From assembly GCA_002269645.1 (NCBI GenBank), contig NIVC01000254.1, positions 124,001 through 188,000 on the forward strand: a stretch of 64,000 nt of DNA, in the 5' to 3' direction. The DNA comes from Macrostomum lignano. Taxonomy: Eukaryota. How positions within the stretch are numbered: position 1 is the first letter of the stretch; the number at the start of each line of letters is the position of its first letter. Both the position numbers and the translations under genes were made by a program. Positions 1 through 64,000 of the stretch are shown one piece after another. The notes beneath the pieces are model-generated. The model was given only the letters and a program-made list of their open reading frames with translations, was not told the DNA's origin and ran no database searches.

Positions 1-556
1 GTTGCTACAGGTGGAGACTGTGCTGAGACGGCTGTCTTGAAGGCTGATGAGGATGTCGAAAGACAGCAGTTAGTTTCTATACTCGTGAGAATAAGAAATT
101 ATTAGAAAGCAAAAACGCTTTGAAATTGCACCAAAGTTGCTTTTACAGCTCAGAGATTAAAAGTGTCAGAACTTTCCGGAGAGCCTTTGTAAGCACAGTG
201 AGTCTATTTTTAACACTATATAGCAGTTTGCTAATATTAAGAAGTAAGCTGGATTCTGTTGGCCAATGTTGAAAATTTTTAAAAGGAATTGTTATGCTTT
301 TCTTTGAAGGCATACAGCCCACTCAGTCACAATGGTCGCTTTACTCATAGTCATCGGAGGGTCCGCTTCAGGCTTTGCTTCTTTCATAACTGTGCAATCT
401 GGTTCGAAAACACGGCTCTTGACCTATTAAATACTTTTGAATTCAGACTGCCAGCCATCTTCATCCACAGACTCTCAGATTTCACTGTCACATATAGAGC
501 GAAATGCTATTATGCTTATAAATATATGCTAAGACACTTGTACGGTTTCTCAAATT

Positions 557-1245
557 CACTCACAGACTCCCACTCCACTCACAGACTCTCACTCTACTCA
601 CAGACTCTCACTCCACTCGCAGACTCTCACTCCACTCGCAGACTCTCACTCCACTCGCAGACTCTCACTCCACTCGCAGACTCTCACTCTACTCACAGAA
701 TCGCACCCCACTCACAGACTCTCACTCCACTCACAGACTCTCACTCTACTCAGAGACTCTCACTCTACTCACAGAATCTCACTCTACTCACAGACTCTCA
801 CTCCACTCGCAGACTTTCAATACCCTCACAGACTCTCACTCTACTCACAGACTCTCACTCTACTCACAGACTCTCACTCCACTCGCAGACTTTCAATACC
901 CTCACAGACTCTCACTCTACTCACAGACTCTCACTGTACTCATAGACTCTCACTCCACTCGCAGACTCTCAATACCCTCACAGACTCTCACTCTACTCAC
1001 AGACTCTCACTCCACTCAAAGAGTCTCACTCCACTCACAGACTCTCACTCTACTCACAGACTCTCACTCCACTCAAAGAGTCTCACTCCACTCGCAGACT
1101 CTCACTCTACTCACAGACTCTCACTCTACTCACAGACTCTCACTCTACTCACAGACTCTCACTCTACTCACAGACTCTCACTCCACTCACCGACTCTCAC
1201 TCCACTCGCAGACTCTCACTCCACTCAGACTTTCACTCGACTTAG
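557..1245. repeat. 19-bp minisatellite (consensus AGACTCTCACTCYACTCRC)
   Basis: Tandem copies are directly visible. The 19-aa periodicity (3 x 19 bp) of the spurious 289..945 ORF confirms the unit length. Confidence 0.95.
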
Positions 1246-1515
1246 ACTCTTAATCCGCTCAGGACTCCAAATCATATAATGAACACTTTCAGCACACTTC
1301 ACGACACTCTCAAACTCTACCAACTTTTCAGGCCCATATCGAAAGACTAACTATACCCTGTAGTAAGAAAGTAAAAATGTCCTCTCAAACAAACTTTAAG
1401 TTTATGCAACGACTTTTATAGGCTACAACTACACCAACAACTATGAGAGGTCCCGAATTTAATGATTAATATTTTATGAACATCGATCCAGTTCCCCAGA
1501 GACCATCGAACTCAC

Positions 1516-1970
1516 GCTATAAGCCGCTGAAACAGAGCCGAGAACAGTTTCTCCTGTCGGCACCGAATCAAAATATCCAACGGCGAATCCCGTTTCCTTC
1601 TATCGGCCTCGCCGCCCTCACCATCCGTGACCTTGATCGGATCGGCTCGGCCCACCCACTCGAAAGCGGCTCGAACTTTCTCCAGCTCGCTTCGACACTG
1701 GCATTCGCGCATCATCCTGTCTGTGAAGCTCTGCCAATCATCTTCAATAGTTGGCAACAAAGTTGACACGGTGTCGGCGATATGGGCGAAGCTGCTGGGC
1801 TGGAAGACGGCCTCTTTGCGCCGGTTACTGGGGTAAGGCAGCGGCGGCTGCTGGTCAGTCTGCTGCAGCTTGGAGGCTGGGTCAAGACCTTTGTCCAGCT
1901 GCAGCTGACGGAGCTGCTCAAGAGTTTGACCGCTGGAAGGGTCTTTGAATTCGTCGAGGTTGATCTCCAT
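1516..1970 (-). CDS. Coding exon of a KY/hillarin-family (transglutaminase-like fold) protein; gene continues left
   Basis: ATG at 1970. SELEKVRAAFEWV...SPLDIL...FSALFQRL matches the KY/hillarin pattern (LEKVRAIWIWI...PTDIL...YAGLFERM) as recalled. A GTGAGT donor follows 1516. A possible next exon with CTAAC/pyrimidine/CAG acceptor lies at 1-43 (uncertain). Confidence 0.7.
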
Positions 1971-2654
1971 AGTTTTAGCGCTCGGAATCAGGAGATACCC
2001 AGCATGGCAGAGTTGCAAATCCAGCTAGACTATAGCTTTATATGTAGGCGGTTATTGTGACCACCGCAGTTCTGCCTTCCCCACTATACCTTCCCTCCCT
2101 CCCGATGAATCGCAGCCTATAGCTGCTACAGCTCAACCAGTCAGTCGGTAAAAAATTGCAGAGCGGCCATTAGCCAGCCCAGTGGAATTCTCGCTGGTTG
2201 TCAAGGCGACTCACGCTGCAGACAGACGGCAGGTAGCGGCGGAGGAGGGGAGGGGTTGAGTTGGATGAGCGGACAGGGAGTGAATCGCGGGCGGGCTGCT
2301 CAAGCATGGGAGCTGTATACGAGGGTATGGCAAAGGGGTAGGGCCTGGGATTCGCGAGCGTGTTAAGGAGGAGAGGTGGGGAGTATAGGAAGAGTGAAGA
2401 GAAAGAGGCTGACGGGGAGCTGGGCCAAGGCCGGATAGAATGCATTAGCAGCTGCGACTGAAGACGGAAAAATGCTTGAAACAATGGAAGGAGTTTATAG
2501 CACGAACTGCGGGTATAAGACGTTGAGTTGGGATAAAGTGCAATTCTGTAGTGAAGGCAGGCAGCCTTGGGTTGCTCAGACAGGAGTATTTAAAACTTTT
2601 TAGAAAACTGACTGAAGGTAAACAGCGCTTACCATGCCTAAAGCATATGCCGTG

Positions 2655-3945
2655 TTAAAACATCTTCAAATCCGATGGTCAGCGTGGCTGACCATGCATC
2701 ACTTTAGCTAAAATCCAACTCGTATGGCCATAGACTCAATTTTTGTCTTCACTTAACAGCCCATCACGAAAACCCATGTGGTCAGCTTGGCTGACCATGG
2801 CTGTAAGTAGTCTATATGAAGTATAATAACGAGAAAACATGCATTCAAGCATGTCAAAAACTCAAAAATATCGTCAAAAATATCAAAAGCATGAAAATTT
2901 ATTTCACAAAAAACATGAATTACTAAAATTCCTTTTCTCACTCTGCTAAAAGAGTGAAAGTGCATAGCTCAAAGCTGTCTGCTCAATCGCACCTGAATAG
3001 TAGGGTGCTGAACTAGTAAATAACGTTCTGTTTTCGACTTTTTGAAACTTTTTCAAGTTCTTAGTAGTTAAAACTTTGAAATGGTCTCAATGTTTTGAAT
3101 TTCTAGCTTCCAGATGTAGCATTGCTTTGAGTTCTTGTTTAATAAATTTTGTAAAAGATCCAGTAAATTTAGCTTTACTTCTGTTGCTATTACACTACCT
3201 AACTTTTATGCATTGTGAGGCAAGACAATAACAGGTAGTCAGCAGGAGTAAAACGAACAAGTCTCCTCTCAGCCTACGAGTGCCAGGCTCGAAAGCAGTC
3301 AGGGATGCACAAGCCGGGCTGACCCGGGCACTGCTGACAGACGAAGACGGTACGTTTGGTAATGCCATTGCGATAGCAGACTCTGCAGCGACGTGCAGGC
3401 CGCTGGTTACCAGGTGTGGCAGGCAGCTTACTGGGCAAGTGAACAGCATCGGCAACAGGACGCGATGGGTGGACGCACCGCACCGTCTTTTTCCTCTGTC
3501 ATCTTCTCCGTCGTTGACAATTGTCCATTCGTTTTCCTCATCCTCCATCTCCAAGGTTGGCTCCTCAATTACTTCAATAACTGAGTCCTGATCTGACTCA
3601 GTCGATGAGCTGTTGGACTCGTCGCTTGTAAGAAGTTGATGAAGACTCATTACTTATCCGTCGAAATAGCAAATTATATGACAATTCTTCTTAAAATGAA
3701 GAGGTAAACAATCTAGATTGAATGCAAAGGAGAAAAATCTTACTAGGGATAGTGATACAGTACGAGGAAGGAAGGGCAGAAGCAGTTCACAGTGATAGGT
3801 TCTATGGCTGAAACCCCAAAGAAGGGGACAGTGTTCCAAACACACTCTCTCAAGTAACGGGTTTTGGCGATGTTAAAGCAGCACTATAATTTTACATAGC
3901 AGTAGTCTATGGTCAGCCCTGCTGACCATACGGGTTTTCGCTTAA
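2655..3945 (-). mobile_element. Internally deleted piggyBac element
   Basis: Acidic N-terminus (3650-3485) is joined out of frame to the piggyBac C-terminal Cys-rich domain RRCRVC...VFVCQQC...LCIPDCFRAWH (3483-3274). Palindromic RTGGTCAGC-N3-GCTGACCAT motifs at 2675, 2778 and 3909 lie near TTAA sites. Exact termini are uncertain. Confidence 0.8.
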
Positions 3946-6557
3946 TGTAGAGAAAATGCGCGGTATGGAACTATGGCCACCTATTATGTACATAATTATC
4001 CTTTGCTGACGGCTGTGATAAGCTCTTTTTATCGTGGCAGATCAAGACTCGCAGATTGATGTCAAGCATGATATATAATTCCGTTAAAGACAAAGGCAGC
4101 AGACAGGAGCCGACTGGAACGGGCAATTCAACAATAGGGGACATAAAAGGAAGATGTTTTTGAAAGGATGTAAAGCGTTGTCTAAAACTATGTATCTGAT
4201 ATTCTGCACGTTAAGAACCGAAGTTTAAGCCGTGAAATTTTGCGCTAGTTCTGTCTAAAATTGGCTTGCTAAGCCAGAGGAGCAAATAATAACTAATACG
4301 AGTAATCATTGGAACTGTTTTAAATTAATTTTGTACAAATTTACAAACTGATGTTAAACCCTTGATTGCGATACTACATGTAAGAAATTAATAGCCACTG
4401 CCTGGATTTATGACAGGAATCTTCACGCGCCGATTGGAATGAGAAATAGCCTGACTCCAAAAATGAACACAAAAAACTGCTTATATCCCAATATTTCTAC
4501 TTCGAGTAGGATTAAACTGTTAAAGCTTGAGGAATTGGCTTGTATAATCAAAATAATTTTAACAGCAAACAAATGCATCGTAAAAGCGAGTCCTTTTGAT
4601 GTTTGATATTTATGAAAAATGGATAGTAATTTCACATGTATATTATATAGCAAACGGCTTCAGCTTTTGAAGCAAAATACATGCATCCGATATTTTTGTG
4701 AGTTATTCATCGGTAATTTACTGCGAGAACCATGCTCAAACAATTTGAAGTGAGATGGTTTAGTAACACGGTGTAGCGGAATTTATAAGATTTTAAAAAG
4801 CATTACAAGTGCAATGCAGGTCAAGTACACATAAAAATTTTGTTAAGCATCGACTACTGTCACATTATACGTGTTAAACACATTATAACGCATTGTGTTT
4901 GTCTTCTCATGCTCGCCTATTGCCCGATCCAACCCAGGATATCAATTAAGGTCTCTTGCCACCATGAATCATATGACGCCCACCGCACTCTTCCATCCAC
5001 CACAGCCTCCTTGCTTTCGTTCAAAATAATCTAAGCGAAACGCACCCAGTGAAATCCCATTCCTGTAATATATATTTCTCCAAGTCACGTGACATCCCAT
5101 TTTGATTCCCATTCCATTAACCAATCAGAGCAAGGCAGGTGGCGTCACTCGGCTGCGCAGGTCAAGAGGCAGTTCAATGTCGTTTTTGTCACATCATTCG
5201 AATTTTATAGAAACGAGCAATTGCGTGCCTATCAGTCAAGAACTGGTACTCGTACCCCTCCACCCCATTAGAATTCGTGATTTGCTCCCCACTATTTTAT
5301 CTTGACCAAAAGTTCATTCTGATCTCTTCCATAGAAACTGTTATTCCGGCCCTCTTCAATTTAATGTTGCTTGTCGATTCCCCAGATCTCAAACTCTCAC
5401 GAAGAAACCGAAGCCTGTACTGTCTGGATCCGCACCAGAGCCGAGTGACCCATCTAATTGCCAGCCGTGCCAAATTAAGGCATTTCATTATCTTACTACT
5501 TTTGTGAGATCTTTACTCAAGATTTTGACAATTCCTCTAGATCCTACGCACACTTCAGCTAGCCAGTCTGTGCCTGGGTCCTGGGATATATTCTTAACGG
5601 CAGCAAAATACATACAAACTCATTTGAAGAAGAAATTTTGTTTTAGCCACATCTCTATCGCAGCACCGGAATTCCAGCGGAGATCACTGAGGAAGGCTAC
5701 GCGACTCCGCGCCCAAGACAATAGATTTCCCCTATCGCAAAATCACATATCCCTATATCCCCGCTCCAGCATTTAGCTAGACTATCTGACGTTGTCATCG
5801 TGAAATCCGATATTAATACGCACCCAAGATCCTCAAAAGCAAGAAGGCTAAAAAACAATTTGTAAAGCCAGCAAAGATTGATTGTGAGAAATCAGACTTG
5901 GCGCTCAGGTCTGACTATCGATATATTTTATAAGCCGACGATTGGGGTGGGGTTTGGGTTTTGTACACGCACGTTGCAAATAACCCCCCCCCAAACACAA
6001 CCACGTACAACATAAAATATTTAGGTGCATAGAAAGCGCGAACTTCCTAAAATATACTATAACAGGACAGGACCCATAACAAGTAATAACAATGAAAAAT
6101 AGAATAAGTTTGGTCAGCCAATCGGAGTTAGCGGCGCCCCAAGACTGCCTGCCTTGGGCCTATGTTTAGGAGTTGGTGCGAGGCAGGGGTTTGCTGTACG
6201 TGGGAGAGGTGGTTGGTGCGCTGTGCAGGTGACTTTTATACCCGTGTTTTATAGCTTTGCGTTGTCTAATCAACTCTCGCTGGCCCAATTTAGTTCTTTG
6301 TATTCCCGATAATTGGCAAGAGGTTGTTCACGTGCTGTCTGCAATCATCTGTATTCCTGTGTTTCTTCCTTCGACCAGTCCTATATTGCAAAACTGACTC
6401 AAAGTTAGTACGTGTATATGCAGTTGCATGTAACTAAACTGAATCAGGACGAAAATCCACGCGCATTCTGTGAAAAGTCAAACATTTTTGAGTAAAAAAA
6501 CTCAAAATATATCAAAGCCTAGCCAAAAGTGATAACAGACTAAAGCAAAAGCAGAAA

Positions 6558-8095
6558 CTATTTAAAGGATATTTGAACAAGAAAAACATCGTTATAGCAG
6601 CAAAAAAGTTCTGCTAAAAGAATAAGCACATTGGATGATTGAAAATATGTTGAGCTACAACAGATACACTTCATATTAGAACTGCTACAACATTCTCCGC
6701 ACTGCAACTCGAGACCAAGCTGTTTGGAGTCGAATTCTCTAAGACACCGACCCATGCGGCTGAAAACTTCAGCAGAGCCCACAGCAGAGCTACACACGGT
6801 AAAAAATCCAAACCAATGGCAGTAACAAGCCGATCCGGGCAATCCATTAACTTGACTGTATCGCCGGTGCTTAAACTCATCCGGTGCACAGCTGATGGGG
6901 TGGCCAGAATGAAGCTGCGTCCTGAGACTGTCACACTACGAGCGTCCTTCACATGATCAGGCAGCTTCAAGCTCTGCTGCAGCTCAAGCGACTCCAGAGA
7001 GTGGCAGTTGACATAGCCGTCACTGAGAATGTACAGCTTCTCCATGTCATGCGTAAGACTCGGTTTCTCACCGAACTGCACATCCTGGACAGTTTGCAAC
7101 TTTGCACCCGTCAGGTCAGTCATGATTATAGACATAGACAGAATTTCTTCATCTTTGCCAAGCAGGAATATTCTCTTAATATGGTTTACAAGTCTTCCGG
7201 AAATTAATTTGATTCCGTTGTTTGGTATTTGCAATTGGCAGATTACATCATTCAAGTCCATGCTATCGATACGAAACCACCAATCATTCATAGTAAAGCC
7301 ATTGGCAACAGAAAGAATACAAGAATGAGGAAGGGCATAAAAACCATCCTGCAGTGTAGTGGATACTGATTGTTTAGAGCAAAATAATCCATCCGTATTA
7401 GTGATTACATCAGTGAAAATCCAATCAGAATCCGCACAACACTGCGTTCTCTTAGCTACGCACACTGCAGATTTCCATCTGCTCTGCAGATCGTCATCAG
7501 ATTCCTCAGCTTCAGCTGCAAGAGTATTTACCGCCTGTTGAAGTCTCTCTACCTGTTGCACACCGCGGTCAACAATATTGGCCCACGGATTTGTGTTTGG
7601 AGCATCTACCATTGACATATTAAACTCCTTTCTCAATCGAAAACTGCTCAATGCGTTTCCTTCAGCATCTGCAGCACTGATTTCAGCCGACAGTTGCTCC
7701 ACAGAGCTTAGAGATCTCAGACTCTGCTCCAAATCGGCGATCTTTGAGTCCAGTCTACCGATCACATTTTCTCTGCATTGTTTCACTCTCTCCATGATTG
7801 AATCGAACATGTCAGCTGCATCAGCCCTGTCACTTTCCAGATCAAACTGGGCCCCTCTGGTGTTTTTGATTAGCTGGGACACTTTGGCCAATGACTCATC
7901 GGTTTCTATTTTGATGGCGCTCAATTGCAGCTGGAACTGTTTCTCATCTTTCTTCAAGTGCTCAGCACACAGAGGACCTTCCCAGTAGAGCCCATGACCG
8001 GAAGCTTGACTGTAGCAACTCCTCAGGCTGCACTGCTTGTCCTGCTCAGAGGTTTCATCGTTCGGTAGATCGCTATGTGTGCTGCTAGTTGCCAT
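6558..8095 (-). CDS. Cluster gene A1: zinc motif - coiled coil - beta-propeller protein, with one apparent frameshift at an A6 run (~6801-6806)
   Basis: The family-equivalent start MATSST is at 8095. ORF 6671..8212 aligns with paralogs up to AIGLDF. The family-type C-terminus (…QCGECC…LVQISFK*) continues in ORF 6558..6842, and adding one T restores a single frame. Confidence 0.8.
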
Positions 8096-8329
8096 GGCAT
8101 GCATTAAAGAAAAGTGCATATCATAAACTGTGCTATCATAGGTAGCTAACTTTCCTCTACCATCTTTAAGTGTCGATGAGTTATTTGCTAAATTATATTC
8201 AGGGATTGCCAATACTTCAGTCTGTTCGATTCTATTTCAAATAAATACTATATCGCTGTATTGCTGGAATAGATGATGTCAACTAACCCAAATGAGACAT
8301 TGAAAACAAAAAATGGAAGTGCTTCCCAG

Positions 8330-9420
8330 CACGCCATGTAACAAAGACTGAGGATATTACGAGTACATTAGTATGGAAAAGATATTGCGAATAGCTCTAC
8401 AACTATTTGTAGTTAAACAAGACATCATTCAAAATATAGGAGGTAAAATGGTGTACCAGTTATAAGACATTAGAAAAGAGGAAGAAATCTTTTTGTCAGA
8501 AGTTAAAGCTACCATCAAAGAACTGAAGCAGAAAGAGGCACCAGGAGAAGACAACAGCAAGACATAACTCATTCAAGATGGTGGGGAAATCACAGCGAAA
8601 GTGCTGGACAACCTTTGCAACAAGAACCTGAAGACAAGAGTCGCCAAATTAGTTGGCAGAAAGTATTCCCATCATCACCATACCAAAAGACTAACAGTTC
8701 ATGTAGAACCATCAAGCTGTCAGTCACACGTCAAGTGATAATAAAAGTAATTTTGAAAAGGATCACACCCGAGATAGAAGTTCTAAGCGAGGGCCAAGCT
8801 GGGTTCAGAAGAAGATTCTTCTTCTCCTTGAGAATTCTAAGCAAGAAAGCAAGATAATGATAGCAGGAGGAGGGACGCGGAGAGTTTGTTGGTGAATGTG
8901 AAGGTTAATCGTGTACATTTGGAACACGTGTATGAGAAGCTTTACCTACCTTGGATCGGGAATAGAGAAGACAATGAAAAGTCAAACATGGAAATTCGGA
9001 TACGAATTGGAAGAGCTGCAAAGCGCTGGCAAAACTGGACAACATTGTATCGAGCAAGAAAACATTCACATGAAAAATAAAATTGATGCGATCGGTAGTA
9101 ATGGCAAATCTTCTTCGAATGATGATGAAGACCTACAGAAAAATGCCGTGCCAAGCATTTTCGGTGAAAGGAGGTGGAAGGCTGTGTAGGTCTGATCAAG
9201 AGAAGGAATTTCCGCTTCTTCGGGCATGTTGCGAAAAGCGATGGAGTAATTGATGGTGGTGTTAAGGGAAAAATGGGCAAAGCCAAGCCGCAAGGTGACT
9301 GGACAGGCAATCTGAAGGACTGGGGAGTGAACAGATGCTGCAGCTGAGCAAGATGGCCTTGGATCGAAGGAGGTGGAGAGTCGCTGTCAAGAAATGGGGT
9401 GCATCAACGACTATAATGAC
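8330..9420 (+). mobile_element. Decayed RTE-clade LINE reverse transcriptase fragment
   Basis: Broken motifs SEVKATIKELKQKEAPGED, EGQAGFRR and EIRIRIGRAAK, plus a 3' LDRRRWR-like end. Multiple stops and frameshifts. Confidence 0.75.
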
Positions 9421-9568
9421 CTGATGAGAAAAATAAACATACAAAGGTAAAATTGAGCTGGCTAGTAGGTACCCAGAGCGAATATATAAACTACCGGTAT
9501 ATGTTTACTAATCATTCAAATAACTAAGAACTAAGCAGTAAGGAACGTTTTAAAAGAGACAATTTTTT

Positions 9569-9583
9569 GTGACGTAATCCGCC
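9569..9583. promoter_or_regulatory. Conserved bZIP-type motif GTGACGTAATCCGCC upstream of A1
   Basis: The same motif, as GTGACGCAATCCGCC, occurs at equivalent positions upstream of other class A loci within otherwise diverged AT-rich DNA. Confidence 0.45.
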
Positions 9584-11089
9584 AGTTTATGTTGAGTTTT
9601 AGAAGAACACACATGAAAAACTTTATCATTTTTTCAAGTCGTATAGTTGGTTATTAAGTACAGGAAGTAACAAAACCTAACAAAAAGATACGCTGCATAC
9701 AATTGAAAGGCTAAATTTTTCGTGAGTAATTAATGTAAGATAAAGTGCAAAGTCATAACAAAAATTTACTTGAGCAAAAACAACTAAAATATATGCGCTA
9801 AATTTCCTGAAAAATGGCTAGCTATAAGATAGAATTTTTAATAGCTTTAATCAGAGCTAGTTTTGAGCTCCGAGTAGTATTGCAAAACATCAAACTTCGA
9901 TATCCCTATGAAGGCTTTTGCACAACACAACAATTAGACGGTTATTGTTTGCCTATAACAATTTCTGTCCTCTACACAAGGACCAAAGCTTTGGAATTCA
10001 CTTTATGTGCACCTTCTGTAGACTTGGGGGCCTGGGGGATTAGAGTGCTTGCTTGCACAAACGTAGGTACGTGAGATTAGGGAAATATGAAGGTGATCCT
10101 TAATATTAAGAAATTAAAACAATGGTGGAGTGCAAAATCAACAACCTTCAGATAAAACTTTCCCCAATGATTCATCACTTACTTGAGAACTTATAGATGG
10201 ATAAAAATAAAAAACTAGAAATTGCATGGCTCAAAACTTTGAGTTTACTACTCCAAAGTAGCCATTAACTATTACAATAAGTATTATAAAAAACATACCA
10301 AAGCTATATAATTTATTCATAATAAATTTAATTGAAAACGAGTATAAGTAAATAACTAGGTACATGTAATTCAAAAAAATAATAACGTAAACATATTGAG
10401 CTGTTTTCGACAGTAGAAAAGTAGAAACAAGCTGTAGCACTTCTCGATAAATTTAATTTATAAAAAATTGATAACGCCAACACCACAATGCTTCTATAAA
10501 AATACATTTGTGCATTGGTAACACTAAGATGGCACCGGAAATTAGACTGGTTTATTGAAAAAATACTTACGAATGAAAACTGCAAACAAAAAGTAGCTAT
10601 TCGTTCTCATGAACTGTATCAATCGGCTTTCATCATCGTTCGATCGAAACATTCATTGTTTTGTTTTTAATTATTAGCTCTATTTCATTCGAAAATCAAC
10701 TCATAAGGCAAACGCCTTATGCGACTAAAGAAAAGCAACAATGATACGCAATCCAAGATTTACACTGATGCCCACAGCCATAGAGGCACTGCTAGCCCAG
10801 ACCACGTACTGATCATTTAAAGTTTTTGAATCTTAATTTTCAAAATTGTCAAAAGAAAGCCTCATAGGAGCCTGACTTTATTAGACGATGAACAACAAAA
10901 TAAACACTTTTTTAGAATGGTGGTACTTACTTTTAGAAACACTATAAGAGCTTCATCGTCTATAGAAAATCAGCCGCATAAACTTTCTTAAAAAACAGAC
11001 AACTCGATATGTTGAAAACACGTCCTGTTCGTTTGAAAAATTAAAGCTAACAGAAAAACGCATCAGCTTAAAAAGTCATATGACGTTAC

Positions 11090-11998
11090 CTAGGAGATGC
11101 AGAGGCGCACTAAAACGCGATGGGTGCAGGACAAGCTGAGAAATAACAGCAAAGTGCTCGTCGACTCCCTGCTAAAACTGCAGCAACGAACCGACTCGAG
11201 GCGGTAATTTATACCACAGTTCTGGCAACGAGTGAAATAATTCGCACCTAACGACACCAACTCAATTACCTTAATCTCTCGTCCGTTGCCATCCAGAATT
11301 TTCACACTTCCATCACTATCGCACACAGCCAGAAATTCTGAGCAGAGTTCAGCTACACATCTAATATTCGAGCTACCGCTCTGATACAGCTTCGAGAATT
11401 GATGAGTTCTAAGACTCATCCGATATACTGCTGACGAGGTGGTGATGATCAAACTGCGGTTTCGATGCACGATGCTATGAGCCTCTTTAATATCATGCGA
11501 TATTTTTATCTTCGTCTGCAGCTCGCATGTTTCCAAGGACATGAACTGGACACCACTATGTCCGAGAATGTACAGCTTATCCATGTCGTGAGTCATGCCG
11601 AGTACACTTCCAAGCTGCACATGCTGAATAGTGCGAAGCTGAGTTCCCGCCAGATCAGTCACTGTCAAAGACTGGCTGCCATTGAGCAGGAAACACTGCT
11701 GCAGATGATTCACCAATTCGCCAGACGCAACTTCATACGGAGTGCTCCATCGACTGAGAAGAGCACCATCGAAATTGTAAACTGAAACGCATCTAGGATA
11801 CCTACTTGAATTGCAAAAGACGAATACACAAGCTCTTGGAAGGGCCTGAAATCCCGGCTGACACGTCTTAGAGAGCGACTGACCAGAGTAAAAGTATCCA
11901 TCAGTCTTGTAGCACAAACCGACGAAAGCAATTAATAATCTAACATCCATGTGGATGGCGGATAGACTTGGTTGGCACGTCTTAAATCTCTCTACCAT
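11090..11998 (-). CDS. Cluster gene B1: propeller-only class B member (302 aa; no zinc motif or coiled coil)
   Basis: Intact ATG-to-stop ORF. Its closest relative is 45692..47215 (CQNCG…SCTHRVLVRL vs CANCG…SCNHRVLVRV). It begins at about the coiled-coil/propeller boundary. Confidence 0.75.
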   Translation of the reverse strand: MVERFKTCQPSLSAIHMDVRLLIAFVGLCYKTDGYFYSGQSLSKTCQPGFQALPRACVFVFCNSSRYPRCVSVYNFDGALLSRWSTPYEVASGELVNHLQQCFLLNGSQSLTVTDLAGTQLRTIQHVQLGSVLGMTHDMDKLYILGHSGVQFMSLETCELQTKIKISHDIKEAHSIVHRNRSLIITTSSAVYRMSLRTHQFSKLYQSGSSNIRCVAELCSEFLAVCDSDGSVKILDGNGREIKVIELVSLGANYFTRCQNCGINYRLESVRCCSFSRESTSTLLLFLSLSCTHRVLVRLCIS

Positions 11999-12400
11999 GG
12001 CAATAGAAGAGCTTGAAAAAAATTAGACAAAATTTTTGTCGATTTTGTCAATTGTCTATTAGCGCGGATGCTAATTACGAGCTATAATAGATGGTACTAT
12101 GATATCTGGGACCACTAAGTATACTAACGTCCGTTGACAAGTGTGGCAATTGTTCACATAGTTGAAAACTAATTCCTCATTGATTATTTCTTCGTGAAAA
12201 GTTATAACCACGCGCTTAATATTACAATCACCTTGCAAGAAAAATTATGGGGTTTTATTGTAGGTGTTGCAATTAGCAACGTAAAGACATGCTCCTAGTC
12301 TTTGTTAATTTTAAACGGCGTCAGTAGTGAGCTTTTTCGAAATGATACCTTACTAGATTAAAGTAAAAGTCTCTTAAAAAACGGCACAACAGCGATTGGA

Positions 12401-13909
12401 TTAACCAATAGAAACGCGCCCAAGGAGTCGGTGTCCGCATGACATGTGCATAAGAAGAACGAAACAGCTTGTGGAATCTAAATAGGCTCCGCAGCAGATG
12501 ACAGAGTCACAGATGATATTATTGTATCTACTCCGTCCACACGCTTGACAATAGTTCACGTAGTTGAAACCATAGTCTGAAAGAGTGAAACTTCTCAACC
12601 GCTGCCCTGAGCTGCTCACAAAAACCACATTTCCATTAGTTTCGCAGACTGCAATAAATATAGAGCCAATAACAGCGATACAAAAGTTCTGACTGTCTAT
12701 CAGCTTCTTCACACCACCGGTGCCGATGTTTAATCGATGCACAGTTGATGGAGTAGCCAGAATTAAGCTGCGTCCTGAAGCTGTTACACTGCGAGCGTCC
12801 TTCACATGATCGGGCAGCGTCAAGCTCTGATGCAGCTCAAGCGACTCCAGAGAGAGGCAGTTCACGCAACCGTTGCTGAGAATGTACAGCTTCTCCATGT
12901 CATGAGTGAGGCTTATTGGAGCTTGGCACTGCACATTCTGGACACTTCGCAACTGGGTGCCAGTCAGGTCAGTCACAATTAGGGACTGATTGGTTCCAAG
13001 AAGAAATATCTGCTGAAGATGATCAACAAGTGTGCCTGAAGCTAGCTGCACTCCGTTGTTACCAACGTTCCACTGACTGATTATTTGCATGTCTGATCTA
13101 CAGACCATGAAAAACCAATACTGCGAATTATTAGCCACACAAAAAGTGCTTCCGCTAGGGAGAGCTTGAAATCCGTTTTGGTTTGTCTTCGTGACTGCTT
13201 GAGCTGAAAAATAGTATCCAGCAGTATTGCTACAAACAGCAGCAAGAAGATAGAATACATTGCTGGCCAAATTAGGAGACACCTTAACAGTGGGCACGGC
13301 AGACTCAAGTCTAGCTTTTAGTTTCTCACCGTCAGGATCCTCAGCCTCATCTGCGATAGTCTCAACAGCCTGTTGCAATCTCAGTACCTGGTGCACACTG
13401 TTGTCTACCGGATCGACAAACTCTTCTGATATCGGGGCATCCTCAAGCGAGATCTGGACCTCTTGATGCAGCCTGAATCCTTTAGTTGAAACACCTTTGG
13501 CTTCCTCCTCGCCGATATCGACCGAAAGTTTCTCTATGAAGCCGAGAGTTCTCAAGTTCTGCTCTACATTGTCTATTTTGGAGTCCAATCTGCTCATCAC
13601 ATTTTCTCTGCACTGCTGCAATCTCTGAAAGATTGCGTCAAACAGGTCAGCGGCCTCAGCTCTGTCGCTGGTCAGATCAAACAGAGCTCCCCTGTTTGCT
13701 TTCAACAGTTCATCTGTCTTCGATAATACCTCAGTGTTCTCTGATTTAACATCGGCGTATTTCTTTGCGAAAATCTTTTTATCTTTAGCGAGATGTCGCT
13801 CGCAGAGTTGCCCGCTCCAGTATATTCCAAGACCTGACGAAGGCTCTGTGCAATGCGTCATGGTGCACGTCTGTGCATCGGATTCTGCATCGACGCTATC
13901 GGTTGTCAT
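12401..13909 (-). CDS. Cluster gene A2: zinc motif - coiled coil - NHL-like beta-propeller (502 aa)
   Basis: Intact ORF with C15-x4-C-x15-C-x2-H, a heptad-rich helical region and blade motifs (VTDLTGTQLRSV, SSSGQRLRSF). A splice acceptor TTTTCTCTTTTCAG immediately precedes ctATG, indicating a 5'UTR intron. Confidence 0.9.
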   Translation of the reverse strand: MTTDSVDAESDAQTCTMTHCTEPSSGLGIYWSGQLCERHLAKDKKIFAKKYADVKSENTEVLSKTDELLKANRGALFDLTSDRAEAADLFDAIFQRLQQCRENVMSRLDSKIDNVEQNLRTLGFIEKLSVDIGEEEAKGVSTKGFRLHQEVQISLEDAPISEEFVDPVDNSVHQVLRLQQAVETIADEAEDPDGEKLKARLESAVPTVKVSPNLASNVFYLLAAVCSNTAGYYFSAQAVTKTNQNGFQALPSGSTFCVANNSQYWFFMVCRSDMQIISQWNVGNNGVQLASGTLVDHLQQIFLLGTNQSLIVTDLTGTQLRSVQNVQCQAPISLTHDMEKLYILSNGCVNCLSLESLELHQSLTLPDHVKDARSVTASGRSLILATPSTVHRLNIGTGGVKKLIDSQNFCIAVIGSIFIAVCETNGNVVFVSSSGQRLRSFTLSDYGFNYVNYCQACGRSRYNNIICDSVICCGAYLDSTSCFVLLMHMSCGHRLLGRVSIG

Positions 13910-14504
13910 AGCTGAAAAGAGAAAATATTAGCTACTGAGCATACGAGTAATACTAAAAATATATATAAAGACTAAATGCTAATCGCTGCTGAAGCTGTAA
14001 TAGAAGTGATTGTTGATAAAAAACGAATTGTCTATATATGCAAGCGCTTGGGCTTGCTACCATACCATGCTGTACTGCATCGGAACCTCTCATTGGTCAG
14101 TGCCTTCGGTTGGTATTGAGGTTGCACATATTTTTGCGTCTAGGAAAGCAAAAAAATAGTCATGATTTGATGGAAAGCATTGATTCGGTGTTGAGACGAT
14201 TAAGCTCCTCGGGAAGGGCTCAGTATTTCACAAAAATTCAGAGAGAGTTTTAGTAAATAAGATGCTTATAAATTGAAATTATCTAAAAATTTAGAAAGTA
14301 ATTAGCCTGACAGTTTTCATATCGTATAATCATGCGAATAATCACAGAAAGTGAAAATGAGTTACCTAGTACCTACCTAAAATGAGCTTACATAGATACT
14401 ATCCACCTAGCTCATATACTAAATATTTAAGATCTTTATGTTTACTAATATTCAAATAACTAAAAAATGGAGATAAAAACGTTTGAAAAATAAGAAACTT
14501 ATTT

Positions 14505-14519
14505 GTGACGCAATCCGCC
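14505..14519. promoter_or_regulatory. Conserved bZIP-type motif GTGACGCAATCCGCC upstream of A2
   Basis: Identical 15-mer at 27195 and 43385, with a one-mismatch copy at 9569. Confidence 0.45.
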
Positions 14520-15199
14520 GTTTATATTGTGGTTTAGAAAAACAAACTTAAAAACCTTGGAGACTGCGAAAGCATAGCAAAACTTACGAGTACTTGAGCA
14601 TGCAATGGCGGGTACAGCACGCCTGTGTAGCATGAGACAGACTAGGCCTACGGGCTAAGGTCTGCGATCCTACACACCTGCACCCCCTCTATTCTGGTGC
14701 AGGAATGGCAGGAGAACTCTCTCCAAGCTGACTCGCAAGCCGACCCAGGGGTTCACGCCCCGCATGTGTTCAAGGCAGCTCTAGGGCTGCTGGACTGACT
14801 GGGCTCCGGCGGCGGCAACCCATCCGTGGCCTGTTGGCCAAGTTGGGTACGGGCTCCGCCCGGAAGTGCACCTGTGCGTATCAGGTACCTCTGGCCACGG
14901 CTCTGAGGAACAGGTACCACCCTCTGACCTTAACAGGGTATGCGGCCAGCCGCAGGCTCCGGAGGCAGTCCTCCTGCTTCCCTCAAGGACCCAGTGTAGT
15001 ACCGTGCTGATGGTCCTTTGGTTCGGTCTCTGGTTTTTCCAAGCCGGGCTCTTAGCCGGGGAGTTTCTCGGTTGCTAGCGGTCGGGCCGGTACGGGCTTA
15101 AGCCACCCCCCGGTCGCTACCTCTTGGCCTGGTTGTTGGGTTTGGGGTTACGGCCCAGCGGCTTCTCACCTTTAGTCCCCACTCGCCTTTCAGCGACTC

Positions 15200-16662
15200 A
15201 TGGAGTATTCACTTACCTCCGACACGTCCGAGGCTGCTGGAGCACCAACCGAGGTTGGCACCGCGGCCCAGCCGGACATTCGCAACACCGGAACCCCCGG
15301 TGCCTCTCAATCTGCCGCTGCCGCCGCTCAGGATAATACCGGAGTGGCTGGACAAGACAGCGGACCTCAGATTTCAAAAAGAAGGCCCGTAGCATTGCTC
15401 GCTACAAAGCCTTTCTCCAGCGCAAAGCGGAGGAACGGAGGAATGCGAAAGCCGCCCCCCGGCCACCTCTGAGGAGGGTGCCGGTAACTCTGCGAACCCC
15501 GCGGAGGAGCCGACATCCGACAAGGGGGTGGACCCCGCGCGCCGGTCTGATGCGTCAGGTGCCGCCGAAGCTCCTGGTGCGGCTGGCCCCTCCCGTGACC
15601 GGACCTCTGCCCGTGTGGAAGCTCCCACGGCCGTGGAGGGATCCAAAGCGGGGGGCGCTGGCCAAACCACAAAGCCGAAGCGAACCTACGCGGCTATGGC
15701 CAAAAGGCAGCCGGCCCTGGTTATCCAAGGCCAGGAGACGCCTCTTACGGCCGAACAGCTCGACCTTATCTGGCGCAGGTTGGACTCCCACCTGGTCAAG
15801 ATGGCCTTGAGCGGCACTACCATTCGAGTCCAAAAGACGAAAGTCGAGGACCAAGCCCTCTATATCCAGCCCACCGACAGCCAGTCAGGACAGCAGCTCC
15901 TCGAGCTGCTGAAAACCTTCGACTGGGGCACGGAGCTGGAGAACCTGTTCATCTACAGGGAGGACGAGCGACCCCGGACACACCGGCACCGTGCCTGGAT
16001 CCCGGCTCGCAGCTGCATCACCAAGGCCGACGAGCTGCGTCACCTGCTAGTGGCTTCCAACCCGGAGCTACCGGCCAACGGTGTCGTAGTTCACGAGACC
16101 ATCTCCAAGCCAGGCGGAGACGGTTTCACGGCTATTCTTGGACTGTCGGATAGCTGGATGCTCCGCTACCCGGACATGTCCATCATCTCTGTCGGGCTGT
16201 TGCAGATTCAGCTCTTTAGCTTTGAGTCTGACGCCACCCGCCCACCGCCCCGGAGAAGCGTAAGCGGGCAGTCGGGGGCTCTGCCGGGCGGAAACGCCCA
16301 GGAAAAGAAGCTCCCGGCCGTCACGACCCCTCCGAGGACGTGGACCCTATCAGAGGGAAAGCCGCGAAAGCTGCAGCAACAGGCGGACGTGGGAAGGGCC
16401 GGAAACCCGCCCGGAACACTATCCGCTCTGGTCTGACTCAGCGCGCGAAACAGCTGCTGGACACCGCCAAGGCCCCCAACCGCAGCCACCACCAGCCCAG
16501 TGTCACCACTGCGGCCCCCCAGGAAAACCGGGCCGAGAGCGAGAATGCCGCCCAGGTAGCGACCCCGCCCTCGACCATGGAATCCATCCGGGAGGAGCCC
16601 ATGGAGCTGGAGCCTGGAGCTATCGGCGAGGCAGAAGAGGCAGCTCTCCTGCACAACTCGCC

Positions 16663-16666
<4 letters not shown>
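15200..16666 (+). CDS. LINE ORF1 (split by about three single-base frameshifts)
   Basis: ATG at 15200. Overlapping ORFs 15200..15472, 15528..16436 and 16340..16666 chain into one low-complexity/basic ORF1 upstream of ORF2. Confidence 0.7.
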
Positions 16667-20409
<3,743 letters not shown>

Positions 20410-21860
20410 CTGCCCGTGGTCGCCAGGGGTTAGCGAAATGGGCGGCAACGCCTCCTCGCTGTTTCCGGACGCACGGAGCCCCCTGCAGCTAAGTCAAGTC
20501 AAGTACGAGTACTTGAACAAAAAACAACAAAATTGCGTGGAAGTTCTTGAATAATAAGGCTAGCTATAAAAAACGAACTTTGATCGGCGCTAAATTTGAG
20601 CACTGGAAATTACAAATTTTGCAGATATTACGAGCTAACAGATTTTACTAACATAGAATTTCGAAATCCACAGCCAGAAGCCTGTTGCTTACCCATAAAA
20701 ATTTCTGGCGCGCAAGGATTTTTTAGGATCTATATGTGCACTTTATGTAGAGTTGCGGGATTAAAGTGTTGCTTGCAAAATTTAGGGAAGTGAGTTTTCG
20801 GTAATATAAAGTTATGCGATCTCAAACTTGGGCGTCGTTAAGGTTAGGCAATTTAACAAATTGAAAATTTGTGGTGTGAAAGCAACAACCTTCAGACATA
20901 AAGACAGTTACCTATTAACGGCACATTGTTCAAGAATCGAACGAAACTTTCCCCATGACTATCACTAATTTGAGTACTTTAACAGATCGTTATTGAAAGA
21001 GATATATGAAATTGACAAAAATTACACGTCATATAGCCTCAGAATTCTGGGTTTAGTGCTCAAATAGACAATAACTATTTCAATAATTTTTACAGAAAAA
21101 TAATAAAAGATTTTGAGACTTCTAGGCCAAAACTACATACTCGTATTTATGCATATCTATACGCCCGTATAATAGAAAAATATTCTAAACAACAATTGGG
21201 TACGTAAAAATAATAGCATAAACATTTAATAGTTTCCGACAGTAGTAAAGTAGAAAAATCTGTAGCATGTCTTGATGAATACTTTCGGAAAATTTTAGGA
21301 ATGCCAAAACCACATTGCCAGTATAAAAGTATGTTTTTACATTGGTAACACTTACATGGCAGCGGACATTAGGTTAGCTGATTTATCGTAAATTAGAGTG
21401 AGCAAACAAAAATACGATTGTAAGTATTAAAAAACCTCAAATACCAATCGTCTACTTCTGTTCTAAATTGGACGGCTCAATTTAAAAAAGCATAAGAGCT
21501 ATGCAGAAAGGTTGAAATGCTGAAATCAGATGGAATCTAAGCTTTATACTCATGCACACAGCCAGTAGCGTAGCCAAGGTCAAGAAGGGCTTAGAGTCCT
21601 GACAGAAAAGCTAATAGGAACATGAATTTCTAATAGCCAATGAACAACGCAAGTTTTTATAAGGTACAAAAACACTAAAGTTGTATGGACTATAAAAATT
21701 CCTATTAATCTTATTTGTACCGCCATTCAGCTATATCGGCTGTCTCAACACAAATCCAAGAGGATCGAACTAGAAATGTATTGACACTCCCTATCATCGA
21801 ATAAGTTTAAGACTCGGTAGCTCAGTTTTAAAAACTTTCACTATTTACAAAGTTTTAGTA

Positions 21861-22298
21861 CTAGTGGGCTGACTGACTTCTGATATCAACCCAAAGTTTC
21901 TCTGCACAGCTGAGAGACCTCTGGATCTGCTCCATATCTGCAATATTCGAGTCTAATCTACCAAGCACTTTCTCCCTGCACTCATTCACTCTTGCAATGA
22001 CATCGTCAAACAGGTCAGCCGCCTCAGCCCGGTCAGTCGTCAGCTCGAATTGAGCAGCTCTAGCGCGGTTTGTGAGCTGCGAGGCACTAGCGAGTATCGA
22101 ATCGGTTTCATTCTTAATGCTGGCGAACCGACTTTTAAACTGCTCTTTGTCACTATCCAGATGCTCAGCGCAGAGAGGCCCGTCCCAATAGTGTCCGCGG
22201 CCCGAAGCCGGGCTCTGGCAGTGGCTGAGGCTGCACAGTCGGCTTGCTGGTCGATCCTGCTCGTCGCTTGTTGCGCTTGATTTACGTTTTGTTGCCAT
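21861..22298 (-). CDS. Cluster gene B2: N-terminal-only member (zinc motif + coiled coil, 145 aa)
   Basis: Intact ATG-to-stop ORF with C-x4-C-x15-C-x2-H and DRAEAADLF…CRE. It ends after the first coiled-coil half. Confidence 0.75.
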   Translation of the reverse strand: MATKRKSSATSDEQDRPASRLCSLSHCQSPASGRGHYWDGPLCAEHLDSDKEQFKSRFASIKNETDSILASASQLTNRARAAQFELTTDRAEAADLFDDVIARVNECREKVLGRLDSNIADMEQIQRSLSCAEKLWVDIRSQSAH

Positions 22299-22546
22299 CG
22301 TTCAAGCATATATGGGCCCAGTTTTCAAAAAAGAAGTCCATGATATTGTTGTGTCAATCAAAAAACAAAATTTCAACCAGATTTTCCAAAAAATTGTCGG
22401 TACTTGTCACTTCATAATTTTCCTACACATTCACAGTTCTTAACCAGAAAGCAAACATAAAATAATTGAATTAATTTAAGCAAAACGAAGAACTGGTTCA
22501 GTCTGCTTAAAAAAATTAAAAAGTAAACGCAGAGACATTAAATATA

Positions 22547-22829
22547 CTCAGCAACATTGAAAAGTCGCCATTACAGAGGATTCCATCTGTGGTCGCCACT
22601 TTTGAGAGAGTGCAGTTAAAGTCTCTCAATCTTTGCGAGTGACGCAACTTAGCTACGCCACGCGGCAGACTTGAGTTGGGGAATGAAGTGGGGGGAGCGG
22701 TGTGCGAGGGTTGGACGGATTAAAGCTACCCCGATCAGTTTTATAGTATCTTTTATTTCATTCATTCAGATTAGTCCAAGAGAAATTGCTCACTGGTGCA
22801 TAGAGTGATAACTTTTCAATGTTGCTGAG
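22547..22829 (+). mobile_element. ~280-bp MITE, TA TSD (Tc1/mariner-like)
   Basis: TIR CTCAGCAACATTGAAAAGT / ACTTTTCAATGTTGCTGAG, flanked by TA. Confidence 0.85.
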
Positions 22830-23989
22830 TATAATATGTATATTTTAAAAAGTGCCTGCTATAACACAACAAAAGGCATACATGTAGTGTATGAGGATGA
22901 TATAATACATACTTCGTATGATGATACTATAGAGGATCATATACCACACAGCTGACGAGCCAAGTAAACTGAATTGTAAAATAAATTTACGATAAAACTG
23001 GGTACCAGTATAAGCTATCTTAGAAAAATATTCTAATTAAAGCTTACAAGCTAAAAGTAAACACTTACATGCTTTAATTGGTAGATATTGGTAGAATCAA
23101 TGTGCTATCTTTAATTTTAATATACAAATTTGACGGTAAGAAATTGTCTTTTTAAAAAACATTTTTTCTAATAAAAATGATGGAGCGTGGATTCATTACA
23201 GAGTAAAAGTATTGAAAGAAAAAGAGCCAAACAAAAGGAGACTAAGCCATTGAAGTGTTTTGAAATGGAAATTAGTATCAACATGAAATAAATCATTGCA
23301 CGATAACGAAGCACTGCCGCAGATGATAGATTGGCAGGTACTATTGTTTTTGAGCCCCATATATGCTAAACGTCCGTAGAGAAGTGTGACGATTGTCCAC
23401 AGTGTTGCAACCTATTTGAAACAATGACAAAAATCCTTGTCATTTTATCACGCGCATAATATTTCAATTCGACGCGTTCAATTAGCGATTTGCTTCACGT
23501 ACACACGGTTAGTTTGCCAGGCTGTCACCGACTCGATCGCTTGATCTACGACTAGTCGCTGGACTCTTTCTGCAGTTGCTTTTCTGTCTTTTTAAGAAGC
23601 ATAGCTGAAATGCGTAATTCGACAGACTGCCACCGATTGTCACTCAATAGATTGGTCACCTTTTAACTAGAGTTGATTACAAGTGTAATAGCTGATAACA
23701 GTGCATTACCGAAATTAGGTGAAGATAAACCAGCTTTAAAGGAAATCCGGTCAGTACTGTCTCCTTTTGAGATGTTTGACAGAATACTGTGTATTTTGGC
23801 TAAGTAAACTATAAAAAAGGTTTTGTCGAGAAAGCTGCACCAAAATAAATACAAGCGTAAAAGTAAACGATACCTGTAACAATAAAGAACTCAAATTTTG
23901 CAAAAAACAAGGTGTACCACAAATCTATCATTACTACAAGTGCAGGTAGCTACTTGAGATAATGCTGATACACTTTCTCGATAAATAAA

Positions 23990-24350
23990 AACCAAGCAAA
24001 CACTAGAAAGCTAATCTAAAACCAAGCTGAAATGGAACACAGAGCAACGCCCCGTACTAAACAGGTTATACGAGCATTCGATAGCTGGTCGGACTAGTTG
24101 CCTATAAACGCTGAAATATTCCGTCTGGGTCCCTCACTTTCAGGTCTCTAACAGCAGAGTGACCCTGATGCAAAAAAATCGGAATGGGATCGATGGTCAA
24201 AAACACGAAATTCTTCTGGTGAAGCCTAGCACGTAGCATCCCCAGCTTGGGATGTCCAGTATTCACCGTGTCTCACTACGGCAGTACGCAGCTGGGAGGG
24301 CAGCTACAAATCTTGTGTCCTAAAAGATGGAATATGGAACAAGCTGGATG
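23990..24350 (-). mobile_element. Possible decayed LINE RT C-terminal remnant (duplicate at ~30680-31040)
   Basis: Minus-strand frames give VRDLKVRDPDGIFQRL / RQLVRPAIEC, resembling the LYxxLVRPxLEY region of LINE RTs. Heavily broken. Confidence 0.35.
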
Positions 24351-24540
24351 ACACGAGAGTTATATAGTACTGCTTCGTACAATCTATTGGTTTATATGAG
24401 CAATTACTGATTACATTAGTAGCCCTGTTAGAAGAGTAGAGGCCCATGGGATTATCTGTGAACATATTTACTAACCATCGTTACTGCCAAATAAGTAATC
24501 TAAAAAACACCATTGCGCTTTATCACCTAAAGAAAATGTA

Positions 24541-24817
24541 CTGAGAAACATTGAAAAGTCGCCAATCTGTGCGCCAATGAGAGATTTCTCTTGGACTATT
24601 CTGAAATCTGAAATAAAAGACGCGAGAAACTGAGGGGTAGCTTTAATCAGTTCAACTCACATACACGGCTTCCCACACTTCATTCCTCAACCAAAGTCTG
24701 CCGCGTGGCGTCGCTAAGTTGCGTCAGTCGCACAGATTGAGATACTTTACCTGAATTCTCAAAAGTGGCGACCACAGACGGAATCTTCTGTGATGGCGAC
24801 TTTTCGATGTTGCTAAG
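24541..24817 (-). mobile_element. Same MITE family, opposite orientation
   Basis: Reverse complement aligns along 22547-22829. TA on both sides. Confidence 0.85.
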
Positions 24818-25085
24818 TATATAATTGTCAAGAAAACAACTACTAATTTTTTAAAAAGGGAATGGACCACGTATAAGAGATATATAAAAATTTGGGCGCG
24901 GTTAAAAACTTACCAAAAAACATACATCAGATTAAAACTGCATGCAAGCATAATAGTATAGGTAGCAACTAAAAACATTCTCCTTGTCTTTGATCAATTT
25001 TAAAGAGGGTCCTTAGTTAAATTATTCGAAATCATACCTTAATATAGTAAAAGTATCAGAACAAAACGAGCAAAAAGCTCCATGA

Positions 25086-26603
25086 TTAACCATAACCAAT
25101 AGAAATGCGCCCAAGGGATCGGTGTCCGCATGACATGGGCACAAGAAGAACGAAACAGCTTGTGGAATCTAGGTAGGCACCGCTGCAGATTATAGATTGC
25201 CAGATGGTATTGCAATTGCCCTGTCGACAAGTTTGGCAATAGTTTACGTAGTTGAAACCCGAGTTTGTCAGACTGAAACTTTTCAACCGCTGCCCTGAGC
25301 TGCTAAAAAAAACAGCATTTCCATTAGTTTCGAACACTGCAATCAATCCAGAGTCAATGACAGCGACACAAAAATTCTGACTGTCTATCAGCTTCTTCAC
25401 ACCACCGGTGCCGATGTTTAACCGATGCACAGTTGATGGAGTAGCCAGAATTAAGCTGCGTCCTGAAGCTGTTACACTGCGAGCGTCCTTCACATTATCG
25501 GGCAGCGTCAAGCTCTGCTGCAGCTCAAGCGACTCCAGAGAGAGGCAGTTCACGCAACCGTTGCTGAGAATGTACAGCTTCTCCATGTCATGAGTGAGGC
25601 TTATTGGAGGTTGGCACTGCATATTCTGGACACTTCGCAACTGGGTGCCAGTCAGGTCAGTCACAATTAGGGTCTGATTGGTTCCAAGAAGAAATATCTG
25701 CTGAAGACGATCTACAAATGTGCCTGAAGCTAGCTGCACTCCGTTGTTACCAACGTTCCACTGACTGATTATTTGCATGTCTGAATTACAGACCATGAAA
25801 AACCAATACTGCGAACTATTATGGTTACCCACACAAAAAGTGCTTCCGCTAGGGAGAGCTTGAAATCCGTTTTGGTTTGTCTTCCTGACTGCTAGAGCTG
25901 AGAAATAGTATCCAGTAGTGTTGCAGCAAACAGCAGCGAAAACATAGATTACATTGCAGGCCAAAATAGGCGCCACCTTAACAGTGGGCACGGCAGACTT
26001 AAGTCTACTTTCTCGTTTCTTATCCTCAGGATCCTCAGCCTCATCTGCAAAAGTCTCAACAGCTTGTTGCAATCTCAGTACCTGCTGCACACTGCTGTCC
26101 ACCGGATCGAGAAACTCTTCTGATATCGTGGCATCCTCAAGCGAGATCTGGACCTCTTGATGCAGCCTGAATCCTTTAGTTGAAACACCTTTGGCTTCCT
26201 CCTCGCCGATCTCGATCGCGAGTTTTTCTATGAAACTGAGAGCTCTCAAGTTCTGCTCCACATTGTCTATTTTGGAGTCCAATCTGCTCATCACATTTTC
26301 TCTGCACTGCTGCAATCTCTGAAAGATTGCGTCAAACAGATCAGCGGCCTCAGCTCTGTCGCTGGTCAGTTCAAACAGAGCTCCCCTGTTTGCTTTTAAC
26401 AGTTCATCTGTCTTCGATAATACCTCAGTGTTCTCTGATTTAACATCGGCGTATTTCTTTGCGAAAATCTTCTCATCTTTAGCGAGATGCCGCTCGCAGA
26501 GTTGCCCGCTCCAGTATATTCCAAGACCTGACGAAGGCTCTGTGCAATGCGTCATGGTGCACGTCTGTGCATCGGATTCTGCATCGACGCTATCGGTTGT
26601 CAT
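25086..26603 (-). CDS. Cluster gene A3 (505 aa)
   Basis: Intact ORF with the same architecture as A2 and a near-identical N-terminus. Confidence 0.9.
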   Translation of the reverse strand: MTTDSVDAESDAQTCTMTHCTEPSSGLGIYWSGQLCERHLAKDEKIFAKKYADVKSENTEVLSKTDELLKANRGALFELTSDRAEAADLFDAIFQRLQQCRENVMSRLDSKIDNVEQNLRALSFIEKLAIEIGEEEAKGVSTKGFRLHQEVQISLEDATISEEFLDPVDSSVQQVLRLQQAVETFADEAEDPEDKKRESRLKSAVPTVKVAPILACNVIYVFAAVCCNTTGYYFSALAVRKTNQNGFQALPSGSTFCVGNHNSSQYWFFMVCNSDMQIISQWNVGNNGVQLASGTFVDRLQQIFLLGTNQTLIVTDLTGTQLRSVQNMQCQPPISLTHDMEKLYILSNGCVNCLSLESLELQQSLTLPDNVKDARSVTASGRSLILATPSTVHRLNIGTGGVKKLIDSQNFCVAVIDSGLIAVFETNGNAVFFSSSGQRLKSFSLTNSGFNYVNYCQTCRQGNCNTIWQSIICSGAYLDSTSCFVLLVPMSCGHRSLGRISIGYG

Positions 26604-28572
26604 AGCATGAAAGAGAAAATATTAGCTACTGAGCATACGAGTAATACTAAAAATATATATAAATACTAAATGCTAATCGCTGCTGAAGCTGTAATAGAAG
26701 TGATTGTTGATAAAAAACGAATTGTCTATATATGCAAGCGCTTGGGCTTGCTACCATACCATGCTGTACTGCACCGGAACCTCTCATTGGTCAGTGCCTT
26801 CGGTTGGTATTGAGGTTGCACATATTTTTGCGTCTAGGAAAGCAAAAAAATAGTCATGATTTGATGGAAAGCATTGATTCGGTGTTGAGACGTTTAAGCT
26901 CCTCGGGAAGGGCTCAGTATTTCACAAAAATTCAGAGAGAGTTTTAGTAAATCAGAAGATGCTTATAAATTGAAATTATCTAAAAATTTAGAAAGTCATT
27001 AGCCTGACAGTTTTCATATCGTATAATCATGCGAATAATCACAGAAAGTGAAAATGAGTTACCTAGTACCTACCTAAAATGAGCTTACATACAAACTATC
27101 CACCTATACTAAATCTCTAAGATCTTTATGTTTACTAATATTCAAATAACTAAAAAATGGAGATAAAAACGTTTGAAAAATAAGAAACTTATTTGTGACG
27201 CAATCCGCCGTTTATATTGTGGTTTAGAAAAACAAACTTAAAAACCTTCGAGACTGCGAAAGCATAGCAGCTATAAAAAACGAACTTTGATCGGCGCTAA
27301 ATTTGAGCACTGGAAATGACAAATTTTGCAGATATTACGAGCTAACAGATTTTACTAACATAGAACTTCGAAATCCACAGCCAGAAGCCTGTTGCTTACC
27401 CATAAAAATTTCTGGCGCGCAAGGATTTTTTAGGATCTATATGTGAACTTTATGTAGAGTTGCGGGATTAAAGTGTTGCTTGCAAAAATTTAGGGAAGTG
27501 AGTTTTCGGTAATATAAAGTTATGCGATCTCAAACTTGGGCGTCGTTAAGGTTAGGCAATTTAACAAATCGAAAATTTGTGGAGTGTGAAAGCAACAACC
27601 TTCAGACAAAAAGACAGTTACCTATCAACGGCACATTGTTCAAGAATCGAACGAAACTTTCCCCATGACTATCACTAATTTGAGTACTTTAACAGATCGT
27701 TATTGAAAAAGATATATGAAATTGACAAAAATTACACGTCATATAGCCTCAGAATTCTGGGTTTAGTGCTCAAATAGACAATAACTATTTCAATAATTTT
27801 TTATAGAAAAATAATAAAGGATTTTGAGACTTCTAGGCCAAAACTATATACTCGTATTTATGCATATCTATACGCCCGTATAATAGAAAAAAATTCTAAA
27901 CAACAATTGGGTACGTAAAAATAATAGCATAAACATTAAATAGTTTCCGACAGTAGTAAAGTAGAAAAATCTGTAGCATGTCTTGATGAATACTTTCGGA
28001 AAATTTTAGGAATGCCAAAACCACATTGCCAGTATAAAAGTATGTTTTTACATTGGTAACACTTACATGGCAGCGGACATTAGGTTAGCTGATTTATCGT
28101 AAATTAGAGTGAGCAAACAAAAATACGATTGTAAAAATATTAAAAAACCTCAAACACCAATCGTCTACTTCTGTTCTAAATTGGACGGCTCAATTTAAAA
28201 AAGCATAAGAGCTATGCAGAAAGGTTGAAATGCTGAAATAAGATGGAATCTAAGGTTTATACTCATGCACACAGCCAGTAGCGTAGCCAAGGTCAAGAGG
28301 GACTTAGAGTCCTGACAGAAAAGCTGATAGGAACATGAATTTCTAATAGCCAATGAACAACGCAAGTTTTTATAAGGTATAGAAACACTTAAGTTGTGTG
28401 GACTATAGAAATTCCTATTAATCTTATTTGTCCCACCAATCAGCTATATCGGCTGTCTCAACACAAAGCCAAGAGATCAAACTAGAAATGTATTGACACT
28501 CCCTATCATCGAATAAGTTTAAAACTCGGTAGCTCAGTTTAAAAAACTTTCACAATTTACAAAGTTTTAGTA

Positions 28573-29010
28573 CTAGTGGGCTGACTGACTTTTGACATCA
28601 ACCGAAAGTTTCTCTACACAGCTGAGAGACCTCTGGATCTGCTCCATATCTGCAATATTCGAGTCTAATCTACCAAGCACTTTCTCCCTGCACTCATTCA
28701 CTCTTGCAATGACAGCCTCAAACAGGTCAGCCGTCTCAGCCCGGTCAGTCGTCAGCTCGAATTGAGCAGCTTTAGCGCGGTTGGTGAGCTGCGAAGCACC
28801 AGCGAGTATCGAATCGGTTTCATTCTTAATGCTGGCGAACCGACTTTTAAACTGCTCTTTGTCACTCTCGAGATGCTCAGCGCAGAGAGGCCCGGCCCAA
28901 TAGTGTCCGCGGCCCGAAGCCGGGCTCTGGCAGTGGCTGAGGCTGCACAGTCGGCTTGCTGGTCGATCCTGCTCGTCGCTTGTTGCGCTTGATTTACGTT
29001 TTGTTGCCAT
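28573..29010 (-). CDS. Cluster gene B3: N-terminal-only member (145 aa)
   Basis: Duplicate of B2 with ATG at 29010 and the same stop. The 26-aa upstream extension in the ORF track is probably not used. Confidence 0.75.
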   Translation of the reverse strand: MATKRKSSATSDEQDRPASRLCSLSHCQSPASGRGHYWAGPLCAEHLESDKEQFKSRFASIKNETDSILAGASQLTNRAKAAQFELTTDRAETADLFEAVIARVNECREKVLGRLDSNIADMEQIQRSLSCVEKLSVDVKSQSAH

Positions 29011-29255
29011 TGTTAAAGCATATATGGGCCCAGTTTTCAAAAAAGCAGTCCATGATATTGTCGTGTCAATCAAAAAACAAACTTTCAACCAGATTTTCCA
29101 AAAAATTGTCGGTACTTGTCACTTCATAATTTTCCTACACATTCACAGTTCTTAACCAGAAAGCAAACATAAAATAATTGAATTAATTTAAGCAAAACAA
29201 AGAACTGGTTCAGTCTGCTTAAAAAATGTAAGTAAACGCAGAGACATTAAATATA

Positions 29256-29538
29256 CCCAGAAACATTGAAAAGTCGCCATTACAGAGGATTCCATCTGTG
29301 GTCGCCACTTTTGAGAGAGTGCAGGTAAAGTCTCTCAATCTTTGCGAGTGACGCAACTTAGCTACGCCACGCGGCAGACTTGAGTTGGGGAATGAAGTGG
29401 GGGGAGCGGTGTGCGAGGGTTGGACGGATTGAAGCTACCCCGATCAGTTTTATAGTATCTTTTATTTCATTCATTCAGATTAGTCCAAGAGAAATTGCTC
29501 ACTGGTGCATAGAGTGATAACTTTTCAATGTTGCTGAG
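29256..29538 (+). mobile_element. TA-MITE copy (duplicate of 22547-22829)
   Basis: Near-identical sequence with the same TIRs. Confidence 0.85.
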
Positions 29539-31230
29539 TATATATGTATATTTTAAAAAGTGCCTGCTATAACACAACAAAAGGCATACATGTAGTGTAC
29601 TTCGTATGAGGATACTATAGAGGATCATATACCACACAGCTGACGAGCCAAGTAAACTGAATTGTAAAATAAATTTACGATAAAACTGGGTACCAGTATA
29701 AGCTATCTTAGAAAAATATTCTAATTAAAGCTTACAAGCTAAAAGTAAACACTTACATGCTTTAATTGGTAGATATTGGTAGAATCAATGCGCTATCTTT
29801 AATTTTATTATACAAATTTGACGGTAAGAAATTGTCTTTTTAAAAAAACATTTTTTCTAATAAAAATGATGGAGCGTGGATTCATTACAGAGTAAAAGTA
29901 TTGAAAGAAAAAGAGCCAAACAAAAAGGAGACTAAGCCATTGAAGTGTTTTGAAATGGAAATTAGTATCAACATGAAATAAATCATTGCACGATAACGAA
30001 GCACTGCCGCAGATGATAGATTGGCAGGTACTATTGTTTTTGAGCCCCATATATGCTAAACGTCCGTAGAGAAGTGTGACGATTGTCCACAGTGTTGCAA
30101 CCTATTTGAAACAATGACAAAAATCCTTGTCATTTTATCACGCGCATAATATTTCAATTCGACGCGTTCAATTAGCGATTTGCTTCACGTACACACGGTT
30201 AGTTTGCCAGGCTGTCACCGACTCGATCGCTTGATCTACGACTAGTCGCTGGACTCTTTCTGCAGTTGCTTTTCTGTCTTTTTAAGAAGCATAGCTGAAA
30301 TGCGTAATTCGACAGACTGCCACCGATTGTCACTCAATAGATTGGTCACCTTTTAACTAGAGTTGATTACAAGTGTAATAGCTGATAACAGTGCATTACC
30401 GAAATTAGGTGAAGATAAACCAGCTTTAAAGGAAATCCGGTCAGTACTGTCTCCTTTTGAGATGTTTGACAGAATACTGTGTATTTTGGCTAAGTAAACT
30501 ATAAAAAAGGTTTTGTCGAGAAAGCTGCACCAAAATAAATACAAGCGTAAAAGTAAACGATACCTGTAACAATAAAGAACTCAAATTTTGCAAAAAACAA
30601 GGTGTACCACAAATCTATCATTACTACAAGTGCAGGTAGCTACTTGAGATAATGCTGATACACTTTCTCGATAAATAAAAACCAAGCAAACACTAGAAAG
30701 CTAATCTAAAACCAAGCTGAAATGGAACACAGAGCAACGCCCCGTACTAAACAGGTTATACGAGCATTCGATAGCTGGTCGGACTAGTTGCCTATAAACG
30801 CTGAAATATTCCGTCTGGGTCCCTCACTTTCAGGTCTCTAACAGCAGAGTGACCCTGATGCAAAAAAATCGGAATGGGATCGATGGTCAAAAACACAAAA
30901 TTCTTCTGGTGAAGCCTAGCACGTAGCATCCCCAGCTTGGGATGTCCAGTATTCACCGTGTCTCACAACGGCAGTACGCAGCTGGTAGGGCAGCTACAAA
31001 TCTAGTGTCCTAAAAGATGGAGTATGGAACAAGCTGGATGACACGAGAGTTATATAGTACTGCTTCGTACAATCTATTGGTTTATATGAGCAATTAATGA
31101 TTACATTAGTAGCCCTGTTAGAAGAGTAGAGGCCCATGGGATTATCTGTGAACATATTTACTAACCATCGTTACTGCCAAATAAGTAATCTAAAAAACAC
31201 CATTGCGCTTTATCACCTAAAGAAAATGTA

Positions 31231-31509
31231 CTGAGAAACATTGAAAAGTCGCCAATCTGTGCGCCAATGAGAGATTTCTCTTGGACTATTCTGAAATCTG
31301 AAATAAAAGACGCGAGAAACTGAGGGGTAGCTTTAATCAGTTCAACCCACATACACGGCTTCCCACACTTCATTCCTCAACCAAAGTCAGCCGCGTGGCG
31401 TCGCTAAGTTGCGTCAGTCGCACAGATTGAGATACTTTTTACCTGAATTCTCAAAAGTGGCGACCACAGACGGAATCTTCTGTGATGGCGACTTTTCGAT
31501 GTTGCTAAG
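31231..31509 (-). mobile_element. TA-MITE copy (duplicate of 24541-24817)
   Basis: Near-identical sequence with the same TIRs. Confidence 0.85.
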
Positions 31510-31776
31510 TATATAATTGTCAAGAAAACAACTACTAATTTTTAAAAAACGGAAATGGACTACGTATAAGATATATAAAAATTTGGGCGCGGTTAAAAAC
31601 TTACCACAAAACATACATCAGATTAAAACTGCATGCAAGCAAAATAGTATAGGTAGCAACTAAAAACATTATCCTCGTCTCCGATCAATTTTAAAAAAGG
31701 TCCTTAGTTAAATTATTCGAAATCATACCTTAATAGAGTAAAAGTATCAGAACAAAACGAGCAAACAGCTCCATGA

Positions 31777-33291
31777 TTAATCATAACCAAAAGAAACGCG
31801 CCCAAGGAGTTGGTGACTGCATGACCTGTGCACAAGAAGAACAAAACAGCTTGTGGAATCTAAGTAGGCACCGCTGCAGATTATAGATTGGCAGGTGGTA
31901 TTGTAATTGCCCTGTCGACAAGTTTGGCAATAGTTTACGTAGTTGAAACCCGAGTTTGTCAGACTGAAACTTTTCAAACGCTGCCCTGAGCTGCTTAAAA
32001 AAACAGCATTTCCATTAGTTTCGAACACTGCAATCAATCCAGAGTCAATGACAGCGACACAAAAGTCCTGACTGTCTATCAGCTTCTTCACACCACCGGT
32101 GCCGATGTTTAATCGATGTACAGCTGATGGAGTAGCCAGAATTAAGCTGCGTCCTGAAGCTGTTACACTGCGAGCGTCCTTCACATGATCAGGCAGCGTC
32201 AAGCTCTGCTGCAGCTCAAGTGACTCCAGAGAGAGGCAGTTCACGCAACCGTTGCTGAGAATGTACAGCTTCTCCATGTCATGAGTGAGGCTTATTGGAG
32301 CTTGGCACTGCACATTCTGGACACTTCGCAACTGGGTGCCAGTCAGGTCAGTCACAATTAGGGACTGATTGGTTCCAAGAAGAAATATCTGCTGAAGATG
32401 ATCAACAAGTGTGCCTGAAGCTAGCTGCACTCCGTTGTTACCAACGTTCCACTGACTGATTATTTGCATGTCTGATCTACAGACCATGAAAAACCAATAC
32501 TGCGAATTATTATTAGCCACACAAAAAGTGCTTCCGCTAGGGAGAGCTTGAAATCCGTTTTGGTTTGTCTTCCTGACTGCTTGAGCTGAGAAATAGTATC
32601 CAGTAGTGTTGCAGCAAACAGCAGCGAAAACATAGAAAACATTGCTGGTCAAATTAGGCGCCACCTTAACAGTGGGCACGGCAGACTCAAGTCTAGCGTT
32701 TCGTTTCTTATCCTCAGGATCCTCTGCCTCATCTGCAAAAGTCTCAACAACTTGTTGCAATCTCAGTACCTGCTGCACACTGTTGTCTACCGGATCGACA
32801 AACTCTTCTGATATCGGGGCATCCTCAAGCGAGATCTGGACCTCTTGATGCAGCCTGAATCCTTTAGTTGAAACACCTTTGGCTTCCTCCTCGCCGATCT
32901 CGACCGAAAGTTTCTCTATGAAGCCGAGAGCTATCAAATTCTGCTCCACATTGTCTATTTTAGAGTCCAATCTGCCGATCACATTTTCTCTGCACTGCTG
33001 CAATCTCTGAAAGATTGCGTCAAACAGGTCAGCGGCCTCAGCTCTGTCGCTTGTCAGATCAAACAGAGCTCCTCGGTTTGATTTTAGGAGTTCGTTTGTC
33101 TTCGCTAATGGTTCAGTGTTCTTTGATTTTATATCGGCGTATCTCCCCGCAAAAATCTTCTCATCTTTAGCGAGATGTCGCTCGCAGAGTTGCCCGCTCC
33201 AGAATTTGCCAAGACCTGAGGATGGCTCCGTGCAATGCGTCATGGAGCACGTCTGTGCATCGGATTCTGCATCGACGCTTTCTGTTGCCAT
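31777..33291 (-). CDS. Cluster gene A4 (504 aa)
   Basis: Intact ORF, 5'UTR acceptor before ATG, same architecture. Confidence 0.9.
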   Translation of the reverse strand: MATESVDAESDAQTCSMTHCTEPSSGLGKFWSGQLCERHLAKDEKIFAGRYADIKSKNTEPLAKTNELLKSNRGALFDLTSDRAEAADLFDAIFQRLQQCRENVIGRLDSKIDNVEQNLIALGFIEKLSVEIGEEEAKGVSTKGFRLHQEVQISLEDAPISEEFVDPVDNSVQQVLRLQQVVETFADEAEDPEDKKRNARLESAVPTVKVAPNLTSNVFYVFAAVCCNTTGYYFSAQAVRKTNQNGFQALPSGSTFCVANNNSQYWFFMVCRSDMQIISQWNVGNNGVQLASGTLVDHLQQIFLLGTNQSLIVTDLTGTQLRSVQNVQCQAPISLTHDMEKLYILSNGCVNCLSLESLELQQSLTLPDHVKDARSVTASGRSLILATPSAVHRLNIGTGGVKKLIDSQDFCVAVIDSGLIAVFETNGNAVFLSSSGQRLKSFSLTNSGFNYVNYCQTCRQGNYNTTCQSIICSGAYLDSTSCFVLLVHRSCSHQLLGRVSFGYD

Positions 33292-36200
33292 GGCTGAAAA
33301 GAGAAAATTAGCTAGTAAACATACGAGTAATATTAAATATGTATAAATAATGAGTTCTATGCGCCGCTGAATCTGTGTTATGGACCTGATTTTATGAAAA
33401 ACTAGTCAACATATTTTTAATCCAAATGGCAATAGTAGAATACTGTTAATGCATAGACACTATCGAGAAGTTGTTGAGGTTTAGGTGTTAAAATATGATG
33501 CCTTAATTTTTAAGTCATAAACATCAATTATAAATGCATTACTGAAAATCGAAGGTGACTAGCTACTTTCGTGTTCTAATTTACCAACGGTTACGATATG
33601 TAGCTCGTAAAACAAAAACTTGTGTAGACTTATTCAAGCTGGTAAGCAATAGCAGACAGTGCTTCCAGTTTCTCGCGCGCGCGCTGTCTCTCAATAAAAA
33701 AGGCTACTGTCCACTGGATCGACCCCAGTTATTTAAAACCAGTGCACCTCGAACCGATATCTCAGGCTTCATCCTAGTCTGGAGACTGGAGGCTGCCAAC
33801 AAGATTTCTTTGACTCCGTAACTCTAGTTTCAGCTAAAATATTTTCTAGAAAAACTGTCTGACCCTCATCAGCTCAGTATGAGATTTTAAAATCCAGATT
33901 TTGACATTTTTATTGAGAAACCCAGCCTAGGAGCGTATACGTCTTGAGAGTTTATTAGTAAAAACAGCTCTAAAGTAGACAGGTGTTGACGAAATTAGCT
34001 ATTTTTATTGTCTAAGCCAACAGTGAACTCTAAGCAAAACTCGTAAAAGACTTAGGCTTAGGGCAAAGGGCAAATAGAGCAAAACAGAGCAGCTAACAGT
34101 TATAAATTTTGCTAGCTGAGACGACACTATAGCGAGCAAAAATTTGAAAGCTTTCTGAAGTTGAAGCTGAGTCAAATTCAAAGGTTTCCATGCTTTTCGG
34201 CACCCCAGTTTATGGCGCCTAAATTAGAAGGTAATCTAAATTTTGAATCTGGGGGAATCACAGAAAAAATACCCACTAATCCGGGCTTGTGTACAAACCC
34301 TAATGCTGCAGTCAACGCAACCTACTACTCAAGTGATTCCCGATTGTCTCTCCAAATCCCAGCTAGATTCTAAACCAGTCGAATCCAAAAACACGCGGGG
34401 GACAGCGGCTTACGTGGCGTTTTTCAGCAGCGGAGAATAGTCGCTCGTATATTGGCAGATTACGATTAGGAGCGCTGACGAACAGAGCAGGTGTACGCGA
34501 TCGAAAAAGGGGCAGCTGAAGATCGCCAATTGAACACAGTTTAAGCCTAAACGGGAGGACAGGAAAGCAGTCCGGAGAGGGCCGAGAAAGTGGCCTGTAA
34601 GGGATCTCAATAAATAGAGCTGCCAGGCCGGGCGCATGGGGGAGGGGAGAAAGAACTTGGGAAAAGAAAACCGGGAGTTAAGTAGACACAACAAAGGCCC
34701 AGCCAATCAATTAGAGCAAGATGACTTAACCCTGGGCATCCAATCACACGCGAGACGGAAGTAACACCACCACAACTAGACTACATTAGCAGAAGGTATA
34801 AAAATGGGTGACTATTTGGGGGCGGGGGGTGACTAAGCAGCCAGACGGCTACAAGGGTGGGTTGGGGCCGACAGTGCACTAAAATCAAGCAAGGCTGGCT
34901 AGGTGGAGAACTACACGTGTAGCCCATTCACTACATAAAAATAAATGCTCTACAACACCTAAAAATAATTAACTATAGTATCATTCATTTTGATAAGCTG
35001 ATGTGCTTGTTACTGACATTGCAGAGTCTCTCATTAAGAAATTCATTAGCTGTACCCAAAAACTGTAGGAAACCTGCGTGTTAAGAAGGCTTAGTGGCCA
35101 AATGATGAAGTCTATAACCAATACTATGTACAATCAAAAGAACGATTACAAAAATATATTTTTTTCTCATTGCTCCGTTATGGAATCACTAAATTTCTTA
35201 GAAAATCGAAACATAAAAAACAAGTTCTACTTTTTTAGTATTCAATAAAAGTAAAACAGAAACTTAAAAGGCTAAGTACATGTATATTAAAATATCAAAA
35301 TTGCTAACGAATCAATTAAATCAAACTGTAAAAAATTGACAAGAAAAATAAACTAAGTACAAGAACATATAAAATTGCACACAATGTTGCTAAAACATAA
35401 AAATTGATCAGAAGTTAAATTTTGCAATTGGTAAGGCACACAAATAGGTGCACAAAACTACTATTACTGAAATCACAGGTAAATAATGGCTATTCTGGAT
35501 ATACACTTTCACCATAAAATCTAAGCAAAAGACCACAAGCTTGTGTAAAACCAAGCTGAGGGAGGTAAAATCAAAACAGACATAAAATAGAAAGCTTAGC
35601 TAATCTTAGTTCTTATTTTAAATTCCAATAATTTCCACAAGGATGTCACCTTAAAGCTCTACAATGGGAAGCAAAGCTAGGTCCCGCACCAAACCGACTG
35701 GAATGCATAACTGTTCGGTACAGTTGCCTAAAATCGCCCAGATCCCGTCGCGGTCTCTCCCTTGATGTCTTAGAGAATAAAGTGCATAAAATGGGGATAT
35801 AACGTCAATTTAGGACATTAAAGAACCCAAACCGAAGCCTTAAAGCTACTGGAATCGGTAGCTGGTCCGACCAATTGATTAGAAACGCGAACATGTCAAT
35901 CCGGTCTCCTCTTAGAAACATCAGGTCTGCTCAACAAATTGTACAAGTAGCAAATCACGAATTGCATCACTTTATTTTTACTTTCATTCCAGTACTTAGT
36001 TAGACCTCCCATATGTAAATATAAAAAACAGATGGAAATAGACGAAAACGGCCCATATGCTCTATGGCAATAGTTGGAGTACATAAAAAACAATAAAAAG
36101 TGAGTTGACGGAAAAATGAGCATTGGAAATCAGCATTGAATTTTTTTTTACTTTTATAGCGTTTACTGAAATAAATTCTAATTCTTATTTAAAGCAATTC

Positions 36201-36954
36201 AAATTACTCAAATCACTGTTTTAAAATTCTATCACAGCATGTTCTATAACATTCGATAGCTTGGCCACAGCGGGAAATATGGTTTAGAATCAAAAGCACC
36301 ACAATTAAGCGCCAACTAACTTATCACGCAAATTTTCTTAGACAGAATACTGAAGGGGCCACAACAATACAAACTAATTCCAAGAAAAAGTAATAACTTA
36401 GATGTACAGCTCGTCAAAAATCAAACTGAACTGCAAACAAGCAAACTCTAAAGTGCAAATAAAACGGAAGATTTTTAACTTATTTTATAAATTTTTTGCA
36501 TAAACATAAATTTGACTAAGCAAACATAAACTTTAGTAGACTTGCAGATACAGAAATAACTTCATATTTTACTTTCAAGACCATACTATCACTAAAAACC
36601 AGCCAAAGCAATACAGTGAGTGACATCTCCGGTGGATATTAGTGACTGCTTTTCAGAAAATACTCGTACAAAAAAATACGGAAAAACTGCTTTGAGTTTT
36701 GAGTTTTTAGTAAAATACACTGAACTTCAGATTATTTATGATCGATGGGCACGTCAAAAAAAGTCGAGGGTTGAAACCGCTTAACCACAGCTATGTATAA
36801 TACTATATTAAAACAGCCAACAAACAAAAACTGTTTGTTCATATAAACTTAAATTATGCTCTTTCTTTCCGATAGATTTTAAACATTGTCATTAGTTAAC
36901 TTATTCCAGATGATATCTTGCAATGAGTAGCAGTATCTGAAACGAGGTAACAGC

Positions 36955-37170
36955 TCAATATTCACCAACAGAAACGCGCCCAAGGAGTCGGTGACAAAAT
37001 GGCATCTGCACAATAACAACGAAACAGCTTCTGGAATTTAAATAGGCTCCGAAGCCGATAATATAGTAGGTGACAGTATTCATACTACACTCTGCACCAG
37101 CTTGACTATTGTGATTCAATTTAAAACCAGAGTTTGACAGAGTGAAACTTTTTAACTGCTGCCCTGAGAC
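36955..37170 (-). pseudogene. Class A C-terminal remnant
   Basis: SGQQLKSFTLSNSGF…GAYLNSRSCFVV…CHRLLGRVSVGEY* matches the class A last blade. The CxxC motif is lost. Confidence 0.75.
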
Positions 37171-38185
37171 ATTCTCAGCTGGTCTGCCCATGAGGTTTGC
37201 CCATTATGTAAGCTTGATACGAAAAATCGGACATATTTGCAACAGAATGTTCATAGTCACTTGGTGTAACCTGTTGAAGGTGCCGACGGCGTCCGGGTGT
37301 TGACGGAATGCTCAAGAGACTAGCTGAGGATGTCCAGCAGTTGATTCTTGCCCGCTGTCGAGGCTTGATCAGTGAATCTAGAGAAATTCTAATCAGGCTG
37401 TCCATAGTCACCTGGTGTCATCTGTTGAAGGTCCAGAAGCTCCGCCTGGGTGAAGGCTAGTGACCAACAAAGACAGAGCTAATGCAGACACATGTGGTCG
37501 ACGTGCTGTTGAAATTTGGAGACTTGGCAAGGCTGCACTGAGGCGCAGTGCTGATTGGCGCACAGGGGTGTACTGAATACACTAGCGCTTATGGGAAAAA
37601 TCCGACCTTCAGGTAGAATCGTCGAATATCTCGACGGTCCGGAGGGCTGGCGACTTGATTCTTGTTTGAGAATGTGCGCAACAAAAAGTTAGTCCGTGTT
37701 CTTGAATTTCGTGTGCCTGCGTTGCTTCGTTCGGCGCAGCAAAAAAATTGTCTTTGATTTCCCCCCCCCCTCTTGGTAGTTCTACTGTTAATTGGTCTTC
37801 AGTTCACTTTAGAATCAATCAATGCAATACAGTAGCCATTGGCGAAAGTCTGCTGGCGTAGTGACAACTTACATTATGTTAAAACGCATTTCCGATAAAT
37901 ACATTTATATGATTTAAATCCTGACCAACATATCAAAAAGAAGACGCCGTTTGAGAACAAATGACCGGAAAACATCTTAAGATCTTAAAAATCTCAAAAC
38001 ATCTCAAAAATTGCAAGCAAAATTGTGGGGTTTTATTGTACGCTCGTAGATGTTGCAGTTAGCTTCATCTATAAAGCTACTTGTCTTCGATAAATTTTAA
38101 ACTGCGTCGTTAGTTAGCTTTTTCGAAATGATACCTTACTAGAGTAAAGTAAAAGTCTGAACAAAACTGCATAACAGCGACTGGA

Positions 38186-39533
38186 TTAACCAATAGAAAC
38201 GCGCCCAAGGAGTCGGTGTCCGCATGACATGTGCACAAGAAGAACGAAACAGCTTGTGGAATCTAAGTAGGCACCGCTGCAGACTATAGATTGCCAGGTG
38301 GTATTGTAATTGTTCTGTCGACAAGTTTGGCAATAGTTTACGTAGTTGAAACCCGAGTTTGTCAGACTGAAACTTTTCAACCGCTGCCCTGAGCTGCTCA
38401 CAAAAACAGCATTTCCATTAGTTTCGAACACTGCAATCAATCCAGAGTCAATGACAGCGACACAAAAGTTTTGACTGTCCATCAGCTTTATCACACCACC
38501 GGTGCAGATGTTTAATCGATGTACAGCTGATGGGGTGGACAGTATTAAGCCGCGTCTTGAAACTGCTACACTCCGAGCGTCCTTCAAATGATCAGGCAGC
38601 TTCAAGCTCTGCTGCAGCACAAGCGACCCCAGAGAGAGGCAGTTCACGCAACCGTTGCTAAGAATGTACAGCTTCTTCATGTCATGAGTGAGGCGTAGTG
38701 GAGGTTGGAACTGCACATTATGGACACTTCGCAACTGGGCGCCACTCAGGTTAGTCTGAATTAGGGACCGATTGGTTCCAAGAAGAAATATCTGCTGAAG
38801 ATGATCGACAAGAGTACCTGAAGCTAGCTGCACTCCGTTGCTACCAACGTTCCACTGACTGATTATTTGCATGTCTGAATTACAGACCATGAAAAACCAA
38901 TACTGCTTAGCCACACAAAAAGTGCTTCCGCTAGGGAGAGCTTGAAATCCGTTTTGGTGAAAAATGACCATGACAAACAGCAATATATTCATACGACACA
39001 AAAAAGTGCTTCCGCTAGGCTTTTAGATTCTTGTTTTTTGAGACTGCTTGCCTGATGAGAAACAGTCTACCATCGAGTATTGTTTCTGATATCGGGGCAT
39101 CTTCAAGCGAGATCTGGACCGCTTGATGCAGCCTGAATCCTTTAGTTGAAACACCTTTGGCTTCCTCCTCGCCGATCTCGACCGAAAGTTTCTCTATGAA
39201 GCAGAGCTCTCAAGTTCTGCTCCACATTGTCTATTTTAGAGTCCAATCTGCTCATCACATTTTCTCTGCACTGCTGCAATCTCTGAAATTCAGCGGCCTC
39301 AGCTCTGTCGCTGGTCAGATCAAACAGAGCAACCCTGTTTGCTTTTAACAGTTCATCTGTCTTCGACAATACCTCAGTGTTTTTTGAAATCGGCGTATCT
39401 CTTTGTAAAAATCTTCTCATCTTTAACGAGACGCAGAGTAGCCCGCTCCAGAATTTGCCGAGACCGGACGAGGGTTCCGTGCAACGCGTCATGGTGCACG
39501 TCTGTGCATGGGATTCTGCATTTCAGTTGCCAT
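38186..39533 (-). pseudogene. Class A pseudogene A5 (frameshifted 5' part, internal deletion/rearrangement ~38955-39090, intact propeller half)
   Basis: 38186-38955 encodes a clean propeller half. 39090-39533 carries the N-terminus with several small deletions. ACACAAAAAGTGCTTCCGCTAGG is duplicated at the junction. Confidence 0.85.
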
Positions 39534-39749
39534 AGCTAAAAAGAGAAATAATAAACATAGTATTAGCTATTAAACATATGAGAAATACAATATTGTCTTG
39601 ATAGAAGATACACCGGTTGTGCCAACAGAGAACTCTGTATATTATTTGCAGATAGCTGCTCTTCGTAGCAGTACAATGTCATTAGAAACAGAGAGAAGCT
39701 AGAAGGAAGATAGCTCAGAGGCAATACAGCAATTGGACTTTATTGGCTC

Positions 39750-41165
39750 CAAGGCGTATTCAGCATACCAGTGAGGTATGAGACAAGCTAGGTCTGTGGG
39801 CTAAGGTTGGCGATGCTGCGCCCATCTCAGTGAAATATGCGGTCAGAGCCGCAGTCACCTCGCCTCAGCTCTGTCGCTGTCCTAGTGAAAGGGCTAGCGC
39901 TTTTGGGCTTTACCCGGCTGTGGCTTAGGAACTTGGCTACTGGCCGCCACTTAACGTACTCTACCCATGCCTAAGGTGTTGACAGGGCAGATGGGCTGGA
40001 AGGCCGGGGAGTAGTCCGGTTGCTAGCGGTCTTTTTTGTCAAACCGGCTGGCTTAGGAGAGTCGGCTACTCGGGTACTCAACTTGCGTAACGAGTAGCCG
40101 TCCTCCCGCTTTTAAGCTATAGCCACAACGCCAAACTGACCCGATCGCCCCTGGCCCACCGCGATCAGCTGCTTTGGCAGCTACTCCTCGCCGACCATGA
40201 GGGTTTTCGACAGGGACAGCGACCTGACGCCTGAGCAACCCGACATCGCGTAGACCATTGACGAGGGCCTATTAAAAGGTGCCTTCGTGGACATCGCGAA
40301 GTACACCAAGACAAACGGGTGCATCCTCCTGTGGTGCATATCCGAGGAGAGCCCCCAACTCCTGCGGGCAAAAGTTCGGCTGGCACAGCGACCCGGGTCA
40401 GCTGACTTTCCCCTTGGAGAGGGAGCGGCCCTAAATCATCCATCATCGGATTTGGATCCGGACGCCAGCGCGATTAAGTCCAGGCAGCTTCTGCTCACGC
40501 GGCACCCGGATCCTGACGCCAGTGGTCTTGTATACTACAACACGGTCCGCAAGGGCACGACCAGGGCCACCGTCATCTTCGGACCAAATGGCTCGACCCT
40601 CAACTTGGTCTCCATCAACTGATCATCCTTTGCTGAGGAGGACAAGATGGAAGTCAAGAATGTCAGGAAGCGCACTGCAACCGCAAGGGGAGCTGGGGCT
40701 CAGGCTTCGCCGGCCAAGCAACATCAACCAGACCCAGAGCCTAATAGGGCAATCCGCGCTGCTGAGTCTGCCTCGGGTGAACGTAGACCTGCCCGTAGAA
40801 GCCGACGGTCCGGGCTAATTCAGCGCGTCCTTATCAAAGCTTAGTCCCCGAGACTTCACCTCGAGCGGACTCGTGCCGCTCGTCAAACTGCTCAAAGCCA
40901 GCCAAAGGAACTGGACGATGGCACGGCACGGCTCGGCCATCCAACTAGTGGGATTGCCACCAGGATGCTGCCGACCGAGTCTAGACTCCTGACGGTGGGG
41001 CGCAAGGCGAGGGCAGCAGCCATACTTCAGTCGCTGGAGAGTAAGGCGGTGCAGAGCGGCCAGGTCTCACCTGCCGCGGGCGCCGCGTACACCACGGCGG
41101 CTGGGGAGGCGGCTGAGCCCAAGCCAATGGAAATAGGCAACTCAACCTTTAACGATGTGTAGTAT
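39750..41165 (+). mobile_element. 5' portion (5'UTR plus decayed ORF1) of a LINE related to 14598-20503
   Basis: 5'UTR matches (GGGCTAAGGTyyGCGAT; CGGTTGCTAGCGGTC). ORF1-like LLLTRHPDPDASGLVYYNTV…TVIFG parallels LLVASNPELPANGVVVHET…TAILG. No ORF2. Confidence 0.6.
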
Positions 41166-42732
41166 CACACCCGCCTTATAAAGTGTTCGATGGAAAATAA
41201 AGTCCGAGGATGCGTTTTCATCAGGCCAAGGCTTCACCATTCTACGAGTACTTTCTACCATAGAACATTTTATGTGCAGGTGATGAAATTAATTCTCCAG
41301 TTTTTATATCGAGGGTGTAGAGACAGGGCTATAAATAATATTTTTCTTATCTTCGCCATAGAAAAAATCTCTAGAGAACTTATAATGGGTACATATAGAT
41401 TAAGCTGTTTATTAGACCAACTAGGACAGGAGACAAAGAGATGGATTTGCCTGAACTTGGATTTAAGTTGATCGATGCTTTGTTTGCATCCACCACTACT
41501 GCATCTACGATTACAGTTATTCTAGCTGTTGCTGACTCTGACGACACTGTTCGGGCATCAGCATCTAGACGTTTTGCAGTCGTGTCTTTTGACGACATCC
41601 TACGAAAGTTAAATGCTTCTATTCCCGACACGCAAGACGCAAAAAGGAACTGGCGCTCAATCTATTCAACCGATGACGAGACGAGGGACAAACAAGCATT
41701 CCCTCTGATGAGAGGAATGACCTGATGGTGACAAAGCCTATGAAGAATTGGAGGTCCTGGAGGCTGGAATTTTTTTGTTAAGTCTTCGTCTTTGAAGTTC
41801 GTAAGAAAGACGGCAGCCAAAACAACGTTTCAACACTGAAGGACTGTGTTTGCAATGCTTCAACACCACTGCGCATCAGCTGAAAATAAATGTTTCGTTA
41901 TGGAAGGACCCGCAATTTGTGAAGACAAGACGGACCTAGGATTGCTTCCATGAAGACCGTCTGCAAAGGAAACATACCCGGAATGCATGCCAGCGAGCCT
42001 ATCCCAGCTGCTTTGGAACACGAATTGTGGCAACGAGGACCGTTAGGGACTGAAAATCCAAAATAGCTTTTGAACACGCTAGTGTTTACATTGGCAAGTG
42101 CTTCGCCCTCCGGTTTGAACTGAACTCTACAGCTTACACTACGATAAAGACATTGTAGTTGAAATTGACGCGAATGGAGAAGCGCTCGTTTTCAAGGAAA
42201 ACAAAGCCAACAAGACTAATAATTGTGGAATGAAGGCTAAGAAAAGCTTTCCACCACGAGAAAGCTTTTCTAAAGGCTTTATTCCAAAGGCTATATTTGG
42301 CTGTATTCTTGTTACTTGTAGAGAACAGAGATTCTATCCAGATGTCCCCCATCGTGGGGCGAAGATTGCTAGTCTCGTACTAATATGCTAAATTCTAAAT
42401 GCTAAGCGCTAATGAAGCTGCGCTATGGACCAGATATAATTAAGTAACAAATTAACTACTTTTTTAAATTCAACTACAAGACTGCTTAATGCATAAAATT
42501 TTAAGTTCATCAAGTACGAGCGTAAATATTTTAAAGTATTGGCGTTTATAGCGACGTCTTGAAAATTAGATTTTTCTAGTCATTAAGTCAGTGCCAATAA
42601 ATAATTTATTACTTTAAATGAAAAGTAACTAGTTAGTATAAAAAGAGTATAACGATTGAAATAACACACCTAAGTATGGAGAGAATGCACCAAAAATATG
42701 CACAATATAGTACATGATTATTGCTTTGAACT

Positions 42733-42829
42733 CGCTCCAAAATTTGCCGAGAACGGATGAAGGCTCTGTGCAACGCGTCATGGTGCACGTCTGTGCATCG
42801 GATTCTGCATCGACGCTTTTATTTGCCAT
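42733..42829 (-). pseudogene. Class A 5' stub A6 (first ~32 codons)
   Basis: MANKSVDAESDAQTCTMTRCTEPSSVLGKFWS, after which homology stops. The upstream acceptor and spacer are conserved with A2/A3. Confidence 0.85.
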
Positions 42830-44073
42830 AGCTGAAAAGAGAAAATATTAGCTAGTAAATACACGAGTAATACCAAAAGTATATATTAATTCGTACTAAA
42901 TGCTAATTGCTACTAAAGCTGTCATAGGACTGATCGTTTATAAAAAGCGAATTTTATATATATGCAATAATGGCTTGCTACCATACCATGCTGTACTGCA
43001 TCGAAACTTCTCATTGTTCAGTGCCTTAGGTTGGTATTGAGGTTGTACATAGTTTTGCGTCTAAAGCAAAAAAATTAGTCATGATTTGATGGAAATCATT
43101 GATTTTGTGTTAAGACGTTTAAGCTCCTCAGGAAGGGCTCGGTATTTCACTAAAATCCAGAAAAAGTTTTAACAAATTAGATGCTTATAAATGGAAAATA
43201 TAAAAAATTTAGGAAGTCATTATCGGACAGTTCTATTTTTGTATAATCATGATAATAAGCATAAAAAGTGAAAATCAGTTACCTAGTAGCTACCCAGAGC
43301 TGAGATACAAAATAATATGCTTATAATTATTCGAATAACTAAAAACTGGCGTCAAAAACATTTGAAAAATGAGAAACTTTATTTGTGACGCAATCCGCCA
43401 GTTTATGTTGTGGTTTAGAAAAACCAACTTAAAAAACTTCGGCAAAAATTATAGTAAGTAACATAAAATAACAAAAAGATACATGCGGTGAATACGATCG
43501 AAAGGCAACATTTTTTATGACAAATATACAAGCTAGACTGGGGAATCATAACTTTCGAGTACTGGAACAAAACAACAACAAAAATTAGGCTAGCTAAAAA
43601 AATTAATTTTAATCCTATATACTAAAAATCGGTGCTAAATTTCAGCCCTGGATATTACAAATTTACGCTCGTAGGGTAAGCGAGATTTCAGTAATATGAA
43701 TTTTATGAGATCATAAATTTGACATCGGTAAGTCAGGCGATTTTACAAGTTGAAAAGTTATGGAGTGTAAAGGCAACAACCTTTAGACAAAAAAGGTACC
43801 TACTTGCATTGTTTAGGAATCTAACAAAACTTTCCCCATGACTTATCACTTAGTTGAGTACTTTAACAGGTCTTTATTGAGAGATATGAAATTGACAAAA
43901 ATTACAAGTTATATGGCTCAAAACTCTGGGTTTACTCGTACTGCTCAAAAGTAGCCAATAACTATTACAATTATTTTTTATAAAAAAATAACTATGGAAA
44001 AAATAACTAAAATAACTTAAAGATGTGAAGACTTCTAGAACAAAGCTATATATTTATGCATATCTATACGCCC

Positions 44074-44430
44074 TAGAGGGGGCCGTAGCCCAGCGGTAGC
44101 GAAGGCTCTGGTGTGCCAGCGACCCAGGCTCGATTCCCAGTGCAGTCACATTAATTTGGGGCTGAATTGGAATCTCGGCTTGGCTCTGCTCGTGCAATTA
44201 ACGGCCTTGAGAGCCAACCCCCAAGGCGCAGTGAAGTGTACATGCCTAACAATTGATAAAGTTAGGGCCGCTGTACACTCCTGTGTGAGTGTGTGCCTGC
44301 GTACGTATCCGCGCGCTTGTATGCCTGCTCAGGGGAGTCGGCGGAATGGGCAGTAATGCCTCTCGCCGGTTGTGTGCCTATGTCGCTTAATGTGCGCCAG
44401 GGTGCACACACCCCTGCCTCTAATAAAAAA
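44074..44430 (+). mobile_element. tRNA-derived SINE, family 2
   Basis: A-box-like GTAGCCCAGCGG, B-box-like GGCTCGATTCC, AATAAAAAAA tail. TSD ATCTATACGYCC at 44062-44073 and 44431-44442; the empty site is visible at 21157 and 27867. Confidence 0.88.
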
Positions 44431-44817
44431 ATCTATACGTCCATATAGAAAACGATTCTAGACAACTGGGTACTTAAAATATTGGCATAAACATAAAAAA
44501 AGTTTCCGACAGTAGTAAAGTAGAAAAAGCTGTAAGCATGTCTTAGTGAATACTTTCGGAAAATTTCGGGAATGACAACACCATGCACATTGCTAGTATA
44601 AAAGTACGTTTCACATTCGTAACACTAAGATGGCAGCGGACATTGGGTTAGCTGATTTATCGTAAATAAGAGTGGGAAACAAAAATACGATTGTACATAT
44701 TAAAAAACCCAAACACCAATCGTCTTCTTCTGTTCTAAATTGGACAGCTCAATTTAAAAAAGCATTAGCGCTATACAGAAAGGCTAGCTACAATGAGATG
44801 GAATCTAATTTTTATAC

Positions 44818-45247
44818 CAGGGTTTTTTACCACAATTAGTACCCCATGAGGTATTAGTCAACTGATTTGGGGTACTATTTTGCCCATTAATACCCCAGAA
44901 AAGGGTACTAATTTTTATCGAGTTCAATTGAAACAAGTTAAGCTTTTTTAAATTAGCAATTTAATTAAAATTCTGGCTGGCCCGGTATGGGTCTTGTATA
45001 TCCAGGCACCTGTGTGGTGAGTCAGACTGTCAGGCTAAAAGTAAGAGAGGGTTGGAAACTTGGAATATATTTGTCAGTCTCGCTCAACCCAACTCTCAGC
45101 CCCAAGGACTGGCTCAGCCTTGGGGTGGGTGGGCCCAAGGCCCTGCAGAATTAGAAATTTCGTGGGGTATTACTCCTCCAAAATGGGGTACTACTTAGAG
45201 GCTTGATACCCCAATTCGGGTACTAATCAGCAGTGAAAAAAGCACTG
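44818..45247. mobile_element. hAT-type MITE
   Basis: TIR CAGGGTTTTTTAC / GTGAAAAAAGCACTG, 8-bp TSD (T/G)TTTATAC, subterminal GGGTAC repeats. Absent from the homologous spacers. Confidence 0.8.
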
Positions 45248-45691
45248 GTTTATACTAAGTAGCATAAGCTTTATACTCATGCACAGTCAGTAGAGTGGCC
45301 AAGGTCATGAGGGACTTAGAGTCCTGACAGGGTCCTGACAGAAAAGCTGATAGGAACATGACTTTTGAATAGTCAGTGAACAACGCAAGTTTTTATAAGC
45401 TTATAGAAACACTGGAGTTGTATGGACTATAGAAATTCCTATTGATTTTATTTATCCCGCCATTCAGCTACGAGTATACCGACTGTCTCAACACAAAGCA
45501 AAGACGTCAAACTAGAAATGTATTATGACACTCCCTATCATGGAATAAGTTCAAAACTCGGTAGCTCAGTTTTAAAAACTCACTTTAAAGTTTGAGTCTT
45601 AGTAGAGCTGAGTGACTTCGTTAACAGGGAAAAGATGTGCTGTATTGAATAGAAAGATATGCTTCTAAATAAATCGGTTTCGGTTATAGCA

Positions 45692-47215
45692 CTAGCAGAT
45701 CGACACTCGCACTAAAACGCGATGGTTGCACGACAAGCTGCATATCAGCAGAAAGGAGCTCGAAGATTCTCGGCTGGCGCCACAGGAGCTAATTGACTGC
45801 AGAACATACGATACACCACAGTTAGCACACGTCTTGAGATAGTTTACGCCTAGTGGCACCAGATCAATCACTTTAATCAGTTGTCTGTTGCTGCTAAGAA
45901 GTGCAACGCTGCCATTATTTTCGCAGGCAGCCAGAAATCCAGATCCAATGTCTACAACGCACAGCACATTTTGACTATTGCTCTGCCAGACTTTTACGCA
46001 TCTTTTCGTGCCGAGACTCATTCGATACACTGCTGACTGGGTGGCCAGTATTAAACTACGACCAGAAACTGTCATATGACGAACATTCGCAGTGTCTTTC
46101 GAGAGTTTCATGCTATCCTGAAGTTCGCAAGTGTCCAGCGACAGGCAGTTTATGCAGCCATCACCGAGAATGTACAGCTTCTCCATATCGTTGACTATGA
46201 TCGGCATTTCAGCTTGAAACTGGACATTGTCAATAGTTCGAAGCTGTGTACCAGCTAGGTCCGTCACAATCAAAGAATTGTTATTACCAAGCATATAGAT
46301 TTGTTGCTGGTGATTCACAAGAGCTGCAGACACTAATACAACATTGTTCGATGGCTGATTTCTTTGGCTAAGTACCACGAGTTCGTTGCTATAGAAAGCG
46401 ATATGCCAGTTCGCACCATAGTTACCTACTGCAAGTACGCAGGAGCTTGGCAAAGCCTGAAAGCCATTCTGTTGCGTCTTGGAAACCAGCTGAGCGGAGT
46501 AAAAAAATCCATCCGTACGATTGCAGTTGAAAACGAATTGGATGTAGTTTGTAAGAAGAACCTTGGCAGTTGGCACAGCTGACTCCAGCAAAGATCGCAT
46601 TGCTGCCCCGTCTGCATCCTCGGCAATTGCAGCTCGAGTCTTTGTCTCCTGCAGCAGCTTCTGGACCAGTTCAACGCTGCTGTCAACTGGATCAGTCCAA
46701 GCATCGGAAATGGGAGCATCTTCAAGTGCGAGTTGCATCTTCTTGCTCAACTGGAAACTTTTAACAAGATCGCCAGACATTTCAGTCCCGTTGATATCTG
46801 CTCGAAGCTTTTCAAAGAAGTGCAACGACTTCAGACTGGCGTCCATGCTGTCGATCTTGGCGTCCAGCCTGCCAATGACGGTACTGCGGCAGCGCTGGAC
46901 AATCTCGAGAATCTCTTCAAACATGTCTGACGCATTGGCTCGGTCGCTGGTCAGCTCGAACAAAGCGCCGCGCGTCAAGTCCATCTGCTCGGCAACGCGG
47001 CGCATTGCACCATCGATGTTCGCCTGACGATAAGAGTAGTAGCTCTCTCGGAATCGGTCGGCGTCTCGCTTCAGATGGGCGGCGCACAAGGGCCCGTCCC
47101 AGTGGCTGCCCTGACCAGCAGCGTCTTGGCCACAGTTAGGCAGACTGCAAACATCGTGCTGCTGCTTGTTGTCGCCTTGCTGCTTTCCTGACGTTGCTTT
47201 TTTGGCAGAAGACAT
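45692..47215 (-). CDS. Cluster gene B4: full-length class B member (507 aa)
   Basis: Intact ORF with C-x4-C-x15-C-x2-H, coiled coil, propeller blades and CANC…SCNH. Confidence 0.9.
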   Translation of the reverse strand: MSSAKKATSGKQQGDNKQQHDVCSLPNCGQDAAGQGSHWDGPLCAAHLKRDADRFRESYYSYRQANIDGAMRRVAEQMDLTRGALFELTSDRANASDMFEEILEIVQRCRSTVIGRLDAKIDSMDASLKSLHFFEKLRADINGTEMSGDLVKSFQLSKKMQLALEDAPISDAWTDPVDSSVELVQKLLQETKTRAAIAEDADGAAMRSLLESAVPTAKVLLTNYIQFVFNCNRTDGFFYSAQLVSKTQQNGFQALPSSCVLAVGNYGANWHIAFYSNELVVLSQRNQPSNNVVLVSAALVNHQQQIYMLGNNNSLIVTDLAGTQLRTIDNVQFQAEMPIIVNDMEKLYILGDGCINCLSLDTCELQDSMKLSKDTANVRHMTVSGRSLILATQSAVYRMSLGTKRCVKVWQSNSQNVLCVVDIGSGFLAACENNGSVALLSSNRQLIKVIDLVPLGVNYLKTCANCGVSYVLQSISSCGASRESSSSFLLICSLSCNHRVLVRVSIC

Positions 47216-48102
47216 TGTTTTCGGCTCGTAATCTTAAAAAGAAATGTTTATAGTATTTCTAATATTAATAAAGCGACTCTGAAGAAAAGATATTAACTCT
47301 GAGTTGCTGTGAAAACACAGGGTGACGTAAGGACTACTCAAGTAGGACGGGAAACATCGTTTCTTGGAAAAATAGATTCAAAAAACCCATTAGCCGAGCC
47401 GTGCCATTTTTATTGTTTTTTTAGACACAGGACATGTACTATAAAACGCAGCATATAAAATTAACATGGAATCCTAATTTTATAAACAAAAATCTCTATA
47501 TCAATAGAGATATAAGAAAGGCAAGGCATATAAAGATAAACATTAGATTTGCCTCTTATCAAAAGCAATAACAACTTTGTGCTGAAAAATGAAAACCTAC
47601 TATCTCCGTAATGTATTTTTCGGAAAAACATGGTTTGCCGTTGTGGATGGAAGTTGCGGCCTCCACAAACAGTGAACAAGCATTTCAAAATCTACAAAAC
47701 AGATGCAGCCGTTGCCACAACCACAAGGGGAGTGCCGATGAGATACCCAGGCCAAAGGAGAAATTACTGAGATGTCAATGCTCAGGGAATTGTTGAGATG
47801 TCATATTTAATTACAATATTGCATAGGCAGTTCTGCTAACTCCTCAGCACATACTATACTCAGACACGCGCTCACACGCGGTCACACCTTGAATTTTAGA
47901 TCATCCAAGGCATGCACACTCGTTGCCTCGGGGGCTGCCCCTCATGATTGGACAGTTTTTGTACACAAGCCTTAAATATCCTCGCGAAAAATGTAAACAG
48001 GTCGCGGCTGGACGAGTTGCTGGTTTGTTAAACTAGAAAGCTGAGTTGAGGGGTCAATACTTTTCTGCTTTAAACACATCAATTTTTATTAAGAAACTTA
48101 CA

Positions 48103-48412
48103 GGGGGTTGTAGCCTAGTGGTTAGAGCGTCGGACTCACGACTTGAAGGTTTGGGGTTCGATTCCCGATCCCACTGGAACAATTTGCGTCCTTGAGCGAG
48201 ACCACTTAACTCTGCATTGCTTCAGTTCACCCAGCTGTAAAATGGGTGCCAGCATTAGCTGGGGTAATTGAGGCTGTGTGTGTGGCGACCCCCCCCCCAG
48301 TCCTTGGACTGAACAGCCGTACGCAGCCTTCAGATGCGCCGCGCAATAGCTGCGGCTGAGCTGTGCCATTGGGGCAGGTGCAATCCAGCTCGTATTATTA
48401 CTATGATTTATT
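48103..48412 (+). mobile_element. tRNA-derived SINE, family 1 (CORE-like body)
   Basis: GTAGCCTAGTGGTTAGAGCG A-box, GGTTCGATTCCC B-box, body GCGTCCTTGAGC…CCCAGCTGTAAAATGGGT, (TTA)n tail. Second copy at 52799. Confidence 0.88.
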
Positions 48413-48891
48413 ATTACAGTTGCAAGTTGCAGGGCTTTCTAGAAAAATCCTATTACTTACTTTTTTGCCTATACAATGAAGCCTGGAGTCAAAAAGCCAT
48501 CATAGACTTTCACTAAAAAATCTAAATGATTTTAAATTAAAGAAAATAAAGTAAAACCAAAGCTCCAAAGCTACGACAACTATTGATGTTTAACAACTAC
48601 CAGTTTATTATCATTATATACACATGTACAACACAAAAGACAAGGGAAAAACGCAAAATTGATATCAAATGCAAAGAAATAAATACGAAATCTAAGCAGA
48701 CAAAAGTTGAATATTAAATGATTAAAGTTTCAGGACATTTAATCCTCAGTTACTTACCAACAGCAGTTTTCCAAAATCACATTACACTCGTATCAGCGTA
48801 TAAAACATTTCAGTCATTCAACACACAAGACACATTTCTACGGTAACTAGCTACTGTAGGTAGTAAGATAAAAAAAACTCGAACTAGCATC

Positions 48892-49332
48892 CTAGGTATC
48901 CTCTACAGCAGCGCCAGCCAGCGGCATCTCCTGGCGCCTCCGCTTGAGCAGACTTCGCCGCAGGCGGGCCTCTCGCTTCTCCAGCTCTTTGCGTCGACGT
49001 TCGTCGCGCAGTCGTCGGAATAATTCCGACAGCAGTCGGATGCTCTCCAGCTTGCGTTGAGCGGCCACAATGCGACGCTCCTCGGCGGCAATTCGCGCCG
49101 CCAGAGCCGCCTCCTCGGCTCGACGTTGCCTCTCGGCAGCGCGCTCAGCGGCGCGCTCCAAACGGCGCCGTTCCCGATCGCGCCGGCGACGCTCAAGTTC
49201 GGCGGCCGCCTCGGCTCGACGTCGGGCGGCTTCTCGACGACGAATGGAGCGAAGTGAGAGGCGGCCGGTTCGGTCGAAGTCGAGAGTTGGCAGAACCGAC
49301 AGCGCCGCGGGGGCGGATGACGAACCGTCGGA
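48892..49332 (-). CDS. AKAP17A: AKAP17A ortholog, last detected coding exon (coiled coil)
   Basis: DFDRTGRLSLRSIRRR…EERRIVAAQRKLESIRLLSELF matches AKAP17A SFDSTKHLS…EERKLLLAQRNLQSIRLIAELL. CAG acceptor, phase 0. Confidence 0.88.
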   Translation of the reverse strand, partial: SDGSSSAPAALSVLPTLDFDRTGRLSLRSIRRREAARRRAEAAAELERRRRDRERRRLERAAERAAERQRRAEEAALAARIAAEERRIVAAQRKLESIRLLSELFRRLRDERRRKELEKREARLRRSLLKRRRQEMPLAGAAVEDT

Positions 49333-50159
49333 CTGCGTTATTATAAATAAATTATAAAACACATTAAGTCGTTAAGGTTACATCAAACAAACTATGTAAC
49401 CTTAGATGATAGATTCTAAAACTAAAAAGATGCCTAAAAGGTTTAAAATTCCGCCACGAGCAACTGACTATTGAAATGAAAATGAAAATTGACCAGGTTT
49501 TCGTGTTATTTACACACATCAGCCAGCCTCCCCCCACAAGTGTGACGATTTAAAAGGTCAAAGTCAAAGTGCCGCTTTATACCATTGTATGAGTACGTGT
49601 CTGTTATCCACATATTGTGGACGTATTTCACACTTGTATACCCGATCCCGATGAAAACGGTACCTGGCCAAGAAGCCGTTTGAGAGTCGTTGAAGGTAAC
49701 ACAGGTATAAAATAGGAATAGGACTCTAGACGACTCTATACCAACGATATGTCACGGTACAAGTCGCCAAAAAGTCGTCAAAGTGTCAATTTCAGGCTTT
49801 GCTTTTATTGTCTGCGACTCTACAATGACTTTGGGGCCGAAGAATTGTATCCAAAGCGTGCAAGAGTCGCTGAGTTGCGTCCGACGTGCATATGTGCAGC
49901 TGTATGAAATAAACGTATTTCGCATTGATATTTATAACAACTCTATTTATTCTACTTCAGTTAAGTAGACAGTTAAGCGCTATACACAACGACTCTTAAC
50001 AACTTTTTTGTAACTCTAAAGATTTTGCAGTTCACATCATGCGTTCGGGACTCAACAGTTGCCTCTCTGTCGCATTGCAGTCGCTTGAGTCTTTAAAGAG
50101 TCGCATTAGAGTCACTACAGTCATTGGTGAGGTGTGTGCAATGGCTCTAGCGATTCTTG

Positions 50160-50406
50160 CATACATGCGCAAATGCTGGCCAACCTGGCCGATCTGGCCA
50201 TTGTAAATTGCGGTGGACCAGGGGTAGGTCACAAAAATGCCCAGCCTAAAAAATAGACGTAGTACTAATTAGATGACGAAGCATTTAGCCCTTATAAGAC
50301 AGTCATAGTTACTCCTGCCGTTTACCCGAAATTGCGTTAGGTTTCTTTTACAGGTAACTTGGTAAGTCGCATGGCCAGTGTAAATCAGGGGGGTTGCGCA
50401 TGTATG
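50160..50406. mobile_element. hAT-type MITE containing a 28S rRNA-derived segment
   Basis: TIR CATACATGCGCAA / TTGCGCATGTATG and perfect 8-bp TSD GATTCTTG. Confidence 0.9.
50264..50327 (-). other. Degenerate 28S rRNA H69-H71 fragment
   Basis: Minus strand GGGTAAACGGCAGGAGTAACTATGACTGTCTTATAAGGGCTAAATGCTTCGTCATCTAATTAGT vs eukaryotic 28S GGGTAAACGGCGGGAGTAACTATGACTCTCTTAAGGTAGCCAAATGCCTCGTCATCTAATTAGT. Confidence 0.9.
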
Positions 50407-50668
50407 GATTCTTGTCACGGTAACGTTGTTCTGTATGCTTTGCAGGCTTAAGAGACAATCTTTGCTTTTAACTTAGTAATTCGCTTCAACAAGCAAAAGC
50501 TGAGGACACGACCCCAGCCTCAATAATGATAAGTAGACCTGTACCATCTAAATCATTACTCAATGCGAAAAACAAAAGAATAATGTATAAATCCTTGTTT
50601 CAACCAAGCAAAGATCTTCCTGGCTCGAACATTTGCCTCTTTCACTCTCGCTATTCTTTGATTCGAAT

Positions 50669-51031
50669 TTTTTTTTATTAGAGGCAGGGGGGTTGTGTGA
50701 ACCCTGGCGCACTTTAAGCGACATGGGCACACAACCGACGAGAGGCATTACTGCCCATTCCGCCGACTCCCCTGAGCAGGCATACAAGCGCGCGGATACG
50801 TACGCAGGCACACACTCACACAGGAGTGTACAGCGGCCCTAACTTTATATTATCGTTAGGCATGTACACTTCACTGCGCCTTGGGGGGTTGGCTCTCAAG
50901 GCCGTTAATTGCACGAGCAGAGCCAAGCCGAGATTCCAATTCAGCCCCAAATTAATGTGACTGCACTTGGAATCGAGCCTGGGTCGCTGGCACACCAGAG
51001 CAGCTGCGCTACCGCTGGGCTACGGCCCCCC
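50669..51031 (-). mobile_element. tRNA-derived SINE, family 2 (reverse copy)
   Basis: Reverse complement of 44074-44430. TSD TTTGATTCGAAT at 50657-50668 and 51033-51044. Confidence 0.9.
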
Positions 51032-51337
51032 TTTTGATTCGAATAGATTGTCCGAACCTAACTAAACCACCCAGATAAGAAAAATAGATACTTCAAACGC
51101 CATGAAAGGATAACCGATCCTCTCCTTAGAACAGATCAAACTATCGGTTCGCCCCAAACAACAGAAACTTATAACAAACTTAAGCTAATTGAAACTTCGT
51201 ACTTGGAATATCATAAATATAATCTTGTGATTGCATCATCAGAACAAGGGACACAGTAGTGAGAATGTCCAGAAGACCAAGGAAGGACACCCAAACATAA
51301 CATAACAAAATATTTCGCTACTCAGAAAAGCCCTCAC

Positions 51338-51739
51338 CGAACCGAGCTGTGCCGGCATCAGCAGCAGCAGCAGTTTGGCACCACGAAGCGCGGTCATGCA
51401 CCGCTCGAATCCGGCGCAATCGACAAACTGGACGAAAGCTTCGAACCGGCCCAGAGGACCCGGAGCAGCGGCAGCAGTAGCAGCAGCAGAAGCAACAGAA
51501 GCCGAACCAGATTCCGAATTCAACAATGGAATATCAATTCGTCGAACAGCGCCAAACGATTCGAAAGCCGATCGAACAGCCGATTCAGTTGGCAGATCGA
51601 CTGAAGCACCACTCGGCTCAGGAATTTGTTGCGATTGACCTGCTGAGAGGCCTGGGACATCGTCTGAGAACCATGAGCAGGGCAATTGGCCAATACGAAC
51701 TGTGTCCGGTCGTTCGCCTGGCTCCATGGCGTCCAGACC
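51338..51739 (-). CDS. AKAP17A: AKAP17A ortholog, internal exon (RRM-like region)
   Basis: MEPGERPDTVRIGQLPCSWF…FGAVRRIDIPLL…FEAFVQF…MTALRGAKL. CAG acceptor and GTGAGG donor, phase 0/0. Confidence 0.92.
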
Positions 51740-52798
51740 CTGTTGACGTATTTGGAAAGCAAAGTAAACATTGACCATACTTATAGTTTATCCTTTGCGA
51801 GTTGGGTATGGGGGCTTCAGAAACCCGATACCCGAAAAATCACAACATCAAAAGCCACTTACCATCATAAACCAGAAATATCATAACATAGAAAATCATA
51901 TTTTGCTAGAATTTTCGGCGCTATGTTATTTCAAGTTTACGATAACGACCTCTTGCGACAGACGCAGGCACAGTTCACATAATGGTCCTGATCGAATTTT
52001 TCATCGTCAAGAATGTACACTTTCTGTGCAAGAATCGCATCAAGCAATATCCACGCCAATGTTTCGCAAGCCTTGAATGGCAGAGAATCGAATCTGGGAC
52101 ATCTTTGGCGAATTTGACTCGCAATTTATTGTCTCAATGCTACCAAAGCGTTCATAAAAGGGTTTATATTCGGAATAAGGCATCAGAACAGCTCAACTCG
52201 GGCGAAGAAAAATGACGAAATTCAAGGCTTTTATTTTCAAGTTCCTTATTATCTGTAGTTTGTACTCGTATTTTATGAAACATTAATATAGTTTCGTGAT
52301 TGCTTGGGATTTTTAGGTTGAGGCTTACAAATGTCAAGCGTAAGGACTTTTACACAATGTGACATCCAGCAGGTTTTCACTTTTTGGAATCCTAAATTCA
52401 GACCCAGGATACAACAAAAAGACAATGTGATTCTGATTTATAAAAAGATCCAGCCGGCATAAACTTTGAATCAGACCGAGATAAAGGAGCTCAATTGAAC
52501 GCTTGACGACCGCCTGGTACGAGATATGGCGATAAGAATTAGCCGAGCTTAAGAGAAAACACATGGAGAGAGAGCTCTACGAAAAAAACACCTAAAGTCG
52601 ACTGACCGATAAAACAGTGGCGCTACAGCTAGTGCTGCTTCTAGACCTGCTGATAATGGCTGAAAGAAAGCCCCAAAAAATGCGTTTTAACTTTTAATCT
52701 CTAGGCATAAGGGATCCAAGGGGTCCAGTAACTTTAGCGCTTCATGTTAGGGTTAAGTTTGACACCCATGTTTTTTGGCTCATCCTCACATGACAATA

Positions 52799-53120
52799 AG
52801 GTTGTGGTCAAGTGGTTAGAAGAGCGTCGACTGAAGAAGTCTGAAGAAGAAGAAGTCTCACGATTGAAAGGTCCGAGGTTCGATTCCCGATCCCACTGGA
52901 ACAATTTGCGTCCTTGAGCAAGACACTTAACTCTGCATTGCTTCAGTTCACCCAGCTGTAAAATGGGTGCCAGCATTAGCTGGGGGATGTGTGTGGCGAC
53001 CCTTCAGTCCTTGTACTGAACAGCCGTACGCAGCCTTCAGATGCACCGCGCAATGGCTGCGGCTGAGCGGTCGGTTGCACATCTGCCCATTAGGGCAGGC
53101 GTAATCAATTGTTATTATTG
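52799..53120 (+). mobile_element. tRNA-derived SINE, family 1 (GAA-rich insertion in the head)
   Basis: Aligns to 48103-48412. Confidence 0.85.
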
Positions 53121-53311
53121 ATTGTAAAACATTGCAGTGACTCAAAAAGACAAAACTTTTCAAGGGCCTTGACCTCACAGATTAACGCTGCTTCTCGTCC
53201 ATATCATAGAAACCCTTTGGAGTACTTTTTGATTACATTTTCCTATATGAATGGCTATTGCTCACTAAAAATAAATAAATTAAAGCCATAATTACATGCC
53301 CGAATACTCAC

Positions 53312-53730
53312 CTCGGCGTCCCTAAAGAACGCTTCCCAATCGTATTTGGTAGGACACGGCGGCTTTAATTGCACAGCCCGCACTCTCAAGAAGTCAGAAA
53401 ATCCGGCCAGTTTAATTCGGCCCCCGTCCAGCTGTTTGACAGCTCCGGCCAGAGCTCGGCGATTGGGCAATTCGCAATCGAGTCGAATCACGGACAAACT
53501 GGATGTCTGGACGCGCAGGTGGCTGAGCTGATGAGGCTTAGCCATCGATCGCAGCTGCTCCATCACCTCCCAGTTGGAGATAGAGCGGCATTTGTCGGTG
53601 AGCTGGGGCAGGTCCACTGCGATGCCTAAACAGGCGGCTGGCTTCAGGCAGAGCCGCAGCTCCGGGCACAGAGGCACAGCCTCAGTAGCGTCATCGCAAC
53701 GGGTCACTACGCCAGCGCGGGGCGGTTGAA
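53312..53730 (-). CDS. AKAP17A: AKAP17A ortholog, conserved N-terminal exon
   Basis: EAVPLCP…LKP…VDLPQL…SISNWEVMEQLR…LDGGRIKLAGFSDFLRVRA…DWEAFFRDA matches AKAP17A/XE7. CAG acceptor and GTGAGT donor. Confidence 0.95.
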
Positions 53731-53879
53731 CTGTGCAGGGGATTTGAAGGAGGGATCATTGTCAGTGATGGGAAGTCGGTGTTAGTCACCCATAGGTAAA
53801 GTAACTGATTGAGTTACCTCATTATCTAGAAAAGAGAATTCGTAATTGAATTTAGTAGTAGAAGAGAAGACGCATGATT

Positions 53880-54985
53880 AAGTTTACCTGGAAGAGGCAC
53901 CTGATTGAGTTTACCCGGAAGAGGCACCTGATTGAGTTTACCCGGAAGAGGCACCTGATTGAGTTTACCCGGAAGAGGCACCTGATTGAGTTTACCCGGA
54001 AGAGGCACCTGATTGAGTTTACCCGGAAGAGGCACCTGATTGAGTTTACCCGGAAGAGGCACCTGATTGAGTTTACCCGGAAGAGGCACCTGATTGAGTT
54101 TACCCGGAAGAGGCACCTGATTGAGTTTACCCAAAAGAGACATCTCATTGAGCTTTCCTGGAATAGAGCCACTTGATTGAGTTTACCTGGAAGAGACACC
54201 TTATTGAGTTAACCTAGAAGAGACATCTGATTGAGTTTACCTGGAAAAGAGACTCCTGTTTGAGTTTACCTGGAAAAGAGACACCTGTTTGAGTTTACCT
54301 GGAAAAGAGACACCTGTTTGAATTTACCTGGAAAAGAGACACCTGTTTGAGTTTACCAGGAAAAGAGACACCTGTTTGAGTTTACCTGGAAAAGAGACAC
54401 CTGTTTGAGTTTACCAGGAAAAGAGACACCTGTTTGAGTTTACCAGGAAAAGAGACACCTGTTTGAGTTTACCTGGAAAAGAGACACCTGTTTGAGTTTA
54501 CCTGGAAAAGAGATACCTGTTTGAGTTTACCTGGAAAAGAGATACCTGTTTGAGTTTACCTGGAAAAGAGATACCTGTTTGAGTTTACCTGGAGAAGAGA
54601 CAACTGTTTGAGTTTACCTGGAAAAGAGATACCTGTTTGAGTTTACCTGGAGAAGAGACAACTGTTTGAGTTTACCTAGAAAAGAGACACCTGTTTGAGT
54701 TTACCTAGAAAAAAGACACCTGTTTGAGTTTACCTGAAAAAAGAGATACCTGTTTGAGTTTACCTGGAGAAGAGACAACTGTTTGAGTTTACCTAGAAAA
54801 GAGACACCTGTTTGAGTTTACCTGGAAAAGAGACACCTGTTTGAGTTTACCTGGAAAAGAGATACCTGTTTGAGTTTACCTGGAGAAGAGACAACTGTTT
54901 GAGTTTACCTAGAAAAGAGACACCTGTTTGAGTTTACCTGGAAAAGAGACTCCTATTTGAGTTTACCTAGAAGACACCTGATTGG
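53880..54985. repeat. Minisatellite: 27-bp unit (GAGTTTACCCGGAAGAGGCACCTGATT) grading into a 29-bp unit (GAGTTTACCTGGAAAAGAGACACCTGTTT)
   Basis: Tandem copies are directly visible, with no unique spacers. Confidence 0.97.
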
Positions 54986-55583
54986 GTTCACTACTAGGCA
55001 CTTAATGAGTTACTAGAAAAGGGAAACATAATTGAGAAAAATTAATTGAATTTGCTTTCAGCAATTTTTTTCATCAAATACGAGTATACACAGTAATAAT
55101 AAAATAACTATCAGATATGGCTTTATTATATATTATATAATAATAAGATTATCTTTTGTATAATAGTCTACAAAAGTAAATTTAAGTTGAAAAATTAAGT
55201 TTTTGATATTTTATTTTAGTTAACTTAATAATAATCAACCTATGCCTAGACCCAGAAACCAACAATACTTAATATATTTAATGTGATGTTGATTTAAGGA
55301 AAGGTTACTAAACAAGACATTCAAAGAAAAGGACAGAGATTTACCTAAACAAAAAATGGGGAATTATATAACATATAGAGATTAGTGATTTGATCCTCAA
55401 ATCTTTGTAATACCAAAAATTAGAAAGAAAAGATTTATTCTACTATTAATGTTCTTCTTAGGCTAGACTTAAAAAATTTTTTTTTAAAATATTAGATACT
55501 ACTAATAAGAACTAAAATGCTGTTTATAATTCTAATAGTACTACTTTCAATAAACATAAAAATCCCTACACAACCTTGGTGGC

Positions 55584-55880
55584 CATACATGGGCAACAGT
55601 CGGCCGAGTTGGCCAATCTAGCCGACCGATTTGGCGACTAACCAAGGAAGTCGCAAAAATTCCCACCCTAAAAACACCCAAGTAGTAGTACTAAGTAGCT
55701 GACGAGGCATTTTGGCTTAATAAGAGAGTCATAGTTACTCCTGCCGTTTACCCAAACTTGCGTTAATATTGCTTTACGGTTTTTTTACATGCAAGTTGCA
55801 TTTTTGGCCAAAAACTACGTCGCATTTTTGTTAAAACTAAGTCGCACGGCCGACCGAATTTTGGAGGTTGCGCATGTATG
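55584..55880. mobile_element. hAT-type MITE (family of 50160-50406) containing the 28S segment
   Basis: TIR CATACATGGGCAAC / GTTGCGCATGTATG and perfect 8-bp TSD TTGGTGGC. Confidence 0.9.
55690..55753 (-). other. Degenerate 28S rRNA H69-H71 fragment
   Basis: Minus strand GGGTAAACGGCAGGAGTAACTATGACTCTCTTATTAAGCCAAAATGCCTCGTCAGCTACTTAGT. Confidence 0.9.
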
Positions 55881-57948
55881 TTGGTGGCATAATAACACTA
55901 ATAAAACATTTGTATTAGCAGTTAGAAATAGAGACCAATTACTTTATAGATAGCCATGACAGGTTTTTAGGTGCCAAATGTATACAGACTATTGAGTGTT
56001 TACTTGCTATTTTTAAAGTTCATAAATAACAATTTATTATTGTTTCCTTATTGTATCCTATATAGTGTATTCCTGTTTATTATATTGTTTATAGCAGAGG
56101 TATAGATATATAGAAACTTATATGCTATTGTCAAAGCTACCCCATATTTCTAAAGCTAACTAGCCCATCATTAATGTTTTTTCTGCTTCAAATTTGTGAT
56201 ATTATCTTTATGTTTTACAATAAGCAAAGCTTATTTAACTTTCCCAAAATTAAGAATCACACAAATTAAGAATCATAGACAAGCTATATATGCACTTACA
56301 ATCAAAAGCCTTTATATACATTTGGCACTACAAAGGCCATCACTGAAATGGGTGGCCTTGAAATGATTATCACTAAAGAAACTATAACTCCTAGAAATTT
56401 AAAAGACAAGGGTTTTTGATTGTAGCATAAAGGCATTTTGGTACTAGGCATTTTGGACAATATCTAGTGCAAATCAATCTTGCAATGTTTATGATGATAT
56501 AATGCAAGGAGGGAATGTAGGATTACATGAAAAAGGGAGTGTGGGATACTTATAAGAGAGATATGAGAAACAGATTAAAAAGAAAAATGTAGGATACACA
56601 GCAAGAGATGCAAATCATATATAGAGGAAGGGAATAAGGTACATATGGGGAAAATAGAAATACAAGAAAAGGGGTTCTAATGCAGATCTAACCTATGCAA
56701 TAGTCAATAGAGATAGATTTAGGCATATAAGTACAGTAGTCTTTGGTACAATTATTCTAAAAAAGCTAAAAGCCTTATTGCAACATTAGTAGCAATGACC
56801 AAGGTTTAAATTTAAGTTAGCTCTATAAACAATACAATGGAGATTGGTAAATGTATTAGAATTTATTATAAAAGCTTTTTTCATTCAAAATAAAAATAGC
56901 CCTAAAAGCATTGATCAAATATTATGTTTGATAAGCCAAGGATTATTGCACCTGGATAAACAAAGATTATTACACTAGCCATGACATGGATTATTTCATT
57001 AGGCCTACTCCATTAATGCAATTATTGCATTAGTGGAAGAAATATTTGCACTAGCAACTTGTTGTCTAGTGGATACTTGCTGTCTAGTGTTGCATCCCGG
57101 TGGAGTCTTCAACAGGTGGTGTTGCGTCGCAGTCGCGGAGTCCATGGTTTTGATTAGTAGTGTTGCAACACTATTGCAGTTGTCAATTGCCACAATTAAT
57201 AAACATATAGTCAGAAACCATATTTGGGTAAGATATCAAACCATATTCCGGGTTTTTGTTAACATAAATATTGTTATGTCAAGAGATGAGCTTCTTGTAA
57301 TTTTTTGTTTTATCTTGTTATTTTTCATTTCAATTTACTTTTATGTCATTTACAATATAACATGTGAATAGACAATATTTGCTGTTGCGGACTTGAAGTT
57401 AAAGTTTCTTGTTCTCCAGTTTTGATTATGACATTTGTTTTGCTAATGACAAACATTAAGAATTGAGTGAATTGAACTCAGATGAAATGACTGCTAGGCC
57501 AGCTGCTAGCCTGCTATGAATTATTAAAAACAAGTAACAAGTAATACTTGTTAGTTACAATGTATGCGCTGTTTTTTAACTGCTATACCTTTGTTGTTTT
57601 ACTTTTTATTGTTTTTAAATTTCATTTCTTTTTCCACGAAATTGAATGGAATACTTTTGTCCCTCACTCCATGGTCTTAGGAGTGAATGGCAGAATGGTA
57701 ATTGTCATTTTAAGTGAATGCTCTCCCCTTTCACCCCCCCCCTGGTCATTTGGTCAACAAACATTGGTGTTGCGTCACCAAGTCGCATCATACCCCCAGT
57801 CAACAAAATTTTGAGGGCACAATTTTGGCACCCATTTTGTGTGTCCATGGGTTTTTGAAACTTATTCCAATAGGGTTTGTAAGATACTTGCTATTTGCAA
57901 TTGTTTACTATTTGTTTACTATAATTGTATAAATATGTTACAATACAA

Positions 57949-58571
57949 TAGTGTTCCGCTATAGCCGTAAATATGGTAAAATAGGTGCCTATGGCAGCTA
58001 TGGATACACCTACGGTAGCTAGCTGCTCTTATGGCTACGACTACTGAAATATGGTAGTTGCTGTCACATTCCGTAGATTCCCGTAGCCGTAGTTATTATT
58101 GTTAAAAATTGAAAAAATATTAGAAACAGGTAGAGTAAAACAAATATACTTTTAGTAAACTGTATTATCAACCTAGAAACTTATAAAATATACCTAAAAA
58201 AGTACAATAAAACACTAGCAAACTCTAATTTTTATTAATGTGAAAAAGTTTAGTGTTAGTACTTTCAATAATGACTAAGTATTGTTGCTTTGAAAAAAGA
58301 CAAAATATAATCTTACAAAGACAATTAGGCCTGTGTTTCTTTTATTTTCTAATTTAATTTGCAGTTGTTTAAGCACTAGGTTATTTTCTTGATTCAAAAT
58401 ATTTTGTTTTTTTAGACTTTTTGTTAAAACTACGGCTACGGCTATGGGAACTACAAGAATATTGTAATTTCGGGGTCCCTACAGCTACGGAATATGGAGA
58501 ATTAGAGTAAGCCCTAGTTTTGCTTACGGCTACGGCTACAGTACATGGACCCTCCTTATGGTGGAACACTA
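57949..58571. mobile_element. Non-autonomous hAT element
   Basis: TIR TAGTGTTCC / GGAACACTA, perfect TSD CAATACAA, subterminal CCGTAG/CTACGG repeats. Confidence 0.9.
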
Positions 58572-58621
58572 CAATACAAAAGTAAAAAAATCATAAAAAA
58601 TAGCCAATTCTTATTCTAATT

Positions 58622-60200
58622 TAGTGATGGACCGAATGTCAATTTTGCAAGTTTCCTAAACTGAATCTAAATATACAAAAAAATTCTGAATCCAAATTTA
58701 AATATCCAAATATGTTTTCTATTGTAGATAAAAGCAAAAGGTAAATAGCAGGAGTAACTATGACACTTTTCTATGACGAAAATGCCTTATCATCTAATTA
58801 TTAATCCTATTAGTGCTATACATATATTACTGACAAGATTCAATCTAATCTCAAGCTCTATCTAGTATCTGAATTGAATTAAACTTACAATTGAACTCAA
58901 TTCCTTTAATTTAATCTAACTAATTCCAATTACTAATACTAACTGATATTACATTTGTGCAATTTGATAACTTTACCGTGTATAATGCATGTTAAAGACC
59001 ATTGCATTTGCATTTTGAAAAAAAGTGATGATTCAACTTAAACAATAATTTCTGCAATTAAATGTTTCTACAACTTTAGGTTAAATGCCTCAAAGGTCCT
59101 AAAGTTAAATAACTTTACTTATTAACACTTTTTAATAATATACATTGCTGCAAAAAAGACAATTGAAAAAACAAACAATATTACATTAAGTTTGTGTTCT
59201 TATTTTGTAGTAGTGCTTCAATACTGTATGAATTTTTAACAATAAAGGTATGATTTCTTAGAAACCAAACTTGTGCAAAATATTAGATAAATATTTTGTT
59301 TAAATGCATTGAATGTATTTGTTTTACCATAGTGAATATTTTGTTTTATGGCATGAAATAAGTTGGAATTATTTTTTGTTTTAATTATATGGGGAGGAAC
59401 CACTATATATAGGAGCTGTTTGAGTCGAAATATAACCAACTGTCTGTGACTTATAAGCAAAACATTGCAAACAAAATAGCAGTTCAACCTATATATTTCA
59501 AAGTCTTTTGAGTTTAATAGCAACTTATTCATTTACAAAAGCTGAGAGCAGTACCAAAAAACTTGCTAAGAGAGGGAATTGGGACTAATTCTTGGAGATA
59601 TACTAAGAGAGATGCTGTGACCCTCTAGTCTTGATAAATGCCCAATTAGGACAATTTACTAATACATATACTAATACTAGACTGCTCAGGCCATAAGCTA
59701 CCAGAACCTTATCAGAAAGGCCATAAGCTACCAGAACACTACCAGAAACACTACTAAGAATGCTACCCAGAAATATTCAAATGAAATTCTAAGAAGATTT
59801 AGAAGGCAAGATTTAGTGTCAGCAGTAAAAATATAATAGAGGAAATTATAAACCTGTAACAACTTTGGTGGCAGCTTGTAGGATATTTAATAAACACTAG
59901 CATCAATAGTTAGGAGTTTAGAAAGATAGAGCCAAAAGGCCTGTCATAGCTAGTGGCATTTAGTGGGATTAAAATTGACAAAATAGGAGGCAAAAAGCCT
60001 GTCACAATTTTTCTAATTGACCTTTTTAAAAGTTGTATTTTTTTTACAATAGCATAATTTTGTTTAGGTTTTTTATATTTGGAAGCACATTTGGAATTTT
60101 AGAAAATAAAATTTCCGAAACAAAAACATTTGGACTTCTAAAAAAGTGACACTCTTTTTTAGATTCGGAATCTGAATCCAAATATTTAGATCCATCACTA
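58622..60200. mobile_element. Non-autonomous hAT element (~1.58 kb) containing a 28S-like segment
   Basis: TIR TAGTGATGGA / TCCATCACTA, perfect TSD TTCTAATT, subterminal CTGAATCYAAAT repeats. Confidence 0.88.
58740..58800 (+). other. More degenerate 28S rRNA H69-H71 fragment
   Basis: GGTAAATAGCAGGAGTAACTATGACACTTTTCTATGACGAAAATGCCTTATCATCTAATTA. Confidence 0.75.
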
Positions 60201-60417
60201 TTCTAATTTAATTTTAATCTAAGACCAAATTGTATTAAAAAGATGTTTTAAAAGCTTTTTAACAAGATCTGTATCTTATTAAAATCTTAATTAAAATAAC
60301 TTAATTCTAAAAATAATTAGATTAAATAATTAATAATTTAATAAATAAACATGATTTTTAAGCTTAATATATACAAAAGGTTTATTTTATAATGCAGATT
60401 TAATACTTGATACTCAC

Positions 60418-60469
60418 ATTCCTTCATAGTTATTCTGGTAGCTTCTGTGTCTTTTCTTTGGTTAGCCAT
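60418..60469 (-). CDS. Candidate first coding exon of AKAP17A (MANQRKDTEATRITMKE)
   Basis: ATG followed by a GTGAGT donor in phase 1, compatible with the phase of the 53730 acceptor. No homology support. Confidence 0.3.
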
Positions 60470-61785
60470 AACTAGTAGTATAATAGCCTTATCTTATAAA
60501 TATAATTATTTTTTTTAATTTCTTGCCTCAAAGTAAGCCTTTAACTTGATCACACAGTGATACTCAAAAACATAATAAATATATTTGCCTTACCATAGTC
60601 TATAAAAAATATTGCACTTAGTAGCTACCTTTTAGGCCTACACAAGCAATTCAATTTTAAATTATCTACTAAGCCATACACTATCTATACAATTAAAATT
60701 ATAATTAATATTACAATTAATTAAAATTTAAAAAATGCAGCGATCTTTCGACGTTCAGATTAGTCCAGTGATGTTAGTTTACTGTTTCGTAAGTGACCTA
60801 GGCACTCCAGCCCTAGCTATAAGGATGGTCAGGTTAATATAGGCCTATTGAAGATCTATTAAAAAACTTGACCTTAGGTTTTGTCAAAAAGCTAAATATT
60901 AAATAGTTCTAAAGTCTGCTTTCTTTCAGCAAATTAACTACGCTTAGATTAAATAATATAGGGCTAGACGCATATATTTTTAATAGTTCTTTGTACCCTC
61001 GAGAATGGCAATTAGATCGTTTTCACGAGCGGTGCGTTTGAATTGGAACCAAAACCCTGATTTTTCGGTTTGCAGCGTTATTTATATTTTTGATAAAAAT
61101 AAAACCCGTCGGATTCTGCACTTGCATATGAAAGGGGAGAGGGATTTTACCTTGAACGTATAATGAAGCAAAGTAAATTTCTTTATCTAACTAACTAATA
61201 TTAACAGTTAGTCGCAGAAGTCGTCGAGCAACGCTGAAATAGCCTAGCTACTCTAATAAGTCCCTCTCTTGAACTCCAAATTTCATTAAAGGTAGACTTT
61301 CTCTGTCATGATGTTTTATTATAATTATAACTATATACATGTATTTGGACTGGAATAGTTGTTTCAAGTTATACATTTTTTAATTAATTCATATTCGTTG
61401 TGCTTTCATTTTTTCAGCAATAAACCTCAAATGCAAATTCCTCCCTTTCTTTTATTTGTTTATATCTTCATTTTAGTAGGGGTTTTCCGGTCTACAGTTG
61501 CAGTTTTCCTGTTGACAATATTCAATTCTGATATCCACGAGGCCTCAATTGATTTTTACAGGTAATAAAATTCCGTAATATAATACTTTCTGTGCCATTA
61601 GTTTTGAATGAATGACCTAAAATAATATTTTTTAGCTTAATTGGTCTCTGTCTACCTGTCGTGTACTGTATAGTAGAAGCGTAAAAATTTCTGGAAACGT
61701 AGCGACACGACACTGTGAACATTATTTATTTTTACTGGTTAATTCAAGCAATATGTAATATATATGTTGTTAATTCTCACTGCTA

Positions 61786-61937
61786 AAAATCCGCAGTGAG
61801 AAATGCCCCTTCTGCCTCCTCCGGTGTCGAGAATGCGGAGCAATCTGTGAATGCCCCGCCTTTACTCAGGACAGGCTAACCTACCTCGGCCCAAATCCGG
61901 ACCTCTTCGACGTTTTCAGGCCCGAGAATCTCTGCCA
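61786..61937 (+). mobile_element. Fragment of the LOA-type LINE 3' coding end
   Basis: High identity to ~20135-20288 (AAAATCCGCAGTGAG…GAGAATCTCTGCCA). Confidence 0.9.
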
Positions 61938-63200
61938 TCGCCGCACTGCTGCACCATCCGACGGGCAAGGGCGTCCCATTTGACTGGACTTCGGAATGCC
62001 AGACGGCTCGACGAGCTCAAAAAGGTGCCTAATTAGTCCTCCGATCCTGGTGAACCCGGATTTCACCAAGGAGTTCTCAGTCATCACGGATGCCAGTGGC
62101 AGCGGAGTCGGTGCAATTCTGATTAATCAAGGCGAGGCGGTGATCGAGTTCTCAAGCCGCGCGTTCAATTCAGCTGAGAAGAAATACTCTGCAACAGAAA
62201 AGGAGTGCCTGTCCATTCTGCACGTATTCAAAGTTTTTCGCCACTATCTTCTCGGCAAGCATTTCACGGTGCACACGGATCACTACATCGATTCACAGAG
62301 AGTTGACAGCTACGGCAGGCTAGAACGATGGCGTCTGCTGCTTTAAGAGTTCGACTTCACCGTCAAGTACCGAAGAGGCGTTGAGAACACAGATGCTGAC
62401 CCGCTGTCCAGACTGCACGGCCAAGAAGTTGCAGCTACGCAGCCGACTCCGGAAATCGACACTGAAGAGCTCAAAACTGCGCAGCGACAGGACCTGGAGC
62501 TCAGCGAGGTGATTCAGCTGGTGATGGACAAGGACGCAGAAATTGCACCCAGATGGCGGGCAGGACCACTGCAGCAACTTGGCAGAATCTGGAAGAAGCT
62601 GAAGCTGGATGATGACGGTGTTCTACTGCGCAAGTTCAATAACCCGGACGGCCTGCGGGAAGTTCCAGTGGTGCCAGCAAGGCTTCGACAACAGTTTTTG
62701 ACCATACGCTCACGAAGGTCTGGGAGGTCATTTCGGAGCCGAGAAATGCTACCGCACACTGAAACTGACCGCGTACTGGCCCGGCATGGCTGAAGACATC
62801 GTGCAACACTGCCAGAGTTGTTCTGTCTGTCAGGAGAAGAAAGCGGGCTCGCGGACCAGCGCGCCACTCGGAGAACTGCCAATCGGCTCGCCGTGGGATT
62901 CTGTGGCTATCGACATCGTCAAGGTGGCGCCATCATCGCGCGGCAACAAATACCTGCTGGTGGCTCAGGATCAGTTTTCCAAGTACCTGACGGCCGTGGC
63001 GATTCCTGACCAGACTGCTGAGACTACTGCTCGCGCCTTCCTCTCCATCGGCTCCCAGACTGGACTTCCCCGAGTCATCCACTCCGCTCAAGGACCGAAT
63101 TTCGAGTCTCAGCTTTTTCAAGACACTCTGCGAGGCCTGGGAGTCACGAAGACAAGAACAACGGCTTACAATCCCAAAGGCAATGGATTAGCAGAGTCGG
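61934..63200 (+). mobile_element. Ty3/gypsy pol fragment (end of RT, RNase H, integrase), defective
   Basis: PPILVNPDFTKEFSVITDASG…YSATEKECL…FTVHTDH; HCQSCSVCQ; AIDIV…QDQFSKY…TAYNPKGNG. Frameshifts and stops; the second catalytic Asp reads HSAQG. Confidence 0.92.
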
Positions 63201-63599
63201 GCAACAATTCAGTGCAGTCAGTCGTATCTCTCTGCCTTGGTCTACATAAGTACCCGACGCTTAGTAAAAATACGTGAAAAGACGAAAGAATTACAAAGCA
63301 TAAATTCTTTTGCGCACCGCATCGCGAGATCTGAGAGTAATGGAGGTAAAAGGTGAAAGAGAGTAGCTAGAAAGAATTTAGAGAGCTCGAACCATCAGGC
63401 CGCATTGCGTTTGTGAAGTTTCAAAGGACCTAAGGGCCAGAGAGCCTGGGAGGCTTCGCGAGCAGAAGTTTGCTGTCCCCTGGTGAACAATTACACCATG
63501 TACAAGATAAAATTCCGCGTGCTTTTTATATTTTATTCATAAACCAAAATACAAATTATTATTGATCTCTAAATAATACTTATACTACGAGTACTTACT

Positions 63600-64000
63600 A
63601 CTAGGGGGGCAGCGCCAACCCAACAGTAGAATCAGGGGGATGGGTGCAAAGACTGCGGCCATCCTGACCACTAGCCAGCGACAAAACCCGAGTGTGCACG
63701 CGCAAAAAGATACTCCAGCCAGGCATCCAGAGTCCCCATGTCTCGGAAGAGGGCTTCCATGTTGGAGCGAGTCTTGGCAGCTAATTTACCAGGGGCGAGT
63801 CTCGTATCAAAGAACTTGCAAAGGGCTGCAAGCCACAAGGCTTTTTCACTACCCAGCTCTATTGAGCCCAAGTCAAGGGGTTGGAGAGCTGGGAGCAGCA
63901 CAGAGCGGAGACACCGCGGACTCAGCCGGTATTCCCCGATTCGGGACGAACTCTTCCCCAGGACACCAATTCACTGTCAGTGATGAGAGCCAGAGACACA
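63600..64000 (-). mobile_element. Possible 3' end of an L1/Tx1-type LINE ORF2
   Basis: ORF …LWLAALCKFFDTRL…DAWLEYLF loosely resembles Tx1 C-termini. Weak. Confidence 0.25.

What the first reader, a model, noticed from the sequence alone, without database searches (positions are those of the whole stretch)
6558..47215. Tandem cluster of an uncharacterised RING-less zinc finger - coiled coil - beta-propeller family (candidate intracellular immune/recognition receptors)
Seen: at least 11 same-strand loci over 41 kb (four intact full-length, one full-length with a single frameshift, three half-genes, three remnants). All copies that retain the N-terminus share an invariant C-x4-C-x15-C-x2-H motif containing G-x2-W-x-G-x-L, and a helical DRAxAxD(L/M)F…CR…RLDS region. 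Full-length copies add repeated blade motifs. Established: B-box/coiled-coil/NHL architectures characterise TRIM-NHL proteins, and birth-and-death tandem arrays are typical of innate-immune genes. Inference: a lineage-specific receptor family with a non-canonical single-zinc B-box-like module.
Basis: partly seen in the sequence, partly recalled or inferred. Interest (0 to 1): 0.8.

Follow-up and report, generated by a model that had tools for sequence, protein, structure and literature searches.

The report
Flatworm zinc-knuckle, coiled-coil, NHL-propeller gene array
This stretch of the flatworm Macrostomum lignano genome carries a tandem array of an undescribed, apparently species-restricted gene family that looks like a stripped-down TRIM-NHL protein (one zinc knuckle, a long coiled coil, a beta-propeller, no ubiquitin-ligase RING); nothing yet shows that it acts in immunity.

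Summary
Eleven same-strand (-) loci of one family lie between 6558 and 47215: four intact genes of about 505 aa, one copy with a single frameshift, three half-genes and three remnants.

The window is Macrostomum lignano DNA. An exhaustive profile search of 1.84 billion representative proteins found relatives only in this species. They fall into at least 14 subfamilies.

All N-terminally complete members but one share the exact spacing C-x4-C-x15-C-x2-H. P0013 has Tyr in place of the His.

With a 21-sequence alignment, AlphaFold2 gives a confident model (pLDDT 80.8):
- a small zinc knuckle;
- a 103-residue helix followed by shorter helices;
- a 290-residue beta-propeller.

The window clade alone matches no known family. 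It is, however, clearly homologous (hhalign 99.7%) to sister clades whose profile hits the NHL domains of Thin/TRIM32, TRIM71, TRIM2/3 and Brat (E down to 2.5e-14).

There is no RING. No B-box or A20 similarity could be detected. Recent paralogs have dN/dS of 0.4-0.6, and the annotation is transcript-based.

The structural reading is therefore supported. The "B-box-like" label and the immune-receptor function are not. I read the family as a new RING-less variant of the TRIM-NHL architecture, most likely a dimeric non-enzymatic binding adaptor.

The parts
6558..8095 (-). Type C copy. Full length, with one frameshift in a T6 homopolymer at about 6806-6811. It may be an assembly error.
   Evidence: tblastn of the intact homeolog P0038 gives aa 1-432 in frame -1 and aa 429-512 in frame -3, at 94-95% identity.
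11090..11998 (-). C-terminal half-gene (propeller only). The 302-aa ORF equals P0006. It is closest to the 45692 type (48% identity).
12401..13909 (-). Type A intact gene, 502 aa, intronless.
21861..22298 (-). Type D N-terminal half-gene (zinc knuckle plus first part of the coiled coil, 145 aa). Its 3' flank is colinear with the 3' flank of the 45692 gene, so it was truncated by deletion or recombination.
25086..26603 (-). Type A intact gene, 505 aa.
28573..29010 (-). Second type D N-terminal half-gene. It lies in the 96% identical duplicate of the 20562-26692 unit.
31777..33291 (-). Type A intact gene, 504 aa. It corresponds to the main exon of the annotated protein P0001 (BOX15_Mlig017959g3).
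36964..37167 (-). C-terminal remnant (aa 434-502 equivalent, 49% identity).
38186..39540 (-). Type A pseudogene with 8 frame-shifting and 3 in-frame deletions relative to 31777-33291. Its homeolog P0002 on another contig is intact.
42671..42829 (-). N-terminal remnant: promoter plus the first 32 codons of a type A gene. It is used as exon 1 in the annotated models P0001 and P0002.
45692..47215 (-). Type B intact gene, 507 aa (44% identical to type A). This is the protein that was modelled.
47075..47149 (-). Codons for C23-x4-C28-x15-C44-x2-H47 of the 45692 protein, the putative single zinc site. C44/H47 sit at the start of the 103-residue helix.
45698..46570 (-). Codons for the beta-propeller domain (residues 216-505) of the 45692 protein.
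   Evidence: AF2 secondary structure and pLDDT; Foldseek hits
20562..33376 (.). Two tandem copies, 96% identical, with a period of about 6.7 kb. Each unit carries a D half-gene and an A gene. 12274-14579 is a third partial unit (92.6%).
   Evidence: self-blastn

Best explanation
The region is one tandem array of a Macrostomum-restricted multigene superfamily of intronless genes of about 505 codons. They encode cytoplasmic proteins with three parts.

(i) A single C2CH zinc knuckle (C-x4-C-x15-C-x2-H). Its last two ligands cap the N-terminus of the coiled coil.
(ii) A helix of about 100 residues followed by three shorter helices. This is the layout of a TRIM-type antiparallel dimerising coiled coil.
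(iii) An NHL-type beta-propeller of six or seven blades.

The family most likely descends from a TRIM-NHL (Brat/TRIM2/3/32/71-like) ancestor. It lost the RING and the canonical B-boxes, so it cannot itself ligate ubiquitin.

Most likely mode of action (inferred): the coiled coil makes a dimer that presents two propellers, and the propeller binds a specific RNA or protein ligand. The protein would then act as a non-enzymatic adaptor, repressor or sequestering factor.

The array evolves by segmental duplication, gene conversion, truncation, TE insertion and pseudogenisation. The Zn-CC-only half-genes could act as dimerisation partners or decoys.

Shown: copies and coordinates, species restriction in current databases, fold, homology chain to NHL, absence of RING and B-box, purifying but relaxed selection. 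Inferred: zinc binding, dimerisation, ligand binding, any biological role.
For: Copies and array:
- 11 loci on one strand.
- A 96% identical duplication of 6.1 kb and further partial units.

Organism and range:
- All hits are M. lignano 'hypothetical proteins'.
- The exhaustive hmmsearch of 1.84e9 representatives gave only 18 hits, all of this species.
- There are at least 14 subfamilies at 50% identity. All N-terminally complete members but one (P0013, His to Tyr) have the same CCCH spacing.

Fold (AF2 with the 21-sequence alignment, mean pLDDT 80.8, pTM 0.67):
- helix 45-147;
- helices 150-166, 179-199 and 204-212;
- 24 long and 3 short strands over residues 216-505.
- The top 50 Foldseek PDB hits are all propellers, E of 1e-11 to 1e-9.

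Homology chain:
- Window-clade profile against the sister clades: hhalign probability 99.7%, E 1.6e-26, 405 columns from the zinc motif to residue 430.
- Sister-clade profile against PDB: Thin NHL 2.5e-14, TRIM71 2.5e-8, TRIM2 2.7e-6, TRIM3 4.7e-5, Brat 1.7e-4.

No RING: ORFs start 10-25 residues before the zinc motif, and Pfam finds nothing.

Selection: dN/dS is 0.38-0.61 among type A paralogs and 0.2-0.5 between types.

Transcription: the GenBank annotation of Mlig_3_7 is built only from assembled transcripts and excludes repeat-overlapping ones (PMC5730564). A splice-acceptor-like sequence lies just upstream of the ATG in four of the five type A copies examined and about 17 nt upstream in the 45692 gene.
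Against: - The window clade on its own matches no NHL model or structure by sequence. The NHL assignment is transitive.
- The recognisable NHL signal lies in the last two blades. These are the part least alignable in the window clade, where a Cys-rich segment sits instead.
- The blade number is unresolved. Twenty-seven DSSP strands and about seven by-eye repeats suggest seven, whereas TRIM-NHL propellers have six. No NHL structure is among the top 50 Foldseek hits.
- No similarity of the N-terminal half to TRIM B-box-CC could be detected. Descent from a TRIM, rather than from another NHL protein that acquired a coiled coil, is therefore not proven.
- Zinc binding, dimerisation and ligand binding are untested.
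- Transcript evidence cannot be assigned to individual near-identical or homeologous copies.
Confidence: 0.6

Rival explanations
1. First reader's reading. The proteins are intracellular innate-immune recognition or restriction receptors. The propeller recognises pathogen or retroelement molecules and the array diversifies by birth and death.
For: - Species-restricted expansion into at least 14 subfamilies, several of them in tandem arrays.
- Pseudogenes, truncations and recent duplications in the array.
- Relaxed constraint, with dN/dS up to 0.6-0.8 in the propeller half of recent paralogs.
- By established knowledge, TRIM families include expanded antiviral members.
Against: - No effector or signalling domain is present: no RING, death-fold or TIR.
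- dN/dS is below 1 everywhere tested.
- Variable sites among paralogs are spread over helices, strands and loops. The only excess is at the blade-closure segments, not on a defined face.
- No expression or challenge data could be found.
- Tandem expansion is equally typical of reproductive, chemosensory and other fast-evolving families.
Confidence: 0.15
2. The proteins are lineage-specific post-transcriptional regulators or cytoskeletal adaptors used in germline, reproduction or stem-cell biology. This would parallel Brat, Mei-P26, LIN-41, NHL-2 and Thin, and would have nothing to do with immunity.
For: - The best PDB matches of the superfamily profile are precisely the RNA- or myosin-binding NHL domains of Thin/TRIM32, TRIM71, TRIM2/3 and Brat.
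- Brat-type TRIM-NHLs also lack a RING (established knowledge).
- Reproduction-related genes evolve rapidly in Macrostomum (abstract of PMC7336406, seen).
Against: - None of the family's gene ids occurs in the held parts of the neoblast/germline tables or the reproduction-related tables. One of those files is truncated.
Confidence: 0.2
3. The ORFs belong to a transposable or otherwise selfish element, or are neutrally decaying dead copies that happen to stay open.
For: - The genes are intronless and multi-copy, whereas M. lignano genes average about 5 introns (PMC5730564).
- The array is interspersed with repeats and a LINE.
- Several copies are broken.
Against: - No transposase, RT, integrase or capsid domain is present in the family.
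- Duplication units include promoters and flanks and lie head-to-tail. They are not dispersed with terminal repeats.
- Paralogs range from 36% to 96% identity, with ORFs kept open across homeologous contigs.
- dN/dS is 0.2-0.6.
- The annotated 'coregenes' explicitly exclude transcripts overlapping repeat annotation.
Confidence: 0.04

Closest known systems
RING-less TRIM-NHL proteins of the Brat/NCL-1 type (B-box, coiled coil, NHL)
   Same: - The order of modules is the same: a zinc module directly N-terminal to a coiled-coil helix of about 100 residues with back-folding helices, then a C-terminal NHL-type propeller of about 290 aa. No RING is present.
- The superfamily profile hits the Brat NHL domain at E 1.7e-4.
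   Different: - There is one four-ligand C2CH knuckle in place of one or two B-boxes with seven or eight ligands each.
- The N-terminal half shows no detectable sequence similarity to TRIM B-box-CC.
- The propeller is possibly seven-bladed.
- The window clade has lost the NHL sequence signature and gained a Cys cluster in the last blades.
- The genes are intronless, tandemly expanded and found in one species only.
Thin/TRIM32, TRIM71 (LIN-41), TRIM2/TRIM3 NHL domains
   Same: They are the best sequence matches of the family's sister clades: 6d69 E 2.5e-14, 7qrx 2.5e-8, 7qrv 2.7e-6, 7qrw 4.7e-5. Canonical 'G-l-i-f-V-s-d...n...V-r-V' blades are visible in the last two repeats.
   Different: - Those proteins carry RING plus B-box (plus filamin in some) and are E3 ligases. 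The present family has none of these modules.
- Only the two C-terminal blades align significantly.
Expanded antiviral TRIM arrays of vertebrates (TRIM5/6/22/34 cluster, fish finTRIMs)
   Same: Tandem, lineage-specific, birth-and-death arrays of coiled-coil proteins with a C-terminal recognition domain.
   Different: - Those use a PRY-SPRY recognition domain with hypervariable, positively selected loops, and a RING effector.
- Here the recognition domain is a propeller, there is no RING, and no hypervariable patch was seen.
- This is a functional analogy only, recalled from general knowledge.

Membership tests
TRIM / RBCC (tripartite motif) family | N-terminal RING finger (C3HC4) | tested here: not met
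   ORFs begin 10-25 residues before the CCCH motif. A stop codon precedes the start. No RING is found by Pfam on full proteins or on isolated N-termini.
TRIM / RBCC (tripartite motif) family | One or two B-box zinc fingers (B-box2: C-x2-H-x7-C-x7-C-x2-C-x5-H-x2-H, two zinc ions) | tested here: not met
   - Only four conserved ligands, C-x4-C-x15-C-x2-H.
- No PF00643 hit at E<=10 on 10 isolated N-termini.
- hhalign of the family profile against the verified TRIM5 B-box2-CC sequence (5w9a) gives 1.7% probability.
- The x15 spacing equals the distance between ligand pairs 1 and 3 of the B-box2 consensus. That is an observation from memory, not a test.
TRIM / RBCC (tripartite motif) family | Long coiled coil directly after the zinc module | tested here: met
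   AF2 predicts one continuous helix at residues 45-147, followed by helices 150-166, 179-199 and 204-212, with pLDDT 76-91. Dimerisation itself was not tested.
NHL-repeat beta-propeller (Pfam PF01436, TRIM-NHL C-terminal domain) | Sequence match of the window's own proteins to NHL models or structures | tested here: not met
   No NHL hit at E<=1 in Pfam. Neither a window protein alone nor the window-clade profile hits anything relevant in the PDB.
NHL-repeat beta-propeller (Pfam PF01436, TRIM-NHL C-terminal domain) | Homology to proteins that do match NHL (transitive link) | tested here: met
   - Window-clade profile against the sister clades: E 8.5e-12 to 2e-6 over the zinc motif through the propeller.
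- hhalign probability 99.7%, E 1.6e-26.
- Sister-clade profile against PDB NHL domains: E 2.5e-14 to 1.7e-4.
- Sub-threshold Pfam NHL hits in P0008 and P0016.
NHL-repeat beta-propeller (Pfam PF01436, TRIM-NHL C-terminal domain) | Closed beta-propeller fold | tested here: met
   The AF2 model has pLDDT of about 81-92 over most of residues 220-450, with one 10-residue block at 74, and repeating four-strand units. All of the top 50 Foldseek PDB hits are propellers, with target-normalised TM-score up to 0.60.
NHL-repeat beta-propeller (Pfam PF01436, TRIM-NHL C-terminal domain) | Six blades | tested here: inconclusive
   - 24 long plus 3 short DSSP strands (27 in all), and about seven by-eye repeats in P0016, suggest seven blades.
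- Internal repeats are too diverged for hhalign to detect.
A20-type zinc finger (C-x2-4-C-x11-C-x2-C) | Sequence similarity to A20 fingers | tested here: not met
   No Pfam hit. hhalign against the verified Rabex-5 A20 finger (2c7m) gives 0.3% probability.
Death-fold (CARD) domain | Six-helix bundle with sequence similarity to CARD | tested here: not met
   - There is a weak NLRP1-CARD hit (E 0.007) with the merged profile only.
- It is absent with either sub-profile.
- The region lies inside one continuous predicted helix.
Transposable-element-encoded protein | TE enzymatic or structural domains, terminal repeats, dispersed near-identical copies | tested here: not met
   - No TE domains in the family.
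- The copies are head-to-tail, with flanks included in the duplication units.
- The annotation excludes repeat-overlapping transcripts.

The most novel reading that the evidence does not exclude
A flatworm-specific, greatly expanded family of non-catalytic TRIM-NHL derivatives acts as intracellular recognition or restriction factors against viruses or the abundant retroelements of M. lignano. It would use a new type of single-zinc cap on a dimeric coiled coil. The naturally truncated Zn-CC-only paralogs would act as regulators or decoys. This would be an innate-immune receptor class built on an NHL propeller.
Probability: 0.12. Interest if true: 0.75.

Novelty: new variant of a known kind. Interest (0 to 1): 0.42.

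Why it matters
M. lignano is a transgenic, RNAi-amenable model for regeneration and stem cells. More than 45 of its annotated 'hypothetical proteins' can now be assigned a fold and an evolutionary origin.

The family shows how a TRIM-NHL scaffold can be reduced to a zinc knuckle, a coiled coil and a propeller, and then expanded massively in one lineage.

If the propellers recognise RNA or foreign molecules, this would be a new and easily testable recognition system in flatworms. If not, it remains a clean case of birth-and-death evolution in a recently polyploid genome.

The rigidly conserved C-x4-C-x15-C-x2-H cap matches no described zinc-finger family and deserves a structure.

Tried and rejected
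- Pfam on full-length window proteins, sister-clade proteins and isolated N-termini gave nothing above threshold. The only relevant result was two sub-threshold NHL hits.
- PDB sequence searches with a single protein and with the window-clade profile found nothing.
- The first AF2 run, with a shallow 10-sequence alignment, gave pLDDT 50.7. It served only as a hint.
- The search for homologous proteins with the 21-sequence profile returned only the close copies, because the word index is limiting.
- The NLRP1 CARD match (E 0.007) was rejected. It was not reproduced with either sub-profile and lies inside one continuous helix.
- B-box homology was tested by hhalign against TRIM5 B-box2-CC and gave 1.7%.
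- A20 zinc-finger homology was tested the same way and gave 0.3%.
- Internal blade repeats could not be detected by hhalign of single blades against the propeller; they are too diverged.
- Literature and supplement searches found no paper and no expression record. I searched for the gene ids, for 'Macrostomum + NHL' and for 'TRIM-NHL + flatworm'.
- The variable-site map among paralogs showed no hypervariable face.
- The TE-encoded reading was rejected for the reasons given under the rival explanations.

Full report
**What is in the sequence**

The window is eukaryotic DNA of about 40% GC. It contains one GC-rich insertion. ORF listing and tblastn with two intact copies show 11 loci of one family, all on the - strand, between 6558 and 47215.

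- Four are intact, intronless ORFs of 502-507 aa: 12401-13909, 25086-26603, 31777-33291 and 45692-47215.
- Copy 6558-8095 is full length but changes frame once. The change lies in a T6 run at about 6806-6811. The homeologous protein P0038 from another contig reads through with T7, so this may be a long-read assembly error.
- 11090-11998 is a propeller-only half-gene.
- 21861-22298 and 28573-29010 are half-genes carrying only the zinc knuckle and the first part of the coiled coil.
- 36964-37167 and 42671-42829 are small remnants.
- 38186-39540 is a near full-length pseudogene with 8 frame-shifting and 3 in-frame deletions.

C-x4-C-x15-C-x2-H with G-x2-W-x-G-x-L, and DRAxAxD(L/M)F...CR...RLD, occur in all N-terminally complete copies. 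The only deviation is RLDA instead of RLDS in the 45692 copy.

**Where it comes from and how wide the family is**

The closest database proteins are 'hypothetical protein BOX15_Mlig...' entries of the flatworm Macrostomum lignano. Some of them are encoded by the window itself. The window lies on a 652-kb contig of assembly GCA_002269645.1.

An exhaustive HMM search with the window-clade profile covered 1.84 billion representative proteins. It found only 18 proteins at E<=1e-3. Every one that could be looked up is from M. lignano. A further search with a distant member found five more, again only from M. lignano.

Clustering gives at least 14 subfamilies at 50% identity and at least 23 at 90%. 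Part of this multiplicity reflects the homeologous contigs of this recently polyploid genome. At least one other subfamily also lies in a same-strand, intronless tandem array. No paper in the searchable library mentions these genes or combines 'Macrostomum' with 'NHL'.

**Fold**

Pfam, and PDB sequence searches with the window proteins alone, give nothing. AF2 with the shallow window-clade alignment was poor, at pLDDT 50.7.

With a 21-sequence alignment spanning the superfamily, the 45692 protein models confidently, with mean pLDDT 80.8 and pTM 0.67:
- residues 21-43 form a small beta knuckle carrying C23 and C28;
- C44 and H47 sit at the first turn of a single helix of 103 residues (45-147);
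- three shorter helices follow (150-166, 179-199, 204-212);
- residues 216-505 are all-beta, with repeating four-strand units.

All of the top 50 Foldseek PDB hits are beta-propellers.

The blade number is uncertain. Twenty-four long plus three short strands, and about seven by-eye repeats, point to seven rather than the six of TRIM-NHL domains. I could not obtain coordinates, and the internal repeats are too diverged for hhalign.

**Link to NHL and TRIM-NHL**

The window clade is unambiguously homologous to the more conservative M. lignano clades. hhalign gives 99.7% probability, E 1.6e-26 and 405 aligned columns, running from the zinc motif through the coiled coil to residue 430 of 502.

A profile of those sister clades alone hits the NHL domains of several TRIM-NHL proteins in the PDB:

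| PDB target | E-value |
|---|---|
| Drosophila Thin/TRIM32 | 2.5e-14 |
| TRIM71 | 2.5e-8 |
| TRIM2 | 2.7e-6 |
| TRIM3 | 4.7e-5 |
| Brat | 1.7e-4 |

The merged profile gives similar results. The significant matches cover the last two blades, where canonical NHL sequence is visible. In the window clade this very part has diverged and carries a Cys cluster.

The propeller is therefore NHL-type by transitive homology. The best relatives are specifically the TRIM-NHL group, which makes descent from a TRIM-NHL ancestor the most economical reading.

**What it is not**

- There is no RING. The ORFs start 10-25 residues before the zinc motif.
- The zinc module is not a recognisable B-box. Only four ligands are conserved. 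Pfam finds no B-box even at E<=10 on isolated N-termini. hhalign against a PDB-verified TRIM5 B-box2-CC sequence gives 1.7%.
- An A20-type finger, which the G-rich loop recalled to me, gives 0.3%.
- A weak NLRP1-CARD hit was not reproducible and falls inside one continuous helix.

The family therefore fails membership of TRIM/RBCC in the strict sense, although it resembles a Brat-type RING-less TRIM-NHL in layout.

The exact CCCH spacing is kept in 35 of the 36 N-terminally complete sequences checked; P0013 has Tyr for His. This argues strongly for a structural zinc site of an undescribed type. I note, from memory of the consensus, that x15 equals the distance between ligand pairs 1 and 3 of B-box2. 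A half-B-box relic is therefore possible but unproven.

**Real genes, or TE or dead ORFs?**

- dN/dS (Nei-Gojobori) is 0.38-0.61 between the three recent type A paralogs. Where dS is not saturated, it is 0.2-0.5 between types. Constraint is relaxed but clearly present.
- The GenBank annotation of this assembly was built solely from assembled transcripts. Transcripts overlapping repeat annotation were removed (PMC5730564). Annotated family members therefore have transcript support, although reads cannot be assigned among near-identical copies.
- Four of the five type A copies examined have a polypyrimidine-AG acceptor 2 nt before the ATG; in 25086-26603 the AG is mutated.
- The annotated mRNA of the 45692 gene begins right after an AG 17 nt upstream of the ATG. 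This fits spliced-leader trans-splicing, which affects 39% of M. lignano genes.
- No TE domain occurs in the family.

**Array dynamics**

- A 6.1-kb unit carrying a D half-gene and an A gene is duplicated at 96% identity (20562-26692 and 27269-33376). A third partial unit, 12274-14579, is 92.6% identical.
- dS differs between gene halves in a mosaic way. This suggests gene conversion.
- The 3' flank of the D half-genes is colinear with the 3' flank of the 45692 gene, at 73-85% identity over about 1.1 kb. Their coding parts are only 36% identical at the protein level. The D genes are therefore chimeric truncation products.
- A 5.98-kb LINE with a 13-bp flanking direct repeat sits exactly at a unit boundary. 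The paralogous unit preserves the empty site.

**Function**

Nothing in the data addresses function directly. By analogy with TRIM-NHL proteins, I propose the following. The long helix forms an antiparallel dimer that presents two propellers. The propellers bind RNA or protein. Without a RING, the proteins act as non-enzymatic adaptors, repressors or sequestering factors.

The immune-receptor idea remains possible but has no specific support:
- there is no effector domain;
- dN/dS is below 1;
- variable sites among paralogs are spread over the whole protein, with the highest density at the blade-closure segments rather than on a face.

A germline or post-transcriptional role, as for Brat, LIN-41 and Mei-P26, is at least as likely. 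Neither could be tested, because the expression tables I could search did not contain these ids.

**Verdict**

The structural interpretation is largely right. 'B-box-like' is unsupported and 'immune receptor' is speculative. This is a new, RING-less and B-box-less variant of the TRIM-NHL architecture, known so far only from M. lignano. Interest is moderate.

Noticed in passing
window 14580-20561 (+): A GC-rich (54-59%) non-LTR retrotransposon is inserted at a repeat-unit boundary.
- It carries an ORF1, an APE-RT ORF (16663-19110) and an RNase H ORF in another frame (19157-20305).
- It is flanked by a 13-bp direct repeat, TACGAGTACTTGA.
- The paralogous unit shows the empty site at about 27269.
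   Followed up: partly
window 13910-13925, 33292-33307, 42830-42845, 39541-39556, 47216-47240: Four of the five type A copies examined have 'ttttctcttttcag' (pseudogene: '...tttag') ending 2 nt before the ATG; in the 25086-26603 copy it reads 'cat'. The annotated mRNA of the 45692 gene (P0004, 'YEPKTM...') starts right after an AG 17 nt upstream of the ATG. These are probable spliced-leader trans-splice acceptors.
   Followed up: partly
window 42671-42829 and 33291: The annotated models P0001 and P0002 join the 53-codon remnant ORF as exon 1 (GT donor at 42670) to the acceptor in front of a full-length gene, about 9.4 kb away in this window. This is either a real chimeric transcript or a mapping artefact between homeologs.
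   Followed up: partly
window 45692-45830 (residues 463-498 of the 45692 protein) and the equivalent part of the other full copies: The window clade carries a conserved Cys cluster in the last blades: C-x2-C, then C or CC about 10 residues on, then SC-x-H. The canonical NHL clades lack it. Model confidence drops to 61-68 there. It may be a second metal site or disulfides.
   Followed up: no
window 12401-13909, 25086-26603, 31777-33291: Synonymous divergence is mosaic. For 25086 against 31777, dS is 0.21 in the N-half and 0.06 in the C-half. For 12401 against 25086, dS is 0.09 and 0.12. This suggests gene conversion between paralogs.
   Followed up: partly
window 22542-22831 / 24539-24822 and 29251-29543 / 31226-31514: A pair of inverted repeats of about 290 bp (83% identical), about 1.7 kb apart, lies between each D half-gene and the next A gene. 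It is a foldback or MITE-like structure.
   Followed up: no
window 48892-53707 (-): Next to the array lies a multi-exon gene with an AKAP-17A-like RNA-binding domain (exons at 51239-51778 and 53255-53707) and an Arg/Glu-rich tail (48892-49362). It is an ordinary conserved neighbour.
   Followed up: partly
window 61996-63277 (+): A fragment of an LTR retrotransposon pol gene (RT-RNase H and integrase core domains).
   Followed up: partly
window 557-1242 and 53881-54972: Two satellite-like tandem arrays: a 19-bp unit repeated 36 times and a 29-bp unit repeated 38 times.
   Followed up: partly
window 48104-48173 (+): An Rfam tRNA hit just above threshold (33.8 bits). ARAGORN does not call it. It may be a tRNA-derived SINE or a pseudogene.
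   Followed up: partly
window 44078-44431 and 50670-51030: A 360-bp repeat, 95% identical and in inverted orientation. One copy interrupts the 3' flank of the 45692 gene. It is probably a young small mobile element.
   Followed up: no
window 39600-42650: About 3 kb, partly GC-rich (52% over 40-42 kb) and without long ORFs, separates the N-terminal remnant from the pseudogene. The homeologous contig appears to have them adjacent. It is probably a degraded insertion.
   Followed up: no

Follow-up and report, generated by a model that had tools for sequence, protein, structure and literature searches.

A probable birth-and-death array of putative TRIM-NHL relatives in Macrostomum lignano, with truncated genes that look like remnants

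We analysed a window of 64,000 nucleotides from Macrostomum lignano (scaffold NIVC01000254.1, positions 124001-188000) and defined its layout by self-BLAST, tblastn and spacer coverage. The window carries two classes of paralogous genes, A and B, about 40-44% identical to each other, in an array that is entirely head-to-tail, with every family locus on the minus strand. The single-base indels and the private deletion described below are read from a PacBio draft assembly, Mlig_3_7, in which most regions are present as three diverged subgenome copies (~2% SNP divergence), chimerism is reported for 36% of the scaffold length and variants are often collapsed or expanded (PMC10733133). The gene annotation compared here was built solely from transcripts. 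All open reading frames listed in a preliminary description (A0, B1, A1, B2, A2, B3, A3 and B4) are confirmed on the minus strand, at the following positions among the features of the array:

6671-8212, minus strand: A0 open reading frame, an old A-class paralogue (6671..8095 from the ATG at 8095, 474 aa)
8213..11089, minus strand: B1-A0 spacer, with patchy homology
11090-11998, minus strand: B1 C-only remnant, 302 aa, end of the linker plus propeller
12401-13909, minus strand: A1, intact A-class gene, 502 aa
13910..14597, minus strand: B2-A1 spacer, part adjoining A1 (self-BLAST and spacer alignment)
14598..20503, plus strand: LINE retrotransposon in the B2-A1 spacer, with endonuclease and reverse transcriptase
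20504..21860, minus strand: B2-A1 spacer, part adjoining B2, homologous to sequence 3′ of B4
21861-22298, minus strand: B2 N-only remnant, 145 aa, with junction sequence
22542..24822, no strand assigned: non-autonomous element with ~290-bp inverted terminal repeats, between A2 and B2; second copy at 29251-31514
25086-26603, minus strand: A2, intact open reading frame, 505 aa, absent from the gene annotation
26604..28572, minus strand: B3-A2 spacer (self-BLAST and spacer alignment)
28573-29010, minus strand: B3 N-only remnant, 145 aa, tandem copy of B2, annotated as a 145-aa gene
31777-33293, minus strand: A3, 504 aa, exon 2 of annotated gene Mlig017959g3 (open reading frame 31777-33291)
36846..37168, minus strand: isolated A-class 3′ fragment (self-BLAST and tblastn)
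38011-39588, minus strand: A4 pseudogene, a decayed copy
42670..42829, minus strand: exon 1 of Mlig017959g3, comprising 32 codons from a duplicated A 5′ fragment and 21 unrelated codons
42830..45691, minus strand: B4-A4 spacer (self-BLAST and spacer alignment)
45692-47215, minus strand: B4, intact B-class gene, 507 aa

Each family locus consists of one coding exon of ~505 codons, and the encoded protein runs from a conserved Cys-Cys-Cys-His motif (C-x4-C-x15-C-x2-H), which we infer to bind zinc, through a long coiled coil to a β-propeller. The motif is followed by a ~100-residue helix and then by return helices, an arrangement resembling a TRIM-type coiled coil, through which the proteins would dimerise. 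AlphaFold2 modelling from a 13-sequence alignment (pLDDT 74) predicts a single helix at residues 45-147 and a β-propeller at residues 214-505 (pLDDT 85-90), and a Foldseek search returned generic propellers. A Pfam search of the window proteins found no domain, B-box and NHL included, and no immune-receptor domain; the family proteins contain no RING and no recognisable B-box. A profile built from the cluster sequences alone does not reach NHL structures. Comparison by hhalign links the cluster family to a distant M. lignano subfamily (probability 99.1%, E = 6e-19, 418 columns), which itself matches NHL domains from Thin, TRIM2, TRIM71, TRIM3 and Brat (E = 1.5e-10 to 6e-5). By transitive homology, these proteins appear to be remote relatives of TRIM-NHL proteins, with a propeller that probably descends from the NHL propeller. 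The domain order, from a Cys/His motif at the N terminus through a long coiled coil to a C-terminal β-propeller, is shared with TRIM-NHL proteins including Thin/TRIM32, TRIM2/3, TRIM71/LIN-41 and especially Brat (Drosophila Brain tumor), which, like the window family, lacks a RING. By contrast, the Cys/His motif has four ligands compared with eight in a B-box, and unlike TRIM-NHL proteins the family is tandemly amplified, its genes have just one coding exon, and it is known solely from M. lignano, the source of every relative retrieved, including BOX15_Mlig017959g1, to which B4 is 99% identical.

The repeated pairing of a B and an A locus across a spacer, noted in the preliminary description, is real and is retained on sister-subgenome scaffolds. 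The repeat is imperfect: A3 has no B slot upstream, and B4 is paired with an A pseudogene, which an extra ~3.1 kb separates from the spacer. A common spacer in all four pairs, also claimed, is borne out unevenly. Each of the four spacers retains some homology to the others, far above the 0-17 bases over which shuffled sequences align. The B2-A1 and B3-A2 spacers align over 2007 of 2015 bases (94.8%) and match the B4 spacer over ~87% of their length (~80%), but alignments between the B1-A0 spacer and the others extend across only 342-652 of 1651 bases (21-39% of its length, 71-78% identity). The spacer carries the 5′ exon or promoter region of the A genes, and it is conserved because it was copied along with the genes and bears this region; nothing indicates that it couples the two partners functionally. 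Within the B2-A1 spacer, the target-site duplication of the LINE is 13 bp long (TACGAGTACTTGA, 14585-14597 and 20504-20516), and the sister scaffold has the corresponding empty site. The B4-A4 spacer contains a 354-bp repeat (44078-44431) that occurs again, inverted, at 50670-51030. In a tree of propeller halves, A0 groups with A1-4 (88% bootstrap) and B1 with B4 (91%), and these groupings, together with the spacer homology and the pairing on sister scaffolds, support an old duplication of a two-gene B-spacer-A module, as had been proposed. In a tree of N halves, B1, B2 and B3 group together (99%).

Among the A-class genes, A1 has a polypyrimidine-AG acceptor 2 nt before its ATG, and in A2 the AG acceptor before the ATG is mutated. 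Compared with a 512-aa copy on a sister scaffold, A0 has lost 1 bp in a T-run near 6807, which shifts the frame of its C terminus; this indel lies in a homopolymer and hence may be a PacBio assembly error. A4 carries at least 14 deletions (2-46 bp) as well as frameshifts relative to an intact 503-aa A4 on the sister scaffold. The annotated gene Mlig017959g3 bypasses the A4 pseudogene through a GT-AG intron of 9,376 nt, whose acceptor precedes the A3 ATG by 2 nt, and the joined translation of its two exons matches P0002 exactly. On the sister scaffold, nonsense mutations occur in one A copy and one N-only copy. The A copy, which bears W31*, has itself been duplicated in tandem, and amplification is therefore independent of function.

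The B slots of the window do hold the products previously assigned to them, a propeller only in B1, the N-terminal region only in B2 and B3 and a full-length protein in B4, but B2 and B3 derive from a single event, and B1 is whole on a sister scaffold. At the B2 junction, B1-type codons 1-138 are fused to sequence found ~70 bp beyond a B4-type stop codon. B2 and B3 are ~94% identical in DNA to the N-half of the full-length sister-scaffold B1 and share just 34-37% amino-acid identity with B4, and the homology to full-length B1 spans only -32 to +418. Both lie in a tandem duplication that equates 20562-26692 with 27269-33376 (6.1 kb aligned, 96.1% identity, 6,707-bp period). They are thus not independent: one fusion was followed by tandem duplication of ~6.7 kb. 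N-only fragments number two in the window and at least three on a sister scaffold, and six copies, spread over three scaffolds and distinguished by substitutions, have exactly the same junction.

Among N-only copies, dN/dS is 0.84-1.3, a value that rests on few substitutions (3 synonymous and 9-14 non-synonymous differences) and that is compatible with neutrality or with a mixture of constraint and diversifying selection. The corresponding value for codons 1-140 of intact A paralogues, which serve as the baseline since the B1 type offers just one intact gene, is 0.10-0.28, and binomial tests of the N-only copies against dN/dS = 0.2 give P = 0.0008-0.006 in comparisons that are not independent. 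Two copies, on NIVC01000829.1 and NIVC01000293.1, contain stops or frameshifts; the 145-codon frame is preserved in four of the six, as is expected by chance at a dS of ~0.03. The AG acceptor adjoining the ATG is lost in both B2 and B3.

The C-only B1 is a recent deletion private to the window scaffold. On sister scaffold NIVC01000829.1, B1 is a full-length open frame of 505 aa; the window copy has lost 2,808 bp, with GCC microhomology at the junction (11999-12001), and the deletion is clean, its flanks collinear with the sister scaffold at 93-97% identity. The remaining frame opens with a Met that is internal to the full-length gene and corresponds to residues 204-505. It is annotated as a 302-aa gene and has a dN/dS of 0.26 against intact B1, which mostly reflects history before the deletion. 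Because the C-only form is confined to one scaffold, where a microhomology deletion recently produced it, N-only and C-only products do not co-occur as a conserved set. As gene models in a transcript-only annotation, B3 and the B1 fragment are probably transcribed. From their sequences, the truncated B loci look like remnants without detectable protein-level constraint, although some are probably transcribed.

The preliminary description read the truncations as a reduction of the B partner to complementary halves. On this reading, the N-only (motif and coiled coil) and C-only (propeller) products could act as decoys, dominant-negative oligomerisation partners or free sensors for neighbouring A proteins, reminiscent of paired sensor/helper immune receptors. 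The pieces are complementary parts of one gene type (residues 1-138 and 204-505 of B1), the N-only piece would retain most of the long helix and with it the putative TRIM dimer interface, two of the fragments are annotated from transcripts, and sliding windows along the propeller of A paralogues show raised pN/pS (0.4-1.75), as expected of a recognition surface. Set against this are an N-only dN/dS of ~1 versus ~0.2 in the same region of intact genes, the stops and frameshifts in other N-only copies, the loss of the start-proximal acceptor, the restriction of the C-only form to the window scaffold and the absence of immune-receptor domains; we consider such functions very improbable. The likeness to plant paired sensor/helper NLRs is limited to the repeated adjacency of two paralogous genes: those pairs are head-to-head whereas the window genes are all head-to-tail on one strand, and the window family has no nucleotide-binding domain, LRR or integrated decoy and its reduced partners are decaying. 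It is barely credible that the truncations and extra copies are artefacts arising from a draft that mixes three near-identical subgenomes. The reported chimerism and collapsed or expanded variants, the position of the A0 frameshift inside a T-homopolymer and the often small deletions of A4 would suit that origin, but a single N-only junction recurs across scaffolds with differing substitutions, the B1 loss is clean, with microhomology and collinear surroundings, and the LINE has a proper target-site duplication.

Another explanation attributes the persistence of the B-spacer-A module to polycistronic co-transcription of B and A, with spliced-leader trans-splicing at the AG acceptors before the ATGs and the spacer as part of a shared precursor RNA; multi-gene precursors make up ~7% of M. 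lignano transcriptional units (PMC5730564). Similar to those units, the genes of the window are neighbours on one strand, with AG acceptors just ahead of start codons (polypyrimidine-AG 2 nt before the ATG in A1, A3, A4′ and B1′, and 17 nt before it in B4), and the annotated B4 mRNA begins at such an acceptor, its 5′ end at 47230 lying immediately past the AG. The B4-type and A3 models also have a common transcript-cluster prefix, Mlig017959, and, in the annotation, splicing connects A3 with an exon lying at the end of the B4 spacer nearer the A gene. However, the prefix reflects cd-hit transcript clustering and is no proof of one RNA, and the window spacers differ from those units in being 2-3 kb long and interrupted by transposons, including the 5.9-kb LINE. 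We regard this putative co-transcription as unlikely, and, if real, it would not rescue the truncated B copies.

As the probable account of the whole locus we favour birth and death in a tandem array, in which a gene family restricted to Macrostomum evolves within a neopolyploid genome. Ancestral B and A paralogues would have lain head-to-tail ~2-3 kb apart, and long ago this pair would have duplicated to give B4-A4 and B1-A0. Illegitimate recombination or deletion may then have fused B1-type coding sequence, up to about codon 138, to B4-type 3′ flank, with a B4-type spacer and an A4-type A gene lying downstream of the junction, after which a 6.7-kb unit (A, inverted-repeat element, N-only B and spacer) would have been amplified by unequal crossing-over, with the N-only fragment as a passenger. 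A recent whole-genome multiplication would have been followed by private damage in each subgenome copy: in the window, the 2.8-kb microhomology deletion of the B1 5′ half, the LINE insertion, the decay of A4 and possibly the A0 frameshift, and on the sister scaffold, the nonsense mutations in an A copy and an N-only copy. Ordinary gene birth and death would explain the cluster, and the main point of interest is the uncharacterised family itself.

Birth-and-death clusters with pseudogene fragments include the lineage-specific TRIM expansions of vertebrates. These belong to another phylum and carry a B30.2 domain, whereas the window family has a propeller, but the two are alike in their tandem segmental duplicates, with copy number varying between genome copies, in transposon insertions and truncated or nonsense members beside intact ones, in mosaic divergence that suggests gene conversion, and in the faster evolution of a putative recognition domain relative to the coiled coil.

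The A/B cluster is a commonplace, unstable tandem array formed by a TRIM-NHL-like gene family specific to the lineage, and deletion remnants, pseudogenes and transposons are scattered through it. By exact-product look-ups, the window corresponds to positions 124001-188000 of scaffold NIVC01000254.1 (assembly Mlig_3_7). All A-class and B-class loci lie head-to-tail on the minus strand; intact members have ~505 codons in a single coding exon.

Loci of the cluster (window positions)
6671-8212, minus strand: A0, 474 aa counted from the ATG at 8095
11090-11998, minus strand: B1, 302 aa, C-terminal portion only
12401-13909, minus strand: A1, 502 aa
21861-22298, minus strand: B2, 145 aa, N-terminal portion only
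25086-26603, minus strand: A2, 505 aa
28573-29010, minus strand: B3, 145 aa, N-terminal portion only
31777-33291, minus strand: A3, 504 aa
36846-37168, minus strand: isolated 3′ piece of an A gene
38011-39588, minus strand: A4, decayed
45692-47215, minus strand: B4, 507 aa

A preliminary description of this DNA had reported a repeated arrangement in which a shared spacer links each B slot to an A locus, and the spacers it named are homologous. The B2-A1 and B3-A2 spacers align over 2007 of 2015 bases at 94.8% identity, the B4 spacer aligns with either over ~87% of length at ~80% identity, and the B1-A0 spacer aligns with the others over only 21-39% of length at 71-78% identity, compared with 0-17 aligned bases in shuffled controls; the repeated pattern is real. 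Screening the spacers for Rfam families and tRNAs revealed no RNA genes. A 6.1-kb tandem duplication (20562-26692 = 27269-33376; 96.1% identity, period 6,707 bp) contains both B2 and B3, which are therefore one event counted twice, and a third, partial unit matches 12274-14579 to 24963-27269 at 92.4% identity. The layout behind the claim of a module seen four times thus stands, but the tally also suffers from A3, which has no B slot upstream, and from the A partner of B4 (A4), which is a pseudogene.

Neither the full proteins nor their N-terminal motifs contain a significant Pfam domain, and no relatives outside M. lignano were found among 1.8 billion representative proteins or in a 5.8-billion-protein set, where a profile search returned six close clusters, all from M. 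lignano, and nothing more. An AlphaFold2 model of B4 built from a 13-sequence alignment (pLDDT 74, replacing a single-sequence model at pLDDT 37) predicts one continuous helix at 45-147 with shorter return helices to ~211 (pLDDT 62-83), and a beta-propeller at 214-505 (pLDDT 85-90). A long coiled coil after the Cys/His region, a TRIM-NHL trait, is present in this model and would be a putative dimerisation element. The four ligands of the Cys/His motif itself, C-x4-C-x15-C-x2-H, which presumably binds zinc, are kept even in the most distant paralogues. Foldseek searches against the PDB retrieved generic WD40-type propellers only, which are not diagnostic. We found no Pfam RING match, with only ~22 residues ahead of the Cys/His motif, and no zf-B_box match in the N-terminal 56-64 residues with E relaxed to 10; Pfam NHL matches are likewise absent from the window proteins, and a cluster-only profile searched against PDB sequences reaches no NHL structure. 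The absence of a RING alone is compatible with a TRIM-NHL relationship, because RING-less members such as Brat exist. The link from the cluster family to NHL is transitive, appearing only through a distant M. lignano subfamily (P0009-P0018): hhalign joins the cluster profile to this subfamily with a probability of 99.1% (E = 6e-19, 418 columns), and the subfamily in turn matches the NHL domains of Thin, TRIM2, TRIM71, TRIM3 and Brat (E = 1.5e-10 to 6e-5), its Pfam NHL match of 16.9 bits lying under the 20-bit cut-off. On these profile matches, the family would best be regarded as a TRIM-NHL-like lineage that is highly diverged and lacks a RING. Literature searches with the family's transcript names, or with Macrostomum, NHL and TRIM, found nothing; the new item, a modest one, is a family without a name, restricted to M. 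lignano and annotated only as 'hypothetical protein', that profile comparison ties to TRIM-NHL.

To resolve class structure, we built neighbour-joining trees (200 bootstraps) separately from the propeller half and the N-terminal half. The propeller-half tree groups A0 with A1-4 (88%) and B1 with B4 (91%), supporting an old duplication of a B-A module and hence the ancestral two-gene module previously proposed. The N-half tree unites A1-4 (100%) and, separately, B1, B2 and B3 (99%), with the placement of A0 not settled. Together with the only 34-37% identity of B2 and B3 to B4, the latter clade shows that B2 and B3 are not pieces of B4 but the N-terminal portion of a B1-type gene. The first ~139 codons of intact B1 are ~94% DNA-identical to B2 and B3, with homology confined to positions -32 to +418 counted from the ATG, and at codon ~138 both copies switch to sequence ~70 bp beyond a B4-type stop codon, followed by B4-type spacer. 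All six N-only copies observed, across three scaffolds, have the identical junction, and the N-only form is the product of one old illegitimate-recombination or deletion event, later copied. B2 and B3, which had been described as zinc plus coiled coil only, are indeed 145-aa N-terminal parts with a presumptive zinc motif, but they are not two independent cases. Nonsense truncation of B4 copies was ruled out as their origin, since the sequence after the stop is B4-type 3′ flank, not B coding sequence. Likewise rejected was a match between the tandem unit's A-to-B intergenic segment and the 2.2 kb that precede intact B1, as the two sequences are unrelated.

The C-only form has a different history, visible in a second copy of the cluster. 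M. lignano has a eukaryotic, neopolyploid genome, with three diverged copies (S, L1, L2) for ~70% of assembly length, a SNP divergence of ~2% and a reported chimeric scaffold length of 36% of the Mlig_3_7 assembly (PMC10733133). The same cluster is present on sister scaffold NIVC01000829.1 (loci L001, L002 and L007), where B1 is an unbroken 505-aa frame. Window B1 matches the last 302 codons of this intact gene (dS 0.069, dN/dS 0.26), lacks 2,808 bp (L002 11589-14396) across a clean junction with GCC microhomology, and has an ORF that, after the deletion, starts at an internal methionine. The 'propeller-only' B1 thus results from a recent deletion that is confined to NIVC01000254.1. An identifiable deletion junction relative to an intact paralogue is present for both B1 and B2/B3, and a striking pattern of complementary half-genes can arise when two independent deletions combine with tandem copying; comparison of subgenome copies in a neopolyploid genome tells old structure from recent damage.

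Gene annotation in M. lignano takes transcripts as its sole source (PMC5730564). By exact-product look-ups, B3 (145 aa) and the B1 fragment (302 aa) are annotated genes and A1, A2 and B2 are not, so transcription of some remnants is likely. Annotated gene BOX15_Mlig017959g1 is 99% identical to B4 (45692-47215, minus strand), and the annotated B4 mRNA has its 5′ end directly after an AG acceptor, compatible with spliced-leader trans-splicing. Splicing 42829-42670 to 33293-31777 across a 9,376-nt GT-AG intron gives precisely the product of a second annotated gene, Mlig017959g3 (protein P0002), which places a used 5′ exon at the end of the B4 spacer nearest the A locus. This exon consists of a duplicated 32-codon A 5′ fragment and 21 other codons, and its splice bypasses dead A4 to reach A3 in the window and joins intact A4 on the sister scaffold. 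Acceptor motifs and an mRNA 5′ end at an AG are present in the cluster; a spliced-leader polycistronic unit of the M. lignano kind, with one precursor RNA spanning B and A, would be hypothetical.

Sliding-window analysis of the A paralogues gave pN/pS values of 0.13-0.31 for the motif and coiled coil, ~0.8-1.0 for the linker and 0.4-1.75 for the propeller, where only windows of very low pS exceed 1; the faster evolution of the propeller is suggestive and falls short of demonstrating positive selection. Synonymous divergence is mosaic inside the A gene pairs (12401-13909, 25086-26603 and 31777-33291), as for A2 and A3, whose dS is 0.30 across codons 1-140 of the N-half but drops to 0.06 in the propeller half at the C-terminus, a pattern that suggests gene conversion or unequal exchange inside A coding regions. 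Unstable tandem arrays with a propeller outpacing its coiled coil may interest those working on flatworm gene families or TRIM-NHL proteins.

The halves had been proposed to serve as decoys, partners or sensors in the manner of paired sensor/helper receptors. In a more novel reading, the family could be a Macrostomum-restricted, RING-less, fast-evolving TRIM-NHL offshoot, its propeller under diversifying selection, in which the 145-aa coiled-coil fragments are transcribed, multiply along with each unit, and titrate or modulate the dimerisation of full-length A and B. If true, a decoy layer would have been born from gene wreckage, with the propeller selected by, for example, virus or transposon defence or reproductive conflict. 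We consider this reading very improbable. N-only copies compared among themselves have dN/dS of 0.84-1.3 (3 synonymous and 9-14 non-synonymous differences); the corresponding values are 0.10-0.28 for codons 1-140 of intact A paralogues and 0.29 for the whole gene of B4 copies. A binomial test on the N-only fragments, with small substitution counts and non-independent comparisons, rejects dN/dS = 0.2 (P = 0.0008-0.006) and fits dN/dS = 1.

Further signs of relaxed constraint are seen: one N-only copy on NIVC01000829.1 carries Q85* and a 3-nt insertion, another on NIVC01000293.1 carries a stop and a frameshift, and the polypyrimidine-AG acceptor found 2 nt ahead of the ATG in sister-scaffold B1 and A4 and in A1 and A3 is lost in B2, B3 and three N-only copies on NIVC01000829.1. 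On that scaffold an A copy with W31* is tandemly duplicated together with its N-only neighbour (period 6,820 bp); amplification is therefore independent of coding integrity. There are at least three tandem units there versus two in the window, a lower bound because a 13.7-kb stretch between the compared parts (29846-43544) was left out. Paired sensor/helper receptor genes lie head-to-head with a shared promoter, whereas the A and B loci are head-to-tail, and selection on both partners is not seen: the N-only halves evolve at dN/dS ~1, and the C-only half is confined to one scaffold. With these corrections the preliminary observation holds and its ancestral two-gene module is supported; its functional reading of the halves lacks support, and the cluster opens no new mechanism.

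Recent damage extends to other members. The B2-A1 spacer is interrupted by a near full-length 5.9-kb LINE (14598-20503, plus strand), which encodes an endonuclease and a reverse transcriptase, ends in an (AAGTC)n-like 3′ tail and is flanked by a target-site duplication of 13 bp (14585-14597 and 20504-20516); the insertion is recent, because the site is empty on NIVC01000829.1. Compared with its intact 503-aa counterpart on that scaffold, window A4 has suffered at least 14 deletions. A T-run in window A0 is missing 1 bp, a change that alters the last ~45 residues and could be a sequencing error. Different members broken on different subgenome copies are a signature of birth-and-death evolution. 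In a third version of the cluster (L008; NIVC01000293.1, 122171-142431) the units are ordered differently: an N-only B, a spacer and an A gene immediately precede a stretch whose window counterpart (37928-34549) comes after the A4 pseudogene. Rearrangement has altered the array between subgenomes.

Several further repeats and neighbouring features were observed. A ~2.3-kb element with imperfect ~290-bp inverted repeats at its ends and no long ORF (22542-24822 and 29251-31514) accounts for the bulk of the interval between A and the next B in every tandem unit and looks like a non-autonomous DNA transposon. An AKAP17A-like multi-exon gene (48892-53707, minus strand; Pfam RBD_AKAP-17A in ORFs 51239-51778 and 53255-53707) borders the cluster and also adjoins B4 on two sister scaffolds. 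A 354-bp repeat resembling a miniature transposon (95.6%) occurs at 44078-44431 in the B4 spacer and, inverted, at 50670-51030 in this gene. A weak Rfam tRNA match at 48104-48173 (plus strand; 33.8 bits, E = 0.003), given no confirmation by ARAGORN, may be a tRNA-derived SINE because it overlaps a repeat (48135-48364 = 52857-53071, 87%). Minisatellites occupy 557-1242 (19-bp unit, 36 copies) and 53881-54972 (29-bp unit, 38 copies), the latter just past the last AKAP17A-like ORF (end 53707). A second copy of the LINE 3′ end lies at 61786-61937 (93.6%), and an ORF with an integrase core domain (62786-63277, plus strand; rve, E = 4e-13), a retrotransposon fragment, adjoins sequence of very high AT content at 54-62 kb (GC 30-36%).

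What the first reader, a model, noticed from the sequence alone, without database searches (positions are those of the whole stretch)
12401..33291. A2, A3 and A4 are recombinant mosaics
Seen: the N-terminus and 5' flank give A2=A3 (MTTDS…GIYW…KKYADVKSE) versus A4. The central propeller gives A2=A4 (CRSD, TLVDH, NQSL, VQCQAP, PDHV) versus A3. The late blades give A3=A4 (VAVIDSGLIAVFE…KSFSLTNSG…CQTCRQ) versus A2. Pseudogene A5 shares CNSD and QPP with A3 and the terminal HMSCGHRLLGRVSIG with A2. Inference: unequal crossover plus gene conversion shuffles propeller segments, with pseudogenes as possible donors, generating a combinatorial repertoire.
Basis: partly seen in the sequence, partly recalled or inferred. 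Interest (0 to 1): 0.7.

Follow-up and report, generated by a model that had tools for sequence, protein, structure and literature searches.

The report
Hybrid genes in a flatworm tandem array
Three neighbouring copies of an uncharacterised coiled-coil/beta-propeller gene in the flatworm Macrostomum lignano really are patchworks of one another, but the pattern is what ordinary unequal crossing-over plus gene conversion produces in a tandem gene array, not evidence of a special diversity-generating system.

Summary
In a three-way DNA alignment of A2, A3 and A4, the sites that show which copy is the odd one out are strongly clustered (138 same-type neighbours against 73±7 expected, p≤5e-5). 3SEQ-like, PHI and GENECONV-like tests and segment trees all reject a single tree.

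The window is M. lignano contig NIVC01000254.1. A second, collinear copy of the array lies on contig NIVC01000829.1 and carries the same A3-type hybrid (B3, 98.6% identical). The mosaic is therefore old and not a local misassembly.

The best model is one non-allelic crossover between ancestral A2 and A4, inside the conserved coiled-coil coding segment (A3 26085-26245). It duplicated a 6.7-kb unit and created A3, which has its 5' third and promoter flank from A2 and its 3' two-thirds and 3' flank from A4. Shorter conversion tracts came later.

The "A2=A4 versus A3" centre consists mostly of substitutions private to the A3 lineage. An A2+A4 clade gets only 43% bootstrap there.

Synonymous divergence within one gene pair ranges from 0 to 0.35, while dN/dS is about 0.4-0.6. 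A5's shared tracts also occur in its intact counterpart B5. Pseudogene donors and a "combinatorial repertoire" are therefore unsupported.

This is a known kind of process acting on a lineage-restricted gene family.

The parts
12401..13909 (-). A2, an intact 502-aa gene. In the crossover model it is the parental copy that supplied the 5' third and promoter flank of A3.
   Evidence: ORF. Its counterpart on the second contig, B2, shares its structure throughout, including the divergent late-blade block (1 difference in 75 sites).
12451..12679 (-). A2/B2-specific 'late blade' block (aa ~410-487), 15-25% different from A3, A4, A5, B3 and B5.
   Evidence: A2 is the odd copy at 36 of 39 three-way sites. 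The A2+B2 clade has 100% bootstrap, and A3+A4+A5+B3+B5 has 86%. dS between A2 and A3 is 0.29 here, against 0.018 in the centre.
12843..13133 (-). Central tract of 291 bp that is identical between A2 and A4 (A4 coordinates 32222-32512). It is a candidate recent A2-A4 gene-conversion tract.
   Evidence: It is the longest identical run between A2 and A4. A2-A4 dS is 0.027 for codons 255-420, against 0.25-0.35 at both ends. The shared derived AGA (CRSD) codon lies just upstream, at A2 13097-13098 and A4 32476-32477.
13910..14579 (-). 5' flank of A2, homologous to the 5' flank of A3.
   Evidence: 97.15% identity over 667 bp with 26610-27269.
14580..20561 (+). Non-LTR retrotransposon insertion that interrupts the repeat unit. 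It is context, not part of the mosaic.
   Evidence: RVT_1 at 1.6e-31 and endonuclease domains. The empty site is seen in the A3 unit, and the insertion is flanked by a 12-nt direct repeat. It is absent from the second contig.
20562..24962 (.). Spacer I_a between A2 and A3, a duplicate of spacer I_b.
   Evidence: 1.77% divergence from 27269-31650 overall, but patchy. One run of 974 bp is identical (23233-24206 = 29923-30896), while 21556-22555 shows 3-6%.
25086..26603 (-). A3, an intact 505-aa hybrid gene. Its 5' third resembles A2 and its 3' two-thirds resemble A4.
   Evidence: 3SEQ-like test with A3 as child of A2 and A4: maximum descent 64 over 164 sites, p<5e-5. It groups with A2/B2 at 100% bootstrap in the 5' segment and with A4 at 98% in the 3' flank. 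The same hybrid is present as B3 and B3b on contig NIVC01000829.1 at 98.6% identity.
26085..26245 (-). Interval that contains the A2-like to A4-like junction of A3 (CDS nt 359-519, aa 120-173, coiled-coil region).
   Evidence: The last site where A2=A3 but A4 differs is at 26245. From 26085 onward there is a consistent run where A3=A4 but A2 differs. The AlphaFold model places aa 37-202 in helices.
26604..27269 (-). 5' flank of A3, a copy of the A2 5' flank.
27269..31650 (.). Spacer I_b between A3 and A4.
31777..33291 (-). A4, an intact 504-aa gene (NCBI BOX15_Mlig017959g3). It is the parental copy that supplied the 3' two-thirds of A3. Its own 5' third is of a different type, shared only with B4.
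   Evidence: P0001 contains the A4 sequence. Its 5' part is nearest to B4 (10-11 differences in 117 sites) and its 3' part nearest to A3/B3 (0 in 73, 3 in 108). The triplet B4 + B3 -> A4 is significant at p<0.001 with a switch near CDS nt ~513.
33292..33376 (-). Short stretch of the A4 5' flank that is homologous to A2/A3. Homology ends beyond it.
   Evidence: 79.5% identity over 84-88 bp and nothing further upstream.
38077..39588 (-). A5 pseudogene. Its 5' half is broken by deletions and frameshifts, and a 271-aa ORF remains at 38186-39001.
   Evidence: Three-frame translation. Its counterpart B5 is intact, and the two are identical over the last ~990 bp.

Best explanation
A2, A3 and A4 are members of a direct tandem array on a Macrostomum lignano contig. 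All members lie on the minus strand: A1, a truncated copy, A2, A3, A4, pseudogene A5 and A6. The family is lineage-restricted and intronless, and each gene encodes a short Cys/His motif, a long coiled coil and a C-terminal beta-propeller.

The dominant event was one non-allelic homologous (unequal) crossover between the ancestral A2 and A4 genes. They had misaligned within the well-conserved coiled-coil coding segment. The crossover duplicated a 6.7-kb unit consisting of the 5' third of A2, its promoter flank, the 4.4-kb spacer and the 3' two-thirds of A4. This left the arrangement A2 - spacer - A3 - spacer - A4, in which A3 is a hybrid of the anti-Lepore type.

The event predates the split between the paralogous subgenome copies of this region, because the second contig carries the same hybrid. 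Further unequal crossovers then changed copy number; the second array has at least two more units.

Non-reciprocal gene conversion then homogenised some tracts. These include the gene centre (among them an A2-A4 tract), about 1 kb of the spacers, the late-blade region shared between the A5/B5 and A3/A4 lineages, and a 6-bp insertion shared by A3 and A4.

What is shown: block-wise incongruence that extends into non-coding flanks and synonymous sites, the duplicated spacers, presence of the hybrid on two contigs, and the copy-number difference. What is inferred: the order and direction of events, and which of A4 or B4 keeps the ancestral 3' part.

The process looks like ordinary concerted, birth-and-death evolution under relaxed purifying selection.
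For: Unit structure. 24963-27269 matches 12274-14579 at 92.4%. 27269-30603 matches 20562-23913 at 97.2%. 21087-26692 matches 27798-33376 at 95.9%. Together these give 2.25 copies of a 6.7-kb repeat. A retrotransposon insertion sits exactly at the unit junction.

Divergence inside and outside the proposed duplicated segment. Inside it is 2-5%: about 2.5% for the A2/A3 5' part, 2.85% for the 5' flank, 1.8% for the spacers and about 5% for the A3/A4 3' part. Outside it is 8-25%.

Clustering and tests. (p from <5e-5 to 1e-3; PHI z=-11). Among the four window copies, the split (A2,A3 | A4,A5) is supported by 21 sites, 15 of them in the 5' end. The split (A2,A5 | A3,A4) is supported by 26 sites, 16 of them in the 3' flank.

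Segment trees. (A2,A3,B2,B3) gets 100% in the 5' segment, (A2,B2) 100% in the late blades, and (A3,A4,B3) 98% in the 3' flank.

Synonymous divergence. A2-A4 dS by segment runs 0.25, 0.35, 0.00, 0.19, 0.027, 0.34.

Second array. It is collinear at 95-99.4%, and B3 differs from A3 at no site over 712 bp. It also carries extra units with a 6827-bp period.

Later conversion. A 974-bp identical run lies within spacers that are otherwise 1.5-6% apart. B3 and B3b are identical over 1.73 kb within units that are 98.5% identical. A2 and A4 share a derived dinucleotide that B2, B3 and A3 lack. A3 and A4 share a 6-bp insertion that B3 lacks.

Context. Most of the M. lignano assembly is present as three paralogous copies that differ by about 2% (PMC10733133).
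Against: The A3-A4 divergence in the supposedly co-duplicated 3' part (about 5%) is higher than that of the spacers (1.8%). Fitting this requires either faster change in the A3 lineage (32 private changes, dN/dS ~1.3 against B3) or later homogenisation of the spacers.

A4 and its positional counterpart B4 differ by 9% in the 5' part and far more in the 3' part. A4 may therefore itself be a fusion product. Alternatively B4 may have been altered.

13.7 kb of the second array (NIVC01000829.1 29846-43544) could not be fetched.

No reads were available, so errors in assembly or polishing of this repeat-rich triplicated genome cannot be excluded for the fine-scale identical tracts.

The Hudson-Kaplan Rm values (12-39) are inflated by homoplasy and do not count events reliably.
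Confidence: 0.8

Rival explanations
1. Many independent short gene-conversion events, with pseudogenes such as A5 as donors, shuffle propeller segments among A2, A3 and A4. This creates a selectively maintained combinatorial repertoire, possibly one that also diversifies somatically.
For: Several conversion-like tracts exist beyond the main crossover. The array contains pseudogenes and gene fragments. The variable blocks include the last propeller blades. The family is lineage-restricted and clustered in tandem.
Against: One crossover accounts for two of the three patterns and for the duplicated spacers. The main junction is in the coiled coil, not the propeller. The tracts A5 shares with other copies are also in intact B5, so they predate the pseudogenisation. 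dN/dS is 0.4-0.6 overall and 0.45-0.9 in the variable blocks, with no block convincingly above 1. B3 and B3b are pseudogenes.
Confidence: 0.1
2. Assembly or polishing artefact. The mosaics arise from chimeric joining or consensus mixing of reads from the three near-identical subgenome copies and the tandem units.
For: The Mlig_3_7 assembly is known to misrepresent copy number in places, and 93% of read pairs map to multiple loci (PMC10733133). The patchy runs of perfect identity (974 bp in the spacers, B3=B3b, A5=B5 over ~990 bp) are what homogenising polishing could also produce.
Against: The A3-type hybrid occurs three times on two different contigs, each time with consistent unit context. 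B2 reproduces the divergent 3' block of A2. The blocks differ by 13-25% over hundreds of bp and continue into the flanks and a 4.4-kb duplicated spacer, which polishing cannot create. The two contigs differ by a 6-kb retrotransposon insertion and in unit number, so they are distinct loci.
Confidence: 0.07
3. No recombination. The blocks reflect lineage-specific bursts of substitution or selection in different parts of each copy.
For: The A3 lineage does carry 21+11 private, derived substitutions spread over the centre, with dN/dS near or above 1. This explains most of the 'A2=A4 versus A3' pattern.
Against: The blocks extend into the non-coding 5' and 3' flanks. Synonymous sites show the same switches. 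Conflicting clades each have 98-100% bootstrap. The spacers are duplicated.
Confidence: 0.03

Closest known systems
Hybrid genes made by unequal crossover in tandem arrays (from general knowledge: haemoglobin Lepore/anti-Lepore delta-beta fusions, red/green opsin hybrids, CYP21A2/CYP21A1P chimeras)
   Same: The paralogues are in direct tandem orientation. A hybrid copy takes its 5' part and promoter flank from one parent and its 3' part and downstream flank from the other. The intervening spacer is duplicated. The junction lies within a highly similar stretch. Copy number differs between homologous arrays.
   Different: Here the event is ancient enough to be shared by two paralogous subgenome copies, and later conversion tracts overlay it. 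No phenotype or expression data exist.
Concerted / birth-and-death evolution of clustered multigene families (from general knowledge: plant NLR clusters, vertebrate TRIM and olfactory receptor clusters)
   Same: The array mixes intact genes, pseudogenes and fragments. Homogenisation is patchy, topologies conflict from block to block, and transposons are inserted between units.
   Different: No evidence of diversifying selection was obtained here. The family has no known function.
Pseudogene-templated diversification systems (from general knowledge: chicken immunoglobulin V gene conversion, trypanosome VSG mosaics, Borrelia vlsE)
   Same: A cluster that contains silent or broken copies next to intact ones, with mosaic sequences.
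   Different: There is no single expression site, no demonstrated pseudogene-to-gene transfer, dN/dS is below 1, and no somatic or clonal variation has been shown. The resemblance is superficial.
TRIM-NHL proteins (Drosophila Thin/TRIM32, Brat, TRIM2/3/71)
   Same: A coiled coil followed by a C-terminal beta-propeller. A family profile that includes distant relatives matches the NHL domain of Thin (E=4.2e-7), the NHL-derived designer 'Pizza' proteins, and TRIM2 and Brat weakly.
   Different: Pfam detects no RING and no B-box. No single sequence reaches the NHL gathering score. Foldseek gives only generic propeller matches such as WD40 and BamB. All 18 detectable relatives among 1.84 billion representatives are M. 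lignano proteins.

Membership tests
Unequal-crossover (NAHR) hybrid gene in a tandem array | Parental paralogues in direct tandem orientation | tested here: met
   All family members lie on the minus strand. A2, A3 and A4 are spaced by a 6.7-kb period once the retrotransposon insertion is removed.
Unequal-crossover (NAHR) hybrid gene in a tandem array | Hybrid copy whose 5' part and upstream flank match one parent and whose 3' part and downstream flank match the other | tested here: met
   The A3 5' flank is 97.15% identical to that of A2. The 3' part and flank group with A4 at 98% bootstrap, and the 5' part with A2/B2 at 100%. 3SEQ-like p<5e-5.
Unequal-crossover (NAHR) hybrid gene in a tandem array | Co-duplication of the sequence between the parents | tested here: met
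   Spacers 20562-24962 and 27269-31650 are 98.2% identical over 4.4 kb.
Unequal-crossover (NAHR) hybrid gene in a tandem array | Junction inside a stretch of high sequence identity | tested here: met
   The junction interval is CDS nt 359-519. All copies differ by only 1-11 sites per 120 bp in alignment columns 390-630.
Unequal-crossover (NAHR) hybrid gene in a tandem array | Copy-number variation between homologous arrays | tested here: met
   The array on NIVC01000829.1 has B?, B3b and B3 where the window has only A3, plus 13.7 kb that was not fetched.
Non-reciprocal gene conversion between paralogues | Tracts of (near-)identity bounded by divergent sequence, significant against shuffled site order | tested here: met
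   GENECONV-like test: 18 of 28 pairs reach the permutation floor (Bonferroni 0.014). A2 and A4 are identical over 291 bp, the spacers over 974 bp.
Non-reciprocal gene conversion between paralogues | Derived states shared by paralogues within one array but absent from their counterparts in the other array | tested here: met
   The CRSD dinucleotide is in A2 and A4 only. The TTATGG insertion is in A3 and A4 but not B3. The number of such sites is small.
Non-reciprocal gene conversion between paralogues | Donor and acceptor identified | tested here: inconclusive
   Direction cannot be assigned from these sequences.
Programmed cassette / pseudogene-templated diversification system | Sequence transferred from pseudogene donors into a functional acceptor | tested here: not met
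   The A5 tracts shared with A2, A3 and A4 are also present in intact B5. CNSD is the majority state and QPP is a single nucleotide.
Programmed cassette / pseudogene-templated diversification system | Diversifying selection on the variable segments | tested here: inconclusive
   Pairwise dN/dS is 0.45-0.9 in the variable blocks and 0.4-0.6 overall. There are too few sequences, and they are recombinant, so site models cannot be applied.
Programmed cassette / pseudogene-templated diversification system | Somatic or clonal variation, and a dedicated expression site | not testable with these tools
   No reads or expression data were available.
TRIM-NHL proteins | N-terminal RING and B-box zinc fingers | tested here: not met
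   No Pfam hit in A1-A6. Only a short C-x4-C...C-x2-H motif is seen.
TRIM-NHL proteins | Coiled coil | tested here: met
   The AlphaFold model (mean pLDDT 80) has helices at aa 37-138, 141-157, 168-190 and 195-202.
TRIM-NHL proteins | Six-bladed NHL-repeat propeller | tested here: inconclusive
   The profile matches the Thin NHL domain at E=4.2e-7. The best Pfam NHL score, 16.9 bits in a distant relative, is below the 20-bit cut-off. Foldseek shows a generic propeller fold, E~1e-10 to WD40 and BamB.

The most novel reading that the evidence does not exclude
The array could be a germline, or even somatic, diversity-generating locus for a flatworm-specific family of coiled-coil/propeller recognition proteins. 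Recurrent unequal exchange and conversion among intact copies, pseudogenes and fragments, within and between the three subgenome copies, would then be selectively favoured to create new binding surfaces.
Probability: 0.04. Interest if true: 0.8.

Novelty: new member of a known kind. Interest (0 to 1): 0.3.

Why it matters
The finding documents how a lineage-restricted, unannotated gene family evolves in the neopolyploid model flatworm M. lignano. One datable unequal crossover created a new hybrid gene, array size differs between subgenome copies, and homogenisation is patchy.

There are practical consequences:
- A2 and A3 are intact ORFs that are missing from the NCBI annotation.
- The A4 gene model appears to borrow an exon from a gene fragment about 9 kb away.
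- Read mapping or orthology calls in such arrays will be unreliable.

It does not reveal a new mechanism.

Tried and rejected
- Pfam scan of the A proteins gave no domain.
- The first AlphaFold run, with a shallow 7-sequence alignment, gave pLDDT 40 and was discarded. A 19-sequence alignment gave pLDDT 80.
- Exact-protein look-ups for A2, A3 and the spacer-I_a fragment ORF found nothing. No independent assembly or transcript evidence was obtained, and the missing 13.7 kb of the second array could not be retrieved.
- The third paralogous contig ends 1.7 kb after its A6 copy and adds no A2-A5 sequence.
- Literature searches for the locus tags, and for gene conversion in M. lignano, returned nothing relevant.
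- Hudson-Kaplan Rm was computed (12-39) but rejected as an event count, because homoplasy at 10-20% divergence inflates it.
- A5 as donor of A3's central states was considered and rejected.
- I considered calling the central A2=A4 pattern a third robust topology and rejected it: 43% bootstrap, with only 4 supporting sites among the four window copies.

Full report
WHAT THE WINDOW IS

The window is eukaryotic. [quoted passage not shown] The A4 protein is contained in BOX15_Mlig017959g3, on contig NIVC01000254.1 of assembly GCA_002269645.1.

Every member of one gene family in the window lies on the minus strand:
- A1, 6671-8212
- a truncated 302-aa copy, 11090-11998
- A2, 12401-13909
- A3, 25086-26603
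- A4, 31777-33291
- pseudogene A5, about 38077-39588
- A6, 45692-47215
- several small fragments

A2, A3 and A4 are intact single-ORF genes of 502-505 aa.

CHECKING THE OBSERVATION

At the DNA level I aligned A2, A3 and A4 with their flanks and classified each variable site by which copy is the odd one out. Within the region where all three are homologous there are 207 such sites: A4 is odd at 73, A3 at 44 and A2 at 90. Neighbouring sites are of the same class 138 times, against 73.2±6.7 when site order is shuffled (p≤5e-5). The coding sequence alone gives 101 against 53.4±5.8.

A change-point analysis gives these blocks:
- an "A4 odd" block from the 5' flank to roughly CDS nt 360-400 (51 of 62 sites)
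- a patchy middle that includes a stretch where A3 is odd at 10 sites and A2 and A4 at none
- an "A2 odd" block in the late blades (36 of 39 sites)
- an "A2 odd" 3' flank (27 of 33 sites)

A 3SEQ-like maximum-descent test is significant for all three possible children. It is strongest for A3 as the child of A2 and A4 (64 over 164 informative sites, p<5e-5).

STRUCTURE OF THE LOCUS

A self-comparison shows 2.25 copies of a 6.7-kb repeat:
- copy 1: A2, its 5' flank and spacer I_a (12274-14579 plus 20562-24962)
- copy 2: A3, its 5' flank and spacer I_b (24963-31650)
- partial copy 3: A4, up to 85 bp upstream of its start (31650-33376)

A 5.98-kb non-LTR retrotransposon (reverse transcriptase and endonuclease ORF, 16663-19110) sits exactly at the junction of the A2 5' flank and I_a. 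It is bounded by a 12-nt direct repeat, and the empty site is visible in the A3 unit.

The two 4.4-kb spacers are 98.2% identical overall, but unevenly so. One 974-bp run is identical (23233-24206 = 29923-30896), while 21556-22555 is 3-6% divergent.

A SECOND COPY OF THE ARRAY

Contig NIVC01000829.1 carries a collinear array, which I call B, at 95-99.4% identity. M. lignano is a neopolyploid, and most of its assembly is present as three paralogous copies about 2% apart (PMC10733133). A third contig carries another A6 copy but ends immediately after it.

Array B differs from the window array in these ways:
- It lacks the retrotransposon.
- B5 is an intact counterpart of pseudogene A5.
- B4 has a 51-aa insertion.
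- It has at least two extra 6.8-kb units (B?, B3b, B3) where the window has only A3.
- B2 and B1 correspond to A2 and A1.

B3 and B3b are identical over 1.73 kb, including two stop codons, although their units are only 98.5% identical.

The key point is that B3 is 98.6% identical to A3, with no difference over 712 bp, and has the same hybrid make-up. B2 likewise shares the divergent late-blade block of A2 (1 difference in 75 sites). The mosaic therefore predates the divergence of the two arrays. It is not a chimera confined to one contig.

FORMAL TESTS WITH EIGHT COPIES

- PHI test: observed 0.149 against 0.220±0.006 in permutations (z=-11, p<2e-4).
- GENECONV-like fragment test: 18 of 28 pairs sit at the permutation floor.
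- Segment NJ trees conflict with high support. (A2,A3,B2,B3) gets 100% in the 5' flank plus CDS 1-360. (A2,B2) gets 100% and (A3,A4,A5,B3,B5) 86% in the late blades. (A3,A4,B3) gets 98% in the 3' flank.
- Among the four window copies, the split (A2,A3 | A4,A5) has 21 supporting sites, 15 of them in the 5' end. The split (A2,A5 | A3,A4) has 26, of which 16 are in the 3' flank. The split (A2,A4 | A3,A5) has only 4.
- Synonymous divergence within a single gene pair swings more than ten-fold. A2-A4 dS by segment is 0.25, 0.35, 0.00, 0.19, 0.027, 0.34.

The dS swings, together with blocks that extend into the non-coding flanks, rule out block-wise selection as the cause.

MOST LIKELY HISTORY

Write the 5' third as alpha (A2 type) or beta (A4 type), and the 3' two-thirds as delta (A2 type) or epsilon (A4 type). 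Read in the sense of the genes, the array is A4 = beta+epsilon, A3 = alpha+epsilon and A2 = alpha+delta, with duplicated spacers between them.

This is exactly the product of one unequal crossover between misaligned ancestral A2 and A4. The duplicated segment runs: alpha, 5' flank, spacer, epsilon. Divergence inside that segment is 2-5%, against 8-25% outside it.

The junction in A3 lies between 26245 and 26085 (CDS nt 359-519, aa 120-173). This stretch is one of the best conserved among all copies, as expected for homologous recombination. In this event A2 and A4 are parents and only A3 is the recombinant.

Later events are also needed:
- copy-number change in array B
- homogenised tracts in the spacers
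- a late-blade tract shared by the A5/B5 and A3/A4 lineages, which are otherwise about 10% apart
- a 6-bp insertion shared by A3 and A4 but not B3
- probably an A2-A4 conversion in the centre

The evidence for the A2-A4 conversion is a 291-bp identical tract, dS of 0.027, and the shared derived AAT>AGA change that produces CRSD, which is absent from B2, B3, B4, B5 and A5.

A4 compared with B4 is also mosaic: the 5' part is nearest to B4 and the rest nearest to A3/B3 (p<0.001). Without the unfetched 13.7 kb of array B I cannot say which of the two was altered.

1. The central "A2=A4 versus A3" pattern is mainly due to substitutions private to the A3 lineage. Twenty-one are shared with B3 and eleven are unique to A3, and almost none is seen in outgroup copies. 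TFVDR and PDNV belong to A3 and B3. NQT and MQCQPP are in A3 only. An A2+A4 clade has 43% bootstrap.

2. The main junction is in the coiled-coil part. The AlphaFold model built on a 19-sequence alignment (mean pLDDT 80) shows helices at aa 37-202 and an all-beta propeller at aa 205-504. Foldseek matches WD40 and BamB propellers at E~1e-10. A family profile matches NHL propellers, with Thin at E=4.2e-7. The word "propeller" is therefore justified, but only the boundary at about aa 410 falls inside it.

3. Pseudogene A5 as a donor is not supported. CNSD is the majority state, QPP is one nucleotide, and the tracts A5 shares with other copies are also present in intact B5.

4. dN/dS is 0.4-0.6 overall and below 1 in the variable blocks, and A3's counterpart is a pseudogene. 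This looks like relaxed purifying selection, not a selected repertoire.

THE GENE FAMILY

No Pfam domain is detected. Only 18 proteins among 1.84 billion representatives match the family profile, and all those I checked are M. lignano hypothetical proteins, typically in three near-identical copies. The architecture resembles TRIM-NHL proteins without the RING and B-box, but membership is not established. Function is unknown.

CAVEATS

- No sequencing reads were available, so fine-scale identical tracts could partly reflect consensus polishing in a triplicated genome.
- My tests are re-implementations (permutation-based) of 3SEQ, PHI and GENECONV, not the published programs.
- Event order and conversion direction are inferred.

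VERDICT

The mosaic is real, statistically secure and biologically ordinary. It consists of a hybrid gene of the anti-Lepore type created by unequal crossover in a tandem array, with gene conversion overlaid on it, in a lineage-restricted flatworm gene family.

Noticed in passing
window 14579-20562: A 5.98-kb GC-rich insertion carrying an endonuclease and reverse-transcriptase ORF (16663-19110, plus strand), i.e. a non-LTR retrotransposon. It is flanked by the 12-nt direct repeat ACGAGTACTTGA. It sits exactly at the repeat-unit junction and is absent from the paralogous array on NIVC01000829.1, so it is a recent insertion.
   Followed up: partly
window 21861-22298 and 28573-29010 (minus strand): Each 6.7-kb unit contains a 145-aa ORF that is a diverged N-terminal fragment of the same family, covering the Cys/His motif and the start of the coiled coil (about 47% identical to A4 aa 15-137). 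The I_b copy is annotated as a gene in the NCBI record.
   Followed up: partly
window 11090-11998 (minus strand): A 302-aa ORF (P0006) made up only of the C-terminal propeller part of a divergent family member. It lies between A1 and A2.
   Followed up: no
window 42734-42829 and 31777-33291; L004: The NCBI gene model for A4 (558 aa) uses as its first exon a 32-aa N-terminal gene fragment about 9.4 kb upstream, beyond pseudogene A5. This is probably an annotation artefact. The same structure is modelled for B5 (P0002). A2 and A3 are intact ORFs, but no gene with their product is on record.
   Followed up: partly
L006 5586-7096 and 12406-13916 (NIVC01000829.1): B3 and B3b, two tandem counterparts of A3, are identical over 1.73 kb and share the same two premature stop codons. 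Their 6.8-kb units are only 98.5% identical.
   Followed up: partly
L001 20739-22400 (NIVC01000829.1): B4, the positional counterpart of A4, carries a 51-aa Cys-rich insertion in the C-terminal region. It differs from A4 by 9% or more nearly everywhere.
   Followed up: no
window 38077-39060 versus L001 ~13960-14948: Pseudogene A5 and intact B5 are identical over their last ~990 bp. All 57 gap-free polymorphic sites at which they differ lie in the 5' part, along with the deletions there. Divergence between the two subgenome copies is therefore very patchy.
   Followed up: no
window 22542-22831 versus 24539-24822 (and 29251-29543 versus 31226-31514): Each spacer contains an inverted repeat of about 290 bp at about 83% identity. 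It may be a transposon remnant.
   Followed up: no
window 6671-8212: A1 aligns with the family only to about aa 415. Its C-terminus is unrelated, so it is either truncated or has a replaced end. Its counterpart B1 is 97% identical.
   Followed up: no

Follow-up and report, generated by a model that had tools for sequence, protein, structure and literature searches.

Chimeric Ds/hAT elements arise through abortive gap repair. The fragments that they and the Pack-type or other transduplicating transposons carry come mostly from protein-coding genes, and the known examples are mostly from plants. Chimeric derivatives of Ds, P and hAT elements are formed by template switching or by the use of filler DNA during excision-gap repair. 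Retroposed SINEs have a poly-A or simple-repeat tail, duplications of variable length and no inverted repeats.

Modules derived from ribosomal DNA (rDNA) have been documented in transposable elements and are mostly neutral (PMC10946416, 'Ribosomal DNA in TEs'). The Pokey/mPok elements of Daphnia have sequence of the host rDNA unit in their internal region (PMC10946416, Table 2). Pokey belongs to the piggyBac elements, targets TTAA and inserts into the 28S gene, and the sequence that it carries consists of intergenic-spacer repeats and not of 28S coding sequence. SINE28, SINE3/AmnSINE1, Cassandra and Ajax have spread a module derived from an rRNA gene in the genome (PMC10946416); SINE28 and the 5S-derived elements are retroelements, and the 5S module is useful as an internal pol III promoter. 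The Actinopterygian R2 lineage, a 28S-specific retrotransposon, has a short 28S copy from near the R2 target site in its 3' UTR, and its insertion boundary has shifted in connection with this internal copy (Kojima et al. 2016, PMC5035012). The combination of a DNA transposon with rRNA coding sequence is not listed in the 2024 review of rDNA-derived sequences in transposable elements (PMC10946416). Three elements from Macrostomum lignano that have this combination are described here. The 28S piece in them is probably captured passenger DNA that is decaying within non-autonomous cut-and-paste transposons of the M. lignano lineage.

The host gene and the three elements

The DNA that was analysed, called the window below, is a 64-kb stretch of M. 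lignano contig NIVC01000254.1. All three elements, E1, E2 and E3, are intronic in the gene BOX15_Mlig001119g3 (Table 1). E1 is located in intron 3, and E2 and E3 are both in intron 1, where 219 nt separate E3 from exon 1.

Table 1. Positions of the host gene, the elements and their 28S-like segments in the window
Feature	Position	Strand	Details
BOX15_Mlig001119g3, AKAP17A-like RRM protein, 437 aa	48892..60469	-	tblastn of the protein vs window
BOX15_Mlig001119g3 exons	~60469-60419, 53728-53312, 51739-51338, 49332-48892	-	
BOX15_Mlig001119g3 intron 3	51337..49333		reconstructed, then confirmed by exact protein look-up
E1, 247-bp non-autonomous DNA transposon (MITE)	50160..50406	-	TIR CATACATGCGCAA, 13/13
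E1 TSD GATTCTTG	left 50152..50159; right 50407-50414	.	perfect 8 bp
E1 28S-like segment, H68/H69-H71 region	50264..50347; strict core 50264-50328	-	67/84 identical, E=3e-15
E2, 297-bp MITE, E1 family	55584..55880	-	E1-type TIR CATACATGCGCAA, 12/13
E2 TSD TTGGTGGC	left 55576..55583; right 55881-55888	.	perfect 8 bp; empty site in L128
E2 28S-like segment	55690..55777	-	72/89 identical, E=9e-15; real rDNA E=4e-15
E3, 1579-bp non-autonomous element, hAT-like ends	58622..60200	+	ends TAGTGATGGACC / GGATCCATCACTA
E3 TSD TTCTAATT	left 58614..58621; right 60201-60208	.	perfect 8 bp
E3 28S-like segment	58740..58800	+	46/61 identical, E=7e-8; real rDNA E=2e-7

A sequence-only reading of this DNA had placed each 28S-like segment inside an element with TIRs and a perfect 8-bp TSD, and both the TIRs and the TSDs were located for three of three. 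The sequence CATACATG, which that reading had given as a TSD, is instead the start of the inverted repeat. The strand assigned to E1 is the one on which its 28S-like piece reads 5' to 3'. E1 and E2 are 80% identical over their full length. The TIR of E3 is TAGTGATGGA(C/T)C, and its subterminal region has repeated CTGAATCC motifs. A search for coding capacity in E3 gave only short ORFs, the longest of them without relatives.

E1 was found at the same site in contigs L002, L127 and L128. Contig L127 also has E2, and it has E3 at 99.1% identity. In the homeolog NIVC01000293.1 (L128), E3 is present at 94.8% identity in a partial view and E2 is absent. The E2 site in this homeolog is clean, reading CCTTGG(C/T)GGCATAA with a single copy of the TSD, and the mobility of E2 is proven by this empty site. 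Three copies are present in ~110 kb of M. lignano sequence, and the E1/E2 family there consists of E1, E2 and their homeologous copies only; about 25 kb of further, non-homeologous M. lignano DNA contained no additional copies.

Classification of the elements

Inverted repeats of hAT elements have the consensus start 5'-(C/T)A(A/G)NG. All three elements had been described as hAT-type, and this stands for E3, whose end reads TAGTG... and whose TSD is 8 bp long. It does not stand for E1 and E2, which start with CATAC and deviate from the consensus at position 5 (C instead of G). For these two only the 8-bp TSD hints at hAT, and TSDs of this length are also made by P, Merlin, Novosib and some Mutator elements. 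As for the hAT target preference nTnnnnAn, 0/3 TSDs have both T2 and A7, with T2 only in E2 and E3, although a sample of three sites carries little weight. An autonomous element encoding a hAT transposase and having the same ends was found neither in the window nor in the fetched M. lignano loci.

E1 and E2 have the features of MITEs, as they are shorter than ~600 bp, are noncoding with short stop-free frames only and have TIRs and a TSD. E3 is a larger non-autonomous element and not a MITE. Identifiable host sequence lies internal to the TIRs and the fragment was mobilised after its capture, as in transduplication. An origin as rRNA-derived SINEs of the SINE28 or SINE3 kind was considered and rejected, since all three elements have inverted repeats and exact 8-bp TSDs and lack a tail.

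The 28S-like segments

The matches to 28S at the three places are well beyond chance. Except where real rDNA is named, the E values in Table 1 were obtained with a first 28S reference, and genuine metagenome rDNA contigs (L051, L049, L116 and L100) match the same three sites with E values of 1e-17 to 2e-7. The sites agree with those reported earlier, but the 5' end in E1 and E2 does not, as 28S similarity extends ~20-25 nt further 5' than had been claimed. The segments are 75-81% identical to 28S over 60-90 nt, with indels. Against real rDNA the E1 segment reaches 89.6% over 67 nt (E=1e-17), and the best identity of the E3 segment, up to 82% (E=2e-10), is with a decayed rDNA contig, L019. When up to 10 kb of rDNA was compared with the window, no match was found elsewhere; the only rDNA-like sequence is these three segments, each within TIR and TSD boundaries, which favours the passenger reading. 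The E3 segment forms inverted-repeat pairs with those of E2 and E1, and it is antisense relative to the BOX15_Mlig001119g3 transcript.

A functional piece of LSU rRNA or another structured RNA was also considered and rejected. Rfam models gave no match at the three sites, even at E<=10, and the fold stability of the segments is not in excess (z +0.5 to +1.5). The H69 stem is disrupted in E1 by A-C and G-G oppositions (hand pairing). There is no long hairpin, and the z values of the whole-element folds, -2.0 and -1.3, are due to the 13-bp inverted repeat.

Origin of the captured piece

All three copies have GGCAGGAG, for which we take GGCGGGAG to be the counterpart in G-type 28S sequence. The shared G>A had been read as a sign of one captured ancestor. 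It is indeed common to all copies, but it is weak evidence for one capture because it is a CpG-to-CpA transition that recurs in genuine and decayed rDNAs: many genuine rDNAs contain the A-bearing 17-mer together with a compensating C>T, and it is also found in unrelated decayed copies. In the E3 segment 3/3 CpGs are mutated. Besides G>A, E1 and E2 share other derived lesions relative to 28S, namely an insertion directly after TCTTA and the loss of TA/GTAG after AAGG, and both have AGTACTAC where 28S has AGTGACGC. The ancestor of E1 and E2 must therefore have carried a piece that had already decayed, at a time when the family was still mobile. Since the homeolog without E2 has a clean empty site, real transposition took place after the fragment had decayed. 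The earlier proposal that DNA transposons contain and have moved a piece of rDNA is thus borne out, with E1 and E2 at different loci and an empty site for E2.

Why do two element types with unrelated ends have the same piece? It is conceivable, though doubtful, that the H69-H71 region, a putative break hot spot and the target of R2 and other site-specific elements, was captured independently by the two types, its broken or repaired rDNA ends being unusually available as filler in excision-gap repair. The similarity between E3 and E1/E2 ends with the 28S-like 61-70 nt, and their central lesions are unlike: E1 and E2 have small indels, and E3 has a replaced stretch of the same length in which 1/9 central bases match. 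The sole shared 'diagnostic' change is the recurrent CpG transition. Pieces of the H69 region outside the normal rDNA context also occur in many unrelated metagenome contigs, and the 28S sequence is cut exactly after TTAAGG in L012, L028, L047 and L061, with a reverse-transcriptase ORF directly downstream in L047. However, the 3' boundary is identical in both types (...CTAATTAGT / ...CTAATTATT), and the 10 nt past it, which are not 28S, agree weakly at 7/10 (AGTACTACTA vs ATTAATCCTA). E2 and E3 also have AAAATGCC in common where 28S has CAAATGCC. The orientation of the piece to the nearer end and its subterminal position (~80-130 nt) match as well, and together with the common boundary they make it look less accidental than a random passenger. 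An exchange of internal sequence between elements would be the simplest source of the E3 piece, and a second capture would be less likely.

For the passenger reading, the following course is proposed. A 28S piece from helix 68/69 to helix 71, spanning the R2 site, would have become internal subterminal sequence of a non-autonomous transposon. Template switching or filler DNA during excision-gap repair may have been the route, and the donor rDNA unit was perhaps one that already bore a scar at the R2/TTAA hot spot. The transposase, acting in trans, presumably recognised the TIRs and subterminal motifs and not the 28S piece. The family evidently transposed on with the decayed copy, and E2 was inserted after one subgenome had split off.

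Conservation and possible functions

The core recognised by R2, I-PpoI and Pokey, TTAAGGTAGCC, is the most damaged part of every copy. The intact form CTCTTAAGGTAGC is absent, and E1, E2 and E3 match 5, 4 and 3 of 11 central bases, with indels as well in E1 and E2. The segments were therefore rejected as intact targets of R2, I-PpoI or Pokey. The two blocks flanking the core, GGGTAAACGGCAGGAGTAACTATGAC and AAATGCCTCGTCATCTAATTAG, are 83-97% intact across copies.

The piece had been said to be better conserved between the two MITEs than their flanking interiors. This holds for the pair E1 and E2, as the strict core is identical at 57/65 positions (88%) and the 5' and 3' arms are at 52% and 66% (Fisher p=1e-4). 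The passenger reading is strained by this contrast because a simple neutral master-copy model does not predict it, and a role within the transposon lineage would be compatible with it. It has been considered that the 28S-like piece is a putative working module of the transposon kept by selection, for example as a platform for a transposase accessory factor or for a nucleolar or rDNA-binding host protein. Such a module would be predicted to help excision, integration or nuclear localisation, to be the best conserved interior and to be gained or kept by two element types. Apart from the contrast itself, the intact blocks in every copy, the likeness of segment, orientation and position in spite of unrelated ends, and the movement of E2 while carrying the piece speak for this idea. 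It nevertheless appears unlikely. The conservation contrast rests on two paralogous copies, and the arms differ partly by large indels, which points to modular reshuffling rather than uniform divergence. In E3 the two blocks have 6/30 and 3/23 changes, and after insertion the E3 core changed faster than the rest of the element (5/61 vs 29/591 against L128). Among homeologous copies the core does not evolve more slowly, with 9/378 (2.4%) changed vs 56/2644 (2.1%) for the rest (p=0.70), although only n=9 core substitutions are involved and weak constraint is compatible with the result. The present copies are intronic fossils that mutate at the background rate.

It is far less probable, to the point of being remote, that the copies serve the host, either as putative decoys for a protein that targets rDNA, be it an endonuclease or a retrotransposon protein (R2, an I-PpoI-like enzyme or a Pokey-like transposase) or as a source of small RNAs to rDNA and its resident elements. 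The R2 site falls within the segment, with well-preserved blocks beside the cut site, the E3 piece is antisense to the host transcript, and other flatworms have canonical R2 families as well as further elements that target 28S (PMC5035012). However, the suggested decoy role is undercut by the destruction of the recognition core in 3/3 copies (3-5/11 bases, vs 83-94% for the flanking blocks), and no constraint is seen after insertion. The level of identity to 28S, with indels, makes for poor small-RNA targeting, and the lack of a long hairpin and the presence of just three copies in ~110 kb also count against it. A combined proposal is that the H69-H71 piece is a selected module of two unrelated transposon families that keeps the two protein-contact blocks beside the R2 cut site and has lost the cut site. 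It could then be a putative non-cleavable platform for an R2-type or nucleolar protein, for tethering, mobilisation or host decoy; this is very unlikely.

Significance and comparison with known systems

The 28S-carrying elements E1-E3 are most likely a fresh example of an already known phenomenon, the captured rDNA passenger. If the passenger reading is true, they are a tidy, datable animal case of a DNA transposon acquiring and spreading rRNA coding sequence. Such copies can mislead the mapping of rDNA reads, surveys of R2 sites and the annotation of pseudo-rDNA in Macrostomum, and the presence or absence of E2 is a marker for the order of M. lignano subgenome splits. Should selection on the core be found throughout a large family, this would suggest that a transposon or its host makes use of part of the most conserved rDNA target site in animals.

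Pokey/mPok resembles E1-E3 in being a family of cut-and-paste DNA transposons, including MITEs, with internal rDNA-derived sequence. In contrast to Pokey, E1-E3 have 8-bp TSDs and intronic positions, and the TTAA site is damaged in the 28S coding fragment that they contain. SINE28, SINE3/AmnSINE1, Cassandra and Ajax are, like E1-E3, mobile carriers of an rRNA-gene-derived module, but E1-E3 are DNA transposons with TIRs and TSDs, and a use of their module is not evident. The Actinopterygian R2 lineage shares with E1-E3 an internal 28S copy from around the R2 target, but E1-E3 are neither rDNA-specific nor retroelements. By analogy, E1-E3 may be likened to Pack-type or transduplicating transposons and to chimeric Ds/hAT elements, which are also non-autonomous and have a mobilised host fragment between their ends. 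E1-E3 differ from Pack-type elements in that the fragment is rRNA coding sequence, the host is an animal and the piece is shared by two end types.

Detection of 28S-like segments and their carrier elements

Three segments of the window that resemble the H68/H69-H71 region of 28S rRNA are real and beyond chance. The window was compared with a 28S reference and, by BLAST, with genuine eukaryotic rDNA contigs from a metagenome scan (L051, L049, L116, L100 and others). Apart from the three segments, the 28S reference detected nothing notable in 64 kb. Matches of the genuine rDNA contigs fall at exactly these positions too (E between 1e-17 and 2e-7), and the rest of up to 10 kb of rDNA has no BLAST match anywhere in the 64-kb window. 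The ~62-bp match that a sequence-only reading had claimed at three sites is borne out by both kinds of query. Neither the gathering thresholds nor a cut-off of E<=10 yielded an Rfam match at these sites; the LSU model does not report pieces so short and decayed.

Carrier elements, their 28S-like segments (compared with the 28S reference) and their homeologous copies
Feature	Positions	Strand	Length	Element-type end	Inverted repeat	Target-site duplication	Match to 28S	Homeologous loci
E1	50160-50406		247 bp	CATACATGCGCAA	CATACATGCGCAA, 13/13	GATTCTTG		present in NIVC01000829.1 (near-identical duplicate), NIVC01001178.1 and NIVC01000293.1
E1 28S-like segment	50264-50347	-					67/84 identical, E=3e-15	
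E2	55584-55880		297 bp	CATACATGCGCAA	E1-type, CATACATGCGCAA, 12/13	TTGGTGGC		present in NIVC01001178.1; absent from NIVC01000293.1; NIVC01000829.1 locus does not span site
E2 28S-like segment	55690-55777	-					72/89 identical, E=9e-15	
E3	58622-60200		1579 bp	TAGTGATGGACC	TAGTGATGGA(C/T)C	TTCTAATT		present in NIVC01001178.1 and NIVC01000293.1 (latter covers part); NIVC01000829.1 locus does not span site
E3 28S-like segment	58740-58800	+					46/61 identical, E=7e-8	

E1 and E2 are MITEs of one family that align over their full length with 80% identity. The similarity of E3, a larger non-autonomous element, to E1 and E2 is limited to 61-70 nt of 28S-like sequence. In all three the piece lies ~80-130 nt from one end and runs 5'->3' inward from that end, and inspection of ORFs found no coding capacity in any of them. 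Terminal inverted repeats and an 8-bp duplication had been claimed for each element and are present, but CATACATG, taken for a duplication, is the start of the inverted repeat. All three had also been called hAT-type. Membership of E3 in the hAT superfamily is supported by its TAGTG end and 8-bp duplication, and CTGAATCC motifs are repeated in its subterminal regions; E1 and E2, which have the 8-bp duplication but start with CATAC, are candidate members. The terminal TTGCGCATGTATG of E1 and E2 (E1 right end, 50394-50410) resembles, and is colinear with, 28S GCGCATGAATGG, which in real 28S lies four bases beyond the captured piece. This link was rejected, as its E is about 2-4 in the window and the E1 match falls partly inside the target-site duplication.

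Mobility and relative ages

The three subgenomes of M. lignano, which became polyploid recently, are ~2% apart in SNPs (PMC10733133), and homeologous loci were retrieved via the AKAP17A-like protein cluster. At the E2 site, NIVC01000293.1 reads ...CACAACCTTGGCGGCATAATAAC..., which one SNP aside matches the prediction for an empty site where the 8-bp sequence stands only once. E2 is therefore a true transposon insertion that postdates the split of one subgenome lineage. When E2 inserted, its 28S-like piece was already ~81% identical to 28S. E2 and the older E1 have several derived lesions in common, namely the G>A change, an insertion after TCTTA, the loss of TA/GTAG after AAGG and the replacement of AGTGACGC by AGTACTAC, and thus the family transposed while carrying a degenerate copy. 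Dispersal of the rDNA piece by transposition, as first proposed, is supported by the empty site and these common lesions.

Differences between homeologs cluster in the left arms of both MITEs, with 8 events in E1 (50173-50254) and 4 in E2 (55592-55653) versus 0 in either right arm. The surrounding intron, unlike the left arms, is nearly identical between homeologs. One possible cause of the clustering is gene conversion by other members of the family.

Conservation of the core

The core had been described as better conserved than its flanks between the two MITEs, and this holds for the E1/E2 pair: 57/65 positions of the strict core are identical (88%), versus 52% of the 5' arm and 66% of the 3' arm (ungapped columns; Fisher p=1e-4). 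Change since insertion is measured by comparing a given insertion between homeologs, which differ at 9/378 core positions (2.4%) and at 56/2644 of the rest (2.1%, p=0.70); numbers are small in both tests. When E3 is compared with NIVC01000293.1, change in the core is no slower than in the remainder (5/61 vs 29/591). Core and rest change equally between homeologs, so no host-level constraint is visible on the E1-E3 copies. The E1/E2 contrast could reflect constraint while the lineage was transposing, or arms that are older than the core because of a modular history. A selected role of the 28S piece within the transposon lineage is considered unlikely.

The nuclease target region and RNA folding

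In real sequences the R2-type junction lies directly after ...CTCTTAAGG, and the 28S part of four metagenome contigs (L012, L028, L047 and L061) ends exactly there. Past the junction, L047 runs on into a 1076-aa ORF; the N-terminus of this ORF is zinc-finger-like, and it includes a reverse-transcriptase domain. The block to the left of the junction point is identical to 28S at 28/30 positions in E1, 29/30 in E2 and 24/30 in E3, and the block to the right at 22/23, 21/23 and 20/23. The 11 central bases, TTAAGGTAGCC, match at 5 (E1), 4 (E2) and 3 (E3) positions, with small indels in E1 and E2 and a same-length replacement in E3. With the loss of these bases the substrate for R2, I-PpoI or a Pokey-like transposase is gone, which argues against the cleavable decoy for rDNA-targeting nucleases that had been suggested. 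Speculatively, the damaged centre could stem from a donor rDNA unit with an earlier scar at this hot spot, or copies that still attracted insertions may have been lost. Proteins may bind the intact flanking blocks.

A small-RNA source had also been suggested. The 28S-like segments show no gain in folding stability over shuffled sequences (z between +0.5 and +1.5). Whole elements give z of -2.0 (E1) and -1.3 (E2) because their 13-bp ends pair. A hairpin or small-RNA precursor was rejected, as only the 13-bp inverted repeat pairs and the E1 and E2 folds contain no long hairpin that would yield small RNAs. A role for the host, as decoy or through small RNA, is highly improbable.

Pieces of H68-H71 also occur outside their normal rDNA context in unrelated metagenome contigs (L016/L087, L085/L115, L129, L003/L013/L121, L099/L112, L047). 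Their forms include tandem arrays of H69 units, a 31-nt piece embedded in non-rDNA, a ~75-nt piece that follows immediately on an ORF, and 28S cut after TTAAGG with a reverse-transcriptase ORF behind it, an R2-type junction. This part of 28S seems to be commonly dispersed as fragments.

Origin of the piece

The G>A change common to all three segments had been taken to imply a common captured ancestor. The change, GGCGGGAG>GGCAGGAG, is CpG-to-CpA. A metagenome scan for the 17-mer with A, GCAGGAGTAACTATGAC, found at least 120 loci. Among the matches listed are many genuine rDNAs where a C>T on the opposite strand of the H69 stem compensates for the A (GGCAGGAG...CTCTTTTAAGG). In several decayed or interrupted rDNA copies (L012, L028, L038, L061) the A is uncompensated. 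Other copies are heavily decayed at CpGs; one of them, L019, has GGTAAATAGCAGGAG and GCCTTGTCATC-like changes in common with E3. Chance matches at bacterial ribosome-binding sites are listed too, and none of the listed matches is a Macrostomum MITE copy. A viral scan gave 2 matches, apparently by chance. According to the homeologs the ancestral state of E3 was AAACAGCAGG, so that both CpGs there had become CpA; at the segment's third CpG, E3 has TA. Since the change is of the CpG type and A recurs in unrelated rDNAs, the shared A is weak evidence for a single capture and was rejected as proof of it.

The 3' boundary of the piece is common to both element types (...CTAATTAGT / ...CTAATTATT), and the next ten bases past it, which are non-28S, agree at 7/10 between E2 and E3. 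E2 and E3 also share AAAATGCC, and the orientation and placement of the piece are the same across element types. The boundary, junction, AAAATGCC, orientation and placement are better but thin evidence for one origin. A single origin is judged likely, and is favoured over independent capture.

Host gene and surroundings

Contig NIVC01000254.1 of assembly GCA_002269645.1 includes a locus (L001) that is 100% identical to the window, which takes up roughly 124001-188000 of this contig. The 437-aa AKAP17A-like protein P0056 (PAA86992.1), mapped to the window, has exons on the minus strand at ~60469-60419, 53728-53312, 51739-51338 and 49332-48892, and therefore a single gene hosts E3 and E2 in its intron 1 and E1 in its intron 3. 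Relative to the host pre-mRNA the 28S-like piece is sense in E1 and E2 and antisense in E3. The explanation judged most likely, with moderate confidence, is that the piece is an rDNA passenger which transposons captured and dispersed by cut-and-paste, and whose intronic copies are now undergoing neutral decay. What was first observed from the sequence stands, and its interpretation is partly supported.

Intron 1 also contains a large minisatellite (53822-54990) of 27-nt and 29-nt units with a consensus around TTGAGTTTACCTGGAAAAGAGACACCTGT, whose length varies between homeologs. A ~361-bp repeat is present in two copies that are 95% alike (44078-44431 and 50670-51030); the latter is missing from NIVC01000293.1 and is a second insertion polymorphism. 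tRNA-like pieces at 48104-48173 (Rfam tRNA, 33.8 bits) and about 52800-52890 suggest tRNA-derived SINEs. The CpG observed/expected ratio is 0.54 in the AT-rich, transposon-filled intron block at 55000-62000, 0.99 at 48-54 kb and 0.82 in the whole window; the low value may be a sign that old repeats in this flatworm decay preferentially at CpGs.

A tandem array of ~7 intronless paralogues of ~500 aa each occupies 6671-47215 on the minus strand (e.g. 12401-13909, 25086-26603, 31777-33291, 45692-47215). They have a conserved Cys-rich N-terminus and no Pfam domain was found in them; their matches are M. lignano hypothetical proteins only, and they look like a lineage-specific expanded gene family. 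A non-LTR retrotransposon at 15528-20409 has ORF1 and an ORF with endonuclease, reverse-transcriptase and RNase H domains. Its nearest relatives, 76% identical, are in short Logan contigs, and a related element is inserted in NIVC01000293.1 between the equivalents of window 56237 and 56283. An integrase-like ORF (62786-63277) in the GC-rich block at the window end is probably from an LTR retrotransposon.

Further copies and comparison with known systems

In ~110 kb of M. lignano (the window and the retrieved loci) there are no further insertions of this kind beyond E1-E3 and their homeologous copies. A search of 1.84 billion representatives with the 46-aa frame across the core found no E1/E2 copies; its hits were one repeat protein, which is unrelated, and two short ORFs translated from tandem H69 arrays. 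No relatives of the longest E3 ORF (98 aa) were found, and the search with the non-LTR reverse transcriptase of the window returned short Logan/ENA contigs only and no M. lignano genomic loci. Short and unclassified repeats were dropped when the repeats of M. lignano were annotated (PMC5730564).

No published description of a MITE or hAT element with a 28S fragment was found in the literature. The rDNA-derived transposable element sequences in a 2024 review are Pokey/mPok, 5S-derived SINEs, Cassandra, Ajax and SINE28, and a 28S coding fragment in a DNA transposon or MITE is absent from its list; its authors hold that most rDNA modules bring no benefit to the element (PMC10946416). In 2016 Kojima et al. 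described an R2 lineage whose 3' UTR includes sequence derived from 28S, and for the planarian Schmidtea they documented canonical R2 along with further elements that target 28S (PMC5035012). Pokey and mPok carry intergenic-spacer repeats (PMC10946416), whereas E1-E3 carry a 28S coding fragment. Judged by the literature, E1-E3 can be filed as a new example of a known phenomenon, rDNA-derived sequence in transposable elements.
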